A DNA stretch of 63,960 nt, the filler included, from Collodictyon triciliatum (taxonomy: Eukaryota), in NCBI GenBank assembly GCA_043381765.1. It is 8 parts of 8 records of this genome, joined end to end, with 100 filler letters (N's around TTAATTAATTAA, not from the genome) between each part and the next. Parts side by side here need not be neighbours in the genome. Positions count along the whole stretch, not along the records: positions 1 to 8,961 come from JBHJMP010003217.1; positions 9,062 to 18,011 come from JBHJMP010003218.1; positions 18,112 to 33,057 come from JBHJMP010003219.1; positions 33,158 to 42,099 come from JBHJMP010003220.1; positions 42,200 to 51,135 come from JBHJMP010003221.1; 3 more parts are not named here. One strand, 5' to 3'. Of the stretch, positions 1-63,960 are shown in pieces (position 1 is the stretch's first letter; each line of letters starts with the position of its first letter). Both the position numbers and the translations under genes were made by a program. Under the pieces are notes generated by a model. It was given only the letters and a program-made list of their open reading frames with translations. It did not search any database and was not told the origin of the DNA.

Positions 1-117
1 AATAAAGGAATCATTTATTAAGATTCTAGTACATACTTTATACTGCCCGGATTGGCACAAAATGTTTGACAATAGGATTAAGTCGAAGGGCCCCTCTGGC
101 AGGTTGGTTGCATCCCT

Positions 118-159
118 TGTCCTTGAATATATATTAATATTAATATATATTCAAGGACA
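118..159. repeat. Perfect 42-bp palindrome
   Basis: TGTCCTTGAATATATATTAAT followed directly by its exact reverse complement ATTAATATATATTCAAGGACA. Confidence 0.95.
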
Positions 160-264
160 CTTTTATTCTGAACTTGCGATTTTCAAGATACTTTAAGTGT
201 ATCCAGGAGGGTTGGCGAGGCTTTTTTCAAGTCCTGGCGAGGGTAATTTCAATTATCAAAAAAC

Positions 265-381
265 CACACTCTTTTATATGTCAATACTTTCCGTAAATTA
301 TTTTTTTGTGTCGCCGTTTGTATTGTATCGTAAGTGATTAACAAATATTGAATTAACTTCCTCACACTCTTTTATATGTCA
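265..381. repeat. 19-bp direct repeat CACACTCTTTTATATGTCA (2 copies)
   Basis: Copies at 265-283 and 363-381. Confidence 0.9.
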
Positions 382-420
382 CGATTTTATGATTAAGTTC
401 GTAATTAAGTTCGAGTAAAA

Positions 421-683
421 AGAGGGTAAGAGGGTGTAAAGGGTGTTTTTTTGACACCCCTGGTTAGATTTAAAATGTCTATTTCCCATTTCCGTAATTA
501 CTGGGTTCGGAAATAGAATCTCACGACTAAATAGAAAGGGACACCCTCTTACTCTCTTACCCTCTGAAAAATAAATATAAATATATAATATAAATATAAC
601 ACTCAGAGGAGTAAGAGAATTATTTTTTTTTTACATAAAATTAAAGAAAAGTAAAAAAAAAGAGGGTGTATAGCACACCCTCT
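421..683. promoter_or_regulatory. Putative replication origin: inverted AGAGGGT/ACCCTCT iterons around an AT-rich tract
   Basis: AGAGGGTAAGAGGGTGT at 421, ACACCCTCTTACTCTCTTACCCTCT at 541, AT-only tract ~567-599, hairpin AGAGGGTGT-atagc-ACACCCTCT at 661-683. Origin function is inferred. Confidence 0.45.
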
Positions 684-897
684 GTTTTTCATAAATTGAA
701 ATTTCCGGACACCCAAAATTTTAAAGAGTGTCGAAATTTACTTTTTCTTTTTTATATTTTCTTATACATTGTAGTGTAAAGGGTTAAGAACTTACCCACC
801 TGGCTACCCAACCTGTTTTTCAGAGGGTATGTTTTTTTTTTCATGTCCAATTCCAGAAATTTCCGGAAAATTGAACAGCCTCTTTTTTCAAAAAATA

Positions 898-983
898 AAT
901 TTGCGTGAAAAAACTTTTGTGTGAAAAACTTTTGCGTCAAAAAATTTGCGTGAAAAAACTTTTGCGTCAAAAAATTTGGCGTG
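898..983. repeat. Tandem ~15-bp repeat (AAAAA(C)TTTTGCGTS-like), about 6 copies
   Basis: Visible imperfect tandem units; they produce the spurious repetitive ORF 752-1000. Confidence 0.85.
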
Positions 984-1079
984 GGCTGGGTTTTGAGCAA
1001 AAAATTGCGGCAAGGTCTGGGCTTGGTAAAGTATTCAATTTAAATTGAATAGTTTATTTTAATGGTTTGTGTGTCTAGG

Positions 1080-1541
1080 TTAGTCGGTTTCCGTATCGCT
1101 TAAATTTTCAGATTCAGATTCGTAGTCATAGTAGTATATTTTTCGCTTTTCACCAACCGCAACAAAATCTATCAGATAACGCTCGAGAATATACATATAT
1201 GTATTGTCTGGCATCCCTTCACTGTCTGTGTCGTCGCTGTTCATCATAGTATTCAGCGCTTGTGTTATTCTGAAAAAAGAAGCTTGTAAGGATAGAGGGT
1301 CGTGGACACGCTCAACTGCTCTGTAAAAATCTGAGATCGTAAAATTTTGTAAGCCTCTAAATCTGCTAACAAATCCCATCCAGTTCACAATATACAAAGA
1401 TCTTGTATTTCCGAACTCATCTTCTACAAAAGTGATCATAATTTTCAGTCCATCAAAATCAAAATCAAATGTTTGGCGGTTGTTGCTGGTGGAGTTCATT
1501 CCTATTCTTGAAAATTTAAATTTTCTGGAATTTAAACGCAT
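1080..1541 (-). CDS. Hypothetical viral protein (start may be MNSTS at 1499)
   Basis: 153-aa ORF in a gene-dense element, divergent from the HNH gene, with a palindrome at 1032-1051 after its stop. Confidence 0.6.
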   Translation of the reverse strand: MRLNSRKFKFSRIGMNSTSNNRQTFDFDFDGLKIMITFVEDEFGNTRSLYIVNWMGFVSRFRGLQNFTISDFYRAVERVHDPLSLQASFFRITQALNTMMNSDDTDSEGMPDNTYMYILERYLIDFVAVGEKRKIYYYDYESESENLSDTETD

Positions 1542-1596
1542 TTACATTTTTTCGACAAAATCATTTTATAAAAAAAATATTTTTCTGAGAATCAGT

Positions 1597-2091
1597 ATGA
1601 CAGAAGTTGAGGTCTTTGCCCGGGTTTTGGATTTTCCTAATTATATGATTTCAAATTTTGGCCAAGTCCTAAGAAATGGACAAGCCATTAACCCATTTAT
1701 AAATACTCGAGGATATGCTAGTGTTATGTTATCAAATGGCAAAATCCAGAAACCTTGTTTAGTACATCGACTAGTTGCCACTTACTTTGTGGAAAATCCA
1801 AACCCAGAATTTAACATTATCGATCATATAAACGGAAACAAGGCAGACAATCATTATAAAAATATTCGTTGGTGCAATGCCTCAATAAATGCTAGAAATA
1901 GAAAATCAATTTTATCAAACACACAAATCCAAGGAGTACATAAACATAAAAATGGCTCTTTCGAGGTTTCTTATTATGTTGATGTATATCAACGAAAACG
2001 AAAATATTTCAAAGACTTGGACTCTGCCATAAAATACCGTGAGAAGATGGTTGATATTTATTATTCCAGGGTTAAAGCTTCCGAGCCCTAA
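1597..2091 (+). CDS. NUMOD4-HNH homing endonuclease with AP2-like C-terminus
   Basis: NYMISNFGQV (NUMOD4-like), VHRLVA..F..NP, IDHINGNKADNHYKNIRW (HNH), C-terminal IQGV..HKNG..F.....A...R (AP2-like). ATG at 1597 is in frame with track ORF 1432-2091. Confidence 0.88.
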   Translation: MTEVEVFARVLDFPNYMISNFGQVLRNGQAINPFINTRGYASVMLSNGKIQKPCLVHRLVATYFVENPNPEFNIIDHINGNKADNHYKNIRWCNASINARNRKSILSNTQIQGVHKHKNGSFEVSYYVDVYQRKRKYFKDLDSAIKYREKMVDIYYSRVKASEP

Positions 2092-2917
2092 AAACAACTG
2101 CTTTCAATTTGTCTGGGTCCCGCTGTAGGTCTGCAACGTTTTTGAGAACCTTCATCGCACTAGCCTGGAACCCTCCAAGATACGCCCATCTCTCGATTTC
2201 TTTATATGTTCTTGGCCCATACCTTTGCCCACCCTGAACACCATAATAACCACCATTGTTATCTGATGAGATTTTTATTTGATCGATCCCATTTGTGAAA
2301 GAAACCACCTTTCCTGTAGGTGATCCGTTGTTTGCCACCGAGGTAATTTTTTCTGATGAAAACATCGACGTGGGAGTGAAACCCGCCCCGACTTTTTGTT
2401 CTCCCTTGACATAACCTGCCATCGCCCTGTTTTGGGCTTGAAGTTTTCTAATTAAATCTAATCTTTTAATTAGATCCTTTGTCTCTTCGTCTGCGTATTC
2501 AATATATTGTGACCCAATCCGGTCAAATTCGTTAATAAGTTCTTGCTTTGTTTTTGTTCTCCACCCAGGATCGTAATAATATTCAAGACTCTTTAACTCT
2601 TTCGGGGTAAACATCGGGTCATCTTCTTCTTCCCCGGGAGCAGGTTCTTCCCCGGGAGCAGGTTCTTCATATTCTTGTTGTTCTTCTAGTTGGTTCGCAT
2701 AATCTTCATTTCTCTGCATAATGTTTTCGTGTTCACGCAACGCAGCGAGAAAGGCTAGTCTCATTGAATCTTGAAATTCTTCAAGACCAATCTCAAATCC
2801 TTTTAATTGTTGTGGATTTTGAGATTTTGATCGGGCACGAGATGACTTTGGTTGTGAGGATTCTGCTTCAGGTCTGCCTCGGGGGTCTGTTTGTGGTGAA
2901 GTATCTCTTTCTGACAT
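2072..2917 (-). CDS. Hypothetical viral protein, acidic, with EEPAPG x2 repeat
   Basis: 281-aa ORF with AT-rich ATG context; no family recognised. Confidence 0.75.
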   Translation of the reverse strand: MSERDTSPQTDPRGRPEAESSQPKSSRARSKSQNPQQLKGFEIGLEEFQDSMRLAFLAALREHENIMQRNEDYANQLEEQQEYEEPAPGEEPAPGEEEDDPMFTPKELKSLEYYYDPGWRTKTKQELINEFDRIGSQYIEYADEETKDLIKRLDLIRKLQAQNRAMAGYVKGEQKVGAGFTPTSMFSSEKITSVANNGSPTGKVVSFTNGIDQIKISSDNNGGYYGVQGGQRYGPRTYKEIERWAYLGGFQASAMKVLKNVADLQRDPDKLKAVVFRARKL

Positions 2918-2934
2918 ATTATAATAAACATTTT

Positions 2935-3987
2935 TTACCTTAATTTTATATCTATATATAAAGAATCTGATATCATGACACGCATCACGTTATTTGGAAT
3001 TCTTTTTTTCCCGTTGGACATCTCCTCTGGGGTTATTTCTTCTACATTAGACTTCTCCGGAAATAATTCGACTCCTTTAATTTCTGAAAAAACACTTGAT
3101 TTTCTAAATTTTTGCGAGTTCAATCCCTTTTTTATTTCCGGGGTAAATTTTTCTTTTGGAGTTTTGTTATAAAAATCTTCTATATTGTCAATTAATTCAT
3201 ATAATGAGTCGTATTTGTTTGAAAAAGGTGTTATTGCTTTTTCATGTGTAAGGTTAACATCAAGTTGTAAGACATTATTATAAATTTCTTTTTTGACTGA
3301 CATAATGTTATTTTTAATTTCGCCTTCACTTGACTTACCTTGTTTAATTTTATTTGCTATATTTTTTATGTCTTGGTGAATTTTATGAATTTCATTTAAT
3401 TCAATACTTTTGTTTGTTCTCAATTCTTCCAGTTCCAGTTTTTGACCAGGTGTTTTTTTTGGGGTATAAGGCTCCACCCTTTCCTCTTCTGGTTCCGCTT
3501 CAAGTCTCTGCAGCGACGTATCTGATTTTGAAATTGCTTTAAAAAAGTAGTCTTTATGTCTTTCTGTAAAAGAACTTGGCTTTAAAAGTTGTTTCAAATT
3601 CACATAATTTGTACTTGTATATTTACCAGTCAAATATTTTATTCTATCCTGTAGTTCTATCCCTTCAGGTTTCGACATGTTGACGACATACACTTTATTT
3701 GCCCTATCATAATGGTACGCAAAATTTAACTCTGGAGTTTTTATTTCATTTTCAGACTCTACATAAGAATTATACACATAAATTAAAGCATACATCATAT
3801 GTATATAATCCTCGTCAGGATAATAACTTGAAAAATTATCTTTTTCTTTAAGTACATTTTCCCATAAAATATTTCTGTTTTCTTCTGTAAATTCTCCGAT
3901 AGGGTTCTCATTTTTTATAATTTCCCTGGTATGGTGTTTTTTTCTACCAGACATTATTTTTGAAATTAATGCTTGACTCATATACAT
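2935..3987 (-). CDS. Hypothetical viral protein with coiled-coil region
   Basis: Long ORF (track 2935-4020); first ATGs at 3987 and 3981; no family recognised. Confidence 0.75.
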   Translation of the reverse strand: MYMSQALISKIMSGRKKHHTREIIKNENPIGEFTEENRNILWENVLKEKDNFSSYYPDEDYIHMMYALIYVYNSYVESENEIKTPELNFAYHYDRANKVYVVNMSKPEGIELQDRIKYLTGKYTSTNYVNLKQLLKPSSFTERHKDYFFKAISKSDTSLQRLEAEPEEERVEPYTPKKTPGQKLELEELRTNKSIELNEIHKIHQDIKNIANKIKQGKSSEGEIKNNIMSVKKEIYNNVLQLDVNLTHEKAITPFSNKYDSLYELIDNIEDFYNKTPKEKFTPEIKKGLNSQKFRKSSVFSEIKGVELFPEKSNVEEITPEEMSNGKKRIPNNVMRVMISDSLYIDIKLR

Positions 3988-4010
3988 GTAAAAAAAATAT
4001 ATTATAAAGT

Positions 4011-4220
4011 ATGAAATCATTCTTTAAAAAATCGCACTTTAAAAAATCCAAGGTTGAAAAAAAAAAGAAAGAGAAGAAACTCGATTATTCAAAAGAAGTG
4101 GAGCCCTTTGCCTCGACTGTACACCACTTCATCGAACGAAAAATAAAATATAATGAACAACATGGAAACAAAAAACAAAACATCAATAATCCCAAAAAGC
4201 GAATGGCAATCGAAAATTAG
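4011..4220 (+). CDS. Small Lys-rich hypothetical protein overlapping the integrase start
   Basis: 69-aa ORF whose ATG follows a short AT-rich divergent intergenic region. Confidence 0.45.
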   Translation: MKSFFKKSHFKKSKVEKKKKEKKLDYSKEVEPFASTVHHFIERKIKYNEQHGNKKQNINNPKKRMAIEN

Positions 4221-5382
4221 TGAAGTTTTTTATAATGAGCCAAAGCACACAATGTCACGGGACGCCCTTTTTACAGCGGTGCGTCAGTATGGCATTTCTC
4301 GATCATATGTCGATAAATTTATTCGAAGTCAACCAGACTGGCAAATTTTACAACGAGCTCCGAAACCTAAGGATACACCCACGATTATGCGATTTGAACC
4401 GGGATACGTACAGATCGACACAATTGATATCAAAAATATGGAAAGTGATTCAGCCAAGTACTTATTGACATGCGTTGATGTGTTTACACGAAAAATGTGG
4501 GCGTATCCTTTGGAATCTTTGAAAGCCAGCGATGTAGCTGTTCAATTGCAAAAATTCTTAAATTCTTATAAATTAACAAAAACAATTCAGTCAGACAACG
4601 GAAATGAATTTAAAGATCAAGTTTCTACAATACTTGAGAAACAAAAAATAAACCACGTTAAGAGCTTACCGGCTACCCCCACGAGTCAATCATATATCGA
4701 AAGAAATAACGGGACATTAAAGAGGGCTCTTTATGGTTATAAACAGAAAACAGGAAAGGACCCCATACCAGAGCTCGACAGCTTTATTGATTCTTTAAAC
4801 TTACAACCAAATTCTACAACGGGTGTCATCCCAGCTGTTGCCATGCTTCCAGAATATAAAAACAAGATTCTTGAGAATATGGAAAAGTATAACTCAAAGA
4901 AAAATGACCAGGGTAACAGCAAGGATTTAGAACCAGGAGAAAAAGTACGGGTTCGTTTAGAAAAAACGGATATTCCTGCGGATATGAGAAACAAAATCAA
5001 GAAACAAAAAGGGTATCTCCCAAGGTGGTCGTCTGAGGTATATAAGATAAAACAAAGATTTGAAGCAAAGTCAGTTTGGTCCATACCATCTTACACCTTA
5101 GACACCTCGGATAATTTAAAAAACAAGCGTTTTAGAAGGTCTGATTTATTAAAGTTATCAGAAGATACAAAACTTGAGACCCATAAGCCAAAGTCCCAAA
5201 ACATAAGAGAATTTGAAGAGGATGATGAACTTGATGAATATCTCAAAACCAGAGAAAGACGTGAGATGAAAGGAACAAGTGGCTTAGAAGAATCTGACTT
5301 GTATAGATTTAATTCACAAACAAAGGCAAAGCAAGCACATTCTCGTGAAATGCGTTTACTTAACAGAAATAGTAAAAAATAA
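4153..5382 (+). CDS. rve (retroviral-type DDE) integrase, Polinton/Mavirus-like
   Basis: VQIDTID (D), YLLTCVDVFTRK, IQSDNGNEF (D), PTSQSYIERNNGTLK (E), GEKVRV and KGYLPRWS C-terminal motifs. Confidence 0.93.
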   Translation: MNNMETKNKTSIIPKSEWQSKISEVFYNEPKHTMSRDALFTAVRQYGISRSYVDKFIRSQPDWQILQRAPKPKDTPTIMRFEPGYVQIDTIDIKNMESDSAKYLLTCVDVFTRKMWAYPLESLKASDVAVQLQKFLNSYKLTKTIQSDNGNEFKDQVSTILEKQKINHVKSLPATPTSQSYIERNNGTLKRALYGYKQKTGKDPIPELDSFIDSLNLQPNSTTGVIPAVAMLPEYKNKILENMEKYNSKKNDQGNSKDLEPGEKVRVRLEKTDIPADMRNKIKKQKGYLPRWSSEVYKIKQRFEAKSVWSIPSYTLDTSDNLKNKRFRRSDLLKLSEDTKLETHKPKSQNIREFEEDDELDEYLKTRERREMKGTSGLEESDLYRFNSQTKAKQAHSREMRLLNRNSKK

Positions 5383-5868
5383 TTATTGTTTTTTTTCTCT
5401 ATTTTTTCTAAATATTGTTTTTTTTTCTTGGTTTTTTACTTCTTTAAGTTCTTCCGATAGTTTTTCGTTATCGTATTGTACGCTCCTCTCTCTGTTGCTA
5501 TCCCTAGTCTCTGCCGCTTTCTTGCGCCCTTTTTTGAGAATCTCATCAACATCTTTCTTTGTTTTGAAAAACATGACGACATTGTCCTGATTTACGCTCC
5601 ACTGGGTTGCGTACTGTCTAAAGAAAAATACTTTATCTTTATTTCCTTTCCTTCGTAATTGCTCTTCCTCATTTGGAATTCTGTTTATAAAGCCGCCCTT
5701 TCTAAAACCACCTTGTGACTCGGTACCGCTGTTATATGTTCGTGGTTTTGCTATATAAGATATGTAGTCCCCGACCTGTATGTCTTCTGGGGAAATTGGA
5801 TCCCAATCATCGGAGCTAAAGTTTTCTGGGAGAAGTTTCTTGATTGTTTCTGTAATTTCTGGAGCCAT
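5383..5868 (-). CDS. Conserved unknown protein, homolog of 42421-42945
   Basis: GDYISYIAKPRTY...GF...WS aligns by eye with GDYVAYKTKARTW...GF...WS of element B. Confidence 0.85.
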   Translation of the reverse strand: MAPEITETIKKLLPENFSSDDWDPISPEDIQVGDYISYIAKPRTYNSGTESQGGFRKGGFINRIPNEEEQLRRKGNKDKVFFFRQYATQWSVNQDNVVMFFKTKKDVDEILKKGRKKAAETRDSNRERSVQYDNEKLSEELKEVKNQEKKTIFRKNREKKQ

Positions 5869-5880
5869 GTTTATTGCTAG

Positions 5881-5911
5881 AAAAAAAATATTTATAGAAA
5901 ATATTTTTTTT
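5881..5911. terminator. AT-rich hairpin (13-bp stem, 5-nt loop) downstream of the helicase stop
   Basis: AAAAAAAATATTT-ATAGA-AAATATTTTTTTT. A role as 3'-end signal is inferred. Confidence 0.5.
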
Positions 5912-5929
5912 ATTTAAATGTAAATTTAT

Positions 5930-8326
5930 TTAATTTGATTTTTCTGGATAATAATCGTCTATTTTAAATTTTAATCCATTTACTTTATTTCTTATTTCTG
6001 AAATGGATATATGATAAAAAGTTCCCAGCTCATAAATGTCTGTTTCCTCTGAATTTTTTCTTAAACTTGTGTACTCTTTTCTTACAAACAATTCATGATA
6101 TGTTGTTATGTATTCTTTTAATTCTCGACTTTTCACAAAAGATTTAAATGTCATATTTACAAACGCTGGTGCTATAGATTTACAAATTTCTTTATATAAT
6201 TCAAAAAACAACTGAGCTTTAATTATTACTTTCTCTTTTGAATGAAAATTGAAGCCACGTTTTGGATTTAGATATCCGTATTTTTCTTCATAGTAGCTGT
6301 CCCACTCAAATAAAATAATGTCCATGAATTGGAAAAACGTGGGTTTAAACGTTTCCTTAAGATCGTTTTGTGACTCACACATTGGTAAATTGTCGTAATT
6401 GAATTTCGGGTCATACATCTTTAAGATATACAATAATAGCAATTTGTTATAATATTCGTTTCCACTTTCTTCTCTCAATGCTTTTTGCTCTTCCGGGCTC
6501 AATCTATGTTCTTTGCAATCTATCATTGGGAACCTTCTGAAGTTCTCACTCTCAAACTCGAAAGCGCATTGTTTATTAGTAAGGGCCATATATGAAGTAT
6601 AATTTTTAACTGGAAAGGGATCTGTACGCATTAATCTGATTTCTGATCGAGACCTTGTAATCGCCGCTTTTATATTTGAAGTAAATTTCTTTGTGTCCTT
6701 GGTTTCTGACTCTTCGCACAATACAAGAAGCTTGTTATATATCGATGCGTTAAAATCGCCAAAAAGATGCACGGCACAACTCTGTGACGTGAAATAAGTT
6801 TCTCCCAGTAACTTCTCGGCATAATGCTTTTCAAGAAATCCAGTTTTTCCAGAGCCTCCCGTAGCGTTGCGAAGACACAAAGCTTTCTCGCATAATTTGG
6901 GTGTGTCAAAAAGTATATTACCTAGTATATTTATAAAGTACTTTATATTGTACTCTTGTATATTCTTGTCGTTATGGAAACAAAAAATTTCCTCTATTTG
7001 CCATTTGGTTTTTGAGTTGTCCCAGTCTAATTGCTCTTGTTCTGTCAATGGAGTATTTTTCAAGTCTTCAACCAATTTTTTATAAGCCTCGTTAGACATG
7101 AGACCCGGGTGACAAAACAGTGCGGTCCATGGGTGACCCTTAAATGTGTTGTACACGCCTTTTGGCACATTTACGCCATATGGATAAAATCCAAACATGA
7201 CATATTGTCTAATCGGATAACTGCAAATTGTTTGCCAAACCTCGTGGGGCTTATCTGTCAAATTAAATTCCTCGTGAAATTGCATAACGTAGGACTTGGC
7301 GTTTTGAATTTCTTGTGGTCTGTCAAATAATTCGTTTTCACGATACAGCTTTCCGTTCATTGTAAAATGCGTGTGCCAAAAATCAGGCGGTGGCGGTTCT
7401 GTTTTTGGAGGCACATAAGAAAATTCCCAGTCCATTTGCATCTTCTTTTCTGTTAATTTAACTTCATAAGATGTCTTTTCTTTTATAAAAGTTTCACATT
7501 TTCTTAAAAGATGTTCGGGAAATTCAACATCTTCTCCATTTTTTCGAATCATACAACCATCGTGAATTAGCACATCCACACTTCTACCTACTGAGATAAA
7601 AAATTCATTCATTGACTCCAATAGAATGCGTTCCTCATTTTGTAAAAAAAGACTTAGCATCTTAAATTTTTTATTTGGACCAGCCTGTAAAAGTACGTGG
7701 TTATCTCCTCGAAGTCTAATTTTCTGCCATTCTTCTTTTTCCGTCCATATAAATTCGGCAAGTCTTGACCATTCATGTTGAATGTTTGAAAGGTCTTTGT
7801 ATACCTCTTCAATGTCAAAAGATTGGCAATAATTTGGGATTTCAGCAAATTCAGGAGCTTGCCCGCCGTACGCTATTTTTAACAATGCGATCTTGGCGTC
7901 AAATCGATCCATGTTGAACCTCTCCATTATATCAGCAAGTACTGCCTCCCGATTTTCGACATAAAATTTAATGTACTCATGTGGCAAATTACGATTTTTT
8001 GCGTACTGGTACGCGATTGTGTAGTGGCAGTTTACAATGTCGATGTCATGATAGTGTGCTTGACACATTGGAACCCTGATTCTGCTTGTACTCATGCAAC
8101 CCAAGGATTGGGCCCGTGCTGGATATACGCGCCCAACTCTCAGATTTTCAAAACCCTTTGCGAAAGAATACGAGACTTCCAACAAATTCCCTTTTGTTAA
8201 TTTTCGACACATCGCCACAATTGCTTTTTTTTCTTGGGGGGAAATTATTGAATCGTCTTCGGAAAGCAATTGGCTGGAAACATTGACGTCAAAAATTTCA
8301 AATTTTGTGGCAAAAGTGGAGGTCAT
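5930..8326 (-). CDS. TVpol (family A polymerase-like primase) fused to SF3/D5-like helicase
   Basis: GRVY, DIDIVNCH (motif A), AKIALLKIAYGG (motif B), LIHDG (motif C); helicase Walker A GGSGKT, Walker B VLCEE, motif C ALTN. Same architecture as the Sputnik and PLV primase-helicases. Confidence 0.88.
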   Translation of the reverse strand: MTSTFATKFEIFDVNVSSQLLSEDDSIISPQEKKAIVAMCRKLTKGNLLEVSYSFAKGFENLRVGRVYPARAQSLGCMSTSRIRVPMCQAHYHDIDIVNCHYTIAYQYAKNRNLPHEYIKFYVENREAVLADIMERFNMDRFDAKIALLKIAYGGQAPEFAEIPNYCQSFDIEEVYKDLSNIQHEWSRLAEFIWTEKEEWQKIRLRGDNHVLLQAGPNKKFKMLSLFLQNEERILLESMNEFFISVGRSVDVLIHDGCMIRKNGEDVEFPEHLLRKCETFIKEKTSYEVKLTEKKMQMDWEFSYVPPKTEPPPPDFWHTHFTMNGKLYRENELFDRPQEIQNAKSYVMQFHEEFNLTDKPHEVWQTICSYPIRQYVMFGFYPYGVNVPKGVYNTFKGHPWTALFCHPGLMSNEAYKKLVEDLKNTPLTEQEQLDWDNSKTKWQIEEIFCFHNDKNIQEYNIKYFINILGNILFDTPKLCEKALCLRNATGGSGKTGFLEKHYAEKLLGETYFTSQSCAVHLFGDFNASIYNKLLVLCEESETKDTKKFTSNIKAAITRSRSEIRLMRTDPFPVKNYTSYMALTNKQCAFEFESENFRRFPMIDCKEHRLSPEEQKALREESGNEYYNKLLLLYILKMYDPKFNYDNLPMCESQNDLKETFKPTFFQFMDIILFEWDSYYEEKYGYLNPKRGFNFHSKEKVIIKAQLFFELYKEICKSIAPAFVNMTFKSFVKSRELKEYITTYHELFVRKEYTSLRKNSEETDIYELGTFYHISISEIRNKVNGLKFKIDDYYPEKSN

Positions 8327-8402
8327 CCTGAATTATCCAATATTTTTATCTTTAAGTTCAAACGAACGCGCGTTTTTTTTGCAAAAATACTTTACAAAAA
8401 AT

Positions 8403-8576
8403 TTAGTCAAATTTTACAACGATTTTATAATCTGGCAAATGCGATTTTATTCGGTACTGTCTTTTTTTCTTGTTGGATTTTTCTAGGTTATATACAAAGT
8501 CTTGCAAATCCTCCATGGTGGGGTATATTTGATTATGAATAACTTTATTTTTTGCTGTCACAATTAACTCGTACAT
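8403..8576 (-). CDS. 57-aa hypothetical protein (below track cutoff)
   Basis: Hand-translated MYELIVTAKNKVIHNQIYPTMEDLQDFVYNLEKSNKKKRQYRIKSHLPDYKIVVKFD*. It fills the helicase-ATPase gap and has TATCTA just upstream. Confidence 0.55.
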   Translation of the reverse strand: MYELIVTAKNKVIHNQIYPTMEDLQDFVYNLEKSNKKKRQYRIKSHLPDYKIVVKFD

Positions 8577-8596
8577 AATTTTATATAGATAATAAT

Positions 8597-8961
8597 ATGA
8601 ACGTCAAGCGAGTTTCAAATATAAAAATACAACCTTTGTCAAAACAAAAACCCGGCAAAAATTTGGGAATCCCGTACCCTTTGCCAGATATATCTTTAAG
8701 AAATTTCATCCTGGGGGTTTTGGGCCCAACTGGTTCAAGTAAAACGACCCTGTACGCGAATCTGATCAGAAAATATTATTTCGAGGTATTTAACAAAATT
8801 TATTTTTGTTCACCGAATGTGACGGATGAAGGGAAGGTATATGACAAGTCACTGGCCTCAATTGAATTCTCCGAGGAGCGTGTATTTCAGACAATAAATA
8901 ATGAAATAGCAGATTATATAAAGGAGGATATAGAGTGTGACGAGGAATTTCAAAAAGAGGA
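8597..8961 (+). CDS. A32/FtsK-like genome packaging ATPase (N-terminal part, contig-truncated)
   Basis: FILGVLGPTGSSKTT Walker A-like, FNKIYFCSP; aligns with the element B ATPase. Confidence 0.82.
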
Positions 8962-9061
8962 NNNNNNNNNNNNNNNNNNNNNNNNNNNNNNNNNNNNNNN
9001 NNNNNTTAATTAATTAANNNNNNNNNNNNNNNNNNNNNNNNNNNNNNNNNNNNNNNNNNNN
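8962..9061. other. Artificial contig linker (N-TTAATTAATTAA-N); same 12-mer at 18056, 33102, 42144, 51180, 55076 and 60303
   Basis: Identical six-frame-stop 12-mer embedded in N runs seven times. Confidence 0.98.
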
Positions 9062-9200
9062 AACAAACAAAAAACAAACAAAAAACAAACAAAAAACAAA
9101 CAAAAAACAAACAAAAAACAAACAAAAAACAAACAAAAAACAAACAAAAACAAACAAAAACAAAAACAAACAAAAACAAAAACAAACAAACAAAAAAAAA
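9062..9200. repeat. AAAC/AAAAAC-type simple repeat
   Basis: Direct reading. Confidence 0.95.
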
Positions 9201-9205
9201 GTAGG

Positions 9206-11272
9206 ATGAGAAAAACTGGGAGCCTAAAAGTTGAAGAGTTCGACGGAGGCGAGCCCAGCACCGGAGCCGATGAAAGCAAGGCTGGTTGTAGCAAACGCCA
9301 AGTCGTCGTGGAGGCCGAGGGACAGACATTAAGAGACACGACGTTGTTATGCAGCCGACCAGAGGCCCACGAACATGTTCCGGAGAAGAAATGTGCTGTT
9401 TGGGAGGCTGGCAAGCAGGAAGATGAAAGGAAGCCCAAGGATTTGGAGCGAATCGAGGTCAGCCATCATGAGCGAGTCAATATCATAGACGACCAGCGGA
9501 AAAAGCATCAGAGAAGACAAGGGCATGACAGGAGCCAGAGAATTGTGATTGAGCTGACATTAGAAAAGAACACGAAAGTGATTGACAAAAGAAAGACAAT
9601 CATGTCAGCGCTTGTATCAAACGAGAAGCTATTCCAAAAGATACTGTGGTTTTACAAACTCAAATTGGTGAACATAATGATACCTATTTTTTGGTTTTTA
9701 TGCAACGCTAACTTCCTATCCATCAGCTTCCAACGCCCATTCCTCGAGGTCTCTGTATATGCTCCTGTGCAACTATTTTACACATTCCACTTCGTTGCAT
9801 ATCACTGTACGTTTATTCGGCTAGATATCCTCAAATCGTTGCTAAAGTCCTTTAATTTCTGGTTTACTTTCTGGAATCTATTTTCCTTAATAGCATGCTA
9901 CATATGGTTATGGGGCTATTCTATTAATGTCTACTGCGCAGCAATACACTCAATTTTTAGTACTCTCTTACTCCTCTTGTTTGATGCACATTCGATGAAG
10001 CATTTAAAGCTCATGAAGATATCTGCTCTACTTGGTATTATTTCCATATCGATTGTGATTTTTATTCTTTTTCTAGAGCTTATAGACTTTCAACAAGAAA
10101 AGTTTTACTATGAGCGGTTAGATTTTGAAATAATAGATGTGCGTTTGCAAGCGTACGACAATGCTACCACCTTGATTGTGTACCTTCTAAGAATTATGTA
10201 TAACCACTTAATACTAAACAAGACATCCACGGTTGTATTTTTATCAAAGTTTTACGAGTTACCATCAACTTCATTCAGCAAAGTTAAAAGGGAATACCAG
10301 TCCTCAGATTACCAAGAGTCCAGTCTCCACCAAAGCGTGGAACCGTTTCACAGACACGCTGAATCAGTGGCAGAAAGGGGTTCCATAGATATTGTTCTGA
10401 ATGACACGGAGTCTATGAAAAAAATTGTATCTGATGAAATCAAACCTGAAAACGATGAAAACGATGAAAACAAGCCTGAAGATAATCGCAGTATTGAAAT
10501 TCCAAGCCTACCTCGAACTGACGGCGGACATTTGGTTGACCCCAAAAGATATATGATAATGGGAATCATGAGCAGCAAAGTGATAAAATACGATTTACAG
10601 GACACGATTTTCCATGGATATATAAAAAAGCATCACCCAGTCTTTACAAAAATGTTAAGGTCGCGTTATTATAACACCATCGGCGTGCTTTGCAGTTCAC
10701 TTTCGCTTCCTCTATCTCTTGTATTTGCATCGGGCATTGATTGTGGGAGCGTCTTATATTCTGTTGGATTGGCCACAAACTTGGTTGGATTGGTTTTTAT
10801 ATCGATACAAAGCATAGTTGTGAGCAACTTGTTTATGGTTCGCCACATGATTCGTTCTTTCGATTACTGGTTTGTGATCTTTCTGATTTTTAAGCTTTTA
10901 CTTTCATCTGGCGTGATGTGTGTCTGGGACTCCAGAATGGTTTTTTGGATTTTCGTTCTGCTAATATTCCACTGGTCAATCATGGTGGAGAGTTTCCAAA
11001 TCAAATCAAGAAAGCTGGCATACCTGTCTGTTCTTGGAGTTATGTGGATGTTTTCAGCTGCCATCCTTTGTAAACTGGGCTTTGGTCAAACCTTTGAAAA
11101 GGACAAATGGATTTACTTTGACAGAAATCCCTTTATCTCCCTTCGTATCATCTTGTCCAGCTCTGCCTTCTCGACTTGCATTTTGGCTTTGCGATTCTTT
11201 TGGAGCTTTTACCGAAATCCCAATCGCATTCTCTTCCTCACAGAATACGTTGTGGTGGACAATATTTCGTGA
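9206..11272 (+). CDS. Polytopic membrane protein with two internally duplicated TM modules
   Basis: Intronless 688-aa ORF with two hydrophobic blocks sharing motifs (LLKSFNFWF / MIRSFDYWF) separated by an acidic linker. Confidence 0.85.
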   Translation: MRKTGSLKVEEFDGGEPSTGADESKAGCSKRQVVVEAEGQTLRDTTLLCSRPEAHEHVPEKKCAVWEAGKQEDERKPKDLERIEVSHHERVNIIDDQRKKHQRRQGHDRSQRIVIELTLEKNTKVIDKRKTIMSALVSNEKLFQKILWFYKLKLVNIMIPIFWFLCNANFLSISFQRPFLEVSVYAPVQLFYTFHFVAYHCTFIRLDILKSLLKSFNFWFTFWNLFSLIACYIWLWGYSINVYCAAIHSIFSTLLLLLFDAHSMKHLKLMKISALLGIISISIVIFILFLELIDFQQEKFYYERLDFEIIDVRLQAYDNATTLIVYLLRIMYNHLILNKTSTVVFLSKFYELPSTSFSKVKREYQSSDYQESSLHQSVEPFHRHAESVAERGSIDIVLNDTESMKKIVSDEIKPENDENDENKPEDNRSIEIPSLPRTDGGHLVDPKRYMIMGIMSSKVIKYDLQDTIFHGYIKKHHPVFTKMLRSRYYNTIGVLCSSLSLPLSLVFASGIDCGSVLYSVGLATNLVGLVFISIQSIVVSNLFMVRHMIRSFDYWFVIFLIFKLLLSSGVMCVWDSRMVFWIFVLLIFHWSIMVESFQIKSRKLAYLSVLGVMWMFSAAILCKLGFGQTFEKDKWIYFDRNPFISLRIILSSSAFSTCILALRFFWSFYRNPNRILFLTEYVVVDNIS

Positions 11273-12057
11273 ATAAACTTTAACTATTGAAAGGGATGAT
11301 TTCTGATTCATACCAACCAAAAAAAAAAAAACTGATGACGTCTGATGGAATAGTGAGATTGCATATAATCAATATTCGGATAATGCTTAATGTTTATATG
11401 TTGACATGTGTAATATTTTGTATAATATATCTCAATTAGATATGTACATGTAATTTCCAAAAATATTGTATTTATGTGGAAGTAAACTAGTGCCTGATTA
11501 GGCAGGAAATCGCTATCGTGTCAAACATGTCAAACCCGCCGAATAACAGAGACCAGGAAAAAGCACCGGGGGTTCTGTGAAGTAATACAGAAGATTGCCG
11601 AGGAAGAGTGCACTCACCAACTTACATTGAGCGATTGAATTCGTAGGAGCGGCTCTGTTGGCTTGTGCGCACTGACATTCCAATCACTCAACCATCAGAG
11701 TCTCCTTGGCTGGGCTGCGCTGAGTGCAATCCCCAAAACTGACTCGTCACTATCTAGCCGAGACTCCTTCCCTCAATAGAGTCGCTTTGTTACCAAGCGT
11801 CTCGAAAGAATGGGAAGAAAGTTTCGACCGAAAGGTGTTATTCCCCTTGAGTCATATGACAGCACATTCGATTCAACACCTCGGCATCAGTATCTAAAAA
11901 GCTGTATATACTTATACTTTATGACGAAGCCACAGGGTGCGTAAGTTGTTGCGGACAGAGGGAGATACTAACGTGACAGATGAAAACCAAGAGGAAATAA
12001 AGAAATGAGAAAAATTAAAGGGTAAAGCAAAGCTATGTGCGTTGAAGGAGAAATCAT

Positions 12058-13220
12058 TCAACGGGGCTCCAGGAAAGAAGAGTGCATGTGGTCGGGCTCA
12101 AAAGGTAGATTCGGGAGGGCAAAGCGGAAAGGCAGGCCGAAGGAGCCGTGCAGTGGTTTGGGCAGTGGCAATTGACAGCCCCACGGAAGCAAGGCGGCCT
12201 CTGAATCGTTCTTTGCTTGCAGATGAACTTGGGATTGGGAATATGTTTGCGTCTGTGAATGTAGATGTCCATGCACTTGAGAAACACAAGGGGAAGACAG
12301 CGGCTGCGCAAAAGGTGACAATTGCTGGCTGTACGGCACGAAGATGCTTGTAGCCATCCCTTCCTGAGTTGAGTGTAAATAAACAGTACATAAGAAAAAA
12401 AAACCTTATTGAAAAAAACAAGCGGTGGGATGGTTTACAATTATCAGAGCGAGAAAGGACGCCATTTACAAGACTCTTGTTTTTTTTTTTTTTTGGTTAG
12501 TTAGCGAGAGTGAATGAACAGAAGGAAAAAAAATAGAAGGGCGACGATTTTGGAAGAAGAGGTAGAGAAATATAAACTGCGCGGATATATCAGCACATTG
12601 AATTGTGTGCATACCATGCGAGGCGAGTGCTTGAGCCTGCGACGAGTAAGGACCTGAAGATGGCTGGAAACCTGCTTGCGTGTGCGTATCTTGCCTGTTC
12701 GGCGGAGAATGTGGCGGGCGATGATCTCGTTGTGACCTGTGGGGGGTTTGTAGTTTGGCATGTGAGTGTTTGAGTGCGTTATAGAGGGCTCCTTGCAAGT
12801 GCATTTGTGGGACAACAAACCAATCAGCTGGCCCTTCTCCCGCACAAGACGTGTGCGTCCGTCGCGTGGGTAAAGCGTCAATGCCTCTTGGAAGGCCGCC
12901 TCTACGTCCGCAGACCATACACATCCATCCTCTGCGCCACCCGCGTCTTTTTCATCGTGGTTATCATTATCATTATCATTATCATTATCATTGTCGTATT
13001 CATTGTCACTATTGCTGTTGCTGCTGCTGGTGTTATTGTTATTGCTGTTGCCCTGTCTGCTGTCTGCGTTCATCCACGCTTTGCCAGGAGACTCCTGTTT
13101 CTGTGCTGGGCGATTCATCTTGTGTGTGTTGCCTGCCTGTCCATTGGGAATATCACGGAGATTGTGTGCGTGTGGAAGAGTAAATGTATGTGTAGGTAGT
13201 TTAGTTAGAGTGCGTGGCAT
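12058..13220 (-). CDS. TEA/ATTS-domain transcription factor (spliced; start uncertain)
   Basis: VWSADVEAAFQEALTLYP...IG|HNEIIARHILRRTGKIRTRKQVSSHLQVL. GT-AG intron 12737-12820; a further intron from ~12614 to 12364 joins in frame to the ORF ending at 12058. Confidence 0.88.
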
Positions 13221-14092
13221 TTATCGAATGTTGGACTCTTTCCCAAGCGACACAGGCATTTGCTGTCCGCCCTTTTTTCTATTCAGAACACCCGTGCCTA
13301 TCACCGCAGAATGCTCTGTTGGTGTTGCGCTTTGTTCGGCTGCGAGGATTCAGGTTTTTTAAGGGGTTGGGCGCATATATATATCCACCACCACCACATA
13401 GTTTTCTGTCGGCAAATGACGTTGGTGCTTTTGCTCCCACATTTCCTGCCATTCGTTTTTTCCCACGCCCCAATTTCAAATTGTGCCTTCAATTTGCTAG
13501 TTGCTTTTTGATTTTTGTTTGTTTTTTGTTTCCTGTTTTTTCTTGAACATCTTGTTTTTTTTTTTCTTTTTTTTTTTAAATAGGTGAAAATTGGGTTGGT
13601 TGGTGGATTGGTGGTTGAAGGGCTCTCTTTGGAAGACGGAAAAAATGGAAAAAAAAGGCCGGATTTTCTCGTGAATTTCGGTGGTATTCGGGCTAATCTC
13701 CGAATATTCGGAGAACTATTCCTCTTTGGGATGATGTTCTAACAATTTTTATGACCTTCTGCATTGAGGTATTCGACGATCCTTACACTAAAGCTGGAAT
13801 ATGGGAATTCAGTATTTCCCCGCACATTCCTGGGGAAAAGACGAATCCCAGGTCTGCTATCTCGAAAAGGCGCAGGAACATTCCGCTTGGGAAACTTGGT
13901 GTTCACGGGAGAGCTGAATATGGATAGGTCTTCATCGAAAGAGATGGCATTCCATTCTTGTGGTCACGTCCGATTAGGAAAGGGAGGTGAATAAAATCCG
14001 GATTCATTGAGCTCACTCGGATAAGATAAAAACCCCTGTTATGGGCGAAACAAACAAGGGTGGAACTCTGTTTTCACTGCATCTAGATTTTC

Positions 14093-14093
<1 letters not shown>

Positions 14094-14124
<31 letters not shown>
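14094..14124. repeat. (GT)n microsatellite
   Basis: Direct reading. Confidence 0.95.
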
Positions 14125-14127
<3 letters not shown>

Positions 14128-14186
14128 ATTTTGTTTGCAAAGGCTGCTGTTTACTCTCGGACAATAGGAGGAGAGAGATGAGGGGT

Positions 14187-16982
14187 TCAGTTCTGCTCTT
14201 GGGATTCCGGATTTAACACATGTAAGAGAAACAGAACCAAGCCTGTTTTCGCATGGCGAATCACAAAAAGGAATGGTCTATCACAGATAAAATGAGTGCT
14301 TTGAACGGGCATCGCTGATTTCCGAAGCATCACGACTGTTGCAGCCGCCGCTTCGGTGCCCTCTTCGTTGACCTCCACGACAGCCTTTATTTGTATATGT
14401 GATGATTTATAATGCTTAGATGTAGAGATTAGTTTCGCTGGTAAGTAGCCCATAGTCACATACTAAATTGATGACCAAAGCATAATTACATAGAGATGAG
14501 CAACCTGACACACATATTGCTTGTAACAAAACAGCAACTTCCAAGACGCTCACCTGATGTAGCACAGAAGATATGCAAAGACCGTGGCTGTTCAATGCCA
14601 AATCTGAAAAGTCTGCCCCTCCTCCGAAAGCTGTCTGGATTCCAGATTCATAGAGGGCTTCGTTCAGCGTTGATTTCGTAGACACCTGGTGATTTGTGTC
14701 AGCTTATACTTTGAGCTATAAGACCGGCATGCTTCGAAGCAAAATATTGCACTTATTTTTCTCTCAAAATAATTCAAAACCAGTGTGATGCCTTTGCATT
14801 TTTCTCATACAATCTGGTTGATTGAATCATAATTTTTTATGATGGCGATGGGGCAAACAATTCTATCTGAAAAGAATCACTCGACCTTAAATCTTGGTAG
14901 AGAAACGGAAACAAGACCCGGAGTATGGCCTTTAGAGGTCCAATGTGCCCATGTTGTGAAGGCGTGCTCAATCGCATCAAGGTATACCTGGCCTTCTTCT
15001 GGTAAGATGATGGTAGCCACGAGTTTAGGTGTCGGGGATTCTGCTCCGTATGGCAAATCTACTGCCTAGTTAGCGCAGAAAATTAAGAAGACATATACAT
15101 CACCAGCCCCAAGATAACCAAGGCGAGTCCTTCTCTTCAGACTTTTGAAAGGAAGGAAAGGGCGGAGATGCCCAAAATATAATAGGCTTGCTAAAGGCTG
15201 GAAAGGAAGATAAAAAAGCCGTTCACACAAAAGGGAAGACAGATTACGGTATGTTAATAGAAGTACATATTTTTAAAACTGCGACCAAACCTGAAATCTC
15301 TCTTGGGAGTAGAAAGTAAATTTCTTTTGTACGTGCATCATGGCTACATCAATTTTTTCACCACTGCGTAATGTGAATGGCTCTCTAGAGGTCTCCGATG
15401 GCTGGAAGGGATGTGTCCACAGGCCCTATCCATATATGATTACTCAAAAAAAAAAGTGGAAGAAAAAGGAAAGGCTGAGACGGATATCTACCGGATGAAT
15501 TGTACAAAGGTCAATCAAATTCATTTTGTATAGACTAAACATTATTTTGACTCCTTAAAAAAGAACCTTAAAGTATATTGCATTGATGATCATCGCCATG
15601 ATTCCGTCTACACCATCAGGAACAAGGTCCTTAATCTTTTCATTTGTTAAAGCAGATATCCAGTTGTTGGCCTGAGTATAATAAGTATTTTTTTTTTTAA
15701 AAAAAACAAGGTACAATACCAACCTCGGTGTTTTGCCTTTAAGCGCTAAATTCAAAACCTGATCAGAAGGTAAAAGGAGTTTCCTCTTCTCTTGTGAGAT
15801 TGCCTTAATTAAATATGTTCATGAAGAGAAAAAATGAAGTAAAGTAAGGAAAACAAAGTACCTTCTTTGATGCTGAACCGTTCATGGTAAACAACTCTCC
15901 GTTGTAGAGATTGCGCAAATAAGAATAGAAGGAAGATTTTGCATCCCCACATGACGGATGCAACATTACCTAGACATTGATATAATATTTTGGATTTGAA
16001 TTAAAAATCAAGGAAAGCTGATAAAATGTAATCAAATCTCTTTGTCATACTGCCTTTTTCGATAGCAGGCTCACGTAAAGATTACTTAACGAGAAATCTT
16101 AAATGAATTAGTAAGCGTTGTCACCATATTCCCTATCATCAGAGCTATCTGTCGCGAATCAGAACGACCTATGTCTCGTAAAATCGTCTGAATATCTTCA
16201 TTCACTGAATTTAGCTATTCACAATACGAATAAGTGAGTGAAGAACCCAATTAAGAAAGGTACAGAGAAATCATTCGAAAGTTTATGAATGGCGGCAGAG
16301 TGAAAAAAGAATATTTAAACAACGAAAGCTAATATGATATTCAAAGTCTGGTTCAGCAACGAATGAGAAAATATTGGAATCTTTCTATTTTTTTGAACAT
16401 TTTATTGGGGTTGGTGAATGCTTTGGTTTTGTTTTTTTGCAAGTTATTAAAGCTTAAGTATGGATTCTTGAAATAAAAAAGGATTATGAAAATACGATAA
16501 CCTTTTTGGATGAAATCCCAGGTTCGCTCATAGTATGAATGATTTCTGTTTGTGTATTACCCACCGCTCCGTTTGCTGCTATACTGCAAAAGAAAAAATA
16601 ATATAATAGAAAGCCCAACCCATGATTTTTTTTTAATGCAAAGTACCCTTATCATCGTTAAAACAATTCTTCTGCAAAATGATTTTACGAAAAGAAAAAA
16701 AATACAACGCCAATAAAGCGGAATAAGTACCGCAGGAATAATGCGAACTATTGAAAAGAGAGCACAACGATGAAGATAAAAAGTAAAAAAAAAAAATGAA
16801 GAAAAAAAGAAGAGATAAATAAACCTCAACGCCAGTACTACCGAATATGGCCCAAAGGCAAAGTTTCCAGAACTCTGCGTCCCAAGCAGCTTGAACAAGC
16901 GAAAGCCAAACTCATTGAAATGTTGGCAGAAACGGCTTTTCTCTTTAGGCAAACGGATTGGATTATAAGATTTGCGATACTC
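14187..16982 (-). CDS. Serpin (multi-exon; N-terminal exon unresolved)
   Basis: Exon fragments NEFGFRLFK..GNFAFGPYSV, ANNWISALTNEKIKDLV, IINAIYFK, VEVNEEGTEAAAAT hinge, FICDRPFLFVI; GT-AG introns. Confidence 0.9.
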
Positions 16983-17932
16983 CTACCCAAGTGTCAAGCG
17001 TATCTCCACGGAGAAGAGAGAAACAGAAGAAAGAAGAGAAAAGTGTCGGAGAAAAACAAAGAAGAAATGAAAATTAAAGAACATAACGCAGAGAACCTGA
17101 CTCGGACGGCCTCGTTGAAAAAAAGTTCATGAGCTTCTTACCCGCAAAAGAGCCATACAGAACATAATAAGGAGGGTTTAAGTGTTTATTTCACACTAAA
17201 TAAATTATAAAGTATGAAATAAAATGAGGAAAAAAAGAGACCAGGCCGGCGAGTGCTTTAACACAGGTTGCGCTGAGGAAACACACGAACGCGCTCTTCA
17301 CCGAACGATTCAGCGCAGTCACAGTTTTTGAGACAAGGTAGAATGAAAGGTATATCAAAGTGGTTTGGTTTCTCGTTTATTGCAACGCTACTATAAAGAC
17401 TCGAAGCAAATGAAAGGACAGACAAACATATAACAAGAGACACGAGGATAATGCGTTTAGGATAAAAAAAAAAAGGAAAAGGGAAGGGCAAAACATATTC
17501 GCTTTGTCTATGCAGAGAGAGAGAGAGAAAAAAGATATAGGAAAAAGAGGCAAAGAAACGAATGCGTTGTCCATGGCCAGCATCATCGAAAGAAAGAACG
17601 AGAGAATCCTTTGGGCCGTGTTTTCTCTCCATCGAAACCGATTTCATCATATGAATTTATAATCGGTTCGCTCTCTGACAAAGCAGTTTCTTTGTTTCTC
17701 TTGATTATGACACCGATTCTGAGGCGATTCGAAATTCAATAAAACGCGTATGTTGGATAGATACTTTAAACAAATACACAGAAAACTATCGGTATAGCAT
17801 TAAAGTATACTTTATTGCGTGACAATAACCTGATTATGGAGAGCATGTAGCACGGAGTAGCAAGCAAGGCGAGCAGGAAGGAAGCACCCAAGTCGGTATC
17901 CAATCTTCTGGGCGCATTACATATTAATGGAA

Positions 17933-18011
17933 AAGAAGAAGAAGAAGAAGAAGAAGAAGAAGAAGAAGAAGAAGAAGAAGAAGAAGAAGAAGAAGAAGAA
18001 GAAGAAGAAGA
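17933..18011. repeat. (GAA)n microsatellite at contig end
   Basis: Direct reading. Confidence 0.95.
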
Positions 18012-19047
18012 NNNNNNNNNNNNNNNNNNNNNNNNNNNNNNNNNNNNNNNNNNNNTTAATTAATTAANNNNNNNNNNNNNNNNNNNNNNNNNNNNNNNNN
18101 NNNNNNNNNNNATCTGACTGTGTCTGGATGACATCATAGCTTGTATAAAAAATATTACAAATTTTGAATTGAAGTTAAAAGGCGATTACGAAGGATAGAA
18201 CCTTCGAAGTTTTTATAATTGCCATGGCGTGTTTACCATAGATTCTAAAAACATATGCCAAACATGATTTTCTTTGAGTTAATAATGAGGGATTCAAAAC
18301 GCGTACAGTTGAATTACGTGAGGATGACACAAGTTTTTTTAAAATAGATATCTCCCTGCAGAGCTTTCAGAAACCTTCATATACTCGATTCTTCTCCTAC
18401 TAACAATTTTGACAGCAACTTTTGTGTTGGTCACCCCATGCAGCCCTCCTACAGCCAAGGTACGGGAATATGGGGTCAATCAGAGAGATATTTGTGCCCT
18501 CTGAACCTCGCCAGATGTTCTTCAAGGAGCCCACCCACCTTTGACTTTGCCATATGTCCCGCTTCCGAGTGTTTTGCCGAGTACGTAGCTCCCGACCCGC
18601 ATCGTCAGAAATCCTGCACTGTCTGGATATGTTTTATAATTATACATTTTTTTTTTAAAAAAAAGGGGTGTTTTACTCGCAGTCCTCAGGCGAAGGCAGG
18701 CTTCTTTCTGCGTGGTTCTGCCAGTGCAGCTGTGATGGGCTCCTTTGTGGCCGGGTGGGAGTGGCGAGCGTGGTGCGGATTTGTGCGCGCATGGCTCAGA
18801 GACATTGACATGCCGATTATTAGGGTTTGCTGCCGAATGTGGGTTGAGGCAAAAGCGGCATCAATGGGCAGACATTGATAACTCCAGAAAAAGACTGACA
18901 TATGCTTCCCTTTTCTGGATTTTATTTTAGTGAGTATGCGCAAGCTGACCCGCACAAAGACAAACGCAGCCAAGCAGAAGATTGCGGTGCAGGAGGTTGA
19001 TTCTCGAGGAGCTTTCGTGTGTGGGATGGAAGCGAGTTGGCTTCTGC

Positions 19048-21748
19048 TTAGACCGTGACACGGCATTGGTTGACAGGATCGATGCGCGATTCTCCGGGTC
19101 CGCTGCTGGCTTGGAGCTTTCGTGCAACCTTGAGCCCAGCATATATTAGTTAGTGCCTTTCCTATTTTCACATTCACATTGGCTCTTGGGGCACATCGCT
19201 CTATTTCCTTTCCTTTCCTTTCCTTCCCCCTTTAGACGAGAAACAGACAAGCCCAAAAGTAGCGAAGGAGCAATATTACAAAAAAAAAAAAAAGTCAAAA
19301 AAATGAAAGTGGGCTTACGCTTTCAGCCTCGCGCAAAACGCGGATTACATTCCCCCCAATCACTTTGATAATGTCAGAATCGCTGTACCCACGGTCGAGA
19401 AGCTCGGCGGTCAGGTAGACGTACCTTGTGTAGACAAATAAGCATCGAATTAACGGAATGCCAGGGGACGCAAGGGGAAGAAGAAGGACTGCTTAATAAT
19501 TTGACTTTGGCATACTTGGAGACATCCTCGAGGCCAACAGGGAGTTGACTAACCCCATCATAATCGCCTCCGAGTCCGACATAGTCGATGCCGATAAGGT
19601 TCTTGACATAGTCTGTCAGAGTTCAGTTCAGATTAAGACAAGTTCGACAGGGCATTTTTCTAATCGGTTTGGCTTTACTACTCACATATAGAAAAATAAA
19701 AGAAAGGCAAATTATCAATCACGATGTGAGAGTACATACCAATGTGGTCAGCCACATCAGAAAGGGTGGCGGTGCCATTGATTTTGATAAACCCGCTGTA
19801 GAAGTTGATCTGTATATTATGCAAGGATGTTTGTTCGAAGTGTTATACATGAATGAATGAAATATATAAAATGCTCTTGAGATGATGAAAAGAATATTAA
19901 GTATAATAAAAGGAAAAGCAAAGAATAGTGGAAAAAAATAATGGAAAACCATGATAACTCCTCGGTTTTGCTTCAGTCGAAGAAGAACGTCGTCAGGAAC
20001 GTTGCGTGAGACTGGGCACAAATTGTACACAGACGAATGACTGAAAATAACAGGGGCCACTGAAACCTGTTCAGCGATGATATTCATCAACACACAATCC
20101 ACTAATGTCCCAGCTGGTTATTTTTACTCTTGATAATCATTACAGAAAAATATCGACCTCAAGGACGTCATGCATAACCGCGGGGGACACATGGCTAATG
20201 TCAGCGAGCATTCCAAGGCGATTCATTTCAAAAATAACCTAAGTTTTTAAGGAAATTTGGTGATTCTTGTTTATTGACGATATAATGAAGCTGGAAAGCA
20301 CTGAGAAAAATGCGAGTAAATGATTATGATTTTTCTATCTATTATCAATCCTACCTCGCGCCCAAATGATGACAATCCTTCAAGTTGGGCAGGGCTCTGA
20401 CAGCACGAGTCAACCCAAGCAAGATGGCAATTGTGGGTCAGAGTCATGTATCTGAAAAAAAAGAAAAACAAAAGCTTAAGGAAGTTGACCAGCCATATCT
20501 CTCGCCACATAACGTTATTCCGGGGCATATCCCAAACAGCCTTAAAGAAAATGAGAGTCACCTAGAGCCGAGCTCATAAAACATGCGCAGCGTAGCCAAC
20601 GAGTTATCGATAGAGTGGCCACCTTCCATACCTGCGCATAACACAAGGTAGTGTTACATGAAAATACAAGCTACTTTCGAGTCTCCAGTAAGGTGAGTAG
20701 AATGAAAACATGGATTGAATCTGAGGGGGCCGAGACGAGAGATGGCCAACCAATCAAGGAAGCAATCTTCCTCTCAGAGAAGGCCTTCTCCAGCTGATCT
20801 GCAGTGTACACCAGCTTGAATGTCTGAGTGTAGCGAAAAGACAGTTACGTAAGATTGACATAGAATTGACCAAAGGAATTTCTGTACAGAAAGTATCAGT
20901 ATACGATTGTAATTAAAAATTCAAAGGAAAATAGCTCAAAGGAGGCGCAGCGGACATGCCTCAGGGTAAAGTTGCTCAAGACGGCGGGCCACGTCGACCT
21001 GAAATAAAATTACATTCATCAGATACACACACATAATTTCATCATGGATGTTGTAGGTATGAGTGTATGGTTGCCTTGCCTGGTCGAGTGTGGCACGAAC
21101 AGCATCACGGTCGAGCTGAGAGCATGGAACATAAACAGACCAGAATTGACCACCAACGCCACCCTCTGCAAAAACCACAGAGCATTCTTTGAGAGTGCGA
21201 CAGACTGAATAAGAGGGTCGTATAGAAAGGGAGGCATACGGCGGAGTCGCGGTATGTCAGTCTGGAGCGACGGTTGGTTGACAGAGATGTCGAGTTTGGT
21301 CATCGCATTCTTGACCTACAAAACAGCTTTGAGAGTATACCCAAACAAGAGGGAAAAAGGCGCATGAATGAGAGACCTGGACGCGATATTGCCAGGGAAG
21401 ATCGTTGTGGCCGTCCACCAAAGGATAGCGCGAGTGGATCATCTTAGCCCTAAATCGTAACGTGCACAGGATTGGACGTCCGCGTGGCGTTTCGGTGCGG
21501 TTTTCGAGGTAAAGGAAAGAGCAAAAGACAGCGCGCAGAAAGACCGCAAAGCGAATGAAATAAACAAAATATGGTAAGAAAGTGGAGAGTAAATAACCTT
21601 TCCAGAGAGTTGCAGAGCGCTCCTGCAACAACGGCGAGGCATACAACCACAGACAGCAGGGTCTGCTCAAGCGAGAAGGTCAAGTTTGAGGTACTTGCGC
21701 ACAGGTGAGTTTCCAAGAGACAATTCATATTTCAGATCATACCTTCAT
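19048..21748 (-). CDS. Secreted membrane/renal-type dipeptidase (peptidase M19), multi-exon
   Basis: Spliced signal peptide [19 protein letters not shown]; motifs [70 protein letters not shown]; last exon ends NQCRVTV* at 19048. Confidence 0.92.
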
Positions 21749-22145
21749 GGAAGCTGCAGATGTTTCCGGGGTGGGCAAGGGAACGGGAAACAGTGCGCAG
21801 GGGTCAATGGTATGAGTAAGGTTTTTTTTTTTTTTTTTTTTGTTTTTTTTTTTTTTTGTATAGCTGATTAGCTCGTATACTGAATAGTCCCTTATCGCCT
21901 GCGTTGTGTGGGTTCATATCCTTCCGGCCTTCCAGTATCTATGAGCGAGCCGTCCGAATTTTCCACTATGGGGTAGATACCAGATATTCTGTATCATCAA
22001 GTGTGGGTTGTTTGAAATCCTTTGTTGACATATACAAATGCGGAATATATGACAGCGCCTTACAGCAGCATTAAGGGTGCAAGTCTGGCCTCGCTTGCCT
22101 TGTAATCCTGCATGATTCAATATTTTTATTTATGAATTTCTTGGC

Positions 22146-23586
22146 CTAATCCGTTTTCTTGTATTTGCGAAGAAGCTGCGGTCTGAAGTAGAATCGAAAT
22201 ACTATGACTCCAAATACAATGGTAACCAAGGACGAGACCAAGCACCATCCAAGAAGTGCTCCATGAGAAAACACAAAGCCTGTGGCCTCTGCGAAGCTGG
22301 ATTTCGTGAAAGGCTCGAATCCTTGTTTCCTGAACCATCTGAGATTCAAAGATAAGTTGTCTTATTAGATAAGTTCATTGCGATGGGATGAGAAAGTAAC
22401 TAAGGCGTGTGGGTATTACGAGCTCATATATCTCGACCTAGTGGTTCGAATAAACCAACATCACCCCATTTCGTGTTCAAAAGAAAAAAAAGAGGAGGAA
22501 ATCCATGCCTCACAGGACCGTGGATGGTGACCAGGCTGCCCGCTTTTGCATATTGAAAACGATCTCGTACTAAGTAAAATAAGATTGGCGTAATTATTGC
22601 TGTTTCAAAAGACCTTTAGGCGAGTAATGGGGTTTCTTGTGCGATTAAATATATTCAAGACTAATTTGAAAAAAAAAAAAAGAAGAACAACGAAGTACCT
22701 GGGTAGAAAGCAACTCCGAGGATGTGGCCTGCATCCGCATGAAACACAACGTTCATATGATTGTCCATGTGCAGATGGTCACCCTCGGCGATTCCCCATA
22801 TTGGTATGGTAAACGGGATGAAAAACCTGCGGTCGCGTGTCATTGGCACTCTACACATCCAAACATCTGCAATTAACCACACATAGCCTTGGTTAAAGGA
22901 AAACTAATTCGTACACTACTTCGACAGTCCGACATGGAATAAGAATGTCAGGGTATAGCAATATAATGGTAGTCGAAATGACCTTTTTGTTCGATAATGC
23001 GCGATATCCGATTAAATTCATTAGCATCTTCGATATACCAGCCACATGAAACAAACGAATCTTGTCCGTATACGAAGCCCATTTCTTTACCACTCTGTGA
23101 AATACGTGATATCCACATGATTCGGAGGTATTAGTGTATGAAAAGCCAATATTTTATTCTCTCTACATATTCGATGGACGCGAGATTATAGCGATACAGC
23201 ATATTAGGAAGTAAAACGACAGAGAATATGCTCGATTTCGTTCACTCCTACATCTTTGCAGAATGGTCCTTTCCCCCACTCTCCAGTAGAGTTGCGGCAT
23301 TCCACGTAGACCATCTCTCCATTTTGGAAGGTCTCGAATTGAGCCTGGCCTCCAGTTCCTTCTCCAGCAACGCGTGCAGTCTAAGAGAAAAGAAGCAGTT
23401 GGAGAAGATAGAAGACTTGTAAGCAGTTGCACTCTGCGGTAAGCTTCCTCTCATCTTCTAGAATAGTCTGAGAAAAAAAAAGAATCGGTACGAAAGAGAG
23501 GGCATTGCATATATTTTGAGACTCACTAGAGCCAGGAGGGATAGAAGGATGGCGACGCAGATCGAGCTAGATCTTGTTGAGGACAT
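22146..23586 (-). CDS. Uncharacterised type I membrane protein (multi-exon, approximate model)
   Basis: Signal-like MSSTRSSSICVAILLSLLALVS, exon FFIPFTIPIWG..DHLH..NVVFH..ILGVAFYP, C-terminal TM plus basic tail (LRKYKKTD*). Confidence 0.55.
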
Positions 23587-23707
23587 TCTTTCACACGCTT
23601 TTCTGATTATACGTACATACAATATAAGTGTGGGGTGGCACACGGTTGGGGGCGTGACTTGAAAGGCGCCTCGCTTAAATGTCATGAAAAGGAGAGAAAG
23701 GTGGAAA

Positions 23708-24305
23708 TAAGAAAAAGAAAAAGAAAAAGAAAAAAGAAAAAGAAAAAGAAAAAGAAAAAGAAAAAGAAAAAGAAAAAGAAAAAAGAAAAAGAAAAAGAAA
23801 AAGAANNNNNNNNNNNNNNNNNNNNNNNNNNNNNNNNNNNNNNNNNNNNNNNNNNNNNNNNNNNNNNNNNNNNNNNNNNNNNNNNNNNNNNNNNNNNNNN
23901 NNNNNNNNNNNNNNNNNNNNNNNNNNNNNNNNNNNNNNNNNNNNNNNNNNNNNNNNNNNNNNNNNNNNNNNNNNNNNNNNNNNNNNNNNNNNNNNNNNNN
24001 NNNNNNNNNNNNNNNNNNNNNNNNNNNNNNNNNNNNNNNNNNNNNNNNNNNNNNNNNNNNNNNNNNNNNNNNNNNNNNNNNNNNNNNNNNNNNNNNNNNN
24101 NNNNNNNNNNNNNNNNNAAAAGAAAAAAGAAAAAGAAAAAAGAAAAAGAAAAAAGAAAAAGAAAAAAGAAAAAGAAAAAAGAAAAAGAAAAAGAAAAAAG
24201 AAAAAGAAAAAAGAAAAAAGAAAAAGAAAAAGAAAAAAGAAAAAGAAAAAAGAAAAAGAAAAAGAAAAGGAAAAGAAAAAGGATAAGAAAAAGGAAAAGA
24301 AAAAG
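23708..24305. repeat. (GAAAAA)n-type purine repeat spanning a scaffold gap
   Basis: Direct reading; N gap at 23806-24117. Confidence 0.95.
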
Positions 24306-24708
24306 ATCCAAACGACACACAAGCGAAGACTTGGCAAGTTTAATTATTCTTTCTTCAAGGCAGCTTTGTGTCAAAAGTCTTGAAGTTTAGAGACACACAT
24401 CACACACGCACAACAAAAAGCGAAACGCCACACAGGAAAGCAAAGAGTGAGCAAGTGTAGAGGAGAGGTGTGGTAATTCCTCCAAGCAAAATAGAAAAAG
24501 AGATTTAAAAATAGCACTCAAATACAGGTTAGGAAGAGTCGGAAGAAGAAAATGCAAAGTATCGTTGCGGGTCAGTCAAACAGGAAGATGTTTGCACCGA
24601 ACGCTTCGTTGACTGTTTCGCAGGCAGAGAGCTGTATCAGAGCAACTTATCGGAAAAGTTAATCCAGAGTAAAGAGCACAAAAGACCCCATAAGCAAAAT
24701 AGGTGTTG

Positions 24709-26079
24709 TTAGTCGTCACAGCAAAGTACAACAAGGTGCGGGTCCTCGCTGTCAGAATGGGTGGTTTCTGCGTCACTCAGTTGCTCTGACGTAACCAGAA
24801 GCTGATGACTTTCGCTGGGTATCTGCGGTTCAGCTGTCTCTGCGGCGCTCAGTTCTGAGGTTTCTCCTGGGCTGGGCTCTGCCTTTGTTGATAAGGCACC
24901 ATTTTTACGAGATCTCTTTTTTCGAGGCTGATTGGATACCTTCTGTTTTACTTTCCTGGACTTAACTAAACTCATCGCTGCTGATGGGCCTCTGGATCCA
25001 GGCTGTGAAGATTCCACAGAGATATGATGGTTATCCTCTTTTTGCTGTGGTATATTGCTGTCTGATATTTCCAGGGGATGTGTAGTTGACTGGGTTAGAT
25101 GCTGGCTCGCAGTCTCGACACACAACGAACTCGGGTCTGTGCCGCCATACAGCTTCGAGCAGCTCTGTTGGACGCGCGTTAGTTTTTCTGCTGAGCGCGC
25201 AGTCCCAACCAGACCATGGACAAGAGGCTGATGTGACCATTTTGATAAATGGCGCTTCTTGTGTTGGGAGTGGGCACACACACGAAGGAAGCTTGTTTGG
25301 AGAAAAGCGACAAAGTGACCTTTGTAGTATATATTGAACCGAAGGGAGATGACGGGGTGTGGTTTTGATGTATTAACTCGGAGGCGGTTAAGAGACAGGA
25401 CAAATGGGCGCGTTTTACGGCGCTTTCCCAGGGGAGCTTTGCCTGGTTCTTGACTTGCATTCAAGTACTCAGAAACGTCGAATCCTGTTATTGCGCCATC
25501 AAGAATCCCTTCAAACTCTTCAAAAATATCTAGATGCAAGTCTGAGCTCGTGTTGAGGCCTGATGCTGAGTCAGATAAGGTTTGTTTTGCATCACCGCTG
25601 TGTCTTGCACCTTCTTGTCCGATGCATGCAGATTTCTCGATGCGAATACGAGGCTGTGTGACTCTTAGCAGCGGGGCCTTGTGCTCCAGACCAATGACAT
25701 CATCCACGGGCCAGCTCATTCCGGTATGATCAAAAAGATCTGCGTGGACTGCCCAGTCAGTTGGTAGAGATGAGTGAATGGATGGATCTGCATGGTGGAT
25801 TTCAATGTAATAGATAGGTGTGACAACGTGGCGCGATGCGATGACCGGAGGTGTTGGGCCGCCCTTTAGAATGATTCTAGCACCCTGCAGCTCCTGCGGA
25901 ATGAAGCGGTCTTGCGAGTGAACATGGTGATTCTGCTCCTGGGTTACTTCGTGGATTTGTGCTTGCTTGGTGTTGGCGGCAGGGCCAGAAGACATGTCAT
26001 CACAAGCGTAGATCTGTAAGTAATCTGGAATGCTGAACAAATCGCCTATGAAGAGGAAGAGCTCTTTGCTATCACACAT
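24709..26079 (-). CDS. Hypothetical protein, possibly nuclear (NLS-like PRKKRSRK)
   Basis: 456-aa uninterrupted ORF with a beta-rich middle segment and low-complexity tail; no family confidently recognised. Confidence 0.65.
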   Translation of the reverse strand: MCDSKELFLFIGDLFSIPDYLQIYACDDMSSGPAANTKQAQIHEVTQEQNHHVHSQDRFIPQELQGARIILKGGPTPPVIASRHVVTPIYYIEIHHADPSIHSSLPTDWAVHADLFDHTGMSWPVDDVIGLEHKAPLLRVTQPRIRIEKSACIGQEGARHSGDAKQTLSDSASGLNTSSDLHLDIFEEFEGILDGAITGFDVSEYLNASQEPGKAPLGKRRKTRPFVLSLNRLRVNTSKPHPVISLRFNIYYKGHFVAFLQTSFLRVCAHSQHKKRHLSKWSHQPLVHGLVGTARSAEKLTRVQQSCSKLYGGTDPSSLCVETASQHLTQSTTHPLEISDSNIPQQKEDNHHISVESSQPGSRGPSAAMSLVKSRKVKQKVSNQPRKKRSRKNGALSTKAEPSPGETSELSAAETAEPQIPSESHQLLVTSEQLSDAETTHSDSEDPHLVVLCCDD

Positions 26080-28900
26080 GCTATCCTCGGCAAGTCCCTT
26101 TCAATCTGCTTGCTTCGAAAATACCCTACATGGGCACGAACAAGAGAAAAAGAAAAAGAGTTTATCATTTACTCATATTAGAAAGCGGCAGTAGAAAAAA
26201 AAATACCGATGAGCATATGGTTGCAAAGGTGAGGAAAGCAGAAAAAACCGGAAGATTCTTCGTATGGGAGATGAATGAGTGTGGATATGATTTTGATAGG
26301 TATGATTGCCAAGAGTATATTTCTGTGCTTTTTCTCGACAGGGGTTTGTTTTTTGTTTTTTGCAGAATGGTGCGATTTGTTCTACCAAAGTTAAGTTTGT
26401 TGCACATATATATATGGATGGTTAGGATGAATCCTTTTGGAGACTTAGCTTTCTTAAAAAGACTCTGAAAAGTATTTACGTATTGCAATATTAAGAAGAA
26501 GAAAAAAAAAGGACGTAGACGTGTGGCAAGACAGATAAACACAAAGAGTTTGAATCGACTAATGTTGCCAGTTCACTCCAAGATGCTTTAAAAAAAAAAC
26601 GAAAAAGGCTGAGCACACAGCGACGTTGGGCGAAAGTGTTTTTGTATTCTTCGTATATAGGTTTTTTTTTGAGTTCATTTGTTTGTTTGCCGTCTGGACA
26701 GGGATGTAAAATAAGAGTGTAATAGATGCGCCCTAGGCGGAGTGGTTTAGTAGGCCGTTCCTGCGAGGGGTTGATTGATTGTTGGGAGCGTTATTTGCTG
26801 GTTGGGTTCTCTGGCTGGATGACTGTGTCATATACCCAACTTTCAAATCAAAAGGACAAAAGTGACAGAATAAAATAGAGATGCAAATGAAAAACACGAA
26901 GAAAAAAAGAATGCAAAAGAATTATGTACTGTGTGGCGCGATGGCAAAAATAATTAGCAAAGCCGTTTCTTGGACATTTCCGATGTCAAAATCATATGTG
27001 CCTTTCCTTTGTGTCATAAATTCGCTCATCTATTTTTCTTGATGTTTTGAATATGCTTTTGGAAACTTCCACAACTCAAAAGAGTGAAATCGAAAACAAA
27101 TATATAGTAAAAAAAAAAGTACGATTCAATACATACGATTTCAAAATTCTGATTTTGGGGTTTCTAGGGGGGAAATCAACTTGAATCGACAATCTTCTCT
27201 GCAGTGGCAAAGGCTTGTCACAAAAGATCGAGTCAATCGAATCAATCTCATCGCTGCGATCGACCAAACCGAACAAGAAGGCAAGTTGCGAGGGTGGATG
27301 GCTCTTGACTAGGGTAAAGCTAAGAGCAGTGGCTGAGGAAAGCTTGAAGCACCCGAGCATTGTGCAAGAAAGAAGCGGGTTGGGGGGTTAGGGTGGTTGG
27401 CGAGATTGATTGGATACACATAAGGAGCAATCCTGACCTCAACACCAATAAAAGCAGATAATATCTGAACATCAAATAACTCCCTCCAAAAAATTAGGAG
27501 TGAAAGAAGACAAAAAAATCTAAATAAAGAGTGTTCTGTCCACTATTTCCCTCGGTGGAGCTCAGCCAGCTTATGTACTTGCATTCCCACCACTCCCCCT
27601 CATTTTTTTAATGGCTGATTGATATATGGAGAGAGATGGCAGTGGAAGAGTTTATTAGGACCAAAGGTTTAAGAAGCAGGTAGATAAAAAAGGTTGTGAA
27701 TTGCATGAAGAGAAATATCAATGGGATGGGTGCATTCAACGGTTTGAGAGTGTCTGGCCTAGTTTTCTGCCCACTGAAGAACACCTTTGTTATAATGTCT
27801 GAAAGACTGTGCGTTTCCCTTTATTTTTTATTAATTTTATTTTTAGTGCAGACAAGGGCGATATTTCACTCGCATGTTTAATGTAAAATCTTGCACACTC
27901 CATGCATTCGTATTTCTGATTCGAAATCGGGCGCGCCAGGAGGCCTTAAATACCCTGCTTGGAGGCTGCGCTGGAAGGTCTGGCCGGCACCAGCGAGAAG
28001 CCGTTACACCCTCGCTCCACCCTTTGCTGCCTCCGGATTTGCAAGTCCTGTTCCAGACATGGGTAATTCCAGCCTATCTATTCAGAGAAGTTGTACTGAT
28101 TAAGTTATTGATTTGCATTGGGTAATGAGGGATGTTTCCAAAATAATCATCCGTTGGAATTTTTACCATAAGAATCTTCCATTCACTGAAGTTTCTCATT
28201 CTAATCACAAAGGCAGAAGCCTCCAAATATGAAACAAGACGAATCTGAAATGCAGACTTGGATGGGTACTGATGAGGAAAATATTTCGCGGCAACATCCA
28301 GACCCGATTCGCTGCGCTAAAAATAAGGCTCCGTCTTCAGACTGCTCTTCCACATTAGTCCGAGACGCGGTCTGGACTTCAAACCGAGTGCGCTCCGAAA
28401 AGGGTCATCCAAATGCGGAGCGATGACGATAGGGTGCGAGTGCATCTCTGCGTTAATCCCGCTCGGTTCGCTGCGGTTCGCATCTGGTTCATCCAGCGTT
28501 GTGTTTGTTGTTCGAAAAGGAGCAACCAGAGCCCAGTGAATGGATTTATCGGTGCCTGGAGATCAATAAAGATCAAATAAATCCACCGGAAAACTGCACA
28601 TTTATATACCTCTCGAGACTTATATAAGCTTGCCCACTTCTGGCATTCACCACACTTGACCGACCACGTTACGCACACATCCACACATCCACACATAGAC
28701 ACATAGACACACATCCACACATCCACACACATAGAGAAAAGATGCGATTGTGGTACAATTGCACCGGATTTCTGAATGAGAGCTGACACTCCATCTTTAT
28801 TCTCTGACGACAAAGCCTCGCTGCACCTTTTTTTCTTCTTCAGACCATTACAGAGATGCCAGAGATAATCGCAATTGGCATGACAGCACGGATAAAAATG

Positions 28901-31900
28901 TCAGGCATCGCCACCAAGCAACTCCCACCAGTCAACCTTGCAATCTGGGACTGGAAAGGTGGAGATACCGTTTGGTTGGGCCATTTGAAGGAGTACAGAA
29001 AAAGCCGAGTGCGACCCTGTTTGCGCACAAGCCTGCAGCCGTGCAAGCAAAGCAGCATGGGCGGAGTGTGCGCGAGCAGCAAGGATGGCGGCAGCCTTTG
29101 CCGGGTTTCTTTCTGTGCCACAGCCAGATGCAAGACATCGAGCCAGTGCCAGTGCCGCAAGTGGATGGCGCGTTTGAGTGTGGGCTGCTTCGAGGGCACG
29201 GAAAGCCGCAGCAGAGGCTACAAGACACGGGGTTGCGTCGTCAGTGGGCTGCATCAGATGCAAGAGGCGTGAGAGGGCATTGGGCGTGAGCGCTTTTGCG
29301 TAGAGTCGCATGGCCGCTGCAGAGTCTGGCTTGCATCCCCAGCCGCATTCTCTGCACAGCGCGGCAGCCTCGACAGTCTCTGCAGGCGACTGCGGCGCAT
29401 TGGCCAGTGATGCAAGGCTCTCGGACGCAAGCGCAAAACCTTGCCTGGCCAGCCGCACCAGCGCCCTCGTTGCCCCAGCATGGCCCAGTCTCACGCATGT
29501 ATGGTACAAATGAACAGCCGTGTCCGAACTCGGCACATCTACTGCCCACCCATTCTCCAGCGCCTGTCCCAGAGTGTGCAACGTTTCCGCTAGGTAGCAC
29601 AGCCCGGGCTCGCATTCTGCCGTGTCAAAAGTGCCCAGCTCCCATTCGTTCGCGATGTGCTCTTGAGCCACGCTCAGAAGATTGTGAGGCTGCAGAATCG
29701 TACCATGCATGTGGTGGTGGGATATGGCGTATTCAAGTAGTGCTTTTGCAGTGCGTTTGCAGTGCATGATTTTCAGGCGTCTGACAAGAGCAGGAATGTT
29801 GCGCTGTGCTATGTGTCTGTGGATTGTGCCTACAATATCTGATGTCTGGTTTGTTACATCACCACGATTGCTCGTTATTTGTGGTGTGAGCTTATAAGAT
29901 TGAAAAATTGCTCCTCTTTTCACGAAGGCATCAAGGTCGATGCTTGAGATGCGAGTGGTCTCATCCATTGTGAGTCCATTCACTTCCAAACAACGTGGGC
30001 CAAATGCATGCGTACTTTTGTATATATGGGGCGCTCTGTATTGAAATAAAACACTCGTGACCTCTATGTGTCTCACCAAAGTCCCAATCACCACTCGTGT
30101 TTCTTCGGAATCTTTCCACGATAGCAAACCCGCTGAATCACATTCCACATCCACACAGCTCAGATCAAAAGCAGGGTCATCAGAAGAGTTGCAAAGTTGG
30201 TTGATTTCACTCAGGCTAAAATCCCAGACTTGCATCCTATGTGATTCCTGCGTGTCTGCGAGTAGTAACCGAAAATATGGCGAACTGACTGCTAAGCTTT
30301 GTTTTGATTCAATAGCTGCCATCATGTTGCATTGAGGCAACGTATGATGAAAAGCGACGTAACTTGTGTCCGTGCGTAAATCATGATAAAAGACACTGGA
30401 GGAATCTACACCAGAATAAAAGAGTCGCGGGCTAGTTTTTTCACACAGCAGTATTTTTGAGCTGTGAGATGTTTCAGCTGATTTTTTATCGTCATGTTTA
30501 ACGAATTCTTTGATATCTGCAAACAGTAATGAACATACTATTGCGGTCATAGGCTGAATCTGGTACAAAGTGGTTTGTTGGACAACATCATGAATTAAAA
30601 TGCATCCTCTTTCTGCTGCAGATGCAGATGCTACCCACGGCTGATTGCCACTCCCTGATACAGGACATAATGTTTGGATACGATATGCATGTGCTTTTAT
30701 TCGACATATTTCATGTGATGTGAAAGAGTTTGTAACAACAAGGTCCCCTCTTTCTAGTCCTGATACCAGTAAAATACGACCCTTGGGACCATTACCAACT
30801 GAAACAGAGGTAATACAAGTAACAGGTCCATTATTAATGTAAATAGATCTTTTCACACGCGAATGGTTCATATCCCACACTAGGATGACACTATTATCAT
30901 TCTCGTCGCTATCACATGACGCAAGGGTTGCAAACTCATCGCCGAGTATGGTTGCAGATGTGACAGGCGAATGATGTCCATTGTCTATTTTCTCTACTGC
31001 CAAAGGCAGGTCGAAAGTCCAGCTCATAATATTTCCCGTCGATGTGTTTGCCAATATTGCGACTTGTGTTTTGGATTTCTTGACGGCTTGAACGTATCTA
31101 TCTATCGACCTACATGATTCCAAATAGGAATTAGAGTGCCAAAACTCTTTCCATGCCAAGAAACTTGGATAGAGAGAACGTAAATGAATCTGCGATTGTA
31201 TGTCCCATATCTGAACACAGCCCAACGAATCGTAAGCCATCAGCAGCTGTTCAGACTCCATGACAAAAATAGTAGGCTGGGGTCCAACTCTGATGCTGCA
31301 TACATTAGGGCGCGCTGTTGGTAGTCCAAACGTATGAATGTGGCCTGTCTTTAGGGCAACAACTAACGTCGGCTCACCACTTGTAGAGGTATAGGCAAAT
31401 ATATCATTCACAACATCAGAGTCTGCCCCAAATGCTTCTGAATGAATCCGAGCAACAATATCATCTATGGTAGTTGCCTCTGATGCAGCCTCTGAATAAT
31501 CGTTCGTCGGAGGTTCATTAAGGCTTTTAGGAGAGCCGATACGAAAATACGTCATGTCTACCCGAACGATGTAAATGCAACCTGACGCACAAAGCGTAAC
31601 CATGAACGGCCGACTGTCAAAGTCCAATCCTCTTGGAAAACCTGGGTGGGTGCAGATTTTGCGAACCCAGCGAGTGTGGTAATCCAGCCTGCGCAGAAGA
31701 CATCCTGTTCGTGGGCACCAAAGGCAGACCACCGAGTCGCAGCCACCAGTCACCACCATTTCAGAGTCGTATGCATCCCGGACGACACATAGAGCATTGA
31801 TTTTCGCAACATGCCCAGTGACTGAGCGCGTCCGCAGTTCTACCAGGTCCACGAGATGCAGTGTGCAATCCACGACAAAGGCAGCCAGCATCTGGGTAGA

Positions 31901-32602
31901 GAGAGTCTGGATGGCATTGACGGCATCACCTAATGCAGCGGGCGTGAGACGGGCCACGAGGCCACCCGAGTGCAAATCCCACTGCTGGACTGTGTTGTCG
32001 GCGTCAGCAACAAGAACATGGAGCCGCGATACATCTGCACAAGGCACAAGACACATGGGGCCGAACCCCCGAGCTACTATGGCTGGCATGGCTGTCACAC
32101 AACCCAGCAGATTGGCACCTGTCAAGTCAGCCCCGCGCAGGTCGCAGTCGCGGATGTCCGCCCAGCGCAGGTCGGCTCCACGCAAGGAACCGCCGGCCAG
32201 CTGTGCCCTGTGCAGGTCAGCGCCGCACAAGGAAACCCCGCGCAAGTCGCACCCACTCAAGGAAACACCTCCGCGAACGAGAATCGAGGCTGCCATCGGC
32301 GCACAGCGGCAGGAGGCGCACACACGGCGGAGCCACTCGGCGCGGGTCAGAGCTTCGTCCTTGAAGAGCGTGCGGCAGCGGCAATGGCGTGTGTGTTCAA
32401 GCAGAAGACGCAGCCCGCAAGACAGAGTCGGGCTGTTTGGAGAAGAGTCAAGGGGCTGCGCAGCAGAGACAAAGCGCCCGAGCGAGTCAGCCCCCGCAAG
32501 CAGGTGCGTCTGCAGAAGAAGGAGCCTTTCCGGGGGCCACGCGTCGTTTGCTATCGCGCTGTGTTGAGTGCCCTTCTCGAGCTTTTCTTGCGGGTGCGCC
32601 AT
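28901..32602 (-). CDS. Pentapeptide-repeat + WD40 + Sel1-like repeat protein
   Basis: Intronless 1233 aa; LRGADLRWADIRDCDLRGADLTGANL pentapeptides; GH/WD motifs; C-terminal Sel1-like units (LENGWAVDV..AVHLY, CGWGCKPD..AMRLY, SGCGTERNPAKA). Confidence 0.85.
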   Translation of the reverse strand: MAHPQEKLEKGTQHSAIANDAWPPERLLLLQTHLLAGADSLGRFVSAAQPLDSSPNSPTLSCGLRLLLEHTRHCRCRTLFKDEALTRAEWLRRVCASCRCAPMAASILVRGGVSLSGCDLRGVSLCGADLHRAQLAGGSLRGADLRWADIRDCDLRGADLTGANLLGCVTAMPAIVARGFGPMCLVPCADVSRLHVLVADADNTVQQWDLHSGGLVARLTPAALGDAVNAIQTLSTQMLAAFVVDCTLHLVDLVELRTRSVTGHVAKINALCVVRDAYDSEMVVTGGCDSVVCLWCPRTGCLLRRLDYHTRWVRKICTHPGFPRGLDFDSRPFMVTLCASGCIYIVRVDMTYFRIGSPKSLNEPPTNDYSEAASEATTIDDIVARIHSEAFGADSDVVNDIFAYTSTSGEPTLVVALKTGHIHTFGLPTARPNVCSIRVGPQPTIFVMESEQLLMAYDSLGCVQIWDIQSQIHLRSLYPSFLAWKEFWHSNSYLESCRSIDRYVQAVKKSKTQVAILANTSTGNIMSWTFDLPLAVEKIDNGHHSPVTSATILGDEFATLASCDSDENDNSVILVWDMNHSRVKRSIYINNGPVTCITSVSVGNGPKGRILLVSGLERGDLVVTNSFTSHEICRIKAHAYRIQTLCPVSGSGNQPWVASASAAERGCILIHDVVQQTTLYQIQPMTAIVCSLLFADIKEFVKHDDKKSAETSHSSKILLCEKTSPRLFYSGVDSSSVFYHDLRTDTSYVAFHHTLPQCNMMAAIESKQSLAVSSPYFRLLLADTQESHRMQVWDFSLSEINQLCNSSDDPAFDLSCVDVECDSAGLLSWKDSEETRVVIGTLVRHIEVTSVLFQYRAPHIYKSTHAFGPRCLEVNGLTMDETTRISSIDLDAFVKRGAIFQSYKLTPQITSNRGDVTNQTSDIVGTIHRHIAQRNIPALVRRLKIMHCKRTAKALLEYAISHHHMHGTILQPHNLLSVAQEHIANEWELGTFDTAECEPGLCYLAETLHTLGQALENGWAVDVPSSDTAVHLYHTCVRLGHAGATRALVRLARQGFALASESLASLANAPQSPAETVEAAALCRECGWGCKPDSAAAMRLYAKALTPNALSRLLHLMQPTDDATPCLVASAAAFRALEAAHTQTRHPLAALALARCLASGCGTERNPAKAAAILAARAHSAHAALLARLQACAQTGSHSAFSVLLQMAQPNGISTFPVPDCKVDWWELLGGDA

Positions 32603-32936
32603 TTCTTCCTGTTTGTCGTGTGGGTGTGCGTGTTTGTGTGTCTCTGGGCTTGGGCTGCTAATGTGGTTTATTTCTTTGCCTTCGGCTGCTCTGCTTTTGG
32701 CGGGTGCTTTGGCTTCAGGGCCGGGCGTGCAGGCGCGCGACGGATGGTGTCTTGGGGCCGTGGTGATGCGTGCGATGCATCAAACGCCGCGAGTTGTGAT
32801 GCACAGGCGCCGCAGAGGGAGGAAGACGCGGAAAGGGGCTGCCCGCAACACGGACAACTTTGCATGGCCTTTACATGAGAAAATCCAGCAGTAAGATTAA
32901 TTTGTGGTTGAGGCATTCAAAAAATAACAATTATTG

Positions 32937-33057
32937 TGTATGTTTGTATGTATGTATGTATGTATGTATGTATGTATGTATGTATGTATGTATGTATGTA
33001 TGTATGTATGTATGTATGTATGTATGTATGTATGTATGTATGTATGTATGTATGTAT
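32937..33057. repeat. (TATG)n microsatellite at contig end
   Basis: Direct reading. Confidence 0.95.
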
Positions 33058-33869
33058 NNNNNNNNNNNNNNNNNNNNNNNNNNNNNNNNNNNNNNNNNNN
33101 NTTAATTAATTAANNNNNNNNNNNNNNNNNNNNNNNNNNNNNNNNNNNNNNNNNNNNTTTACTGGTGCAAATTAGTGTATTTTTCAGTTCTTTATTTGAC
33201 ATAAATTTCAACCTAGAGTTGAACTATAGAATCTATTTATTTTAACTAAAATTATGGACCTGATAATATACTGAAAATGATGATTGAATAAGACAAAACA
33301 AAATTTATCAGCATTATTAAAAATTGAAATAAAATATGACTTTATTTTCTCTAATATCAACACAATTTTCTAATACATTTTATGATACTTATGTGCCAAA
33401 TTATAAAATCTATCGAAATTTACATTTTAAAAATGCTGTAAAAAGAGAAATATTCTTAAAAACTACACTTCACAATTATCATTTATAAAATATTTTGGTC
33501 AAATGATATTATACCATGCAACTAAGATATGTTAGTTTATAAAATTGTGCCTTGGCTTTTTTTTTCCATACTCTCATACACATTATGCTATCATGTTATA
33601 TGAATTTTTCTGTTAAACTTAGAAATAGTGATAAAACTTCGAATCAAAATTGCAATTTCTGTTCAAAATTATTTGATCAAAAATTCAAAATAACGGAAAT
33701 ACGATTACATATCAGTTACTATCAAATAGAAATCACAATATTCGAATTAATTAGAAAACAGAAGGCCGAAAATTACACGAAAGAAAATATTGGATGAATT
33801 AAGAAAGTTAAAAGATGCTGATTATTGAAAAATCTGATGAATTATAATACGTCAATAGGCTCTACACCA

Positions 33870-36800
33870 ATGAGGAAAAGTCTACAACTTCAGCAAATAA
33901 TACTGGGTAAGCCCTTTTCATTTCTAATCATTCTCTTTTCTATTATAACATATTCGTCTATTAGTTGCCACCATCCTTGTATACATTTCGTGTTCTTCTG
34001 CGCAAGTTTATTCGATTTACACTGTCGGAACGGGCCATACAAGTACTGTGTGGAGTGTTGCTATTACTTCTGATGGTTCAAAAATTGTTTCAGGGAGTTC
34101 TGATAAAACAATAAACATTTGGTATTTTTCTGATGGAGCTTTGATTCGCACATTAACTGGTCATATTAGTGATGTTTACAGTGTTGCTGTTACTCCCGAT
34201 GGTTCTAAAATTGTTTCTGGAAGCACTGACCGAACAATCAAAATCTGGAATCTTTCTGACGAAGCTTTGATTCGCACATTAACTGGTCATAACGATGGTA
34301 TTTGGAGTGTTGCTGTTACTCCTGATGGTTCAAAAATTGTTTCAGGAAGTTGGGATAACAATATTAAAATTTGGAATCTTTCTGATGGAGCTTTGATTCG
34401 CACATTGACTGGTCATACCCGAAATGTTCGCAGTGTTGCTGTTACTCCCGATGGTTCAAAAATTGTTTCAGGAAGTTGGGATAACAATATTAAAATTTGG
34501 AATCTTTCTGATGGAGCTTTGATTCGCACATTGACCGGTCATACTTCTTATGTTCAAAGTGTTGCAATTTCTCCTGATGGTTCAAAAATTGTTTCTGGAA
34601 GTGAAGATTATACAATCAAAATATGGAATCTTTCTGATGGAGCTTTGATTCGCAACTTGACTGGTCATGCTGGCATTGTTCAAAGTGTTGCTGTTACTCC
34701 CGATGGTTCAAAAATGGTCTCTGGCAGTTATGATAATACAATCAAAATCTGGAATATTTCTGATGGAGCTTTGATTCGCACATTGAGTGGTCATACTAGT
34801 ACTGTTCTAAGTGTTTTCGTATCCCCTGATGGCTCAAAAATTATTTCTGGGAGCCATGACCGAACTGTTAAACTTTGGAATTTTCTTGATGGAAGTCCTG
34901 TATACACCAGAGGTTCCAAAGTTACAAGTATCATTTCTTCTCAGTCTAAGTCAACTTTTATTTCAGGGCACTCAGATAATATTATAAGGATATGGAATCT
35001 GTTAAATGGAAATCTAATCAGGACATTTATTGGACATACAAGTGTCGTTAACGCACTGACTTTAACAGCAGATGGCTCCAAAGTAATTTCTGGAAGTTCA
35101 GACAAAAGAATAAAAGTATGGAATGTTGACGACGGTTCTTTGATTCAATCATTTGAAATTCATACTGATTCAGTGAGCTGCGTTACTTTGACAGCGGATG
35201 GAACCAGTATTATATCAGGAAGCAACGATAAAACAATCAAAATTACAAGTATTTCAGATGGAGCTGTAATTAGAACGTTAAGTGGACACACTGGAATAGT
35301 CACAAGCGTTGCTTTAACTCCTGACAGCTCAAAAATTGTGTCTGGCAGTGCGGAAAAAACAATTAAAGTTTGGAATTTTATTGATGGAACATTAGTTCAA
35401 GATATAAAATTTCACACTGATTCTGTGAACTGCGTTGTAATCACATCAGATGGAACAAAAATTGTTTCTGGAAGCAGCGATAAATCAATCAAAATAACAA
35501 GCATGTTGGATGGGAGCTTAATTCGCACACTTAATGGGCACACAGGAATCGTTAAGACAGCTATTATTTCTCCAGATGGCTCTAAAATTATTTCTGGAGG
35601 CAGTGATAATACAATAAGAATATGGAATTTTTCAACTGGAGTCACAATAAATATAATGAACGAACATAAAGGTCCAGTAAATGGAATATCAGTTGTTTCT
35701 GATGGCACGAAATTTTTGTCAGGAAGCGACGATACAACAATCAAATTGTGGAACTTTCCTGATTTCAGCTTGATTCTGACCGTTTCAGGCCACTCAAGTT
35801 CAGTGAATAGCGTTGCTTTGAGCCCAGATAAAACTAAAATTGTGTCAGGAAGTAGTGACAAAACAATAAGAATTTGGAATTATGCTGATGGTTCTCAAGT
35901 GCTTTCGATAAATGCCCATGTAAATGCTGTAAATAGTGTAGTTGTTTCGGCTGATGGAACAAAAATAGTGTCAGGAAGCAGTGATGGCACAATAAAAATG
36001 TGGAATTTCTCGGATGGTTTATTATTGAAAACATTTAGCGGACATACTTCAGCTGTTCGAAGCGCAGCAATATCATCAGATAGTTCAACAATAGTATCAG
36101 GAAGTGACGATACAAATATAAATGTTTGGAGAGTTTCAGATGGAATTTTAACTCGAACATTATCTGGACATACAAAAGGAGTGAATTCTGTTTTTATCAT
36201 TCCTGATAATACCAAAATTATATCAGGCAGTGCTGATTTTTCGATAATAATATGGAATCTATCAGATGGAGCATTACTCAGAACACTTACCGGTCACGGA
36301 AATGCTGTCAGATGTGTCATTAACTCTCTAGATGGAACAAGAATCATATCTGGAAGCAGCGATAACACAATCAAAATTTGGAATATATCAGATGGCACGT
36401 TAATTAGAACAATAACAGGACATACGAGTTCAGTAAATAGCATTTCAATATCATCTGATGGAACAAAATTATATTCTGGGAGCAGTGATAAATCGGTAAA
36501 AATATGGACATTATCAGACGGAAGAGAAATTCGAACACTTCTGAGTCACACCGATTCCGTCAATAGTGTTTTCGCAACTATTGATTCAAAAATAATTTCA
36601 GCAAGCACTGATAGATTTATCAAAGTCTGGAGTCCATGCCAAGGAGGATATTTTTTCAATCAACAATCAAACACATGCGAAAAATGTCCAACTGGCTCTT
36701 ATAATAACGGAAATGAGCTCACATCTTGTTTATTATGTCCAACTGGAACTTATAATCCATCGACTGGCTCCACAAGCATTAAAGATTGTCTTCTGTGTGA

Positions 36801-39800
36801 GGAAGGGACATACAATAATCTTTTGGGTCAATCAATTTGCAAAAAATGCGAGGCTGGAACATTTAATAATCTAAAGGGTCAAGTGGCATGTAGTAATTGC
36901 ACTGCTGGATTTTACAGCAATTCAGGAGATAAGTTATGTGCTCCATGCCTTGCAGGAACATTCAATCCAACCATCAGGGGTGCTGGAAATTCTTCATGTC
37001 TTTTATGCGAACCAGGAACATACAACAGCGTCGATGGAAAGTCGAGTTGTTTTGACTGTCCTGCTGGATTTTACATGAATGAGAAAGGAAAGCAATTTTG
37101 TAATCCATGCCCGACTGGAACTTACTCAAACAAAACAAAATCAATCACCTGTGAAAAATGCCCGGCTGGTTCCTACAATCCAAATGTTGCATCAATCAGC
37201 ATAAGCAACTGTCAGCCATGCCCTAAAGGAAGATATTCATCAAAATCAGGAGAATCATCATGCGAACTTTGTCAGCCTGGCTCATACAATCCACAAAGTG
37301 GTCAACACTCGTGCATCAATTGTACATATGGCACTTATAATCCAAAGTTTGGTTCAACAAGCAACTTCTCATGTATTAATTGTCCACAAGGCACTTTTGA
37401 AAATAGCTATAAAGACGATTGCACATCATGTCCAGCTGGTACATTCAACAATAAAACTGGCTCATTCAATCAATCATCATGCATTTCATGTCCAAATGGA
37501 AGCTACAGCCCAGAGAGAAGCTCATCATGCAGCTCATGCTCATCAGGATACTATCAAAAAGAAGGAATCACAAAAGACCCAAAATCATGCCATGCATGTC
37601 CAAAAGGCACATTTAACTCAATATCCGGCTCATATGGATATAAATCATGTAATGAATGTCCACAAGGTACTTGGAATGATAAAAACGGTCAAGCATCATG
37701 TGCATCATGCCCAGCGGGTACATTCAACAACAAAACTGGCTCGTTCGATCAATCATCATGTATTTCATGTCCAAACGGAAGCTACGGCTCAGAGAGAAGC
37801 GCAACATGCAGCTTGTGTTTATCAGGATTCTATCAAAAAGAAGGAGTCATAAAAGATTCAAAATCATGCTATGCTTGTCCAAAAGGCTCATTCAATTCAA
37901 TATCCGGCTCATATGGGGACAAATCATGTATTGAATGTCCACAAGGTACTTGGAATGATAAAGATGGTCAAGCATCATGCACATCATGTCCAGCTGGTAC
38001 ATTCAACAATGAAACTGGCTCATTCAATCAATCATCATGTATTTCATGTTCATATGGAACCTACAGCTCAGCAGGAAGTTTATCATGCAGTTTGTGCTCA
38101 TCAGGATTCTATCAAAAAGAAGGAATAGCAAAAGACTCAAAATCATGCTACGCTTGTCCAAGAGGCACATTCAACTCAAACTCCGGCTCATATGGAAACA
38201 AAACATGTATTGAATGCCCACAAGGTACTTGGAATGATAGAGATGGTCAGGCATCATGCACATCGTGTCCAGCTGGTACATTCAACAACAAAACTGGCTC
38301 ATTTGATGAATCATCATGTATTGCATGTCCTAATGGAAGCTACAGCTCAGATAGAAGTTCATCATGCAGCTTATGTTTATCAGGATTCTATCAAAAAGAA
38401 GGAATCACAAAAGACTCAAAATCATGCTATGCTTGTCCAAAAGGCACATTCAACTCAAACTTCGGCTCATATGGAAACAAAACATGTATTGAATGCCCAC
38501 AAGGTACTTGGAATGATAGAGATGGTCAGGCATCATGCACATCGTGTCCAGCCGGTACATTCAACAACAAAACTGGCTCATTCAATCAGTCATTGTGCAT
38601 TTCATGTCCGAATGGGAGCTACAGCTCACCAGGAAGCTCATCATGCAATTCATGCTTATCAGGATTCTATCAAAAAGAGGACATCACAAAAGATTCAAGC
38701 TCATGCTATGCTTGTCCAAAAGGCACATTCAACTCAAAATCCGGCTCATATGGAAACAAATCATGTATTGAATGTCCACAAGGTACTTGGAATGAAAAAG
38801 ATGGCCAAGCATCATGCACATCATGTCCAGCTGGTACATTCAATAATAAAACTGGCTCATTTTATCAATCATCATGCATTTCATGTCCAAACGGAAGCTA
38901 CAGCTCAGAGAGAAGCTCATCATGCATTTTATGCTCACCAGGATTCTATCAAAAAGAAGATATCATAAAAGACTCACAATCATGCTATACTTGTCCAAAA
39001 GGCACATTCAATTCAAAATCCGGCTCGTATGGAAACTCTTCATGCATCGAATGTCCACAAGGTACTTGGAGTGATAGAGATGGTCAAGCATCATGCACAT
39101 CATGTCCAGCTGGTACATTCAATAACAAAACAGGCTCATTCAATCAATCATCATGCATTTCATGTCCAAATGGAAGCTACAGCCCAGAAAGGAGCGCATC
39201 ATGCACATTATGCTTACCAGGATTCTATCAAAAAGAAGACATTATAAAAGACTCGGAATCATGCTATACATGTCCAAAAGGCACATTCAACTCAAATTCC
39301 GGCTCACATGGGAACAAATCATGTATTGAATGTCCACAAGGCACTTGGAATGATAGAGATGGTCAAGCATCGTGCACATCATGTTCAGCTGGCACATTCA
39401 ACAACAAAACTGGCTCATTCGATGAATCATCATGCATTTCATGTCCAAATGGAAGCTACAGCTCAGAAAGAAGCGCATCATGCACATTATGTTCACCAGG
39501 ATTCTATCAAAAAGAAGACATTATAAAAGACTCGGAATCATGCTATACATGTCCAAAAGGCACATTCAACTCAAATTCCGGCTCATATGGAAACAAATCA
39601 TGCATTGAATGTCCACAAGGCACTTGGAATGATAGAGATGGTCAAGCATCATGTACATCATGTCCAGCTGGTTCATTCAACAACAAAACCTGCTCATTTG
39701 ATGAATCATCATGCATTTCATGTCCAAATGGAAGCTACAGCTCAGAAAGAAGCTCTTCATGCAGTTTGTGTTCATCAGGATTCTATCAAAAAGAAGGAAT

Positions 39801-42099
39801 CATAAAAGATTCACAATCATGCTATGAATGTCCAAAAGGCACATTCAACTCAATATCCGGCTCATATGGAAACAAATCATGTATTAAGTGCCCACAAGGT
39901 ACTTGGAATGATAGAGATGGTCAAGCATCATGTACATCATGTCCAGCTGGTACATTCAATAATAAAACTGGCTCATATAATCAATCGTCATGCATTTCAT
40001 GTCCAAATGGAAGCTACAGCTCAGAAAGAAGCTCTTCATGCAGTTTGTGCTTATCAGGATACTATCAAAAAGAAGGAATCATAAAAAACTCAAGCTCATG
40101 CTACACCTGCCCAAAAGGCACATTCAACTCAATATCCGGCTCATATGGAAACAAATCATGTATTAAGTGCCCACAAGGTACTTGGAATGATAAGTATGGT
40201 CAAGCATCATGCACATCATGTCCAGCTGGTACATTCAACAACAAAACTGGCTCATACAATGTATCATTATCATGTATTTCATGTCCAAATGGAAGCTACA
40301 GCTCAGAAAGAAGCTCATCATGCATCTCATGCTTATCTGGATTATATCAAAAGGAAGGAATCATAAAAGACTCGGAATCATGCTACACTTGTCCAAAAGG
40401 CACATTCAACTCAAACTCCGGCTCATATGGAAACATATCATGTATTCAATGTCCACAAGGCACTTGGAATGATAGAGACGGTCAAGCATCATGCACATCA
40501 TGTCCAGCTGGTACATTCAACGATAAAACTGGTTCATTTAATCAATCATCATGCATTTCATGTCCAAATGGAAGCTACAGCTCAGAAAGAAGCGCATCAT
40601 GCAGCTTATGCCCGACACGCTCAACCACAATTAAAGAAGGCTCCAAATCAATAGATGATTGCAAATGCTTAGATACTTATGTGTCATATGATGGCATTTG
40701 CACATGTCCTCCAGGACAATTCGAGGACGGAAGTGAATGTGTTTCGTGCAGACTTGGCTCATACAAACCAACAAACAGCACGAATTTCTGCTTATCTTGT
40801 GGTGATAAATTTACGACAAAAAACAATGGCTCTCTTTATTCAACCGATTGCGAATGCAAGATAGGATTTGAGTTGAGAAACTCCACTTGTGAATGCAAAC
40901 CAGGATGGTATGAAAAGCAAGGAAACTGCTACGAATGTCCTTCAGATACATACAGCGATGATTATGGACTAAAATATTGTAAAATGTGTCCTGAGGGATT
41001 TGAATGTCAAGGAACCAGTCAACCAACAGTTGCCCCTGGATATTGGCAGACTCAAACTAAAAATGGAGAATATGTCGCTTATAAGTGCTTGAATGAAAAT
41101 GCATGTAACGGAGGAAATAAAACTTGTGCTGATGGATACATTGGACCATTATGTAGTATTTGTGAAAATGGATACGGAAAAACTGGATATTATTGCACTA
41201 AATGCCCACCAAAAGGAGTGAACATATTCTTGATATTCCTGAGCTTTTTTATTCCACTAGCCTTTGTTTTCTTCATGATAGAGCAATCAAGACAAACAAG
41301 AACGGGAAATATTCAAATCTTGAAATCCCTCTCCTCACATTTCCAAGTTTTGTCATATTTGGCGAACTTTGATGTAAAATGGAGCTCAATCATAATTTCA
41401 GCTTTGAAAATTCCAGCCCTATTTTCATTTTCCCTTTCAATAGACAGCTACCCAATTGAATGCCAAATAGAAATGTCAGTGTATGAAAAATTATTGTTTA
41501 CGATGTTGAGTCCAGTAATTTTGACATTAATAATGCTAATATTCGTTTTGATGAAAGATTTGAGGAGACTTTACAAAAACGAGATTTCAAGAAGTAGCTT
41601 TACACTCAATCATTTTCGGGAAGAAATCATGTACTCGATGTTGGTCATGCTGTTTTTTGTCCATCCTTCAATCACATCAAGCGTCGCACAAATATTTCCA
41701 TGTGAAAAACTCGGAGATATAAGTTATTTGAAAGCTGATATGTCGATTTTATGCGAAGATGAAATTTACAAATTTTGGAGGAATATTTCTTTTGTTTTCC
41801 TTTTTGCCTATTGTATCGGCGGACCGCTCTTAATTTTAGTCAGAATCATTCGCAAAAGAACAGCACTGGCGAATCCAACTTCGAAAACATATGCACTTTT
41901 CAGATTTTTGATTGATGGATACACTGAAAAGTGCCAATACTGGGAGGTCGTCCTGATGATGCAAAAGTTGGTCATTGTGATGATAAGCACGTTCTTTCCT
42001 GCTTCGCTACAAATATACTTTGGTCTGTGGCTGCTGTTTCTGATGATTGCTTCGACCATTTATTTCAGGCCATTCATATCCAATGTGCTGAAAAAGTCA
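33870..42099 (+). CDS. Large surface protein: signal peptide, ~20 WD40 repeats, Cys-rich (GCC2/TNFR-like) stalk, multi-TM C-terminus (truncated)
   Basis: ATG at 33870 and a 58-nt GT-AG intron (33907-33964) give MRKSLQLQQIILVATILVYISCSSAQ in frame with track ORF 34048; CxxCPxGT repeats; GPLCSICENGY motif followed by TM helices. Confidence 0.9.
34030..34890 (+). repeat. Near-identical 126-bp WD40-coding tandem repeats (7 units)
   Basis: GATGG(T/C)TC(A/T)AAAAT recurs at 34072, 34198, 34324, 34450, 34576, 34702 and 34828. Confidence 0.92.
37420..40610 (+). repeat. 279-bp (93-aa) Cys-rich coding tandem repeat, about 11 units
   Basis: CPAGTFNNKTGS..CPNGSYS..GFYQKE..CPKGTFNS..CPQGTWND unit recurring with ~279-bp period. 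Confidence 0.92.
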
Positions 42100-42199
42100 N
42101 NNNNNNNNNNNNNNNNNNNNNNNNNNNNNNNNNNNNNNNNNNNTTAATTAATTAANNNNNNNNNNNNNNNNNNNNNNNNNNNNNNNNNNNNNNNNNNNN

Positions 42200-42225
42200 T
42201 TTATGTTAATCATGATTAACATAAA
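42200..42225. repeat. Perfect 26-bp palindrome at contig edge
   Basis: TTTATGTTAATCA|TGATTAACATAAA. Confidence 0.93.
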
Positions 42226-42420
42226 TTCACGACAGCCGCTTGGTATTTTTAATAAATAGCAATATGAATTTCCTATTTTAGGAAATATGGTAATTGCTAT
42301 TTTCCAGTTTTAGGAAATATTCATTGCTATATGAAAATTCAAAAATTCAATATTTTAATTCAAGTTGTAATTCAGGCTTAAAGATTTCTCGCTAATATAA
42401 ATTAATATCCCTACAACAAT

Positions 42421-42945
42421 ATGGCCGACGTAATTAAACCTAAACCTGAACGCAAGCAGCTTACTATGGAAGAAATTGAAAGAGACTATGAACCAACTAC
42501 CCTTACTGCTTTAAAAAAAGGAGACTACGTTGCATACAAAACAAAAGCTCGAACTTGGAAAAGTAAATCCGGGGATGAAGTAGAATATGCTTCAAAAATT
42601 AATCAAGGTTTTGTATCTATGCTTCCAGACCCAGACAAACAACAAGGCTTTCGTTCCACTGGTCTCATCTACGGATTCAAAGGAGCGAAGGGGGGTGCCT
42701 GGAGTCAGAATGAACGATTTGTTGAAAAAGTATGGAAAGTAAAAGATGAAGTATTTAAAAACCGAAAGAAAGCAAATGCTGAGAAAGCGTATAAAAAGAA
42801 AACAGAAAATTATAATAAACGCAAAAGTGACGAAGCAGAAGAATTTAAAAGTAATAAAAAGGCTGCTCAAGAAATTGAAGCTGACCCAGAGCTTTTAGAA
42901 CTCGCAAAGAAAGCTCGTAGGTTTAGACAAAAACAAACAGAATAA
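42421..42945 (+). CDS. Conserved unknown protein, homolog of 5383-5868
   Basis: GDYVAYKTKARTW...NQGFVS...GAWSQN, basic helical tail; convergent with the integrase. Confidence 0.85.
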   Translation: MADVIKPKPERKQLTMEEIERDYEPTTLTALKKGDYVAYKTKARTWKSKSGDEVEYASKINQGFVSMLPDPDKQQGFRSTGLIYGFKGAKGGAWSQNERFVEKVWKVKDEVFKNRKKANAEKAYKKKTENYNKRKSDEAEEFKSNKKAAQEIEADPELLELAKKARRFRQKQTE

Positions 42946-42971
42946 ATTTTTTATAAAATAAAAAATTTATT
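42941..42971. terminator. AT-rich hairpin (14-bp stem, 3-nt loop) between convergent stops
   Basis: AATAAATTTTTTAT-AAA-ATAAAAAATTTATT. Confidence 0.55.
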
Positions 42972-44933
42972 TTTTACTTTCTCTGCGTTTTTTATCTCTT
43001 TCACGTTCTCTTGCCAATTCTTTTTCTTTTTGTGATAGTGACATACTAGCTCTACGCATAGCTTGAGCTTCGGCGTTCTTTTTTTTAAATGCTTCTTCAC
43101 CCATAGCCTCCCTTTGTTTTTTTTCCTTTCAGCTCTAGCTACTGAAGCAGCTGTGGGTTGCTTTTTACTTGGTGGTATAGGTGTAGCACTTTCAGCTTGG
43201 ACTTCTGCTCTTTCAAGAATTCTTTTTTGTGCTTCTTTAATAAGGTCTTGTGCCTCATTGTATTCTCTCATAAGTTTTCTAAACTCAACTTCTGTTATAT
43301 CTTTTGTTTTTATTGGTTTAGGTATTTTACTTTTCTCTGCTATAATCTGTTCGTCAGATATAACAGCATAACCAGGTGGCAATGCTTCAAGGAGTTTATA
43401 CCCTGGTGGATTTTTTAAACCACCCTTTGCATCTACCTTGGCTTTGATTTGTGCATAGATTCTATTAACATCACTTGTCAATTCTGCAATATTCACACCC
43501 GCTTCTTCTCTTCGCCTCTCTATTTCCATTTGTTCTTTTCTTTTATCTTCATTTTCTTTTAATAAACGTTTTGTATCAGATATAGATCTTTTCAAAGGTA
43601 TTTTCTTTTTGCGCTCAACTTCTACAGACTTGGCTCTTTCTCTTAATTTTTCTTTAGTTTTATCTATTTGCGCTATAGTAGGTGGCTCAACAGCATCATC
43701 ATCATCATCAATAGCGGGTGGCTCTGGTGTATTGGGTGGAGCTTTTGTTTGTTTTGTTTTTAATATTTCTGGTTGGTCATCACCACCATCCTTTGCTTCT
43801 GTAAATGATACAGCCACTGGTTTATTTAAACTCTCTGCTGGAACTTTTAATAAATTTCCTCTCAGGAATCTTTTTGAATTTAACTTTGATTCTGGGATTC
43901 GTGCATTGTATCCCAAATCAGCAGCTCTGCTTAATTCTGCATTCACTTCTTTGATTTTATATTTCATAGCACGATATGGCAATTTTGAATTATACACTTT
44001 ATCAACTTTATATACGATAGGTCCCCACTTTGGCATAAAGCCTTTTTTTTCACTTATTTTCTTTCTTAATTCATTTGGAAGATTTAAACTCTCCATCGCA
44101 ATTCTTACAAAATCTCCTACATTTAATTTATCCCTTTTTTGTTTTTTAGCAATCTCATCTAGTCTTCCTATGTCTGCATCTAAAATCTTGTCAAAGTTTT
44201 CAGGAACCAATGCAACATTTGGAGCGACTCCAGTAGTTCTATTAATTTTATCATTTAAACCATCTACAATTTTTTGTAAATTATTTCTTCTAAAAGGACT
44301 CTTACCTGTTTCCATATAGTGTTTACCTAAAGCCCTTTTCAAATCTCCATTTGCTCGCTCGACAAACGCCTGAGACGTAGGTGTGTGTGGAGTTGAATAA
44401 ACCACTTTTTTTATTCTTAGTGTGTCTCTTGACCAAGAAGATAAAACCCTTTTTTTTTTACCATTTTCTGTTATTGGTGTTGTTAAAAATTTAAATTCAT
44501 TATCACATTGAATTACGGATAATCCTGGATATCTACCTTTAATTGATATTAGTGCATTTTGAACACTCTCAAGTTGTTTATTAATAATTTCTTCAGCAAA
44601 TAATTTTCTTGTTGCAGGTACTAAACCTACTAAAACATAATCATATTTAATTCGCTGATTATCTTCATTAAATTTTTTTGTATCTATTAAATCTATTTGC
44701 ATATAACCAGCATCTTCAATATTGAAGGCTGTTGTCTCTGTAGCTTTTGTTTTGGGTTGAGTTCGTTGATATGTTGTATTTGTTGATATAACTTTTTTTA
44801 TAAAACTCTTTGGTATGGTTGGAGGATTCATTTGAAAATATTGATATAAGGCATTTATACTTTTTTCAGGTCCACTTTCAAACTGACTTTGTATTCTATC
44901 TGTTCTTTGCTTATCACGTTCCTGTTTATTCAT
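42951..44933 (-). CDS. rve DDE integrase with long charged C-terminal extension (probable frameshift near the 3' end; corrected stop 42967)
   Basis: MQIDLID, IQCDNEF, PTSQAFVERANGDLK, GDFVRI, KGFMPKW; homologous to 4153-5382. Confidence 0.9.
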   Translation of the reverse strand: MNKQERDKQRTDRIQSQFESGPEKSINALYQYFQMNPPTIPKSFIKKVISTNTTYQRTQPKTKATETTAFNIEDAGYMQIDLIDTKKFNEDNQRIKYDYVLVGLVPATRKLFAEEIINKQLESVQNALISIKGRYPGLSVIQCDNEFKFLTTPITENGKKKRVLSSWSRDTLRIKKVVYSTPHTPTSQAFVERANGDLKRALGKHYMETGKSPFRRNNLQKIVDGLNDKINRTTGVAPNVALVPENFDKILDADIGRLDEIAKKQKRDKLNVGDFVRIAMESLNLPNELRKKISEKKGFMPKWGPIVYKVDKVYNSKLPYRAMKYKIKEVNAELSRAADLGYNARIPESKLNSKRFLRGNLLKVPAESLNKPVAVSFTEAKDGGDDQPEILKTKQTKAPPNTPEPPAIDDDDDAVEPPTIAQIDKTKEKLRERAKSVEVERKKKIPLKRSISDTKRLLKENEDKRKEQMEIERRREEAGVNIAELTSDVNRIYAQIKAKVDAKGGLKNPPGYKLLEALPPGYAVISDEQIIAEKSKIPKPIKTKDITEVEFRKLMREYNEAQDLIKEAQKRILERAEVQAESATPIPPSKKQPTAASVARAERKKNKGRLWVKKHLKKRTPKLKLCVELVCHYHKKKKNWQENVKEIKNAEKVKNKFFIL

Positions 44934-45018
44934 ATTTATATTAACATAAACTTTTTTATAAATAAACGTAACTTAAAGATAAATTGAAATTGTATTTTAT
45001 ATATAATTTCAATTAAAA

Positions 45019-45207
45019 ATGCCGCATCAATTCACAGCTGAAGAAATACAACAATTTAATTATTATTGCCTAGTAGAATGGGAGCTACCACTCGAAATCG
45101 TTCGCGACCTTGTCCGGTCTGCTATTAAACTCAAAAAACGCAATCGCAAAAGTTACATTGAAAGAAAACAAAAAAGAATATCACCTACGGAATCACCAAC
45201 AAAATAA
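45019..45207 (+). CDS. Small hypothetical protein (62 aa)
   Basis: Fills the integrase-helicase gap; AT-rich ATG context. Confidence 0.55.
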   Translation: MPHQFTAEEIQQFNYYCLVEWELPLEIVRDLVRSAIKLKKRNRKSYIERKQKRISPTESPTK

Positions 45208-45232
45208 ATAAACTGAGATTTATCATTGAAGT

Positions 45233-47593
45233 TTATTCAGTTAAAAATTCTTTTTCAATCAAGTATTTCTTGACCCATTGCTCAGTCAATTCGTATTTAC
45301 GAGATGGGTTTTGAATTATCCCTATCTTGTGAAGCTCTCTGCCAAATTTATGTAAGGTCAATATTCCTTCAGATTGTCGACCAGCGTCTGTCATAACATT
45401 GCGGAACAGTGAATATAGTTGCATTGGTACCATTGCTGATTTGAATGCTTGTTTATATATGCTACCTTCATCATCTTCATATATCACTAATAAGAATTGG
45501 TCAACTTGATTAATTTGTAACATCATTTGAGCTTTCCATATTTGTTTTGTATGCTGTTCTTCAATAATATATTTTTCACTATTCCAAGTATCATCATATA
45601 TCCATCTTAAATATTGAACAAATTTTAATAATTGATTTTTATCACTGATTGTTTCATTTAATTCAATAGCCATACTTTGAGGCATTAATTGTTCTCGACA
45701 TTGTATAACACAATATCGTCGATTAGACTTTGTAACAGTAAAAACAGATTCATTGTTTGTATTACACACCACGTGAACGTAATTATTTATTACATATTGA
45801 TTTGCACATTTTTTATTTATTGTAATATCTGAAGCTACTAAATTATCTTTCATTACATCCGCAAATTTTACACCACCAGCTCTATTACCTTCTTCTATAA
45901 CAACGTAACACTTATTCTCCAATAAGCCATTAAAATCGCCGAATAGCTCACCCATTTTCGATGACTTCACTCCATAATTTTTACCTATGATATTGTCTAA
46001 AAACATTGTATGTAAAATAGTAGATTTACCGACACCCTCTGTGTGACTGTAAAAAACAAGACAAGTGTGAAATCTACCCATCTCGTGAGCTGCAAATAGT
46101 AAGTGAGCAAACCATTGTAATACATATGCATAAGCACCCGAATCCTCATCACATAATTGAGTCCAAATAGTTTTGAGTATTATACTATCTCGGCAATATT
46201 TATCTGCTTCATCATCAGTCATTGGTATATACATATCCCCGTATTTTTGTATATCAAACCCGCGGAAAATGTTATAAGTATTAGGATAAACCGCAGGGTT
46301 TAAGTCCATAGGTAAATCAGGTCTAAATACTATTTGTTCGACTACTCTTTTGTGCTTATCACGATAATACAATGGTAAAAAACTTACCCAATCACCTGTA
46401 TCAATCCAACCATAATGTGCATTTGCATTCTTAGCTGCTTGATGTTTATATACGTGAAGTGTATGGTCTTTTTTTATAAGTGTTAAATCACCATAATATA
46501 AAAAGTGATTTCTGTCAAATTCGTCTTTTATATATTTGTAATATAATTTAGTTTGTTCATTTTCTAAATCGTGCAATAATATAACTTTGTCTCCGTTAGT
46601 TAGTTTTTTTTCTATAGTTTTTGTTAAATAACTAACCCCAAGTGATTTTTGAGATTCATCTTGTAAGCTACTTTCAACACTTTTTATAACAGATTCAAGA
46701 ACATCAATTTTTTGTTGAGTAGTGCTTCCTTTTTTATCTTCCATTTGATTACAGATTCTTATCCAATACTTTGATAGATTCAATATACCAATATTAACTA
46801 AAACATATGCAATTTTTATCCAACTATCATAATCTGAATCGATTAATTTAAAATATTCCCGTTTTAAACAACACTCTATATAAGCATTCACATATACTTT
46901 CGTATCATAGTCATATGTAGAAATCCAATCAACTTTATATATCGATTCAATTAATTTAGTTTCTTCCCATTCAATATCTTCATTTTTCTCATTATCTGCA
47001 TCTGATTCTTTGCGTTTTTTTCCGGGATACTTATCAATAAATCCACTTTTAATAAAATCAAAGTCTTGCAGCTCATTGTATATATCTTTTGTTTCACTTT
47101 CCCACATATTTCTTTTACTGTGTATGACATCGATATCTGGCATATCTTTACCAAACACTTTCACCCCTTCCCATTTTTCATCCCAGTTTTTTGGCTTATT
47201 CACATAAATATGAAACCCCTTTGTATTGCCTTTTGTCCAGCAAATATTATTATTAATTTCTGGGATAGAAAGAATTTTTCCAAGCTCGTCGGGAGTATGA
47301 ATATTCGGGTCGTCACAGTCGATACAAACAATATTTGAATATTTTAAAAAAATAGAAAAACATCGAACACAATTTTTATGTTCGGATGCTGTTAACTTTC
47401 TATCTCCTAGTGCCTTTACATATTTTTGCTTTGCTAAATTTTTACTAGCCTGCCTCCATTCAGGCAAATCTTCAAGTTTAACATTGTTTTTTTCTAGAAT
47501 TGTTAGTTTTTTACCTTCGTGCATCAGATAATGAGCATAGGCAAAAGGTACTTTGTTAATGATAAGAAATTCTCCGATATTCATATTATTCAT
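45233..47593 (-). CDS. AEP/Prim-Pol primase + PriCT-2-like + SF3 helicase
   Basis: CIDCDD (DxD), TKGFHIY (AEP motif II), DYDSWIKIAYVL (PriCT-2-like), Walker A EGVGKST, Walker B VVIEE, motif C CNTN. Confidence 0.88.
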   Translation of the reverse strand: MNNMNIGEFLIINKVPFAYAHYLMHEGKKLTILEKNNVKLEDLPEWRQASKNLAKQKYVKALGDRKLTASEHKNCVRCFSIFLKYSNIVCIDCDDPNIHTPDELGKILSIPEINNNICWTKGNTKGFHIYVNKPKNWDEKWEGVKVFGKDMPDIDVIHSKRNMWESETKDIYNELQDFDFIKSGFIDKYPGKKRKESDADNEKNEDIEWEETKLIESIYKVDWISTYDYDTKVYVNAYIECCLKREYFKLIDSDYDSWIKIAYVLVNIGILNLSKYWIRICNQMEDKKGSTTQQKIDVLESVIKSVESSLQDESQKSLGVSYLTKTIEKKLTNGDKVILLHDLENEQTKLYYKYIKDEFDRNHFLYYGDLTLIKKDHTLHVYKHQAAKNANAHYGWIDTGDWVSFLPLYYRDKHKRVVEQIVFRPDLPMDLNPAVYPNTYNIFRGFDIQKYGDMYIPMTDDEADKYCRDSIILKTIWTQLCDEDSGAYAYVLQWFAHLLFAAHEMGRFHTCLVFYSHTEGVGKSTILHTMFLDNIIGKNYGVKSSKMGELFGDFNGLLENKCYVVIEEGNRAGGVKFADVMKDNLVASDITINKKCANQYVINNYVHVVCNTNNESVFTVTKSNRRYCVIQCREQLMPQSMAIELNETISDKNQLLKFVQYLRWIYDDTWNSEKYIIEEQHTKQIWKAQMMLQINQVDQFLLVIYEDDEGSIYKQAFKSAMVPMQLYSLFRNVMTDAGRQSEGILTLHKFGRELHKIGIIQNPSRKYELTEQWVKKYLIEKEFLTE

Positions 47594-47657
47594 TGGGTTT
47601 TAATATTTTTATATAAACGATTGTTTTTAAGCCTGTAATTAAAGCTGTATTTTACAT

Positions 47658-47841
47658 CTTATGTAGGAATTGTAGGATTTGTACCTTTTTTTCAACTCCT
47701 TTTTATATAAAAAAGCCCAATTGCTATTGCTATTTCTAATAAAATTGCTAGCAATATTTTTAGCAATTAGCAGTGAAATTTTATATTTTTTTATAAAATG
47801 GAGTTAAAAAAAAGGTACAAATCCTACAATTCCTACATAAG
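47658..47841. promoter_or_regulatory. 42-bp inverted repeat (1 mismatch) with TGTAGGA iterons; putative origin
   Basis: Arms at 47658-47699 and 47800-47841; more TG(T/C)AGGA units at ~47899-47925; directly upstream of the primase-helicase gene. Confidence 0.6.
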
Positions 47842-48169
47842 TTATCAAAAAGAGTAAGGCTTAAGACTGAAAATAAAAAAAAACTTTTTTACAAAGTATG
47901 TAGGATTTGCAGGATATGCAGGATTTTTAAAAAAAAGTTATTCAAAGTCCAGTATAATAGGTACCGTACTTTTTACAATATGGTATGAATTTTTTTTTCC
48001 ACATTTGTCTTTCCGCTTTCGTCGAGAATTCAGACTTTCGAACCAATCGATCACCTCTTTCCACGTCTCAAAATTGAACACGTCACCGTTTTCACTATAG
48101 ACCCTCAACATACTAGATTCAACAAAAAAAAAACAGAGAAGACGCGAGTTTAGGTGGGGGTGGGTAGCT

Positions 48170-48607
48170 TTATTTTTTCAGCTTGGCGATCTTCAACGCG
48201 AGAATATGCTCGTATCCCGACCTGTTGTCCGAGAGAATTGTTTCCTTCTCTTCTAACTCGGCTTTGTTTTTGTTCAGAGCCTCTTCTGCTTTCTTCAATG
48301 CGTCCAGTAAGGCTGGCTGGTCTTCCTTTAATTTTTTGACGCGGGTCTCGATCTCCACTATGGAAGTGTGCATTTGTTTCAAAATATTATCTTGCTCAAG
48401 TACCTTTGCAACTAGAGCAGGAGGGTGAGCCACTTTCCATCCACTAGCTGCAGCAGAAGAATTGGGGCGTTTGCGTGGAGTGGCTGTAGTCTTGCGTGGA
48501 GTAGAGGCCTTCGACATAACGGAGGCGCTGTCTGACGAAGTGTCGGTGACAATGCCCATTGGGATGGTGAGCTGGCCTGCTGGCACTTCTTGTGTTTCTT
48601 TCGACAT
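48170..48607 (-). CDS. Hypothetical coiled-coil protein
   Basis: 145-aa ORF with Ser/Thr/Pro-rich N-terminus and heptad-like C-terminus; GC-richer than neighbours. Confidence 0.7.
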   Translation of the reverse strand: MSKETQEVPAGQLTIPMGIVTDTSSDSASVMSKASTPRKTTATPRKRPNSSAAASGWKVAHPPALVAKVLEQDNILKQMHTSIVEIETRVKKLKEDQPALLDALKKAEEALNKNKAELEEKETILSDNRSGYEHILALKIAKLKK

Positions 48608-48800
48608 TCTTCGGTGATGGGGTGGTTCCTAGGGGGGTTTTGTTAGTTGGAGTGCTGAGCTGGCGTCCGTCGGGCTGTGAAGAAAGCTTGGTTTGCAACA
48701 AAAAATTGAATTTGCTGGAAATTTATAGCCTTGACCACAACAAAATTTATTTTAGTAAAAAATTAAAATAAATTTATAAAATTTTTTTCTATTTTAGGAG

Positions 48801-49521
48801 CTAAATTAAAATTTGTTCATTAAAATTTTTATACATTTTCACTCTCTTAGGGACTAAGAGGTCTATGTACAAAAAACAATATGGGTCTCCAGTTGCATAT
48901 TCAAATACCTCATTAAATGTAGATATATCTAGGTTGGTAATTTCATTTAAAGCCTCTCGTTCTTTTTTATTATCCGTGTAAAACGCAATCAGATGACTTG
49001 CATTATTTCTTATTTTTGGGTTAAATAATCTTATAGCTTGAGACACTAAAATGATCGACAGCCGATAATGTCTATGTTTTAAAAAGCCTTTTAATAGATT
49101 TGATTTAATTCGCTCAAAGTTTGGACCAAGGTCATCACATATAAGCAGATATGCATTTTTTAAAATTATCGTCTGATTTTATATCATCAAGTATATTATC
49201 CCAGATTTCTTCATTAAAATCGTCATATAATCTTTTATCTTTGAATTTTATACCTGTATATGCATCATCATGTATTTTTCCATCCACAACATTGCTTGTA
49301 CACATATATATCTTATCAAAGTACCTATAGTATAATTCTTTTTTTTTTAAAAGATTACTAAGCAACACTGACTTACCACTAGCTATGCGTGCTGATATTA
49401 GAAGCATGAAAGGCCTATCATTTTTTGGGTCTGGTAATACTTCTAATTCAACTTGCCGCTTGCTTTTTTTTACAGTAGTTAATGGTTCAATTTTGAAATC
49501 ATTCAATTTTCTACTCTCCAT
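48801..49521 (-). CDS. A32/FtsK-like packaging ATPase, split by a frameshift at ~49156-49161
   Basis: Walker A LISARIASGKS; the shifted frame gives AYLLICDD (Walker B), KHRHYRLSIILVSQ and IRNNASH. Confidence 0.88.
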
Positions 49522-49527
49522 AATATA

Positions 49528-49866
49528 TTATCGGAAAAGATTTGATGAACTATACGTAGAGTAGTCCTGGTAGGTATCTTTATCAACTGCCTCTTTTGCT
49601 GCCCTTTTTTCTGCCTTTCTCTGGGCCTCTGCAGATAAGTGTTCTCGAATAACACCTAATTCTTTTTTAATAACTTCATAGTCTTCTTTTGGTTTCCTGG
49701 CTTTTTCATAGGTTTTTACAGCAGCGACAATCTCTTTGTTTTTTTTCTTTGCCTCGGTGGCCTTGGGTTGTATCTTACGCAAGTGTTCAAGTTGTTTCTG
49801 GCTCGGAGTTCTCTTTTTTTTTGGTTTTTCTATTATATCGATATCATCACTATCATATTCGACCAT
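49528..49866 (-). CDS. Small basic protein upstream of the ATPase
   Basis: 112 aa, KPKKKRTPSQKQLEHLRK; co-oriented with and 6 nt from the ATPase gene. Confidence 0.75.
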   Translation of the reverse strand: MVEYDSDDIDIIEKPKKKRTPSQKQLEHLRKIQPKATEAKKKNKEIVAAVKTYEKARKPKEDYEVIKKELGVIREHLSAEAQRKAEKRAAKEAVDKDTYQDYSTYSSSNLFR

Positions 49867-49900
49867 AATTTAACAAAGAAAAAAATTTCTGCGTAAATAT

Positions 49901-50704
49901 ATGTTGAATAGCAATCGAGCATATTATCTATTTATTGACAGTTCGCTTCGGAGTACTGGAACAAATTCAGATTTTACATTTGAATGCGTTCAAAATAATC
50001 ATATTTTGTCCAAAGGAACTGTTGCTGTTTCATCTTTAACTTTAACCAATGCAATATATCAAGTAAATAGCACCAATAATGTGCTTAATTGGACTGTGAC
50101 TCGAACTGGTCCTACAATTTCAAATCATACAATTACTATACCAGAAGGGAATTATTCAATATCTGAACTTGCGGCTTCAATCCAACAAAGAATGAATATT
50201 CAAACTAGTGGAGCAAATACAAGCATTCCAATTCCTTTATATAGCGCCATAACCAATAAACTAAGTTGGAGAAAATACGAGCCATCTGGTACACCAGATA
50301 CAGGCCAGTTACCAAATGAAGTGAGTGCATCATATACTTTATTATCAACGAGTACAATAAAATATGTATTGGGATTTGATACAGACTTTACGTTTGTAAA
50401 TGTTCATAAAGAGTCACCAAGCATGATAAATTTAAGGCCAATAGATTATTTTTACTTAACAAGTCCCAATATAAATAGTAGTTCATTTGCTCCAAATATT
50501 GGCGGTAATCAGATTCTTGCAAGAATTCGTATATTAACTAGTCGAAATAATACACAATATGCTGATGTAGATAATATAATGGAAAATCTAATTAACTGCT
50601 CTACAATACCCACACAATGGCGCTTTACTCTATTTGATAAGTTTGGCCAGAAAGTTAATTTGCAAATCCCTTTTTCATTTACATTGCGTATATTTCCAGA
50701 ATAA
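49901..50704 (+). CDS. Minor capsid (penton-like) protein
   Basis: LFIDSSLR..NSDF, ITIPEGNYS..EL, VLGF, FTLFDKFGQKVNL..FSFTLRI pattern typical of PLV/Polinton-type pentons; beta-rich. Confidence 0.75.
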   Translation: MLNSNRAYYLFIDSSLRSTGTNSDFTFECVQNNHILSKGTVAVSSLTLTNAIYQVNSTNNVLNWTVTRTGPTISNHTITIPEGNYSISELAASIQQRMNIQTSGANTSIPIPLYSAITNKLSWRKYEPSGTPDTGQLPNEVSASYTLLSTSTIKYVLGFDTDFTFVNVHKESPSMINLRPIDYFYLTSPNINSSSFAPNIGGNQILARIRILTSRNNTQYADVDNIMENLINCSTIPTQWRFTLFDKFGQKVNLQIPFSFTLRIFPE

Positions 50705-50723
50705 ATTATCTTTGTAATAATAA

Positions 50724-51135
50724 ATGGGTTTTGGTGTAGTAGATGAAAAAGAACTTCCAGAATTTTCCAATACAGACGCAAACAAAGTATTAAAAGTAGA
50801 TGCGAGCGGGGTTTATTTACAGTGGCTGCAGGAGACAACGGCACCAGCTGAGCTGCCTCCACAGGCTGGACAGGCTGGAAAATTTCTTGAAACAAACGGG
50901 TCAGTGCCGTCGTGGTCCGTGGTGAATCAAGTGCCTGGAGCGACTGCAGGGAACAATAATAATATTCTCACATATAGCAGTGCCAGTTCGACATATGGTT
51001 GGTCTAACAATATAAATGTAAATGGTATATTTGCAACTGGTTCGGTCGGATGCAATGGAGTTTTACAAACAAGCAGTCGAGTACAAATAAACGGTGCTGG
51101 TTCTGTGAACGACCAAAGACTACAATTCAGATGCC
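50724..51135 (+). CDS. Fiber/spike-like virion protein (truncated)
   Basis: Three short repeats (ANKVLKVDASG..LQW / AGKFLETNGS..SW / NNNILTYSSA..GW) resembling fiber shaft repeats; immediately follows the penton-like gene. Confidence 0.55.
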
Positions 51136-54100
51136 NNNNNNNNNNNNNNNNNNNNNNNNNNNNNNNNNNNNNNNNNNNNTTAATTAATTAANNNNNNNNN
51201 NNNNNNNNNNNNNNNNNNNNNNNNNNNNNNNNNNNTATCAGGAATGGGTGGCTGGTTGTTGAGTCTTGCTTTGCGTGAGTATATGCGCGCTATCCACATA
51301 GTCCATAGCAAATGGCCTCGCGTCACTGCCCAGAATGTTTTTGCCTCTGGACGCCGCTATCAAACTGCACGTTGTCTGTGCAACTTTGTATGGTATCACA
51401 CGCCCAATAAATCTAGTGGACATTCTTGCACCCAACAGCGCGCTAACAGCTTTTTCCTGACACCCTGACAAACCAACAAAACAACAGACTGTCAAACGGT
51501 CGCTTCCGTTGTGCAGACAGAATACAAACATTTGTGTAAGCGTCTACGATTTGAATTAATTAGTCGTTACTGGCAACGACTTCATCGATTTTAAACGATA
51601 TTCTTCTCCAAAAGACAACGTGATAGCTCATATTTGTTCATCCCACAACAATACGTGACTTGTGACATTAAAGTGCCTTAGTAGTAGACGAAATAGGTTA
51701 TGTTTTTTTTTTTTTTTATTCTTATGATATCACATGTCAGTTTGGTGGGGCTATTGCCACCAAGGTCGCGACTTATGAGCGTTGAGGGATTCCTGGACAT
51801 AGAAACTTCCTGTAGAAGCGTGTTATTGACCAAGTTTTCGTCCGCCTTTTTTTTTTTTTTTTTTGTCCCTCGAGATATCATAGTGGTTCAAGCTGATATT
51901 CCACTTCCTACCCGAAGCCCATGATTACTAATAACCATATTTCTTGTAGTTGTGAATGTTTCGAATGAGACATGGAAGCGGTTGGGTCCTGGCAGTTCTA
52001 TTGCCCGCACCATTGTTAATTCGAGGAGACTCATATAGGCGAGGACGTGGGTTAATGACCTTGTAAGTCTTCTCGCCTCTTCCTCTGTCCTTTTGGATCG
52101 GCCCTGTTTATCCCTTTGCTTCCTTTTCCTGTCATGTTCTAAAATTTTAAACATACAATAACTGTGAGAGTTATGGATTTATACAAGGAGCCTATTCTCA
52201 TTCCCGGGTTCTCTCATAAGAATAACACGAGATTTATTTTCGAGTTTAATAATTTTTTCCTGTTAGTGTCCCGAGAATCATAAGCAGGTTGAATTACTTG
52301 CGATTAGGGTGAATTATTCACCTGCGATGGTCTACTGAACTTCATTGCCCGCTTCTTTCGTAAAGGGTTTTTGGGCTTATCTTGTTGAATGGATTATTTT
52401 TTATTTATACTAATACCCCCTAAATCTCGATAACATGATTGTATCCTATCAACCACTATCCACATTTCAGGTGGGTTTATAATATTTTTTGGTAATTTTT
52501 ATTTCGTTCACACACCTTCATAAGCAGATGCAGCAATGTCTCCAATGATGTTTAATTTAAAAAGGTTGAACTATGGTTAGATAGTGGAAAACTTGTGTGG
52601 AGAGATCGCATCTTTTGTGGGCCTATATCGATAAATTGGCATCCTACTTGTAAAAAACTGGACTATAAAATAAGCATGTCGTTTTTTTAAGTGTATTGAT
52701 TTTTTCTAATAATGACAAAAAAAAAAAAACAAAAAAAAACAGAGCTATAAAAATCCTTTTAATTTCAGTTATGAAAGATTCCGATACAGATATTTATTTA
52801 CGACTGCTGATAGACAAAAAATTTAATATGCCCAACCACAAAACAAGCAATCTTTTGGTAACTTTAATATTTGTCATCGTTTTATATAAGTTGCCTACCT
52901 AACTCCGAAATCTGGGTTTGCCCATAGGAGCACATCTAGTACGTGGCCAAAAAATTTATATCAAAGAGGCGAACCCTTTTAGCTCTCAATAGAATGGCAA
53001 AAAATAAATAAAATAAAATGGATCTATCAGTATGTAATGAAGAGGACATTCTGTCATACTGGTTTTTAGCGAAATTCTCCTCCCAAAAAAAAAATTGCTT
53101 TGAATTATGCTGACAATTTTGAAACTTACCAATATCATAGTTTTGTTAATTATTGCCAACAAATAGAAATCTTTCGGAAAGAGTGACGAACTTGATATGT
53201 AAGCTAAGAAATCGCGCTGCAATACCACACAGCTTGAAATACGATGTACCTTGTGAGTTTTATTACCAATTTATATTGTATGATTTTTTTGTACATTATG
53301 AAAATGGCTAATTATAAAATCTTGGCTACAGCTCTTTATTAATTTACTATTGAGTCAAAAGTATACATGATAAATCTAGGTTTAGAAGAAAAGAAAAAGA
53401 AAAGAACAAAATAGACTTCTTCATTATTCAAACTAGATGCCAAAAATAGGGGTTTCCAAACGTATTTCTTGTATTAACAAACTCGACCATTATCAATATT
53501 AGATATTGCAGCAATATTTATAGATCACTTTAAATTTGAATTTGAACTTTTCATTCGGGATTCGACTAACGAATCATATAGAATGGTGATTATTGCTCGA
53601 TGCTCAATCTAAGGTAATATGGGTTGAAAATATGTATTGTTAGTTGCAAACAATTTTGCTATTATTTTTTTTTTAAAAAATACTATAGATGTTAAAATCT
53701 TTTATATCACACATACGTGTCTTTTCAAAATAAAATATCATGAAAACTTATGTAGACTTAATTATTGTAAATAATCCAAAATACTGCGTGATTCACAGGC
53801 ATATTAATTTCCTAATATTATGGTTATGAAGAGCATGTATGTTGTTTCATTTTATAAAATAAAAACATATTAATTATTTCAGAACCGAATAAAATATTTT
53901 TTTAATTATTTCAGAAAAATGAACAAAATTTACATATATTGAGACTTTAACAGTATCGAAAAAACTAAAACACTTAATTATAGTCATTAATGAAGTCAAA
54001 AAAATTTGCAAATATGCTTGCAAATTATTTTTTCGCAATTATTTCATTATGAAATAGGTCATCTTATTCAAACATCGTGTTTTTTCTGATAAGGTTCGGC

Positions 54101-54932
54101 TCATGATTTAACGAAGGCTCATACCAACTACACTATGAGTGTTTGAAGTTTTCTCGCATTTTCAATCAATCAATCAAAATTGGCTATAGTAATTCACTGA
54201 CACTAGAAAATATGTAAAAATAATGCTATCTATGTCATTCGGATACTATTAAAACGGAAGAGACAAAAGACAAATTCCATTAGACAAGGGAATCGTTTCT
54301 ATTGATTACTTAGGGAAGGGGAAGAGTTTTTCGATGAGCAACTCCTAAATTACCAGATGGTGTGAAACGAGAGTCAAGCAGCAAACTGTACGTGAGTAGG
54401 TACGCCTCAGTTCAGGAATTTATTTGAGGAAACTCGAAAAAAATCAATATTTTAATTTATTAAGTTCGGAAACGACCAAGCCGACGCTCCTATCAATAAT
54501 AGGTTTCTTTGAATAACTTACAAAGTAATACAAAAGTACCGGTCTATTCTTGTCCTCTAAAATAATTTATCCTTATCAGAAGAAGTTTAGAATAATTCAG
54601 CAAAAATATTTTGTTATTTTTTGTTTTTCTTAGAGGAGTCAGTACCAAGCCTTCAGTTTTGTGGAAATAGATACGTAGTGAGATGTTAAGATTCTATATG
54701 GTAAGCATATATGTTTTTCATCAACTACTACTCCCATTTTTTTCATCTTAATCACATTTTATGCGCACCTCCCGGAAGTGGTACAACAGGATGAAAGTAA
54801 TTTATATTTGCATAGGTTTGAGTCGAGAGCTACTAATTTTTTCTTTTTAGGAAAACTCTGGTTCGGACCTATCACGCTGTCCAAAATTTTGGTCAGATAC
54901 CACCATTCATGTCTTTAATTGTCATGAATTTT

Positions 54933-54975
54933 TGTGGAAATTGAAACTCCATAATATATAGTTTCAATTTCCACA
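54933..54975. repeat. 16-bp perfect inverted repeat, 11-nt loop
   Basis: TGTGGAAATTGAAACT-ccataatatat-AGTTTCAATTTCCACA. Confidence 0.9.
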
Positions 54976-55155
54976 GCGGCCTTTTCAACCCTGCCAAATT
55001 AGGTCCTTTATATACTGTCTTCCGCCCTTGANNNNNNNNNNNNNNNNNNNNNNNNNNNNNNNNNNNNNNNNNNNNTTAATTAATTAANNNNNNNNNNNNN
55101 NNNNNNNNNNNNNNNNNNNNNNNNNNNNNNNAAAAAAATGAGAATATAAAGAAAT

Positions 55156-55198
<43 letters not shown>

Positions 55199-56784
55199 GA
55201 TTGAATCGGCCCACCGCCTTCCTCCCTGCTTAGTGGGACCGCAAACAACGCACAGGAACCGCACCATTCATTCCAGTACTTCAAGGTCTTTTTGCAGACA
55301 CATAGAGGTTTGACATACAGTAAATTCTGTCCTATTCTACATTTTTCTATCACAAGGATTGATCTTCTTCAATTCAAATGATTATTTCTCTTTTTTATCT
55401 TGCAGGAAATACATATATACTTATTTCAAAAATCAACCCACCACGCCTCTCAAACTAAAAAAATGATATAAATGCGAATTCATTTTCGAATCTAGTATTC
55501 AAAATGAAAGGCCTATAACGTATACACGATATGCATTTTCATTGAGAAAATATTATATACAATCACTAATGACTAATATATCAATATCGACTGTATACCT
55601 CAAAATGATCATTTTTAAGCATACCTTGATATGTCTCCGGTTTGTAGGCAGCACAAATGGTTCGGATCCTAACTGAAGCTTTTAATTACCTATTCTTCTC
55701 GAAATAGTAGTAATATCTTGTACGAATAAATTATGGTTTTTATTTCAGTTTTGTAGAAAGATTAGCCTCTTTATTATAACTCTGATACTTAATGCAATAT
55801 AATTTCACCAATATTTAACATTATACATTTTATATGACTTACATGAACATAATAAATAAGCAAATTAGCTTTTCTGTGTTGATTTTATCTAGATTTGTCT
55901 AATAAAATCACAATCTTGCTGAATCACTGTGTGATTATCGAGTAAACAAGATAAACCATTTCTCTTTTCCTTATCAATACAATTAGTGTTTTTTTTTTAA
56001 CTTCATCCTTTCATCTGTACGTATATAGTTAAATGTATCTAAGATATGAATATCATACTCTTTTCACCTCAAATTGATGAATAATAGGCATATCATTCAA
56101 AATCATCCATACATCGGCACTTTAAGGCTGATAAGTCGAAATGTATTATCTGATCTGATACATATCCTTGAAAAAACATAGATAAGAGCTTTTGCAAGAC
56201 AAAATTTTTTGCATACCTTCATCATTCTAAATTGCCACCCTATATTTTGTGTGCAAGACACTTTTTTTTAGAAAATAGATTTAAATTTCGACACGAACAA
56301 CATGACTTAACAGTAATGGTTGATATGTTACCCATTTATGATTGATGGGTTCACAGAAAAATTTTCAGGCAACTCGTCATATAATTACGGAGTATCCTAA
56401 AAAAAATTTTAACGCAATCTAGTTCTTGGTATCAAAAGAATTCGTCTTCCATGAAACATACACATTATTTTATTTTTACCTTTAAATATGAACATAGTCA
56501 AAGATTCATTATTATATAGCATTTGAAAGTTGAAAAACGAGATTGTAATTAAATGCAGGGTTTTACCTCACTATTATAGGAGCCAAATATATTTATTCGA
56601 GAAATTCTATCTATAATAGCTTATACTGGGTTAATCATAAAAATCAAAAATGAGAGGAAATATGCTGAGTCGATTAATCGTATTGAATCAACCGAAGATG
56701 GTTAAAAAACAGAATAACATATGTGAATAGTATATTATGTGGCTTCTTAATCTGGTGAATTATTCGCATTTAATCAATAGGAAG

Positions 56785-59700
56785 ATGTCCGAGCCATCAC
56801 CAAGCAGACAATCTGACGCCACCAATCAGACAATAATTGAGCCAACTCGAGAACCCACACCAGCCGATGAGAAAATCCGCAGGGGCTTAATTCCAGCCGC
56901 AGTTTATTCTGATGGCGAAGGAAGATGGGCTATCGTCTATGACACCAGAGTGTTGAGAATCTTCATGTCCTCCACATTTCGAGACATGCAAAAAGAAAGA
57001 GACGAGTTCTTTGCAAATGCCGAAAAAAAGTAACATCGTTTTGGTCAATTAAAAAATTCCTTGATTACATGTTTGTATGTTCGGTTTATTGATGAATTAA
57101 AAAATTGTTGCAGACTCAAAGACTTTGCCAAGAAGAAGGGCGTCATCCTTGTTTTCATCGACTTGCGCTGGGGGCTGACCAGTGAAATATCTGAAAACGG
57201 ATTGGTGGGAATAATTCAAGTTCTTGATTTTTTATTTCAATAGTTATAATCAGTTTTAAATTATCTCGATGATATAGGTCGTTATCAGCTGTCTTGAGTC
57301 TATCGAGGAATGTCCATACTTTCTATGCACGCTCGGCTCACGTTACGGCTGGTCACCAAACCATGAAAACCCATCTGAATGGCATCCAGACACGGACTTG
57401 AAGTTTCCATACCTCAAGGAGATTAGGGGTCTCAGTGTGACTGACTACGAGGTTCATTTATACTGTATATCCACTTGTAGTCAAATATTTGTATTTATCA
57501 CAATCAGTCTCTAACATCGATGATATCGAATAGATTGTTCACGGTGCTCTGAAAGAAAATCCTGTTGCCCGACGCGCACTCTTCTATTCCCGAGACGAAG
57601 AACATGCAGTCAACCACGTTGCCGAAACCGATGCAGAGCGTGCATTATATCGCCCAGTCAATGAAAAGGACGTAAGCAGAAAGGACTTTGGACCAAATCA
57701 TTTCATAATTCTTCAATAAATAATTTAGAAAACTCATATAAGCCTTAATTTCAGAGAGAAAACCAGGGTGGATTGAAAGAAAAGATAGGAAGTGTGTTTG
57801 AAGTCAAGCCATACAAGACACCCCAGCAGCTCATCTCGATGATAGTTGACGATTTGATGGAAGCAATCGACAAGGATTTTCCCGACCAAGAGGTTTGTTT
57901 TCAAAGATTTTATTTTAGTATAATCAATATAAAGATAACTTAAAGATATTATAACTTTCTAATTATGATATCAATAACCTTGCAGCATAAACATCCTGAG
58001 GACATGGCACATGAGCAGTTCATGCGACATAGACTGATTGGATTGGAAGGAAGAGACACCATCTTGGCCATTTTGAAGGAGAGAGCGATACTGCAGCTCG
58101 ATATTGAAGGTTCTGATATTACCGTTGTTGGCGCAGAGTCTGGTATTGGGAAATCGACGATTATGAGCGGACTGGTTCGTGACCTGAACGCGGGCAAAAA
58201 TTCGAATTTAATAGTCATCTACCACTTTGTCGGTTGCTCAAACCTGAGTAACTATGTGGAAAAGTAATCATTATTAAATTATACAGTAACGTGGAATATT
58301 TATTAGAGTTATATAATATAGTAATCACCATTCGTTATAGTTTGGTGGAGCGTGTAGCTCGAATTCTTGTTGAAAATGAAGCAATCGAGCTGAAACTTGG
58401 CTCCGAAGAAGGTTTACATATCAAAATGATAATTTATTTTTTTTTGATTTTTTCATTCAACGTGTTACATAAGCACTCATTTTGTTTTATGCCTTGTGGC
58501 AGGGAAGGAATCTTTGGAGAAGGGACTAGACTACATACTCAAGCTTGCATCGAGAAACGAGTCGATTTCAAAAATCTGTTTTAAATTTACATAATATACT
58601 ATCTGACGAGTCATCAATACAGGAAAAAGCATATTGTCTTGGTCATCGATGCATTCAACCAGTTCGTCAATTCAGAGCAAAACAAGCATGTCCACCGCCT
58701 TGACTGGCTTCCCAAAAAGACACCAAAGAACACCTCTATCGTCGCATCAACCATCGACACCCACGAATCATGCGATGTTTGTTGTTTTTTTCGAGGATAT
58801 AATACATTTGGATTGTCCATGCAAACGATGGCTAGCGAACCAAAGCCAACATCTTCACCATCCTGCACAAAATTGAAAGGAAGAATAAAAAAAATAATAC
58901 ATTTGGATTAACCCAATCTCTTTTGAATATGTTGCCAAGTCAGCAGGGTTAGATGTAATTCCTATGTCGAAGCTTGATGATGCCGGAATCAGAAAAGCAG
59001 CCACCTCGTTTTTCAAGCGCTACAACAAGACCTTGAACGAGAAACAGATGGAGATGATACTGAGTGACCGTGATGATACTGGTGATTATAGCTAATAATT
59101 CGAATATTTTTATATTTTGTTTCTAGTATAAATATATTAATGAATGATGGATACGAGGCCAGGTCATCCACTCTACCTGCGCATTGTGCTGGATGAGCTC
59201 CGTGTGTTTGGAGTGTACGAAAGAGTAGACACCGAGCTTCATGAAATGCTGGAGACAAAGGGAGTTGTCAATTTGTTCGACCTTGTGATGAGTCGCTGGG
59301 AAAAGAAATACGGTTTTGTGATACATCTAAAGTGGTTTTTTTTCCGTTCGATTTTATTTAATTGAATGTAACTTTAGGCAAAGATATTGTTCGTCTGTCC
59401 ATCAGTGTCCTTTATGTGTCGCGCATCGGTCTTGATGAAAACGAGCTGGACAAATACATGGAGCATCGACTTCACCAAATTGATATGCAAATCAACCATG
59501 CAACATGGTATATTGATTCCTGTCATATGATTCATACATGTGTTACTTTTGATAAATTGTAATTTTTTATTTTAGGAAATCATTTCTTTTTGTCTTGCTG
59601 GATTCGCTCTTTGTGAGAAACGGGAGGTGATACAGTAATTCATAATTTTTCAATGGTCGTAATTGCTAATCTCGATATCTTATCTTAGATATGCATTCTC

Positions 59701-60258
59701 TCACCAGCTGCTCACACAATCCATCAAAGAGCGATACTTTAAGGATGAAGCATACACAACAAGTGAAGCACGTGAATATGGATTGTGGTTGCTGGGTGAA
59801 TACGGCTCTGACACTGGAGGCAAAAGTGTTGTTGCCGAAATATGCCACAATCTGAGGATTTCAGGCGAATATGATAAATTGGCGGACTTTTTAAAGAATG
59901 AAATGGTTAGATTAGGGATTTTATTTTTATCACTGCGACATGTGTTTTAATATAGTCTTTAGGTTGTTGTGAGCATGCTGAATGGCAACTATCGCTTCGA
60001 ATTTTATGAATGCTGGAGAGCGCTGAATAAGAATGGATATGACTATAAAGTCGTGTATTGTGAGTTAGCCAAGGTGATAAAAATCAATTGCATATATCAA
60101 TAGTGAATTTATTTTAATGGTCATTTACAACAGCAACTGAATCCTGCTGGCTCTGCGTTGGTTGATTACTTTCAAGAAATTCAAGAGAATGCCTTTTTGA
60201 TTCCGATTCTTGAGCACCGCATTTCTGTTGAGACGGATGAGGGTTTGGTCAGTTGATT
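56785..60258 (+). CDS. DUF4062 + NACHT (STAND) protein, TEP1/NPHP3/NWD-like; many short introns; 3'-truncated
   Basis: RIFMSSTFRDMQKERD, IDLRWG, LGSRYGW, SVTDYE, Walker A GAESGIGKST, Walker B LVIDAFNQ, PLYLRIVLDELRVFG. Confidence 0.9.
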
Positions 60259-60928
60259 NNNNNNNNNNNNNNNNNNNNNNNNNNNNNNNNNNNNNNNNNN
60301 NNTTAATTAATTAANNNNNNNNNNNNNNNNNNNNNNNNNNNNNNNNNNNNNNNNNNNNGGGGCAGCGCTAGAGGCGGGGTGGGGGGGAAGCGGTAGTAAC
60401 TCCTTTTTTTTTTTTTTCCTCCCCCCCCCCCCCCCCCCCCCTTCGAAAATATAGTCGGAAAAGCGCTCCACACTTTATCTATCTTCGCATGTCATACATG
60501 CGAGTCATAACAATTGATATTGATACTTTCCTTTTCTACATTCTAGCATCGAATCAAGGAAAGACACTGAGACAAAGCAGGATACCCAACGCTCATCTAA
60601 TCCATTCGAACAGCAATCTCGCGTATTATTACCTGTCATTATGAATAGAATCAAACTATCAAATGTTTGGCTTTTATTTAAGATCTCACAATAGTTACAT
60701 TACTCCTAGTCATTAAATATTTTTACTTACCACATAGGTAGAGACTACTTCGTTTGTAGATTTATTCAGGAAGCAAAGCAAGGAGCCCCCAAAGGACACA
60801 CATACAGATGCCCAGCTCAAAAAAATTGGTATGTTTTCACACTCTGCAGAGGGAGCAAATTTCATCTAATTCAATGCTCTTCTGTTTCTATGAATGAATT
60901 CAAATAGTTTGGTTATTTAAGCATTATA

Positions 60929-61297
60929 ATGTCGGCAGAAATGAAGCCCGACGTATCCGATTCTGATCCCAAGACGTTAATCTACGGTCCATCTTTTGAT
61001 GTTAATCCCGACTTGGATGAGTATAAGCTCGAAAGTGGTAGCGAATCATCAAGCGAGTCATATGAAGAAGTCTCAGCATCAAAGTTCCTCGAATCGTCGA
61101 AATCGCACTCAAAAAGCAAGGAGAAGAAGGACAAAAAGAAGAAAAAGGACAAAAAGGACAAAAAGGACAAAAAGGAGAAAGAGGGGAAAAAGGACAAAAA
61201 GGAGAAAGAGGAGAAAGAGGAGAGGGAGCACAAGAAAGAGAAGCATAAGAGTGAGGAAAGCAAAAAAGAAAAGCACAAGCATAAGCACCACGATTAA
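60929..61297 (+). CDS. Lys/Glu/His-rich low-complexity protein or terminal exon
   Basis: 122-aa ORF with KKD repeats; may be spliced to upstream exons. Confidence 0.6.
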   Translation: MSAEMKPDVSDSDPKTLIYGPSFDVNPDLDEYKLESGSESSSESYEEVSASKFLESSKSHSKSKEKKDKKKKKDKKDKKDKKEKEGKKDKKEKEEKEEREHKKEKHKSEESKKEKHKHKHHD

Positions 61298-61464
61298 GGA
61301 ACAATAAATACCATCCGCATGATATATGTATCCTAGATGCATCTTAGAGCGCATCAAAACTAAGGACATGTACTCATAGTTTTCACATATCTTATTAACA
61401 CAATGCAGAACTCGATCTAAGAACAAATGTGGTATCGCCCATGTTTCTAGTTACTATAAGTATA

Positions 61465-61600
61465 CTAGAAGGGGTATACGAATCTTTCGATTGGTAAACC
61501 TGGTGCGCTAGCATCCAAGGTTTCACCACATTTTTCACAGAGGGTCGTGTAGTGGTGAAGGCTGCCTGGAAAGAGCCAACAGTCTATTTTTATTTTTTAG
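61465..61600 (-). ncRNA. Candidate Fanzor omegaRNA scaffold / element right end
   Basis: Directly 3' of the Fanzor frame: TTCACCAC...GTGGTGAA stem (61522-61559) and AATC-GAAA-GATT tetraloop hairpin (61481-61492). Confidence 0.45.
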
Positions 61601-63487
61601 AGAGAGGTGTATGCATTTTTCGAAGGATTAAAAGAACTTTGTCGAGTACATTATTAGCTCTGTTAAAGTCCCTTGTCAAGAATACACCTTGTTTGCTTTC
61701 TGAGCGATTGCATTCTTTACATGTGAGACATCTATACACCTTTTTTTTTTCCTTTCAGTTTTATATAATCTAGTTCTTTTTCGCAGTTAAAACACATCTC
61801 GAGGTTCTTAATTCATATACACTAACCGTTTCAAAACGTTTGGGTACTACTTTTCGTAATCCTCTTCCGATTGTTGGCATAAAATGTTTCATCTGAGATA
61901 TTCTACTCCAGTCTCCATACGCCAGTACAACATCCTTGCCAAATGTCTTTTCGATTCGGTCCATAAACAATTGTTCACCTCTTTTTGTATTAACATACTG
62001 TCTCCATCTCATCTTTCGAAAAGTTACTTGTTCATAAAATCTGGAAAGTTCTACTGGTATCTTGATTTCATAGATAAATATTCTCGAAATTGTTCATAAT
62101 CGACCGTGCATGAATTATGTTTACTCAGTTCTGTCTCTAAATCGATTAAAGATACTCTTGATGTCTCAAACCGCTGATTCTCTTCAAAAGTCAGGGGACC
62201 AAAAGGAAATAGCACTTTGTAAAACTGTTGCCATGTATATCCCTGAATAATTGTACTTTTTTTTTTCGCGCAAGAGTATTTTGTGATTTTCAAGAGATTT
62301 GCTATCATGTCTTGTTTGGTGTGCCATGTAACGTAATTTCTTACCTGTCTCACCCACCATCTAAACTAAATTAAACTTGCCTGCGTCCACTCCAACTACA
62401 TATTTTTTCACTAATAAAGATAGCTGCTCTTCGGAAAGTTCATCTATATAAACATACTCTTGGTGGTTTTTATTATTATTTTTGGAATTTGAATTTGAAA
62501 TATTCTTTTTTTTTTCAAACAATAATAACACCGCCAAGCTGTCTGTTTGTATCATGTATATAAAATTGTAGTCTCTTTGATGAAAGACTCTCTTCTTCAC
62601 TTCAAATAAATTATCTCATAGTGTCTCTTTGCATCCTGATATATTCTTCAGTAATGATATTTTTTCAGTTGATAATAATATATCTATCAAACATGCGTTA
62701 TTTAAGGTATTATGACACGGTATATTGGTAGTTCTTCTAGAGATTGGTTGAAACAGTTTGGTTCCGATGTCCTCAAAAATGCGATTTATGTAAATCAGAC
62801 TTGGAAAGGTACTTATTTGGATTGACTTTGACGGCATATTCGATATCTTTTACAATATCGCTGGGAATGATATGATGCAAATGCTTTTTAACTCATCTTT
62901 ATATTTCTATGGTATTTCGAGTTTCTTGAAGATGGCTTTTTTTTATAACTTTCGTAACTCTGCCTTTTGAATAGCTTCCGTAACATTCTCATCTTTAGGA
63001 ACTTTGATTTGTAACGCGCAGTAACATTTTTACAAAATACTCCTTAATGATATTACGATATGCTGTTAACATTTGCTTCGCCAACTGCGGTAATACACGA
63101 GACAGTCCAACCAACAGAAAGCGCTCTTCTCGGGACAAAACGAATCGAAAATCATAAAGATAAAAAATCTTCACGTCTTTACTCATTTCTAGTTTTTTTT
63201 TCTTTTAATCTTACGGGTCTATCTTGTGAAACTATTCCGGCTGTCTTTAAAGTGAACAAAAAAAAAAACTTTTCATCGATTATTGGGAGTTGTCATGATT
63301 TCAATATGCGACATCTTGCAAACAGATAAGTGTCGGTAACCAAATTATGATACAATAAAACCGTATCGTTGATTTTGTCATAGTTATCCGCATTCTTTAC
63401 AGTCAACTTTAGAGATGTTTTCACATTTCGATGGTCTGGTTTTACACACTTTAGATTCTCAAACTCAAGATGTTTTCTTTTCTTCAT
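61590..63487 (-). pseudogene. Fanzor1-like (TnpB-derived RuvC nuclease) pseudogene
   Basis: Collinear fragments: IQTDSLAV, VVGVDAGK (RuvC-I), LAYGDWS..MP..G, VYELRTS (rearranged RuvC-II Glu), CFNC...CKEC zinc finger, RDFNRANN (RuvC-III); multiple stops and frameshifts. Confidence 0.88.
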
Positions 63488-63864
63488 CTGAAAGTCTTTG
63501 TTTTACTTTTTTCTTTAGAAAACTACCGATTTTTCAATTTTAATAAAACTTTGGTCAATTAGTGAATTGGTCGATTTAATAATGACAACTGTATAAAATC
63601 AATTTATATAAAATTAAGCATCTCCCGAGACTCTCAAGATATCTCAGTGTGATCGCCACCTTTATTCGCAACGCGTTGTATAGAAATAGATCAATCTAGG
63701 AAATTTTGTATCACGCGGACGCAGATACAAGCTAAGCCGAGATTTATTTCAAGTAATATATATTCAAACATGACCTCGCCGTCTGAAGCTACACTATTTA
63801 TTTTTTCTCTCACTTCGCGTGGTTACTCAGTTTCCTTAAAAAATAATAATAAATATTATCTGTC

Positions 63865-63960
63865 CCCTTTGGTTTTGCACAAAAACCACGTTTCCCTTTG
63901 GTTTTGCACAAAAACCACGTTTCCCTTTGGTTTTGCACAAAAACCACGTTTCCCTTTGGT
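63865..63960. repeat. 29-bp tandem minisatellite with internal palindrome (>=3.3 copies, runs off window)
   Basis: CCCTTTGGTTTTGCACAAAAACCACGTTT repeated head-to-tail without spacers. Confidence 0.95.

What the first reader, a model, noticed from the sequence alone, without database searches (positions are those of the whole stretch)
1028..48775. Mimivirus-style hairpins after stop codons in both elements: giant-virus-dependent transcription?
Seen: AT-rich stems just 3' of genes at 5881-5911 (13-bp stem, 5-nt loop, after helicase), 42941-42971 (14 bp, 3-nt loop, between convergent genes), 48743-48775 (12-bp core, after ATPase), 1032-1051 (20-bp palindrome, after ORF 1080) and ~8375-8401 (stem with G-U pairs on the minus strand, after the 57-aa ORF). 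Known: Mimivirus and its virophage Sputnik polyadenylate at such hairpins. Inference: these elements use a Mimiviridae-type transcription factory, i.e. a virophage lifestyle. AT-richness raises the chance rate, and not every gene has a hairpin.
Basis: partly seen in the sequence, partly recalled or inferred. Interest (0 to 1): 0.8.

Follow-up and report, generated by a model that had tools for sequence, protein, structure and literature searches.

The report
AT-rich hairpins ending virus-like genes
Two small virus-like DNA elements carry short A/T-only hairpin sequences right after some of their genes, the kind of gene-end signal that giant viruses and their parasites use, but nothing here shows which machinery reads them.

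Summary
The hairpins are real. All five sit at the stated coordinates. Four are above chance as palindromes; the one at 8375-8401 is not, and 48743-48775 is not by folding energy either. In element 1, a 93.5%-identical intact relative of element 2 (L001) and a distant relative (L003), 6 of 11 near-perfect palindromes lie within -10..+70 nt of a stop codon. That zone is 5-7% of the sequence; composition-preserving shuffles give 0.77, and 0 of 100 reach 6. At convergent gene pairs one palindrome embeds both stop codons, and this is kept at an orthologous junction in L003 although the inner stem sequence differs. The rule is only partial: 7 of 21 junctions holding a 3' end, against 1 of 8 divergent junctions.

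The window is a concatenation of contigs joined by N44-TTAATTAATTAA-N44 linkers. The two "elements" are therefore separate, truncated ~8.9 kb contigs. They belong to a metagenome-only polinton-like/virophage-like family with an rve integrase, a D5-like primase-helicase, an A32-type ATPase and a penton-like protein.

Transcript 3'-end hairpins are the best reading. Giant-virus dependence is plausible but untested. The signal is not specific to Mimiviridae, known giant-virus promoter motifs are not enriched, AATAAA overlaps many stop codons (a host poly(A) rival), and no RNA data were found.

The parts
1..8961 (.). Element 1: one separate contig, cut at its right end inside the ATPase gene
   Evidence: Linker N44-TTAATTAATTAA-N44 starts at 8962. 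Genes.
1027..1056 (-). Palindrome (perfect core 1032-1051) 28 nt after the stop of ORF 1080-1541
   Evidence: RNA fold z -4.95, 0 of 200 shuffles fold as well.
1080..1541 (-). 153-aa ORF, no family found
1597..2091 (+). HNH/NUMOD4 homing-type endonuclease. It overlaps the convergent ORF 2072-2917 by 20 nt. No hairpin at this junction.
   Evidence: Pfam HNH_3 6e-8; phrog_59 3e-25; junction p=0.99
4153..5382 (+). rve-type integrase of element 1. It abuts the convergent ORF 5383-5868. Only a weak bulged hairpin at this junction.
   Evidence: Pfam rve 1.5e-10; fold z -1.64 / -0.07; junction p=0.58
5881..5911 (-). Perfect 13-bp A/T hairpin with a 5-nt loop, 19 nt after the helicase stop and upstream of ORF 5383-5868
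   Evidence: 0 of 300 shuffles; z -3.36
5930..8326 (-). D5-like primase-helicase (DUF5906) of element 1
   Evidence: Pfam 2.7e-15. 23 metagenome-only relatives, the best 88% identical.
8375..8401 (-). Weak hairpin (11 bp with one G-U) 1 nt after the stop of the conserved 57-aa ORF 8403-8576. Not above chance.
   Evidence: z -0.90, 39 of 200; p=0.36. The ORF is conserved in all four elements.
8597..8961 (+). N-terminal part of the A32-type packaging ATPase of element 1, cut by the contig end
   Evidence: 36% identity to the element-2 ATPase
42200..51135 (.). Element 2: one separate contig. It aligns at 93.5% identity, from 42328 on, with metagenome contig L001, which runs 6.4 kb further.
42421..42945 (+). 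174-aa ORF (homolog of element-1 ORF 5383-5868), convergent with the integrase
42941..42971 (.). Perfect 14-bp A/T hairpin with a 3-nt loop. It embeds the stop of the 174-aa ORF (42943-42945) and, in intact copies, the integrase stop (equivalent of 42967-42969). It forms on both RNA strands.
42951..44933 (-). rve-family integrase of element 2. In the window its last ~55 codons are frameshifted: all four metagenome runs and L001 have one more T behind 43116.
45207..45237 (.). Weaker hairpin (8-bp outer stem, 15-nt loop) between the convergent 62-aa ORF 45019-45207 and the helicase. Its arms are AATAAACT / AGTTTATT.
   Evidence: Fold z -1.66 / -1.99; junction p=0.05
45233..47593 (-). D5-like primase-helicase of element 2
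   Evidence: Pfam DUF5906 2.9e-13; 8 relatives
48743..48775 (-). Perfect 12-bp A/T hairpin with a 9-nt loop, 25 nt after the ATPase stop
   Evidence: 33/33 identical to L001 inside flanks that are about 80% identical. 0 of 300 shuffles as a palindrome, but energy z only -0.32.
48801..49521 (-). A32-type packaging ATPase of element 2, frameshifted in the window near 49154-49155. It is intact (240 aa) in L001 and, by the inserted TT, in all four runs laid.
   Evidence: Pox_A32 1.5e-9
49901..50704 (+). 267-aa penton-like protein (looks like DUF5901 viral proteins)
   Evidence: ESM Atlas features score 0.98, TM 0.79-0.83 to clusters of Nucleocytoviricota and Preplasmiviricota. My own AlphaFold model was useless, pLDDT 35.
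50724..51135 (+). N-terminal part of a 737-aa spike/fibre-like protein, cut by the contig end
   Evidence: The full protein in L001 has a C-terminal domain matching phage capsid spike and tailspike domains: Z 10.5, rmsd 2.2, 94 residues aligned. An N-terminal motif repeats in many proteins.

Best explanation
The short, purely A/T palindromes just after stop codons are transcript 3'-end signals of two distantly related polinton-like/virophage-like elements. The RNA folds into a hairpin at the end of a transcription unit, and that hairpin marks where the transcript is terminated or cut and polyadenylated. Between convergent genes, one palindrome spans the whole spacer, embeds both stop codons and serves both strands.

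Shown here: the hairpins exist, are enriched near stops, are depleted in coding sequence, one is conserved against diverged flanks, and one is kept at an orthologous junction with a changed inner stem.

Inferred: they act at the RNA level. The elements encode no RNA polymerase, poly(A) polymerase or RNase III, so outside machinery must read them. The most likely reader is the RNase III plus poly(A) polymerase system of a co-infecting giant virus, as for Sputnik and transpovirons. Which virus family cannot be told.
For: - Perfect stems of 12 bp or more number 2 and 3 in the two element contigs. Shuffles give 0.03-0.075, and 0 of 200 reach the observed count in each of three schemes. The 32.8 kb of non-element pieces 9062-42099 hold none of 10 bp or more.
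- In E1+L001+L003, 6 of 11 near-perfect palindromes lie in the -10..+70 zone of stops, which is 5-7% of the sequence. Shuffles give 0.77, and 0 of 100 reach 6. Coding sequence holds 1 against 3.24 expected.
- All 4 non-overlapping convergent junctions of the element-2 family have a palindrome from stop to stop with p<=0.05.
- L001 4597-4628 and L003 4450-4484 lie at the same junction in elements whose helicases are 38% identical. They keep the outer stem and pair through different inner sequences.
- Hairpin 48743-48775 is 33/33 identical to L001 while its flanks are 108/136 and 16/20 identical.
- Bacterial-type GC-stem plus T-tail terminators are not enriched: 8 against 5.7 +/- 2.5, and 10 against 11.0 +/- 3.7.
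- The elements have an A32-type ATPase, a penton-like protein, an rve integrase and a D5-like helicase. They have no transcription or poly(A) genes in 19 window ORFs and 20 relatives' ORFs scanned.
Against: - Only 7 of 21 junctions that hold a 3' end have a palindrome at p<=0.05, against 1 of 8 divergent junctions. That contrast alone is not significant.
- With fixed 63-nt windows, 3' ends (n=29, mean z -0.61) differ from coding windows (n=79) at p=0.042 only, and not from 5' windows (n=28, p=0.23). Those windows cut two of the hairpins.
- Four palindromes lie in other non-coding DNA. One of them (44982-45014) sits in a divergent promoter region, so not every palindrome is a 3' signal.
- The distant relative L003 has few: 2 of 11.
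- AATAAA lies within -6..+60 of 14 of 30 stops, against 9% of background windows. It overlaps 7 of 13 stops in L001.
- No Mimivirus or CroV promoter motif is enriched.
Confidence: 0.55

Rival explanations
1. Host nuclear processing. The genes are transcribed by host RNA polymerase II and cut after canonical AAUAAA signals. Some palindromes are by-products of two AATAAA signals placed back to back between convergent genes.
For: AATAAA occurs within -6..+60 of 14 of 30 stops, against 293 of 3210 background windows and 8 of 30 upstream windows. In L001, 7 of 13 stop codons sit inside AATAAA, against a background P(AATAAA|TAA) of 0.067, binomial p 1e-5. The arms of 42941-42971 and 45207-45237 begin with AATAAA / TTTATT. 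The window copy of element 2 has two private frameshifts, as a decaying integrated copy might.
Against: AATAAA at the stop is absent from element 1 (0 of 8) and from L003 (0 of 9). Back-to-back AATAAA explains 6 bp, not perfect 13-14-bp stems. The L001/L003 hairpin at 4597/4450 has no AATAAA at the stops. No host flank or integration junction is seen on either contig.
Confidence: 0.2
2. The elements are phage-like contigs of AT-rich bacteria that were co-assembled with the eukaryote, and the hairpins are intrinsic (often bidirectional) terminators.
For: The contigs are separate from the eukaryotic pieces. There is a phage-type HNH endonuclease. The spike C-terminal domain matches phage capsid spike and tailspike domains at Z about 10. 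The Atlas neighbours of the 737-aa protein are labelled Uroviricota. 655-689 in element 1 has an A-run, a GC stem and a T-run.
Against: Terminator-like sites with GC stems and T tails are not enriched and do not sit at gene ends. Sigma-70-like sites: 52 against 51.8 in L001, but 48 against 32.6 +/- 7.4 in element 1. The 3' hairpins are pure A/T. The ATPase hits Pox_A32. The penton-like protein's neighbours are mainly Nucleocytoviricota and Preplasmiviricota. No PHROG family matches any structural gene. tblastn with the 737-aa protein and the ATPase found no match in 50,697 phage records.
Confidence: 0.1
3. The palindromes act on DNA, not RNA, as cruciform or binding sites for the integrase, the primase-helicase or packaging.
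For: The elements have other, larger palindromes that are clearly not gene-end signals: 118-159 (42 nt, perfect), 47645-47854 (105-nt arms, 78%) just upstream of the helicase, 42200-42225 at the contig end, and 44982-45014 in a divergent promoter region. [quoted passage not shown]
Against: The short A/T hairpins sit within 1-28 nt of stops or embed them. They share no sequence motif that a protein could recognise. The junction hairpin in L001/L003 keeps pairing, not sequence.
Confidence: 0.1
4. Chance products of A/T-rich, low-complexity intergenic DNA.
For: 8375-8401 and, by energy, 48743-48775 do not beat dinucleotide shuffles. An unrelated AT-rich piece has a 16-bp stem at 54933-54975 and a T15/A25 run at 55157.
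Against: Shuffles that keep local dinucleotide content in 30-60-nt blocks never reach the observed counts of stems of 12 bp or more or the 3'-zone count. One hairpin is conserved against diverged flanks.
Confidence: 0.05

Closest known systems
Mimivirus/Megavirus 'hairpin rule' and its copies in Sputnik-type virophages and transpovirons
   Same: Hairpin-forming palindromes follow stop codons. They are A/T-rich, not conserved in sequence, and shared by convergent genes. The carrier is a small element without its own transcription machinery.
   Different: Here they are seen at about a third of 3' junctions, against 16 Sputnik genes reported with hairpins (PMC6723459). No Mimivirus early motif is enriched. 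No poly(A) mapping exists. The stop codons lie inside the stem at the convergent junctions.
Partial hairpin rule of Marseilleviridae (Noumeavirus, Melbournevirus) and Pithovirus
   Same: Palindromes are enriched between ORFs and tied to upstream stop codons, used at many but not all genes, and linked to a viral RNase III (PMC5413956, PMC4402537, passages).
   Different: Those are the giant viruses themselves. The case shows that the signal here cannot be assigned to Mimiviridae.
Polinton-like viruses and virophages (Preplasmiviricota), for example mavirus and the ~23 kb PLVs found with Chrysochromulina parva viruses
   Same: A relative's contig of 16.4 kb sets the minimum size. A32-type ATPase, penton-like protein, rve integrase, D5-like primase-helicase. 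Freshwater occurrence.
   Different: No double-jelly-roll major capsid gene and no cysteine protease were found in the held sequence. There are no relatives in IMG/VR. The family is known only from unnamed metagenome proteins.
Bacterial bidirectional intrinsic terminators
   Same: A single palindrome between convergent genes, flanked by A and T runs.
   Different: The stems here are pure A/T. GC-stem plus T-tail sites are not enriched.

Membership tests
Giant-virus-type 'hairpin rule' 3'-end signals | Hairpin-forming palindromes enriched just downstream of stop codons and depleted in coding sequence | tested here: met
   6 of 11 palindromes lie in the 3' zone (5-7% of the sequence) against 0.77 expected, 0 of 100 shuffles. 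Coding sequence holds 1 against 3.24.
Giant-virus-type 'hairpin rule' 3'-end signals | [quoted passage not shown] | tested here: not met
   7 of 21 junctions with a 3' end at p<=0.05. If genes are grouped into inferred transcription units, 5 of 7 units in L001 end at one; that grouping is my inference.
Giant-virus-type 'hairpin rule' 3'-end signals | Structure conserved, sequence not | tested here: met
   One orthologous junction: L001 4597-4628 against L003 4450-4484. This is a single case.
Giant-virus-type 'hairpin rule' 3'-end signals | Polyadenylation occurs inside the hairpin, after a cut by a viral RNase III | not testable with these tools
   No RNA holder was listed for element 2. Only metagenome contigs could be laid.
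Virophage dependent on a Mimiviridae helper | Helper promoter motif upstream of the genes (Mimivirus early AAAATTGA or late motif; CroV late TCTA) | tested here: not met
   AAAATTGA: 13 found against 14.7 expected. TCTA lies within 45 nt upstream of 8 of 30 genes and is not among the enriched 4-mers. The degenerate Mimivirus late motif was not tested.
Virophage / polinton-like virus (Preplasmiviricota) | A32/FtsK-type packaging ATPase | tested here: met
   Pox_A32 1.5e-9 and 7.4e-9. 13 of the 14 relatives listed carry PF04665.
Virophage / polinton-like virus (Preplasmiviricota) | Penton (minor capsid) protein | tested here: inconclusive
   ESM Atlas score 0.98, TM about 0.8 to DUF5901-type viral clusters. 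My own model failed. That DUF5901 proteins are pentons is my recollection, not a call.
Virophage / polinton-like virus (Preplasmiviricota) | Double-jelly-roll major capsid protein | tested here: inconclusive
   Not found among the ORFs held. The 737-aa protein next to the penton-like gene is spike-like. 1.1 kb of the relative's contig and the rest of element 1 were not available.
Virophage (Maveriviricetes) | Cysteine protease | tested here: inconclusive
   No Pfam hit in any ORF, but the elements are incomplete.
Bacterial intrinsic terminators | GC-rich stem followed by a T run, enriched at gene ends | tested here: not met
   8 against 5.7 +/- 2.5 (E1) and 10 against 11.0 +/- 3.7 (L001), and not at gene ends.
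Canonical eukaryotic poly(A) signal | AAUAAA shortly before the transcript end | tested here: inconclusive
   Enriched near stops overall (14 of 30 against 9% background) and in L001 (7 of 13 overlap the stop), but 0 of 8 in E1 and 0 of 9 in L003 overlap the stop. Transcript ends are unknown.

The most novel reading that the evidence does not exclude
These contigs represent an undescribed freshwater family of virophage-like elements with a complete regulatory grammar. That grammar has a promoter-like motif at a fixed 15 nt before the start codon of the structural genes, and A/T hairpins that embed the stop codons of convergent genes. It would be written for the transcription and RNase III/poly(A) machinery of a still unidentified giant virus. 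The grammar could then be used to find that helper in the same metagenomes.
Probability: 0.3. Interest if true: 0.6.

Novelty: new member of a known kind. Interest (0 to 1): 0.45.

Why it matters
Regulatory signals shared between a small virus-like element and a giant virus are one of the few sequence-only clues to who depends on whom. If these hairpins and the fixed-distance upstream motif match those of a giant virus in the same freshwater samples, an uncultured parasite could be paired with its helper. The stop-in-stem design at convergent genes also shows how tightly such genomes pack their punctuation. As it stands, the finding extends a known principle to a new, unnamed element family. 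It shows neither dependence on a giant virus nor the identity of one.

Tried and rejected
- RNA evidence: no RNA holder was listed for element 2. Only metagenome contigs could be laid, so transcript ends could not be seen.
- Relatives in IMG/VR: three scans found none, with the E1 helicase, alignment A2 and alignment A3.
- The 'phages' collection gave no match for the 737-aa protein or the ATPase.
- The first metagenome scan attempt failed because alignment A1 had no conserved stretch. It was repeated without the E1 sequence.
- Relatives of element 1 exist (23 proteins), but their contigs could not be fetched. Conservation of 5881-5911 and 1027-1056 is therefore untested.
- A Sputnik record, wanted as a positive control for my palindrome scan, is not in the collections.
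- Byrne et al. 2009 is not held. The exact stem criteria of the original hairpin rule are therefore not quoted.
- PDB sequence searches of the 1188-aa, 267-aa and 361-aa proteins gave nothing useful. The ATPase profile hit only the P-loop and weakly STIV B204.
- The AlphaFold model of the 267-aa protein had pLDDT 35 and was not searched. The model of the 737-aa protein had pLDDT 50, with only the domains 410-515 and 620-737 confident.
- Rfam: 0 matches in the window.
- Giant-virus markers in the window: none among the 20 ORFs of non-element pieces scanned and the 4 non-element ORFs. The hits were TEA domain, peptidase M19, WD40, pentapeptide and Ephrin_rec_like.
- Literature search for 3' hairpins in polinton-like viruses: none of the 12 papers listed holds the term polinton-like. 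This does not show that nothing is in print.


Full report
WHAT THE WINDOW IS

The window is not one locus. Seven N44-TTAATTAATTAA-N44 six-frame-stop linkers join eight pieces:
- 1-8961
- 9062-18011
- 18112-33057 (with a 312-N gap)
- 33158-42099
- 42200-51135
- 51236-55031
- 55132-60258
- 60359-63960

They are separate contigs of about 8.9 kb, and both are cut at an end inside a gene. The other pieces look eukaryotic. They hold WD40 with about 30 Ephrin_rec_like repeats, a TEA-domain exon and a peptidase M19 exon. No giant-virus gene was seen in them. No whole genome is held.

WHAT THE ELEMENTS ARE

Element 1 encodes:
- a 153-aa ORF
- an HNH/NUMOD4 endonuclease
- two unknown ORFs of 281 and 361 aa
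- an rve integrase
- a 161-aa ORF
- a D5-like primase-helicase (DUF5906)
- a 57-aa ORF
- the start of an ATPase

Element 2 encodes homologs of four of these at 26-36% identity: integrase, its small neighbour, helicase and ATPase.

A metagenome contig, L001, is 93.5% identical to element 2 over 42328-51135 and runs 6.4 kb further. In L001:
- The ATPase is intact and hits Pox_A32 at 1.5e-9.
- The 267-aa protein resembles DUF5901-type proteins of Nucleocytoviricota and Preplasmiviricota (Atlas score 0.98, TM about 0.8).
- The 737-aa protein is spike-like. Its C-terminal domain matches phage capsid spike and tailspike domains at Z 10.5, rmsd 2.2, 94 residues.
- An 1188-aa protein is coiled-coil plus proline-rich.

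No double-jelly-roll capsid gene or protease was found in what is held. The helicase and ATPase families contain only unnamed metagenome proteins. IMG/VR and the phage collection hold no relatives.

Near-identical pieces of element 2 occur in freshwater metagenome runs of at least 9 studies.

I read the elements as members of an undescribed polinton-like/virophage-like family. There is a residual chance of about 0.1 that they are phage-like contaminants.

THE HAIRPINS

Counts of perfect stems of 10 bp or more with loops of 12 nt or less:
- 4 in element 1: 118-159, 1032-1051, 2447-2474, 5881-5911
- 3 in element 2: 42200-42225, 42941-42971, 48743-48775
- 0 in the 32.8 kb of pieces 9062-42099
- 1 in 51236-55031
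- one T15/A25 run in 55132-60258

For stems of 12 bp or more, the observed 2 and 3 compare with 0.03-0.075 in global, 60-nt-block and 30-nt-block dinucleotide shuffles. 0 of 200 shuffles reach the observed count in each scheme.

Position. I allowed one mismatch (score 9 or more) and used E1, L001 and L003. I left out E2 as a near-duplicate of L001, and L002 as a part-duplicate of L003. The 11 palindromes fall as follows:
- 6 within -10..+70 nt of a stop. That zone is 5-7% of the sequence. Block shuffles give 0.77, and 0 of 100 reach 6.
- 1 in coding sequence, against 3.24 expected.
- 4 in other non-coding DNA, against 1.03 expected; 3 of 100 shuffles reach 4.

Junction by junction, with 300 shuffles each, a palindrome at p<=0.05 is found at:
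- 4 of 8 convergent junctions (all 4 where the genes do not overlap, all in the element-2 family)
- 3 of 13 tandem junctions
- 1 of 8 divergent junctions

So 7 of 21 junctions with a 3' end have one. The contrast with divergent junctions is in the right direction but is not significant by itself.

A cruder test used fixed 63-nt windows:
- 3' windows: mean z -0.61, n=29
- coding windows: mean z 0.02, n=79, p=0.042
- 5' windows: no difference, n=28, p=0.23

Part of the reason is that tandem 5' windows contain the upstream gene's hairpin, and the window cut two hairpins.

RNA folding supports four hairpins:
- 5881-5911: z -3.4
- 1027-1056: z -4.95
- 42941-42971: z -4.9 and -3.95 on the two strands
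- L001 4597-4628 (z -3.1 / -2.6) and L003 4450-4484 (z -2.0 / -4.5)

It does not support 48743-48775 (z -0.3) or 8375-8401 (z -0.9). The last also fails the palindrome test (p=0.36), so I count it as chance.

DESIGN AND CONSERVATION

At convergent pairs the palindrome fills the spacer and both stop codons lie in the stem. This holds for:
- 42941-42971. In intact copies the integrase stop is the equivalent of 42967-42969. The window copy lacks a T behind 43116 that all four runs and L001 have.
- L001 4597-4628.
- L003 4450-4484.

The last two lie at the same junction, between the coiled-coil and spike genes, in elements whose helicases are 38% identical. They keep the outer stem TAAACAA/TTGTTTA and pair through different inner sequences. 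This is one case of structure kept without sequence.

Hairpin 48743-48775 is 33/33 identical between the window and L001. Its intergenic flanks are 108/136 and 16/20 identical.

If neighbouring same-strand genes are taken as units, which is my inference, 5 of 7 units in L001 end at a strong palindrome. One more ends at a weak one, and one ends at the large palindrome before the helicase.

WHAT READS THEM

The elements have no polymerase, poly(A) polymerase or RNase III.

Bacterial-type terminators are not enriched: 8 against 5.7 +/- 2.5, and 10 against 11.0 +/- 3.7.

The literature I read as passages shows four things:
- In Mimivirus and Megavirus, mRNAs are polyadenylated at palindromic hairpins cut by an RNase III-like enzyme (PMC4402537).
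- Virophage and transpoviron genes are flanked by a helper-like terminator hairpin and late promoter (PMC7031253).
- Marseilleviridae (PMC5413956) and Pithovirus (PMC4402537) obey the same rule, at least in part.

The hairpins therefore fit a giant-virus reader, but they cannot name Mimiviridae.

Against a known helper:
- AAAATTGA is at chance: 13 found against 14.7 expected.
- TCTA is not enriched upstream of genes (8 of 30).
- What is enriched within 45 nt of start codons is ATATAA/TATATA-like sequence.
- In the structural module there is a motif at a fixed distance. TTTCT[GT]G starts exactly 15 nt before the ATG of 4 genes in L003, out of 14 occurrences on both strands. By eye, similar words (TTTCTGCG, TTTCTTTG) stand at -15 in L001 and element 2. 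The promoter spacers 49867-49900 and 50705-50723 are 34/34 and 19/19 identical to L001, next to coding sequence that is 85-94% identical.

A fixed, very short leader is virus-like. Its owner is unknown.

THE MAIN RIVAL

AATAAA lies within -6..+60 of 14 of 30 stops. That compares with 293 of 3210 background windows and 8 of 30 upstream windows. In L001 the stop codon sits inside AATAAA in 7 of 13 genes, against a background of 0.067, p about 1e-5. Host-type poly(A) signals could thus do the job in element 2, and two of them back to back give 6 bp of any convergent stem.

But this context is absent from element 1 (0 of 8) and from L003 (0 of 9). It also cannot make 13-14-bp perfect stems.

VERDICT

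- Observation: partly confirmed. Four of the five hairpins are above chance and the 3' enrichment is real, but it is not one locus and the rule is partial.
- Interpretation: partly supported. 3'-end hairpins of virophage-like elements are the best reading (0.55). Giant-virus dependence is plausible, perhaps 0.4 overall. A Mimiviridae helper in particular is unsupported.
- Novelty: a new member of a known kind.

No transcript data could be obtained, so the decisive step remains 3'-end mapping.

Noticed in passing
window 8962-9061, 18012-18111, 33058-33157, 42100-42199, 51136-51235, 55032-55131, 60259-60358: Seven artificial linkers (N44-TTAATTAATTAA-N44) show that the window is a concatenation of separate contigs. 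Features on different pieces, such as ORF 9206-11272 and element 1, are not neighbours in any genome.
   Followed up: yes
window 49154-49155 and 43116: The window copy of element 2 has two private frame-breaking differences. All four metagenome runs laid, and L001, have TT inserted behind 49155 (ATPase) and a T behind 43116 (integrase C-terminus). Either the copy is decaying or these are assembly errors.
   Followed up: partly
window 1-1079: The left kilobase of element 1 has no ORF and is packed with repeats. These include a perfect 42-nt palindrome (118-159), several AGAGGGT boxes in both orientations (for example 420-437 against 541-558, and the GC-stem hairpin 655-689), and four ~15-nt tandem repeats at 894-982. 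It looks like an origin or terminal control region.
   Followed up: partly
window 47645-47854: A 210-nt imperfect palindrome (105-nt arms, 78% complementary) with repeated TGTAGGA-like words lies just upstream of the element-2 primase-helicase. A third copy of the arm is at 47884-47928. It is a candidate replication origin.
   Followed up: partly
window 42200-42225: The element-2 contig begins with a perfect 26-nt palindrome. L001 and the three long contigs that reach this end (X1, X4, X5) stop within about 215 nt of it, and none extends further left. This is a hint of a genome terminus or terminal repeat.
   Followed up: partly
L001 stops; window equivalents such as 42941-42946, 45203-45208: In the element-2 lineage, 7 of 13 stop codons sit inside AATAAA (background 6.7% of TAA triplets). 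This is not so in element 1 or L003.
   Followed up: yes
L003 406, 6911, 7691, 7696; window 49867-49900: A promoter-like word TTTCT[GT]G starts exactly 15 nt before the ATG of four structural-module genes in L003. Similar words stand at -15 in L001 and element 2. The divergent spacer 49867-49900 is 34/34 identical to L001.
   Followed up: partly
window 48170-48607: The 145-aa ORF is hypervariable. It is 65.8% identical to L001 at the nucleotide level where neighbours are 85-99%. In three of the four runs, 48244-48506 is replaced by about 267 diverged letters.
   Followed up: no
window 44982-45014: A 33-nt palindrome (stem about 10 bp) lies in the divergent region between the integrase and the 62-aa ORF, so it is not a gene-end signal. 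It may be an operator of a two-way promoter.
   Followed up: no
window 8403-8576 and 47938-48111; L003 8813-8986: A 57-62-aa ORF between the ATPase and the helicase is conserved in all four elements (30-43% identity to the element-1 copy), so it is a real small gene of unknown function.
   Followed up: partly
window 54933-54975: A 16-bp perfect stem with an 11-nt loop lies near the end of an AT-rich, ORF-poor piece that is not part of either element.
   Followed up: no
window 12501-13220: An ORF on a non-element piece carries a TEA/ATTS DNA-binding domain (5.6e-19). Together with the WD40/Ephrin_rec_like giant ORF at 34048-42099, it marks the rest of the window as eukaryotic.
   Followed up: no

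Follow-up and report, generated by a model that had tools for sequence, protein, structure and literature searches.

Polinton-like viruses are large-scale invaders of protist genomes, yet to our knowledge hardly anything is established about how their integrases choose a target. In Maverick/Polinton elements and chromoviruses the integrase bears a chromodomain, and a chromodomain fused to the integrase often plays a targeting role in such elements; LEDGF/p75 combines a PWWP domain and AT-hooks with an integrase-binding domain. Phage excisionases and RDFs work together with tyrosine or serine recombinases, and their folds are of the winged-helix or HTH type; we know of no directionality factors of the phage kind for DDE integrases. 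Chromodomain targeting appears in the reference list of PMC8547959, and PMC12220804, on cryptophyte polinton-like viruses, discusses rve integrases and helicase-integrase adjacency. Among the papers found on polinton-like viruses with a chromodomain, AT-hook or Tudor domain, no title or abstract opening points to a protein like the one described here. The discussion of integrases and helicases in PMC12220804 does not mention the gene, although its supplementary tables may carry the family as an unnamed cluster.

Here we describe two copies of a small gene, each lying tail-to-tail with an integrase gene. The product is best regarded as an orphan small-barrel accessory protein of a virus-like mobile element, whose function we infer. 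The window, meaning the whole stretch of 63,960 nucleotides analysed, consists of eight contigs linked by seven artificial N44-TTAATTAATTAA-N44 spacers. Since these spacers are artificial, the neighbourhood of different pieces carries no meaning, and ORFs that cross a spacer (for example the end of ORF 34048-42147) are artefacts. The spacer at 42100-42199 (no strand) is an artificial junction between a host-like contig and the contig with copy B, and an identical one lies at 8962-9061. The large host-like ORF that seems to enter element B belongs to a separate contig, so the elements are known as contigs and not as insertions in a host chromosome.

Element A corresponds to the contig at 1-8961 (GC 34.5%) and element B to contig 5, at 42200-51135 (GC 32.9%). 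Their main features, together with the spacers, are as follows.

1432-2091, + strand: HNH endonuclease ORF on the contig of element A (HNH_3, E 1.1e-7; NUMOD4, E 3e-4)
4153-5382, + strand: integrase A, 409 aa, retroviral type (Pfam rve, E 1.5e-10; PDB integrase cores, E 2e-6)
5383-5868, - strand: copy A of the small protein, 161 aa (ORF; relatives 52-82% identical)
5869-5929, - strand: 61-nt spacer separating helicase A from copy A; metagenome locus L001 conserves it (side-by-side comparison)
5930-8326, - strand: D5-like primase-helicase A, 798 aa, directly upstream of copy A (Pfam DUF5906, E 2.7e-15; weak VapE-like match)
8597-8961: start of a P-loop protein, a 121-aa fragment truncated by the contig end (weak P-loop matches)
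42375-42385, + strand: GGCTTAAAGAT, 36 nt before the start of copy B
42421-42945, + strand: copy B of the small protein, 174 aa, with the architecture of copy A (ORF; BLASTP to copy A)
42951-44933, - strand: integrase B, 660 aa as read (weak rve_3 match; 30% identical to integrase A)
45233-47593, - strand: D5-like primase-helicase B, 786 aa, upstream of integrase B (Pfam DUF5906, E 2.9e-13)
8962-9061, 18012-18111, 33058-33157, 42100-42199, 51136-51235, 55032-55131 and 60259-60358: artificial spacers

The contig of element A holds two further ORFs without a Pfam match, and that of element B a 62-aa ORF at 45019 and five more ORFs without a Pfam match. Elements of polinton-like-virus type are recognised by an rve integrase, a replicative helicase, a packaging ATPase, a double-jelly-roll capsid and terminal inverted repeats. 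Of these, an integrase and a D5-like helicase are present on both contigs and the P-loop fragment has weak matches only; neither a capsid gene nor terminal inverted repeats were found on these two incomplete contigs. Contig 5 was recovered at 90-99% identity in runs labelled freshwater, reservoir or aquatic metagenome, and parts of it occur in 20 runs from 14 studies; four of these runs were compared in detail.

The homology proposed in the earlier note for 5383-5868 and 42421-42945 is confirmed by sequence comparison, which identifies copies A and B as true homologs and the reading frame as a real conserved gene. Aligned pairwise by BLASTP, the two copies match significantly, with identity at 36 of 132 positions (36.6 bits, E 4e-8). 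When an HMM was trained on copy A plus 12 close relatives and on nothing else, it recovered ten of ten proteins of the copy-B type, scoring 31.0-68.6 bits; among 2,000 shuffled controls the highest score was 8.0 bits. Residues 1-112 hold the signal and by themselves score 30.3-68.0 bits. Each of the four motifs listed beforehand (D(W/Y)xP, GDY(I/V)xYxxKxRT, GF(I/V)xx(I/L)P and WSxN) was found in both copies, as DWDP, GDYISYIAKPRT, GFINRIP and WSVN in copy A and as DYEP, GDYVAYKTKART, GFVSMLP and WSQN in copy B. Eight residues (G33, D34, Y38, K41, R43, G59, W90 and N93) are invariant in a 19-sequence alignment of the family. Copy B differs from the family member P0018 by one residue. Comparison of copy A with its homolog in L001 gave pN 0.134 and pS 0.743, so the frame of the small gene is under purifying selection. 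The proteins are basic as a whole (pI 9.35-9.61), and a six-frame HMM scan found no third copy of the gene in the window.

The integrase stop of element A (5380-5382) abuts the small-gene stop (5383-5385), and in element B the two stops lie 5 nt apart (42945, 42951), so that both pairs indeed end within a few bases of each other, as had been claimed. The surrounding orientations differ, also as described before: the order is int> <small <helicase in element A and small> <int <helicase in element B. Two metagenome loci, found with a narrower alignment of the family, extend the comparison. L001 reads helicase> small> <integrase, with abutting stops, and L002 reads small> <integrase, with 1 nt between the stops. 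When linkage was scored over the four known contexts (elements A and B, L001 and L002, representing about three lineages), the small gene was linked to and convergent with an rve integrase in all of them, with stops 0, 0, 1 and 5 nt apart, and the small proteins of the other contexts are 79%, 52% and 27% identical to copy A. Elements A and B differ in the side of the small gene on which the helicase is found; in A and L001 it is directly upstream of the small gene on the same strand, and integrase adjacency is the only one common to the four contexts. As these contexts comprise about three lineages, that adjacency may be mere inherited gene order. With stops 0-5 nt apart, the convergent transcripts of the small gene and the integrase must overlap.

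Both integrases have invariant D89, D148 and E183, that is, a D,D35E arrangement, and neither has a chromodomain match in Pfam at E ≤ 0.1. The reading of integrase B is affected by a T run at 43117-43124, which is T8 in the window and T9 in all four metagenome runs compared, the extra T being placed after 43116 in X1, X3, X4 and X5. In the alternative frame the stop falls at 42967-42969, 21 nt from the small gene, and the C-terminal tail as read (the last ~55 residues) is probably out of frame, through either a sequencing error or a real frameshift. The L001 integrase (1670-2452) lacks 442 nt, corresponding to 4859-5300 of the window, and with them its C-terminal domain, while the small gene and helicase beside it are intact. 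This state of L001 suggests that the small protein may not depend on the integrase. In L002 the C-terminal tail of the integrase (778-2082, - strand) carries AT-hook-like KKRGRK and PRGRPKK, the type of motif also seen in some small proteins. The small protein was also compared with the C-terminal SH3 domain of retroviral integrases, of which it might be a free-standing copy. Alignment of the small family with the integrases by hhalign gave a probability of 2%, the 26 aligned columns lying where the CTD begins, and no integrase CTD was among the 50 best Foldseek PDB rows for the small-protein model.

The fold of the small protein was modelled with AlphaFold, which gave the same architecture for copy A (pLDDT 78) and copy B (pLDDT 82). 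In model A a short N-terminal helix is followed by a six-stranded barrel (~22-103), a charged helix of ~50 residues (107-159) and a basic C-terminal patch. The barrel is predicted to be of the SH3/Sm/Tudor-like class, and its nearest solved folds are bL19, Hfq and Lsm, small barrels that bind RNA or nucleic acid; the matches are generic (Z < 8), and none in the PDB reaches E ≤ 1e-3 by Foldseek. Both models and their structural neighbours support the small beta-barrel and basic helical tail that had been proposed from the sequence. Royal-family readers have a five-stranded SH3-like barrel with an aromatic cage for methyl-lysine or methyl-arginine; Y35, Y38, W90, D34 and N93 are conserved in the 19-sequence alignment and, judged from sequence, are potential cage residues. 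A Lys/Arg cluster is present at the C-terminus of all 32 family sequences, whose tails are rich in Lys, Arg and Glu. In five of the 32 (P0008, P0009, P0028, P0030 and P0031) the C-terminus bears an RGRP AT-hook with basic flanks, and P0007 has a near variant of it; copies A and B lack the AT-hook and carry plain Lys/Arg clusters instead.

Comparison with described barrels places the protein in a common fold class. Unlike the Royal-family readers (Tudor and chromo-barrel proteins such as the Tip60/Esa1 knotted Tudor, MSL3 and 53BP1), it has no match to a Royal-family Pfam model in any of 19 members (Tudor, Chromo and PWWP being absent even at E ≤ 10), its structural scores lie within the range of chance arrangements, and it has a long C-terminal helix after the barrel. 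Similarity to bL19 and to Sm/Hfq-type barrels extends to the fold class only: the bL19 rows are 9-21% identical, Pfam gives no match, and the genes stand in another context. Chromodomain integrases and LEDGF share with the present system a DDE integrase, a small reader-type barrel and basic motifs of AT-hook or NLS-like type; the difference is that here the barrel is not fused but has a gene of its own, which abuts the integrase gene at its 3′ end, and that it is not demonstrably a chromodomain or PWWP domain. No integrase-binding domain was recognised in the small protein, and the likeness to these systems would be one of function only.

By sequence, the small family stands outside every described family; by predicted fold it falls into a very common class. 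It comprises 27 cluster representatives (P0001-P0022 and P0028-P0032) among 5.8 billion clusters, all annotated only as ‘hypothetical protein’ and all from metagenome or run assemblies, in which the longest contigs encoding them measure 24.9, 16.4, 16.3 and 12.1 kb. Word-indexed searches returned 12, 20 and 19 proteins. An exhaustive phmmer search with copy B over 1.84 billion representatives gave five matches, all of 145-193 aa, and although this search is blind to length, no fused form of the small protein was among the five. Neither copy has a Pfam match at E ≤ 0.1, and the best PHROGs matches (E 0.014) are to families of unknown function. The only sequence-profile match in the PDB, to ribosomal eL39 (E 0.0026, 44 residues), was read as noise from basic composition and rejected. 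In IMG/VR, pattern searches gave seven matches for the small family and 106 for the integrase type, none of which was confirmed; the helicase found three remote loci whose retrieved flanks hold neither the small family nor a related integrase, and these, at 23-25% identity, are too distant to weigh much. This narrow distribution bears out the suggestion that the gene marks a lineage, and gives a compact marker for one freshwater lineage missing from IMG/VR.

The earlier note had also pointed to a loose resemblance to giant-virus hypothetical proteins. Structural searches lend it weak support: the first BFVD Foldseek match for both models is the Cafeteria roenbergensis virus protein E3T5C2 (E 1.8e-4 for A and 1.5e-3 for B, model B having no match at E ≤ 1e-3), 12 of the best 20 matches are common to the two models, most of the named matches belong to giant viruses, and 12 of the best 20 for model A are labelled giant viruses. 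Models A and B were built from overlapping alignments, so these two results are not independent. The best BFVD matches have TM-scores of 0.31-0.43 (0.36-0.47 for the proteins like E3T5C2) and an rmsd of ~6-19 Å, which indicates likeness of architecture only. For full-length copy A, the three nearest ESM Atlas clusters are Nucleocytoviricota hypotheticals with 183-187 shared features, at a score (0.85-0.86) below the Atlas’s own trust line, while the barrel of copy B alone retrieved phage hypotheticals and DUF3104 at 0.85-0.86 with chance-like counts of 123-141 features. The Nucleocytoviricota proteins concerned (E3T5C2 and others of Catovirus, Yasminevirus and Fadolivirus) are similar in being barrel-plus-helix proteins of ~100-300 aa and differ in their low TM-scores and in having no detectable sequence similarity; sequence searches found no giant-virus protein even at E ≤ 10. 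The resemblance is therefore a weakly supported but reproducible lead, short of a demonstrated relationship.

The 9-mer CTTAAAGAT occurs at 8348-8356 (- strand), 42377-42385 (+), 44972-44980 (+) and 57939-57947 (+). In matching orientation and at a distance of 18-39 nt, these sites precede the start codons of helicase A, copy B, the 62-aa ORF at 45019 and an ORF at 57965, respectively. Six matches were counted in the window where 1.45 are expected, and none of 100 shuffles reached six. It may be a shared promoter element, and its occurrence hints that the contig at 55132-60258 is part of a related element. Upstream of copy A, ATTTTCTAT showed no enrichment (two matches against 2.4 expected); the 61-nt spacer there may hold a promoter of copy A's own. 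On direct reading, the 221 nt that precede copy B show repeated short motifs and inverted repeats.

The small protein probably binds DNA or chromatin. Taken together, these observations lead us to favour, tentatively and with clearly less than even confidence, a small nuclear protein that binds DNA or chromatin as an accessory of an integration/replication module, most plausibly as a factor that tethers or aims the integrase. Such a module would consist of the integrase, the small protein and the D5-like primase-helicase of a freshwater lineage of polinton-like-virus type. Within it, partner recognition would fall to the SH3/Tudor-like barrel, the partner being chromatin, DNA or the integrase; the long charged helix would serve as a spacer or dimerisation rod; and the C-terminal basic patch, with an AT-hook in some members, would bring the protein into the nucleus and touch the minor groove of DNA. 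Its likeliest task would be to hold the integrase complex on host chromatin or direct it there. This reading draws on a separate reader-type barrel, a rod helix, a C-terminus of NLS-like or AT-hook type and a fixed gene position against the integrase 3′ end. Weighing against it are an equally close tie of the gene to the helicase, the intact small gene beside the damaged integrase of L001, the generic fold matches, the lack of Tudor, Chromo or PWWP matches, the absence of the AT-hook from copies A and B, the small number of contexts and the hhalign probability of 2%. Binding to DNA or chromatin, a nuclear location and integrase contact are each steps that we infer, the first of them from the basic tail, the AT-hook in five of 32 sequences and the generic predicted fold only. 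The more specific proposal of a free-standing chromatin-reader-like tether, a ‘split chromodomain’ or viral counterpart of LEDGF that sets the insertion sites of polinton-like viruses in protists, is unlikely. A conserved, separate barrel gene locked to the 3′ end of an integrase gene is a concrete candidate for a targeting or DNA-handling cofactor.

Several other roles have to be set against the tether. That of an excision factor, which the earlier note had listed beside targeting, can largely be discounted. A small basic protein encoded beside an integrase does recall the excisionases and RDFs, but the partner gene here encodes a D,D35E integrase, an enzyme type for which no phage-type directionality factors are known, the predicted fold is a beta-barrel rather than that of an excisionase, and L001 retains an undamaged small gene next to its broken integrase. 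The same state of L001 fits a protein that acts in replication together with the D5-like helicase, or that coats or condenses the viral genome, having merely inherited its place beside the integrase. Such a protein could well be small and basic with a barrel nearest to the nucleic-acid binders bL19, Hfq and Lsm, and its gene could well lie directly downstream of the helicase on the same strand, as in A and L001, across a conserved 61-nt spacer, or share the element CTTAAAGAT, found 36 nt upstream of copy B, with helicase A and two other ORFs. In element B, however, the integrase separates the small gene from the helicase, the adjacency kept in all four contexts is that to the integrase, and the three remote IMG/VR helicase loci have no family member in their flanks, a point of little weight at such identity. 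We regard a role in replication or coating as only slightly less likely than the tether. If the protein proves to be a generic DNA-binding accessory only, it is one more orphan viral gene family.

Regulation of the integrase/helicase module, as a switch between dormancy and activation by a small transcriptional regulator, to which the convergent 3′ ends might add antisense interference, would also suit a small basic protein with an AT-hook in some members, stops so close that convergent transcripts overlap, and the repeats in the 221 nt upstream of copy B. We consider it improbable, given that Pfam revealed neither a helix-turn-helix nor another known regulator domain and that no repeated operator could be shown to be common to both elements, ATTTTCTAT occurring no more often than expected. 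Quite improbable is membership of a wider uncharacterised Nucleocytoviricota family that acts, virophage-like, at the interface with a helper giant virus instead of in integration. It would account for E3T5C2 coming first in BFVD for both models, with 12 of 20 best matches shared, and for the Nucleocytoviricota clusters nearest to full-length copy A. One match is also named a ‘C129R homolog’ of an asfa-like virus, and ASFV C129R is reported to target 2′,3′-cGAMP (PMC9364804). Against it, the matches extend to architecture only, with low TM-scores from models that are not independent, the barrel of copy B alone leads to phage clusters with chance-like feature counts, sequence searches give no giant-virus match, and the matched proteins are all of unknown function.

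Further observations concern the ends and repeats of the contigs. Just upstream of helicase B, positions 47645-47854 form a 210-nt imperfect palindrome of two 105-nt arms, 78% complementary and without a spacer, in which the metagenome variants show several indels; judged from the sequence, a role as an origin or in bidirectional control is conceivable. Contig 5 begins with a perfect 26-nt palindrome (42200-42225), and contigs of two other assemblies stop near the same point, at 42289 and 42413, so that copy B may lie at the end of a genome or next to an assembly-breaking repeat. On the separate contig before it, the long open frame at 34048-42099 (+ strand) shows WD40-like repeats by eye, many Cys-rich repeats and a hydrophobic end, and resembles a gene of a eukaryotic host. 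In contig 1, the non-coding positions 894-982 hold about six tandem copies of a ~15-nt unit resembling AAAAACTTTTGCGTG, and 29-nt perfect tandem repeats in at least three copies (63865-63960) reach the end of the window.

Follow-up and report, generated by a model that had tools for sequence, protein, structure and literature searches.

Canonical WD40 propellers are intracellular scaffolds. Highly repetitive (HR) WD40 proteins, a class set at an internal repeat identity of at least 0.7 by Hu et al. 2017 (PMC5587647), combine a conserved scaffold with variable top-face hotspots, and that paper presents the pattern as general to the class in prokaryotes, protists and fungi. Those described are cytosolic (bacterial, fungal and protist) and often carry STAND NTPase, kinase or caspase modules. 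The fungal HNWD proteins, HET-E and HET-D, are cytosolic as well. According to Paoletti et al. 2007 (PMC1805685), the selected codons of HET-E are 7, 9, 25 and 27; the variation lies at two codon pairs flanking a conserved Val and a conserved Asp, and the blades are highly similar to one another. A third arrangement is found in the plant CRINKLY4 receptor kinases, for which a preprint (bioRxiv 10.1101/2020.08.10.245050) gives a signal peptide, a seven-bladed propeller (called WD40 by its authors), a TNFR-like cysteine-rich domain and a membrane segment. The same source regards the propeller as probably ligand-binding.

The window analysed here is a stretch of 63,960 nucleotides from Collodictyon triciliatum, made up of concatenated contigs with N44-TTAATTAATTAA-N44 linkers between them. 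The true context of the gene under study is only 33158-42099, a single 8,942-bp contig; artificial joints lie at 33058-33157 and, as an N run right after the end of the frame, at 42100..42199 (no strand). When exon 1 (33870-33906) is joined to 33965 onward, the frame stays open for 2,724 codons and stops only at the contig end, 42099, where the N run begins. The predicted product has 21 WD40 blades, a series of about 31 cysteine repeats of the Ephrin_rec_like type and then a multi-pass membrane tail. With a probability of roughly 0.55, we read the product as a surface receptor composed of a signal peptide, WD40 propellers, a cysteine-rich stalk and a multi-pass anchor, which would bind its ligand through the top face of propeller 1.

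A bacterial gene model was rejected: its only in-frame bacterial-type start (GTG at 34048) lies inside blade 1, the only named relatives of the tail are Tetrahymena proteins, and Ephrin_rec_like repeats, which are typical of eukaryotes, are present. The ciliate nuclear code is unneeded, as the standard code leaves the frame open.

Exon 1 (33870..33906, plus strand, 37 nt) encodes 12 residues and one base of the next codon; read from the start codon, its translation gives a basic n-region and then the first part of a hydrophobic core. An alternative in-frame ATG lies at 33837. Splice enumeration places a 58-nt predicted spliceosomal intron (GTAAGC...CTATTAG) at 33907..33964 on the same strand. 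As 58 is not divisible by 3, excision is required to link the ATG with the WD40 frame; in the exon-2 frame there is a TAA at 33946, and the first Met comes only at spliced residue 263. Among the 32 possible GT-AG models, a GTAAG donor is unique to this intron, and the signal-peptide-like N-terminus of the original prediction, which depends on the intron, is supported. Splicing of 33907-33964 is thus predicted from the donor and the frame. Exon 2 starts (33965..34002, plus strand) with the remaining hydrophobic core and a small-residue c-region (...SCSSA), giving a leader that runs from basic through hydrophobic to small-residue across the two exons. The hydrophobic segment covers residues 4-28, the Kyte-Doolittle 9-residue maximum within the first 35 residues is 3.4, and by the −3/−1 rule the mature N-terminus would lie at 34003. 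The leader is followed directly by blade 1, from residue 30 on.

No RNA run with the gene was found among the sequencing runs listed. Five runs shared 0.05-0.10 of words with it (three freshwater metagenomes, one subsurface metagenome and one unlabelled). Four of the five yielded short contigs over most of the gene, with mismatches ranging from few to about 13% of their length; none of these contigs spans the intron as RNA or bridges the blades reliably. The lack of an RNA run among those listed, the short contig (8,942 bp) within a concatenated record, the two tandem arrays inside it and the many inter-blade 'joints' in contigs of other samples would suit a gene-model or assembly artefact, in which the WD40 array was misjoined to the cysteine-rich and membrane part or the 5′ exon is unused. 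We regard this as very unlikely, given that a single frame of 8,135 nt runs through both the WD40/stalk and the stalk/tail junction without a stop and that the hydrophobic leader is already within the exon-2 frame, just upstream of blade 1. The blades differ from each other at 9-39% of nucleotides, which is sufficient for assembly, and the 'joints' have short sides (21-34 nt), a known unreliable kind. Blade order and copy number come from the assembly and are uncertain wherever long tracts are identical between blades.

Pfam WD40 (PF00400) matched 20 stretches of the protein (E 1.2e-192, 616.7 bits versus a cut-off of 27). The array of about 20 repeats that had been proposed is therefore present, while the repeat register raises the count to 21, with a degenerate blade 8 (39 residues, lacking GH). 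Propeller 1, defined by the repeat register and the AlphaFold2 model, occupies 34015..34896 on the plus strand and consists of blades 1-7 of 126 nt each, starting at 34015, 34141, 34267, 34393, 34519, 34645 and 34771. Tandem Repeats Finder reported a period of 126 bp at 34054-34893, with 6.7 copies and 81% matches. The strings read earlier in blades 1-7 were recovered exactly, both after GH (TSTVW, ISDVY, NDGIW, TRNVR, TSYVQ, AGIVQ, TSTVL) and after SGS (SDK, TDR, WDN, WDN, EDY, YDN, HDR). The statement that the first seven repeats are nearly identical applies to blades 2-6 (79-91% nucleotide identity) but not to blades 1 and 7, which are only 61-72% and 61-74% identical to the other blades, respectively.

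The AlphaFold2 model of residues 26-330 is a seven-bladed propeller of 28 strands (pLDDT 94.3, pTM 0.91), and all seven blades possess the full His/Ser/Asp/Trp set. The top Foldseek matches were 7BIG, 7BIE and 2YMU (48-49% identity, rmsd 0.8-0.9 Å), and 2YMU, WDR5 and LIS1 were matched at TM 0.89-0.93. The ESM Atlas returned only generic WD40 clusters, at 0.84-0.86. Blades 8-14 (34897..35769, plus strand; alignment to propeller 1 and Pfam WD40) and blades 15-21 (35770..36642, plus strand; alignment to propeller 1) presumably form propellers 2 and 3, a seven-blade grouping that rests on the alignment; blade 21 has a one-residue deletion.

Propeller 1 shares with the HR WD40 proteins a consensus-type blade and a conserved scaffold with diverse top-face hotspots; the HR protein 2YMU (Nostoc punctiforme) matches it at 48% identity with a TM of 0.93 and an rmsd of 0.8 Å. 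Identity among blades 1-7 is 0.16 at six variable columns, 0.79 at 36 scaffold columns and about 0.70 overall, and blades 2-6 reach about 0.80 overall; these values come from our own register, whereas the 0.7 threshold was set with the authors' WDSP pipeline. Blades 9-20 are well under 0.7 (0.28 at variable and 0.51 at scaffold columns). In contrast to the cytosolic HR proteins, the array here is predicted to follow a signal peptide and to precede a disulfide-rich stalk and a membrane tail.

The variable codons of propeller 1 are clustered far beyond chance. In blades 2-6, 117 of the 225 pairwise nucleotide differences (52%) fall within six of the 42 codons, where 14% would be expected. These are codons 9, 10, 11, 13, 29 and 31, which also come first in the variability ranking (in the order 10, 29, 13, 31, 9, 11); in each blade, codons 9-11 and 13 lie at start +24..+38, and codons 29 and 31 at start +84..+92. 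None of 20,000 multinomial shuffles reached the observed share, a P value that is too optimistic because the null takes the pairwise counts as independent. Blades 2-6 show an identity of 0.91 in the scaffold columns but only 0.12 in the six variable ones. On the AlphaFold2 model the codons map to the D-A loop, strand A and the B-C turn, and by strand topology all of them are at one end of the sheet, in agreement with the claim that the variable sites gather on one face. Propellers 2 and 3 have bland top faces. Residues W, Y and R occupy 12 of the 42 variable positions in propeller 1 versus 2 of 72 in blades 9-20 (Fisher P 1e-4). Such residues are typical of interfaces.

Non-synonymous divergence at the variable codons of blades 2-6 was 1.33, versus a dS of 0.325 and a dN of 0.049 in the scaffold, all computed across 5-7 paralogous blades of one gene copy. 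Gene conversion, or saturation at the variable codons, can bias such comparisons between paralogous blades. The stalk repeats, which served as an internal control, gave a dS of 0.333 and a dN of 0.085. Diversifying selection is suggested by the paralogous blades of this one copy. The term 'hypervariable', as used in the original prediction, holds between the blades of a single gene copy and would be a prediction for alleles and paralogs; 'homogenised' is one of two readings, since the pattern is indistinguishable from a recent amplification burst and the scaffold dS of 0.33 equals that of the stalk repeats.

A patch divergence about fourfold above the scaffold dS (1.33 against 0.33) is not given by relaxed constraint alone. 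This argues against a view in which the blade differences are drift and the protein is a structural or adhesive component of the surface or of a secretory organelle (cell coat, adhesion fibre or extrusome) rather than a signalling receptor. Such a protein would be in keeping with the very large size (>2,724 residues), the tandemly amplified stalk, the blandness of propellers 2 and 3 and the lack of a signalling domain recognisable by Pfam in the encoded part, whose 3′ end is cut off. We consider it rather unlikely, as the patches are enriched in W, Y and R and the tail, a conserved multi-pass domain, is more than a simple anchor.

Codons 11, 13, 29 and 31 of our register correspond to codons 7, 9, 25 and 27 of HET-E, and the variation likewise flanks a conserved Val and a conserved Asp. 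The equivalence to the diversified HET-E/HNWD positions that had been suggested is thus upheld. It is also an argument for a HET-E-like variable recognition outside the cell, where the array would be reshuffled by unequal crossing-over or gene conversion and individuals would differ in the face of propeller 1, with a role in self/non-self, mating, prey or pathogen recognition. Blades 3 and 4 fit such reshuffling in being a mosaic with the same B-C patch, a wholly different D-A patch and two differences elsewhere (11 nucleotide differences, nine of them in codons 9-13 and none in codons 20-42). So do 11 of the 17 best-supported metagenome differences listed for 34054-34893, located in blades 2 and 4 at codons 9-13; these belong to the best 40 of 834, and any blade, paralog or relative would yield short contigs of the same appearance. 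However, there is no paralog in the other contigs of the window, and the blades (79-91% identical, with an inter-blade scaffold dS of 0.33) are far from the near-identity of up to 100% reported for HNWD repeats. The protein has no NACHT or death-effector module: neither HET nor NACHT appears among the best 25 of 52 Pfam matches, and no unassigned stretch is NACHT-sized. As described for HR proteins, the scaffold/hotspot pattern is generic for highly repetitive WD40 proteins, so the pattern alone is no sign of an immune or allorecognition role. Reshuffled recognition of this kind is therefore unlikely, and an immune-like hypervariable role is speculative. HNWD propellers are cytosolic, whereas the receptor that we favour would display its propeller outside the cell.

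Directly downstream of the WD40 region, a cysteine-rich stalk at 36643..41208 (plus strand) contains 31 stretches matching Ephrin_rec_like (Pfam, E 2e-213), parts of which also match TNFR_c6, NCD3G and TNFR_ELAPOR1. It includes a tandem array at 37420-40000 with a 279-bp unit, 9.3 copies and 89% matches (Tandem Repeats Finder). The stalk has 169 Cys, and hydropathy revealed no membrane helix between residue 28 and residue 2428; the proposed direct succession of WD40 region and long cysteine-rich stalk was accordingly confirmed. At its end, about 41083-41205 on the plus strand, a DUF7630-like module (PF24633) was matched by Pfam with 21.6 bits and E 2.5e-4, under the 27-bit cut-off, at the same position as in relatives that are above the cut-off.

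The stalk is followed at 41209..42099 (plus strand) by a multi-pass membrane tail with at least five hydrophobic helices and a conserved Cys-Cys hairpin, as judged by hydropathy. A multi-TM anchor is therefore present as predicted, with its 3′ part cut off at the contig end, 42099. With the tail as query, phmmer returned 7,298 representatives at E<=0.001, of which 60 also pass E<=1e-30; alignments of the best ones cover query residues 3-360 of 367, and the best relative (P0125) has an E of 4e-63 and 36% identity. By BLASTP the tail is 27% identical (E 8e-21) to a Tetrahymena thermophila 'transmembrane protein'. Past the point where the alignment stops, close relatives continue for about 70-150 residues and the Tetrahymena protein for about 830. 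The tail belongs to a family of protist receptors, including Tetrahymena proteins annotated 'transmembrane protein, putative', with which it is homologous over 350 residues and shares the juxtamembrane order of Ephrin_rec_like repeats, DUF7630-like module and helices. Ectodomains in this family comprise TIG, Filamin, FG-GAP, PQQ, RCC1, DOMON, LRR, beta-helix, EGF and OpuAC. In the 12 closest long relatives, TIG, Filamin, FG-GAP, PQQ, RCC1, DOMON, LRR or Laminin_G ectodomains precede Ephrin_rec_like and DUF7630; 61 shorter relatives have the same themes together with an OpuAC binding domain. A hydrophobic N-terminus was present in only 45 of 107 complete-looking relatives.

PF06011 (TRP/Flc) was matched at E<=0.001 in two of the 12 long and six of the 61 shorter relatives, and four relatives (P0129, P0131, P0220 and P0249) were at or above 28.5 bits. 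Pfam found no PF06011 match in the incomplete tail of the window itself. A distant relationship to fungal TRP/Flc proteins, with a role in ion conduction or transport, is possible for the tail. The modelled tail of one relative, P0133 (pLDDT 88.8), showed no convincing match to solved structures by Foldseek (best E 0.04), and VIA-align gave a best Z of 8.5 over 114 residues, a value that unrelated helical bundles also reach, so the tail has no usable fold assignment. No paper on DUF7630 or PF24633 was found, and the matches listed for Ephrin_rec_like or GCC2_GCC3 in protists contained nothing on the tail family. This protist family with Ephrin_rec_like repeats, DUF7630 and tail appears to be undescribed.

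The combination with WD40 is rare. WD40 was joined to the stalk or tail in none of the 431 relatives examined, and none of the 150 best tail relatives had three or more WD40 motifs. A protein search with the junction gave 1,193 matches of 1,491-4,745 residues, of which the best 120 were screened, and none of 83 shorter matches had WD40 and cysteine-rich motifs together; the motif screens were crude regular-expression tests on the matches listed and speak for rarity, not absence. Two proteins flagged by a loose screen, P0102 and P0111, were discarded: in both, the cysteine-rich window coincides in part with the WD region, and no protein passed a stricter screen. Metagenome contigs scanned with the WD40/stalk junction contained no ORF with both WD40 and CxxCxxGxY at any of 78 loci, and those scanned with the tail gave 40 pattern matches, none confirmed. 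Ciliate proteins combining WD40 with an ion channel (P0038, P0071 and others) were rejected as a precedent: they lack a hydrophobic N-terminus, so their WD40 is cytosolic. A literature search for WD40 propeller ectodomains with a signal peptide and a cysteine-rich region found none on protists.

CRINKLY4 has the same domain order as the present gene; this is an analogy, not membership. The blades of CRINKLY4 are not Pfam WD40-type sequences. According to the preprint, they carry one disulfide each, while the WD region here has 4 Cys in about 880 residues and its blades are without stabilising disulfides. Where the present protein has three propellers and about 31 repeats, CRINKLY4 has a single propeller with a single cysteine-rich domain; it also has a single membrane helix with a cytoplasmic kinase, against several helices and no kinase in the 3′-truncated gene.

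Taken as a receptor, this 3′-truncated gene of a standard-code, intron-bearing protist would encode a very large protein exposed to the outside of the cell or to the lumen of the secretory pathway. The signal peptide would direct the N-terminus across the membrane, and three tandem canonical WD40 propellers would form the membrane-distal tip, carried by a stalk in which disulfide-rich Ephrin_rec_like/TNFR-like repeats make up about 1,500 residues, with the DUF7630-like module and the multi-pass domain as its anchor. That domain is a member of a huge uncharacterised protist family with interchangeable ectodomains. Extracellular placement is suggested by the signal-peptide-like N-terminus, the cysteine-rich stalk and the TIG, FG-GAP, LRR, DOMON and RCC1 ectodomains of the tail family; secretion, ligand binding and signalling are likewise predicted from sequence. 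The lack of stabilising disulfides in the WD blades speaks against this placement, and the 45 of 107 tail relatives with a hydrophobic N-terminus can be read either way. The likely ligand-binding site is the top face of propeller 1, where seven blades with a near-fixed scaffold would each present a different set of residues, rich in Trp, Tyr and Arg, in the D-A loop, strand A and the B-C turn. Recent amplification of the blades together with diversifying selection on the variable codons, and possibly partial gene conversion, may have produced this asymmetric composite binding surface, and propellers 2 and 3 are probably spacers or a platform.

If true, a eukaryotic receptor that displays WD40 outside the cell without stabilising disulfides would widen the known uses of the fold, and it would link recently amplified propellers, HET-E-type surface diversification and a large protist receptor family (7,298 representatives). 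Much less likely is the broader idea that protists have moved the consensus-type WD40 propeller, a cytosolic module that fungi and bacteria employ in NLR-like immune sensors, to the outside, where it would form the variable tip of a surface receptor. Blade amplification and patch exchange would then supply a repertoire of binding faces for prey, pathogens or conspecifics, coupled to a TRP/Flc-like domain, much like a HET-E system working outside the cell. To our knowledge, almost nothing is known about non-self discrimination in free-living protists; if the face proves polymorphic, this gene would be a candidate recognition system in them. Propeller 1 offers a test case, being small and well-folding, with seven distinct patch sets to screen for ligands.

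A further feature of the array, in favour of the receptor reading, concerns potential glycosylation. The motif W-N-x-S/T occurs at nine of the 18 recognised blade ends, versus 50 of 1,235 in 87 WD40 homologues, and the AlphaFold2 model places them in the C-D loop, at the opposite face from the variable patches.

Seven artificial joints, each N44-TTAATTAATTAA-N44 with stops in all six frames (8962-9061, 18012-18111, 33058-33157, 42100-42199, 51136-51235, 55032-55131 and 60259-60358), make the window a chain of separate contigs (1-8961, 9062-18011, 18112-33057, 33158-42099, 42200-51135, 51236-55031, 55132-60258 and 60359-63960). A further gap of 312 N at 23806-24117 is separate from these joints. 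The genes flanking the piece that holds the WD40 gene (33158-42099; 8,942 bp, GC 0.369) are therefore not its neighbours, and gene neighbourhood across the joints is meaningless. No paralog of this gene was matched in the other pieces of the window (tblastn, E<=1e-3).

A single frame runs without a stop from 33949 until the contig ends at 42099. Since this frame meets a TAA at 33946 and lacks any Met before spliced residue 263, it needs an upstream exon. The intron of the original prediction (33907-33964, 58 nt) was the only one with a GTAAG donor among 32 frame-compatible ATG...GT/AG models. Exon 1 (33870-33906) codes for MRKSLQLQQIIL, and the exon-2 frame supplies a hydrophobic stretch up to ...ISCSSA, followed by QVYS. 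After splicing, the N-terminus shows a basic n-region and a core of some 11 hydrophobic residues (Kyte-Doolittle 3.4 for a 9-residue span), with small residues occupying −3 and −1, and on this sequence basis reads as a predicted signal peptide. An alternative in-frame ATG at 33837 would add 11 residues.

The domain map was drawn on 2,724 spliced residues, the 3′ end being lost at the contig end. Directly after the leader come 21 WD40 blades (residues 30-905; Pfam WD40 E 1.2e-192), then a stalk of about 31 Ephrin_rec_like repeats, matched by TNFR_c6, NCD3G and TNFR_ELAPOR1 as well, and a membrane tail whose hydrophobic helices, at least five in number, occupy the sequence from residue 2428 onward. 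A DUF7630-like module scored 21.6 bits, under the cut-off. The Ephrin_rec_like part contains 169 Cys, the WD region only 4. Within the stalk, a tandem array of 279-bp (93-residue) units occupies 37420-40000 (9.3 copies, 89% matches; 86-95% identity among copies). The original observation was confirmed with corrections, the count of about 20 repeats becoming 21.

The tail is the strongest contextual evidence for a predicted placement outside the cell. At E<=0.001 an exhaustive phmmer search matched 7,298 cluster representatives, led by P0125 (E 4e-63, identity 36%) and by a fragment of 293 residues with 53% identity. The ectodomains of the 12 closest long and 61 shorter relatives included TIG, Filamin, FG-GAP, PQQ-like, RCC1 and DOMON, and also LRR, beta-helix, EGF, Laminin_G or OpuAC domains, most of which are classical modules of extracellular or ligand-binding type; the usual order was ectodomain, then one Ephrin_rec_like repeat plus DUF7630. 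A hydrophobic leader was found in 45 of 107 complete-looking relatives. Such varied ectodomains on a common tail indicate a modular receptor chassis, which also bears "intracellular-type" propellers, as RCC1 and PQQ show. This protist receptor family (tail at 40999-42099; relatives P0125-P0273) is very large and seemingly undescribed, no paper mentioning the DUF7630 module being found in the literature, and with its highly varied ectodomains it deserves study in its own right. PF06011 (fungal TRP/Flc) matched weakly in 8 of the 73 relatives, four at or above cut-off, and gave no match in the window's own tail, which is cut by the contig end. The modelled tail of the relative P0133 (pLDDT 88.8) had no convincing solved counterpart in two fold searches, and channel-like coupling by the tail is a lead only.

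WD40 was present in none of the 150 best tail relatives. Motif screens found no convincing WD40 plus Cys-rich case among 120 listed junction matches, none in 83 shorter junction matches and none in 78 metagenome loci. Two of the 120 were flagged by a looser screen only and were rejected, their Cys-rich window lying inside the WD region. These screens of listed matches suggest that WD40 is rarely combined with such a stalk or tail, and do not imply absence. What is new is the combination: a member of the tail family whose predicted distal ectodomain is a highly repetitive WD40 array, canonical and free of disulfides. Five ciliate-like proteins of about 1,750-2,330 residues among the junction matches, not in the window (P0038, P0071, P0075, P0080 and P0119), combine an ion-transport or PKD-type channel domain with a long WD40 array in the cytosol, which is another unusual WD40-membrane fusion.

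The variable patch strings described originally match the sequence exactly. The claim that the first seven repeats are nearly identical held for blades 2-6 (79-91% nucleotide identity) but not for blades 1 and 7 (61-74% versus others). The six most variable codons were, in rank order, 10, 29, 13, 31, 9 and 11. Among blades 2-6 these patch codons carry 117 of 225 pairwise differences, identity being 0.12 at patch columns versus 0.91 elsewhere, and Nei-Gojobori estimates gave a patch pN of 0.62 (dN 1.33) against a scaffold dS of 0.325 and dN of 0.049. The nine stalk units showed dS 0.333 and dN 0.085. With scaffold and stalk dS so close, blades and stalk units are equally "young" and the patches alone are out of line, as if both arrays had expanded together or been homogenised at an equal rate. 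Between blades 3 and 4 there are 11 nucleotide differences. Nine of them fall in codons 9-13, and the final 69 nt, with their shared WDN patch, are the same in both, a mosaic compatible with partial gene conversion or with very strong local selection. Blades 9-20 are more diverged in scaffold (identity 0.51) but less diverse at patch columns (0.28), which are bland: W/Y/R occupy 2 of 72 patch positions there versus 12 of 42 in the first propeller (Fisher P 9.6e-5).

Residues 26-330, modelled with an alignment to blade sets two and three of the same gene, closed into a 28-stranded propeller (pLDDT 94.3, pTM 0.91). The top solved matches were the WRAP-T designs 7BIG and 7BIE and the natural parent-type 2YMU, described as "a highly repetitive propeller" (48-49% identity, rmsd 0.8-0.9 Å), followed by PkwA (5YZV), WDR5 and LIS1. 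In every modelled blade, columns 9-11 lie in the D-A loop, column 13 comes second in strand A, and 29 and 31 lie in the B-C turn. Because loop and turn are at one sheet end of the antiparallel meander, the variable sites share one face of the predicted structure. The opposite sheet end, in the C-D loop, holds the W-N-x-S/T sequons. Of 18 recognised blade ends, 9 carry one, versus 50 of 1,235 (4%) in 87 homologues, and this enrichment may reflect adaptation to N-glycosylation in the secretory pathway. No blade end (34015-36642) has the classic W-D dipeptide, and 14 of the 18 read W-N, the 9 with a sequon among them.

According to Paoletti et al. (2007, PMC1805685), codons 7, 9, 25 and 27 of HET-E-family repeats are under positive selection, flank conserved codons 8 and 26, and map to the top platform of the propeller, in its D-A loop and B-C turn. 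The same codon pairs flank Val12 and Asp30 in the C. triciliatum blades. HET-E repeats reach up to 100% identity, with exchange between loci (same source). Highly repetitive WD40 proteins were defined in prokaryotes, protists and fungi, most sites being conserved and predicted hotspot sites diverse (Hu et al. 2017, PMC5587647), so the pattern is a known class property. Pereira and Lupas (2022, PMC9218822) describe new propellers as being continuously amplified from single blades and suggest innate-immunity links. CRINKLY4, a propeller on a TNFR-like domain, is an architectural analogue (bioRxiv 10.1101/2020.08.10.245050), but has disulfide-braced blades and a kinase. An extracellular receptor is the best-supported inferential reading of this gene, at a probability of roughly 0.55; an immune-like, reshuffling recognition system is possible, though unlikely.

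Elsewhere in the window, contigs 1-8961 and 42200-51135 are AT-rich and dense with intron-free ORFs. Each encodes a DUF5906 (D5-type primase-helicase-like) protein on the minus strand (5930-8326 and 45233-47593; mutual identity only 26%), the former contig also an rve integrase (4153-5382), and the two contigs resemble distinct mobile elements of an integrating or virus-like kind (polinton- or virophage-like). Contig 24118-33057 carries a 1,233-residue intron-free ORF (28901-32602, minus strand) showing pentapeptide repeats together with weak matches to WD40-like propellers. The contig's GC of 0.467 is clearly above that of its neighbours, it ends in a (TGTA)30 microsatellite (32937-33057), and its source may be another genome compartment or another organism.
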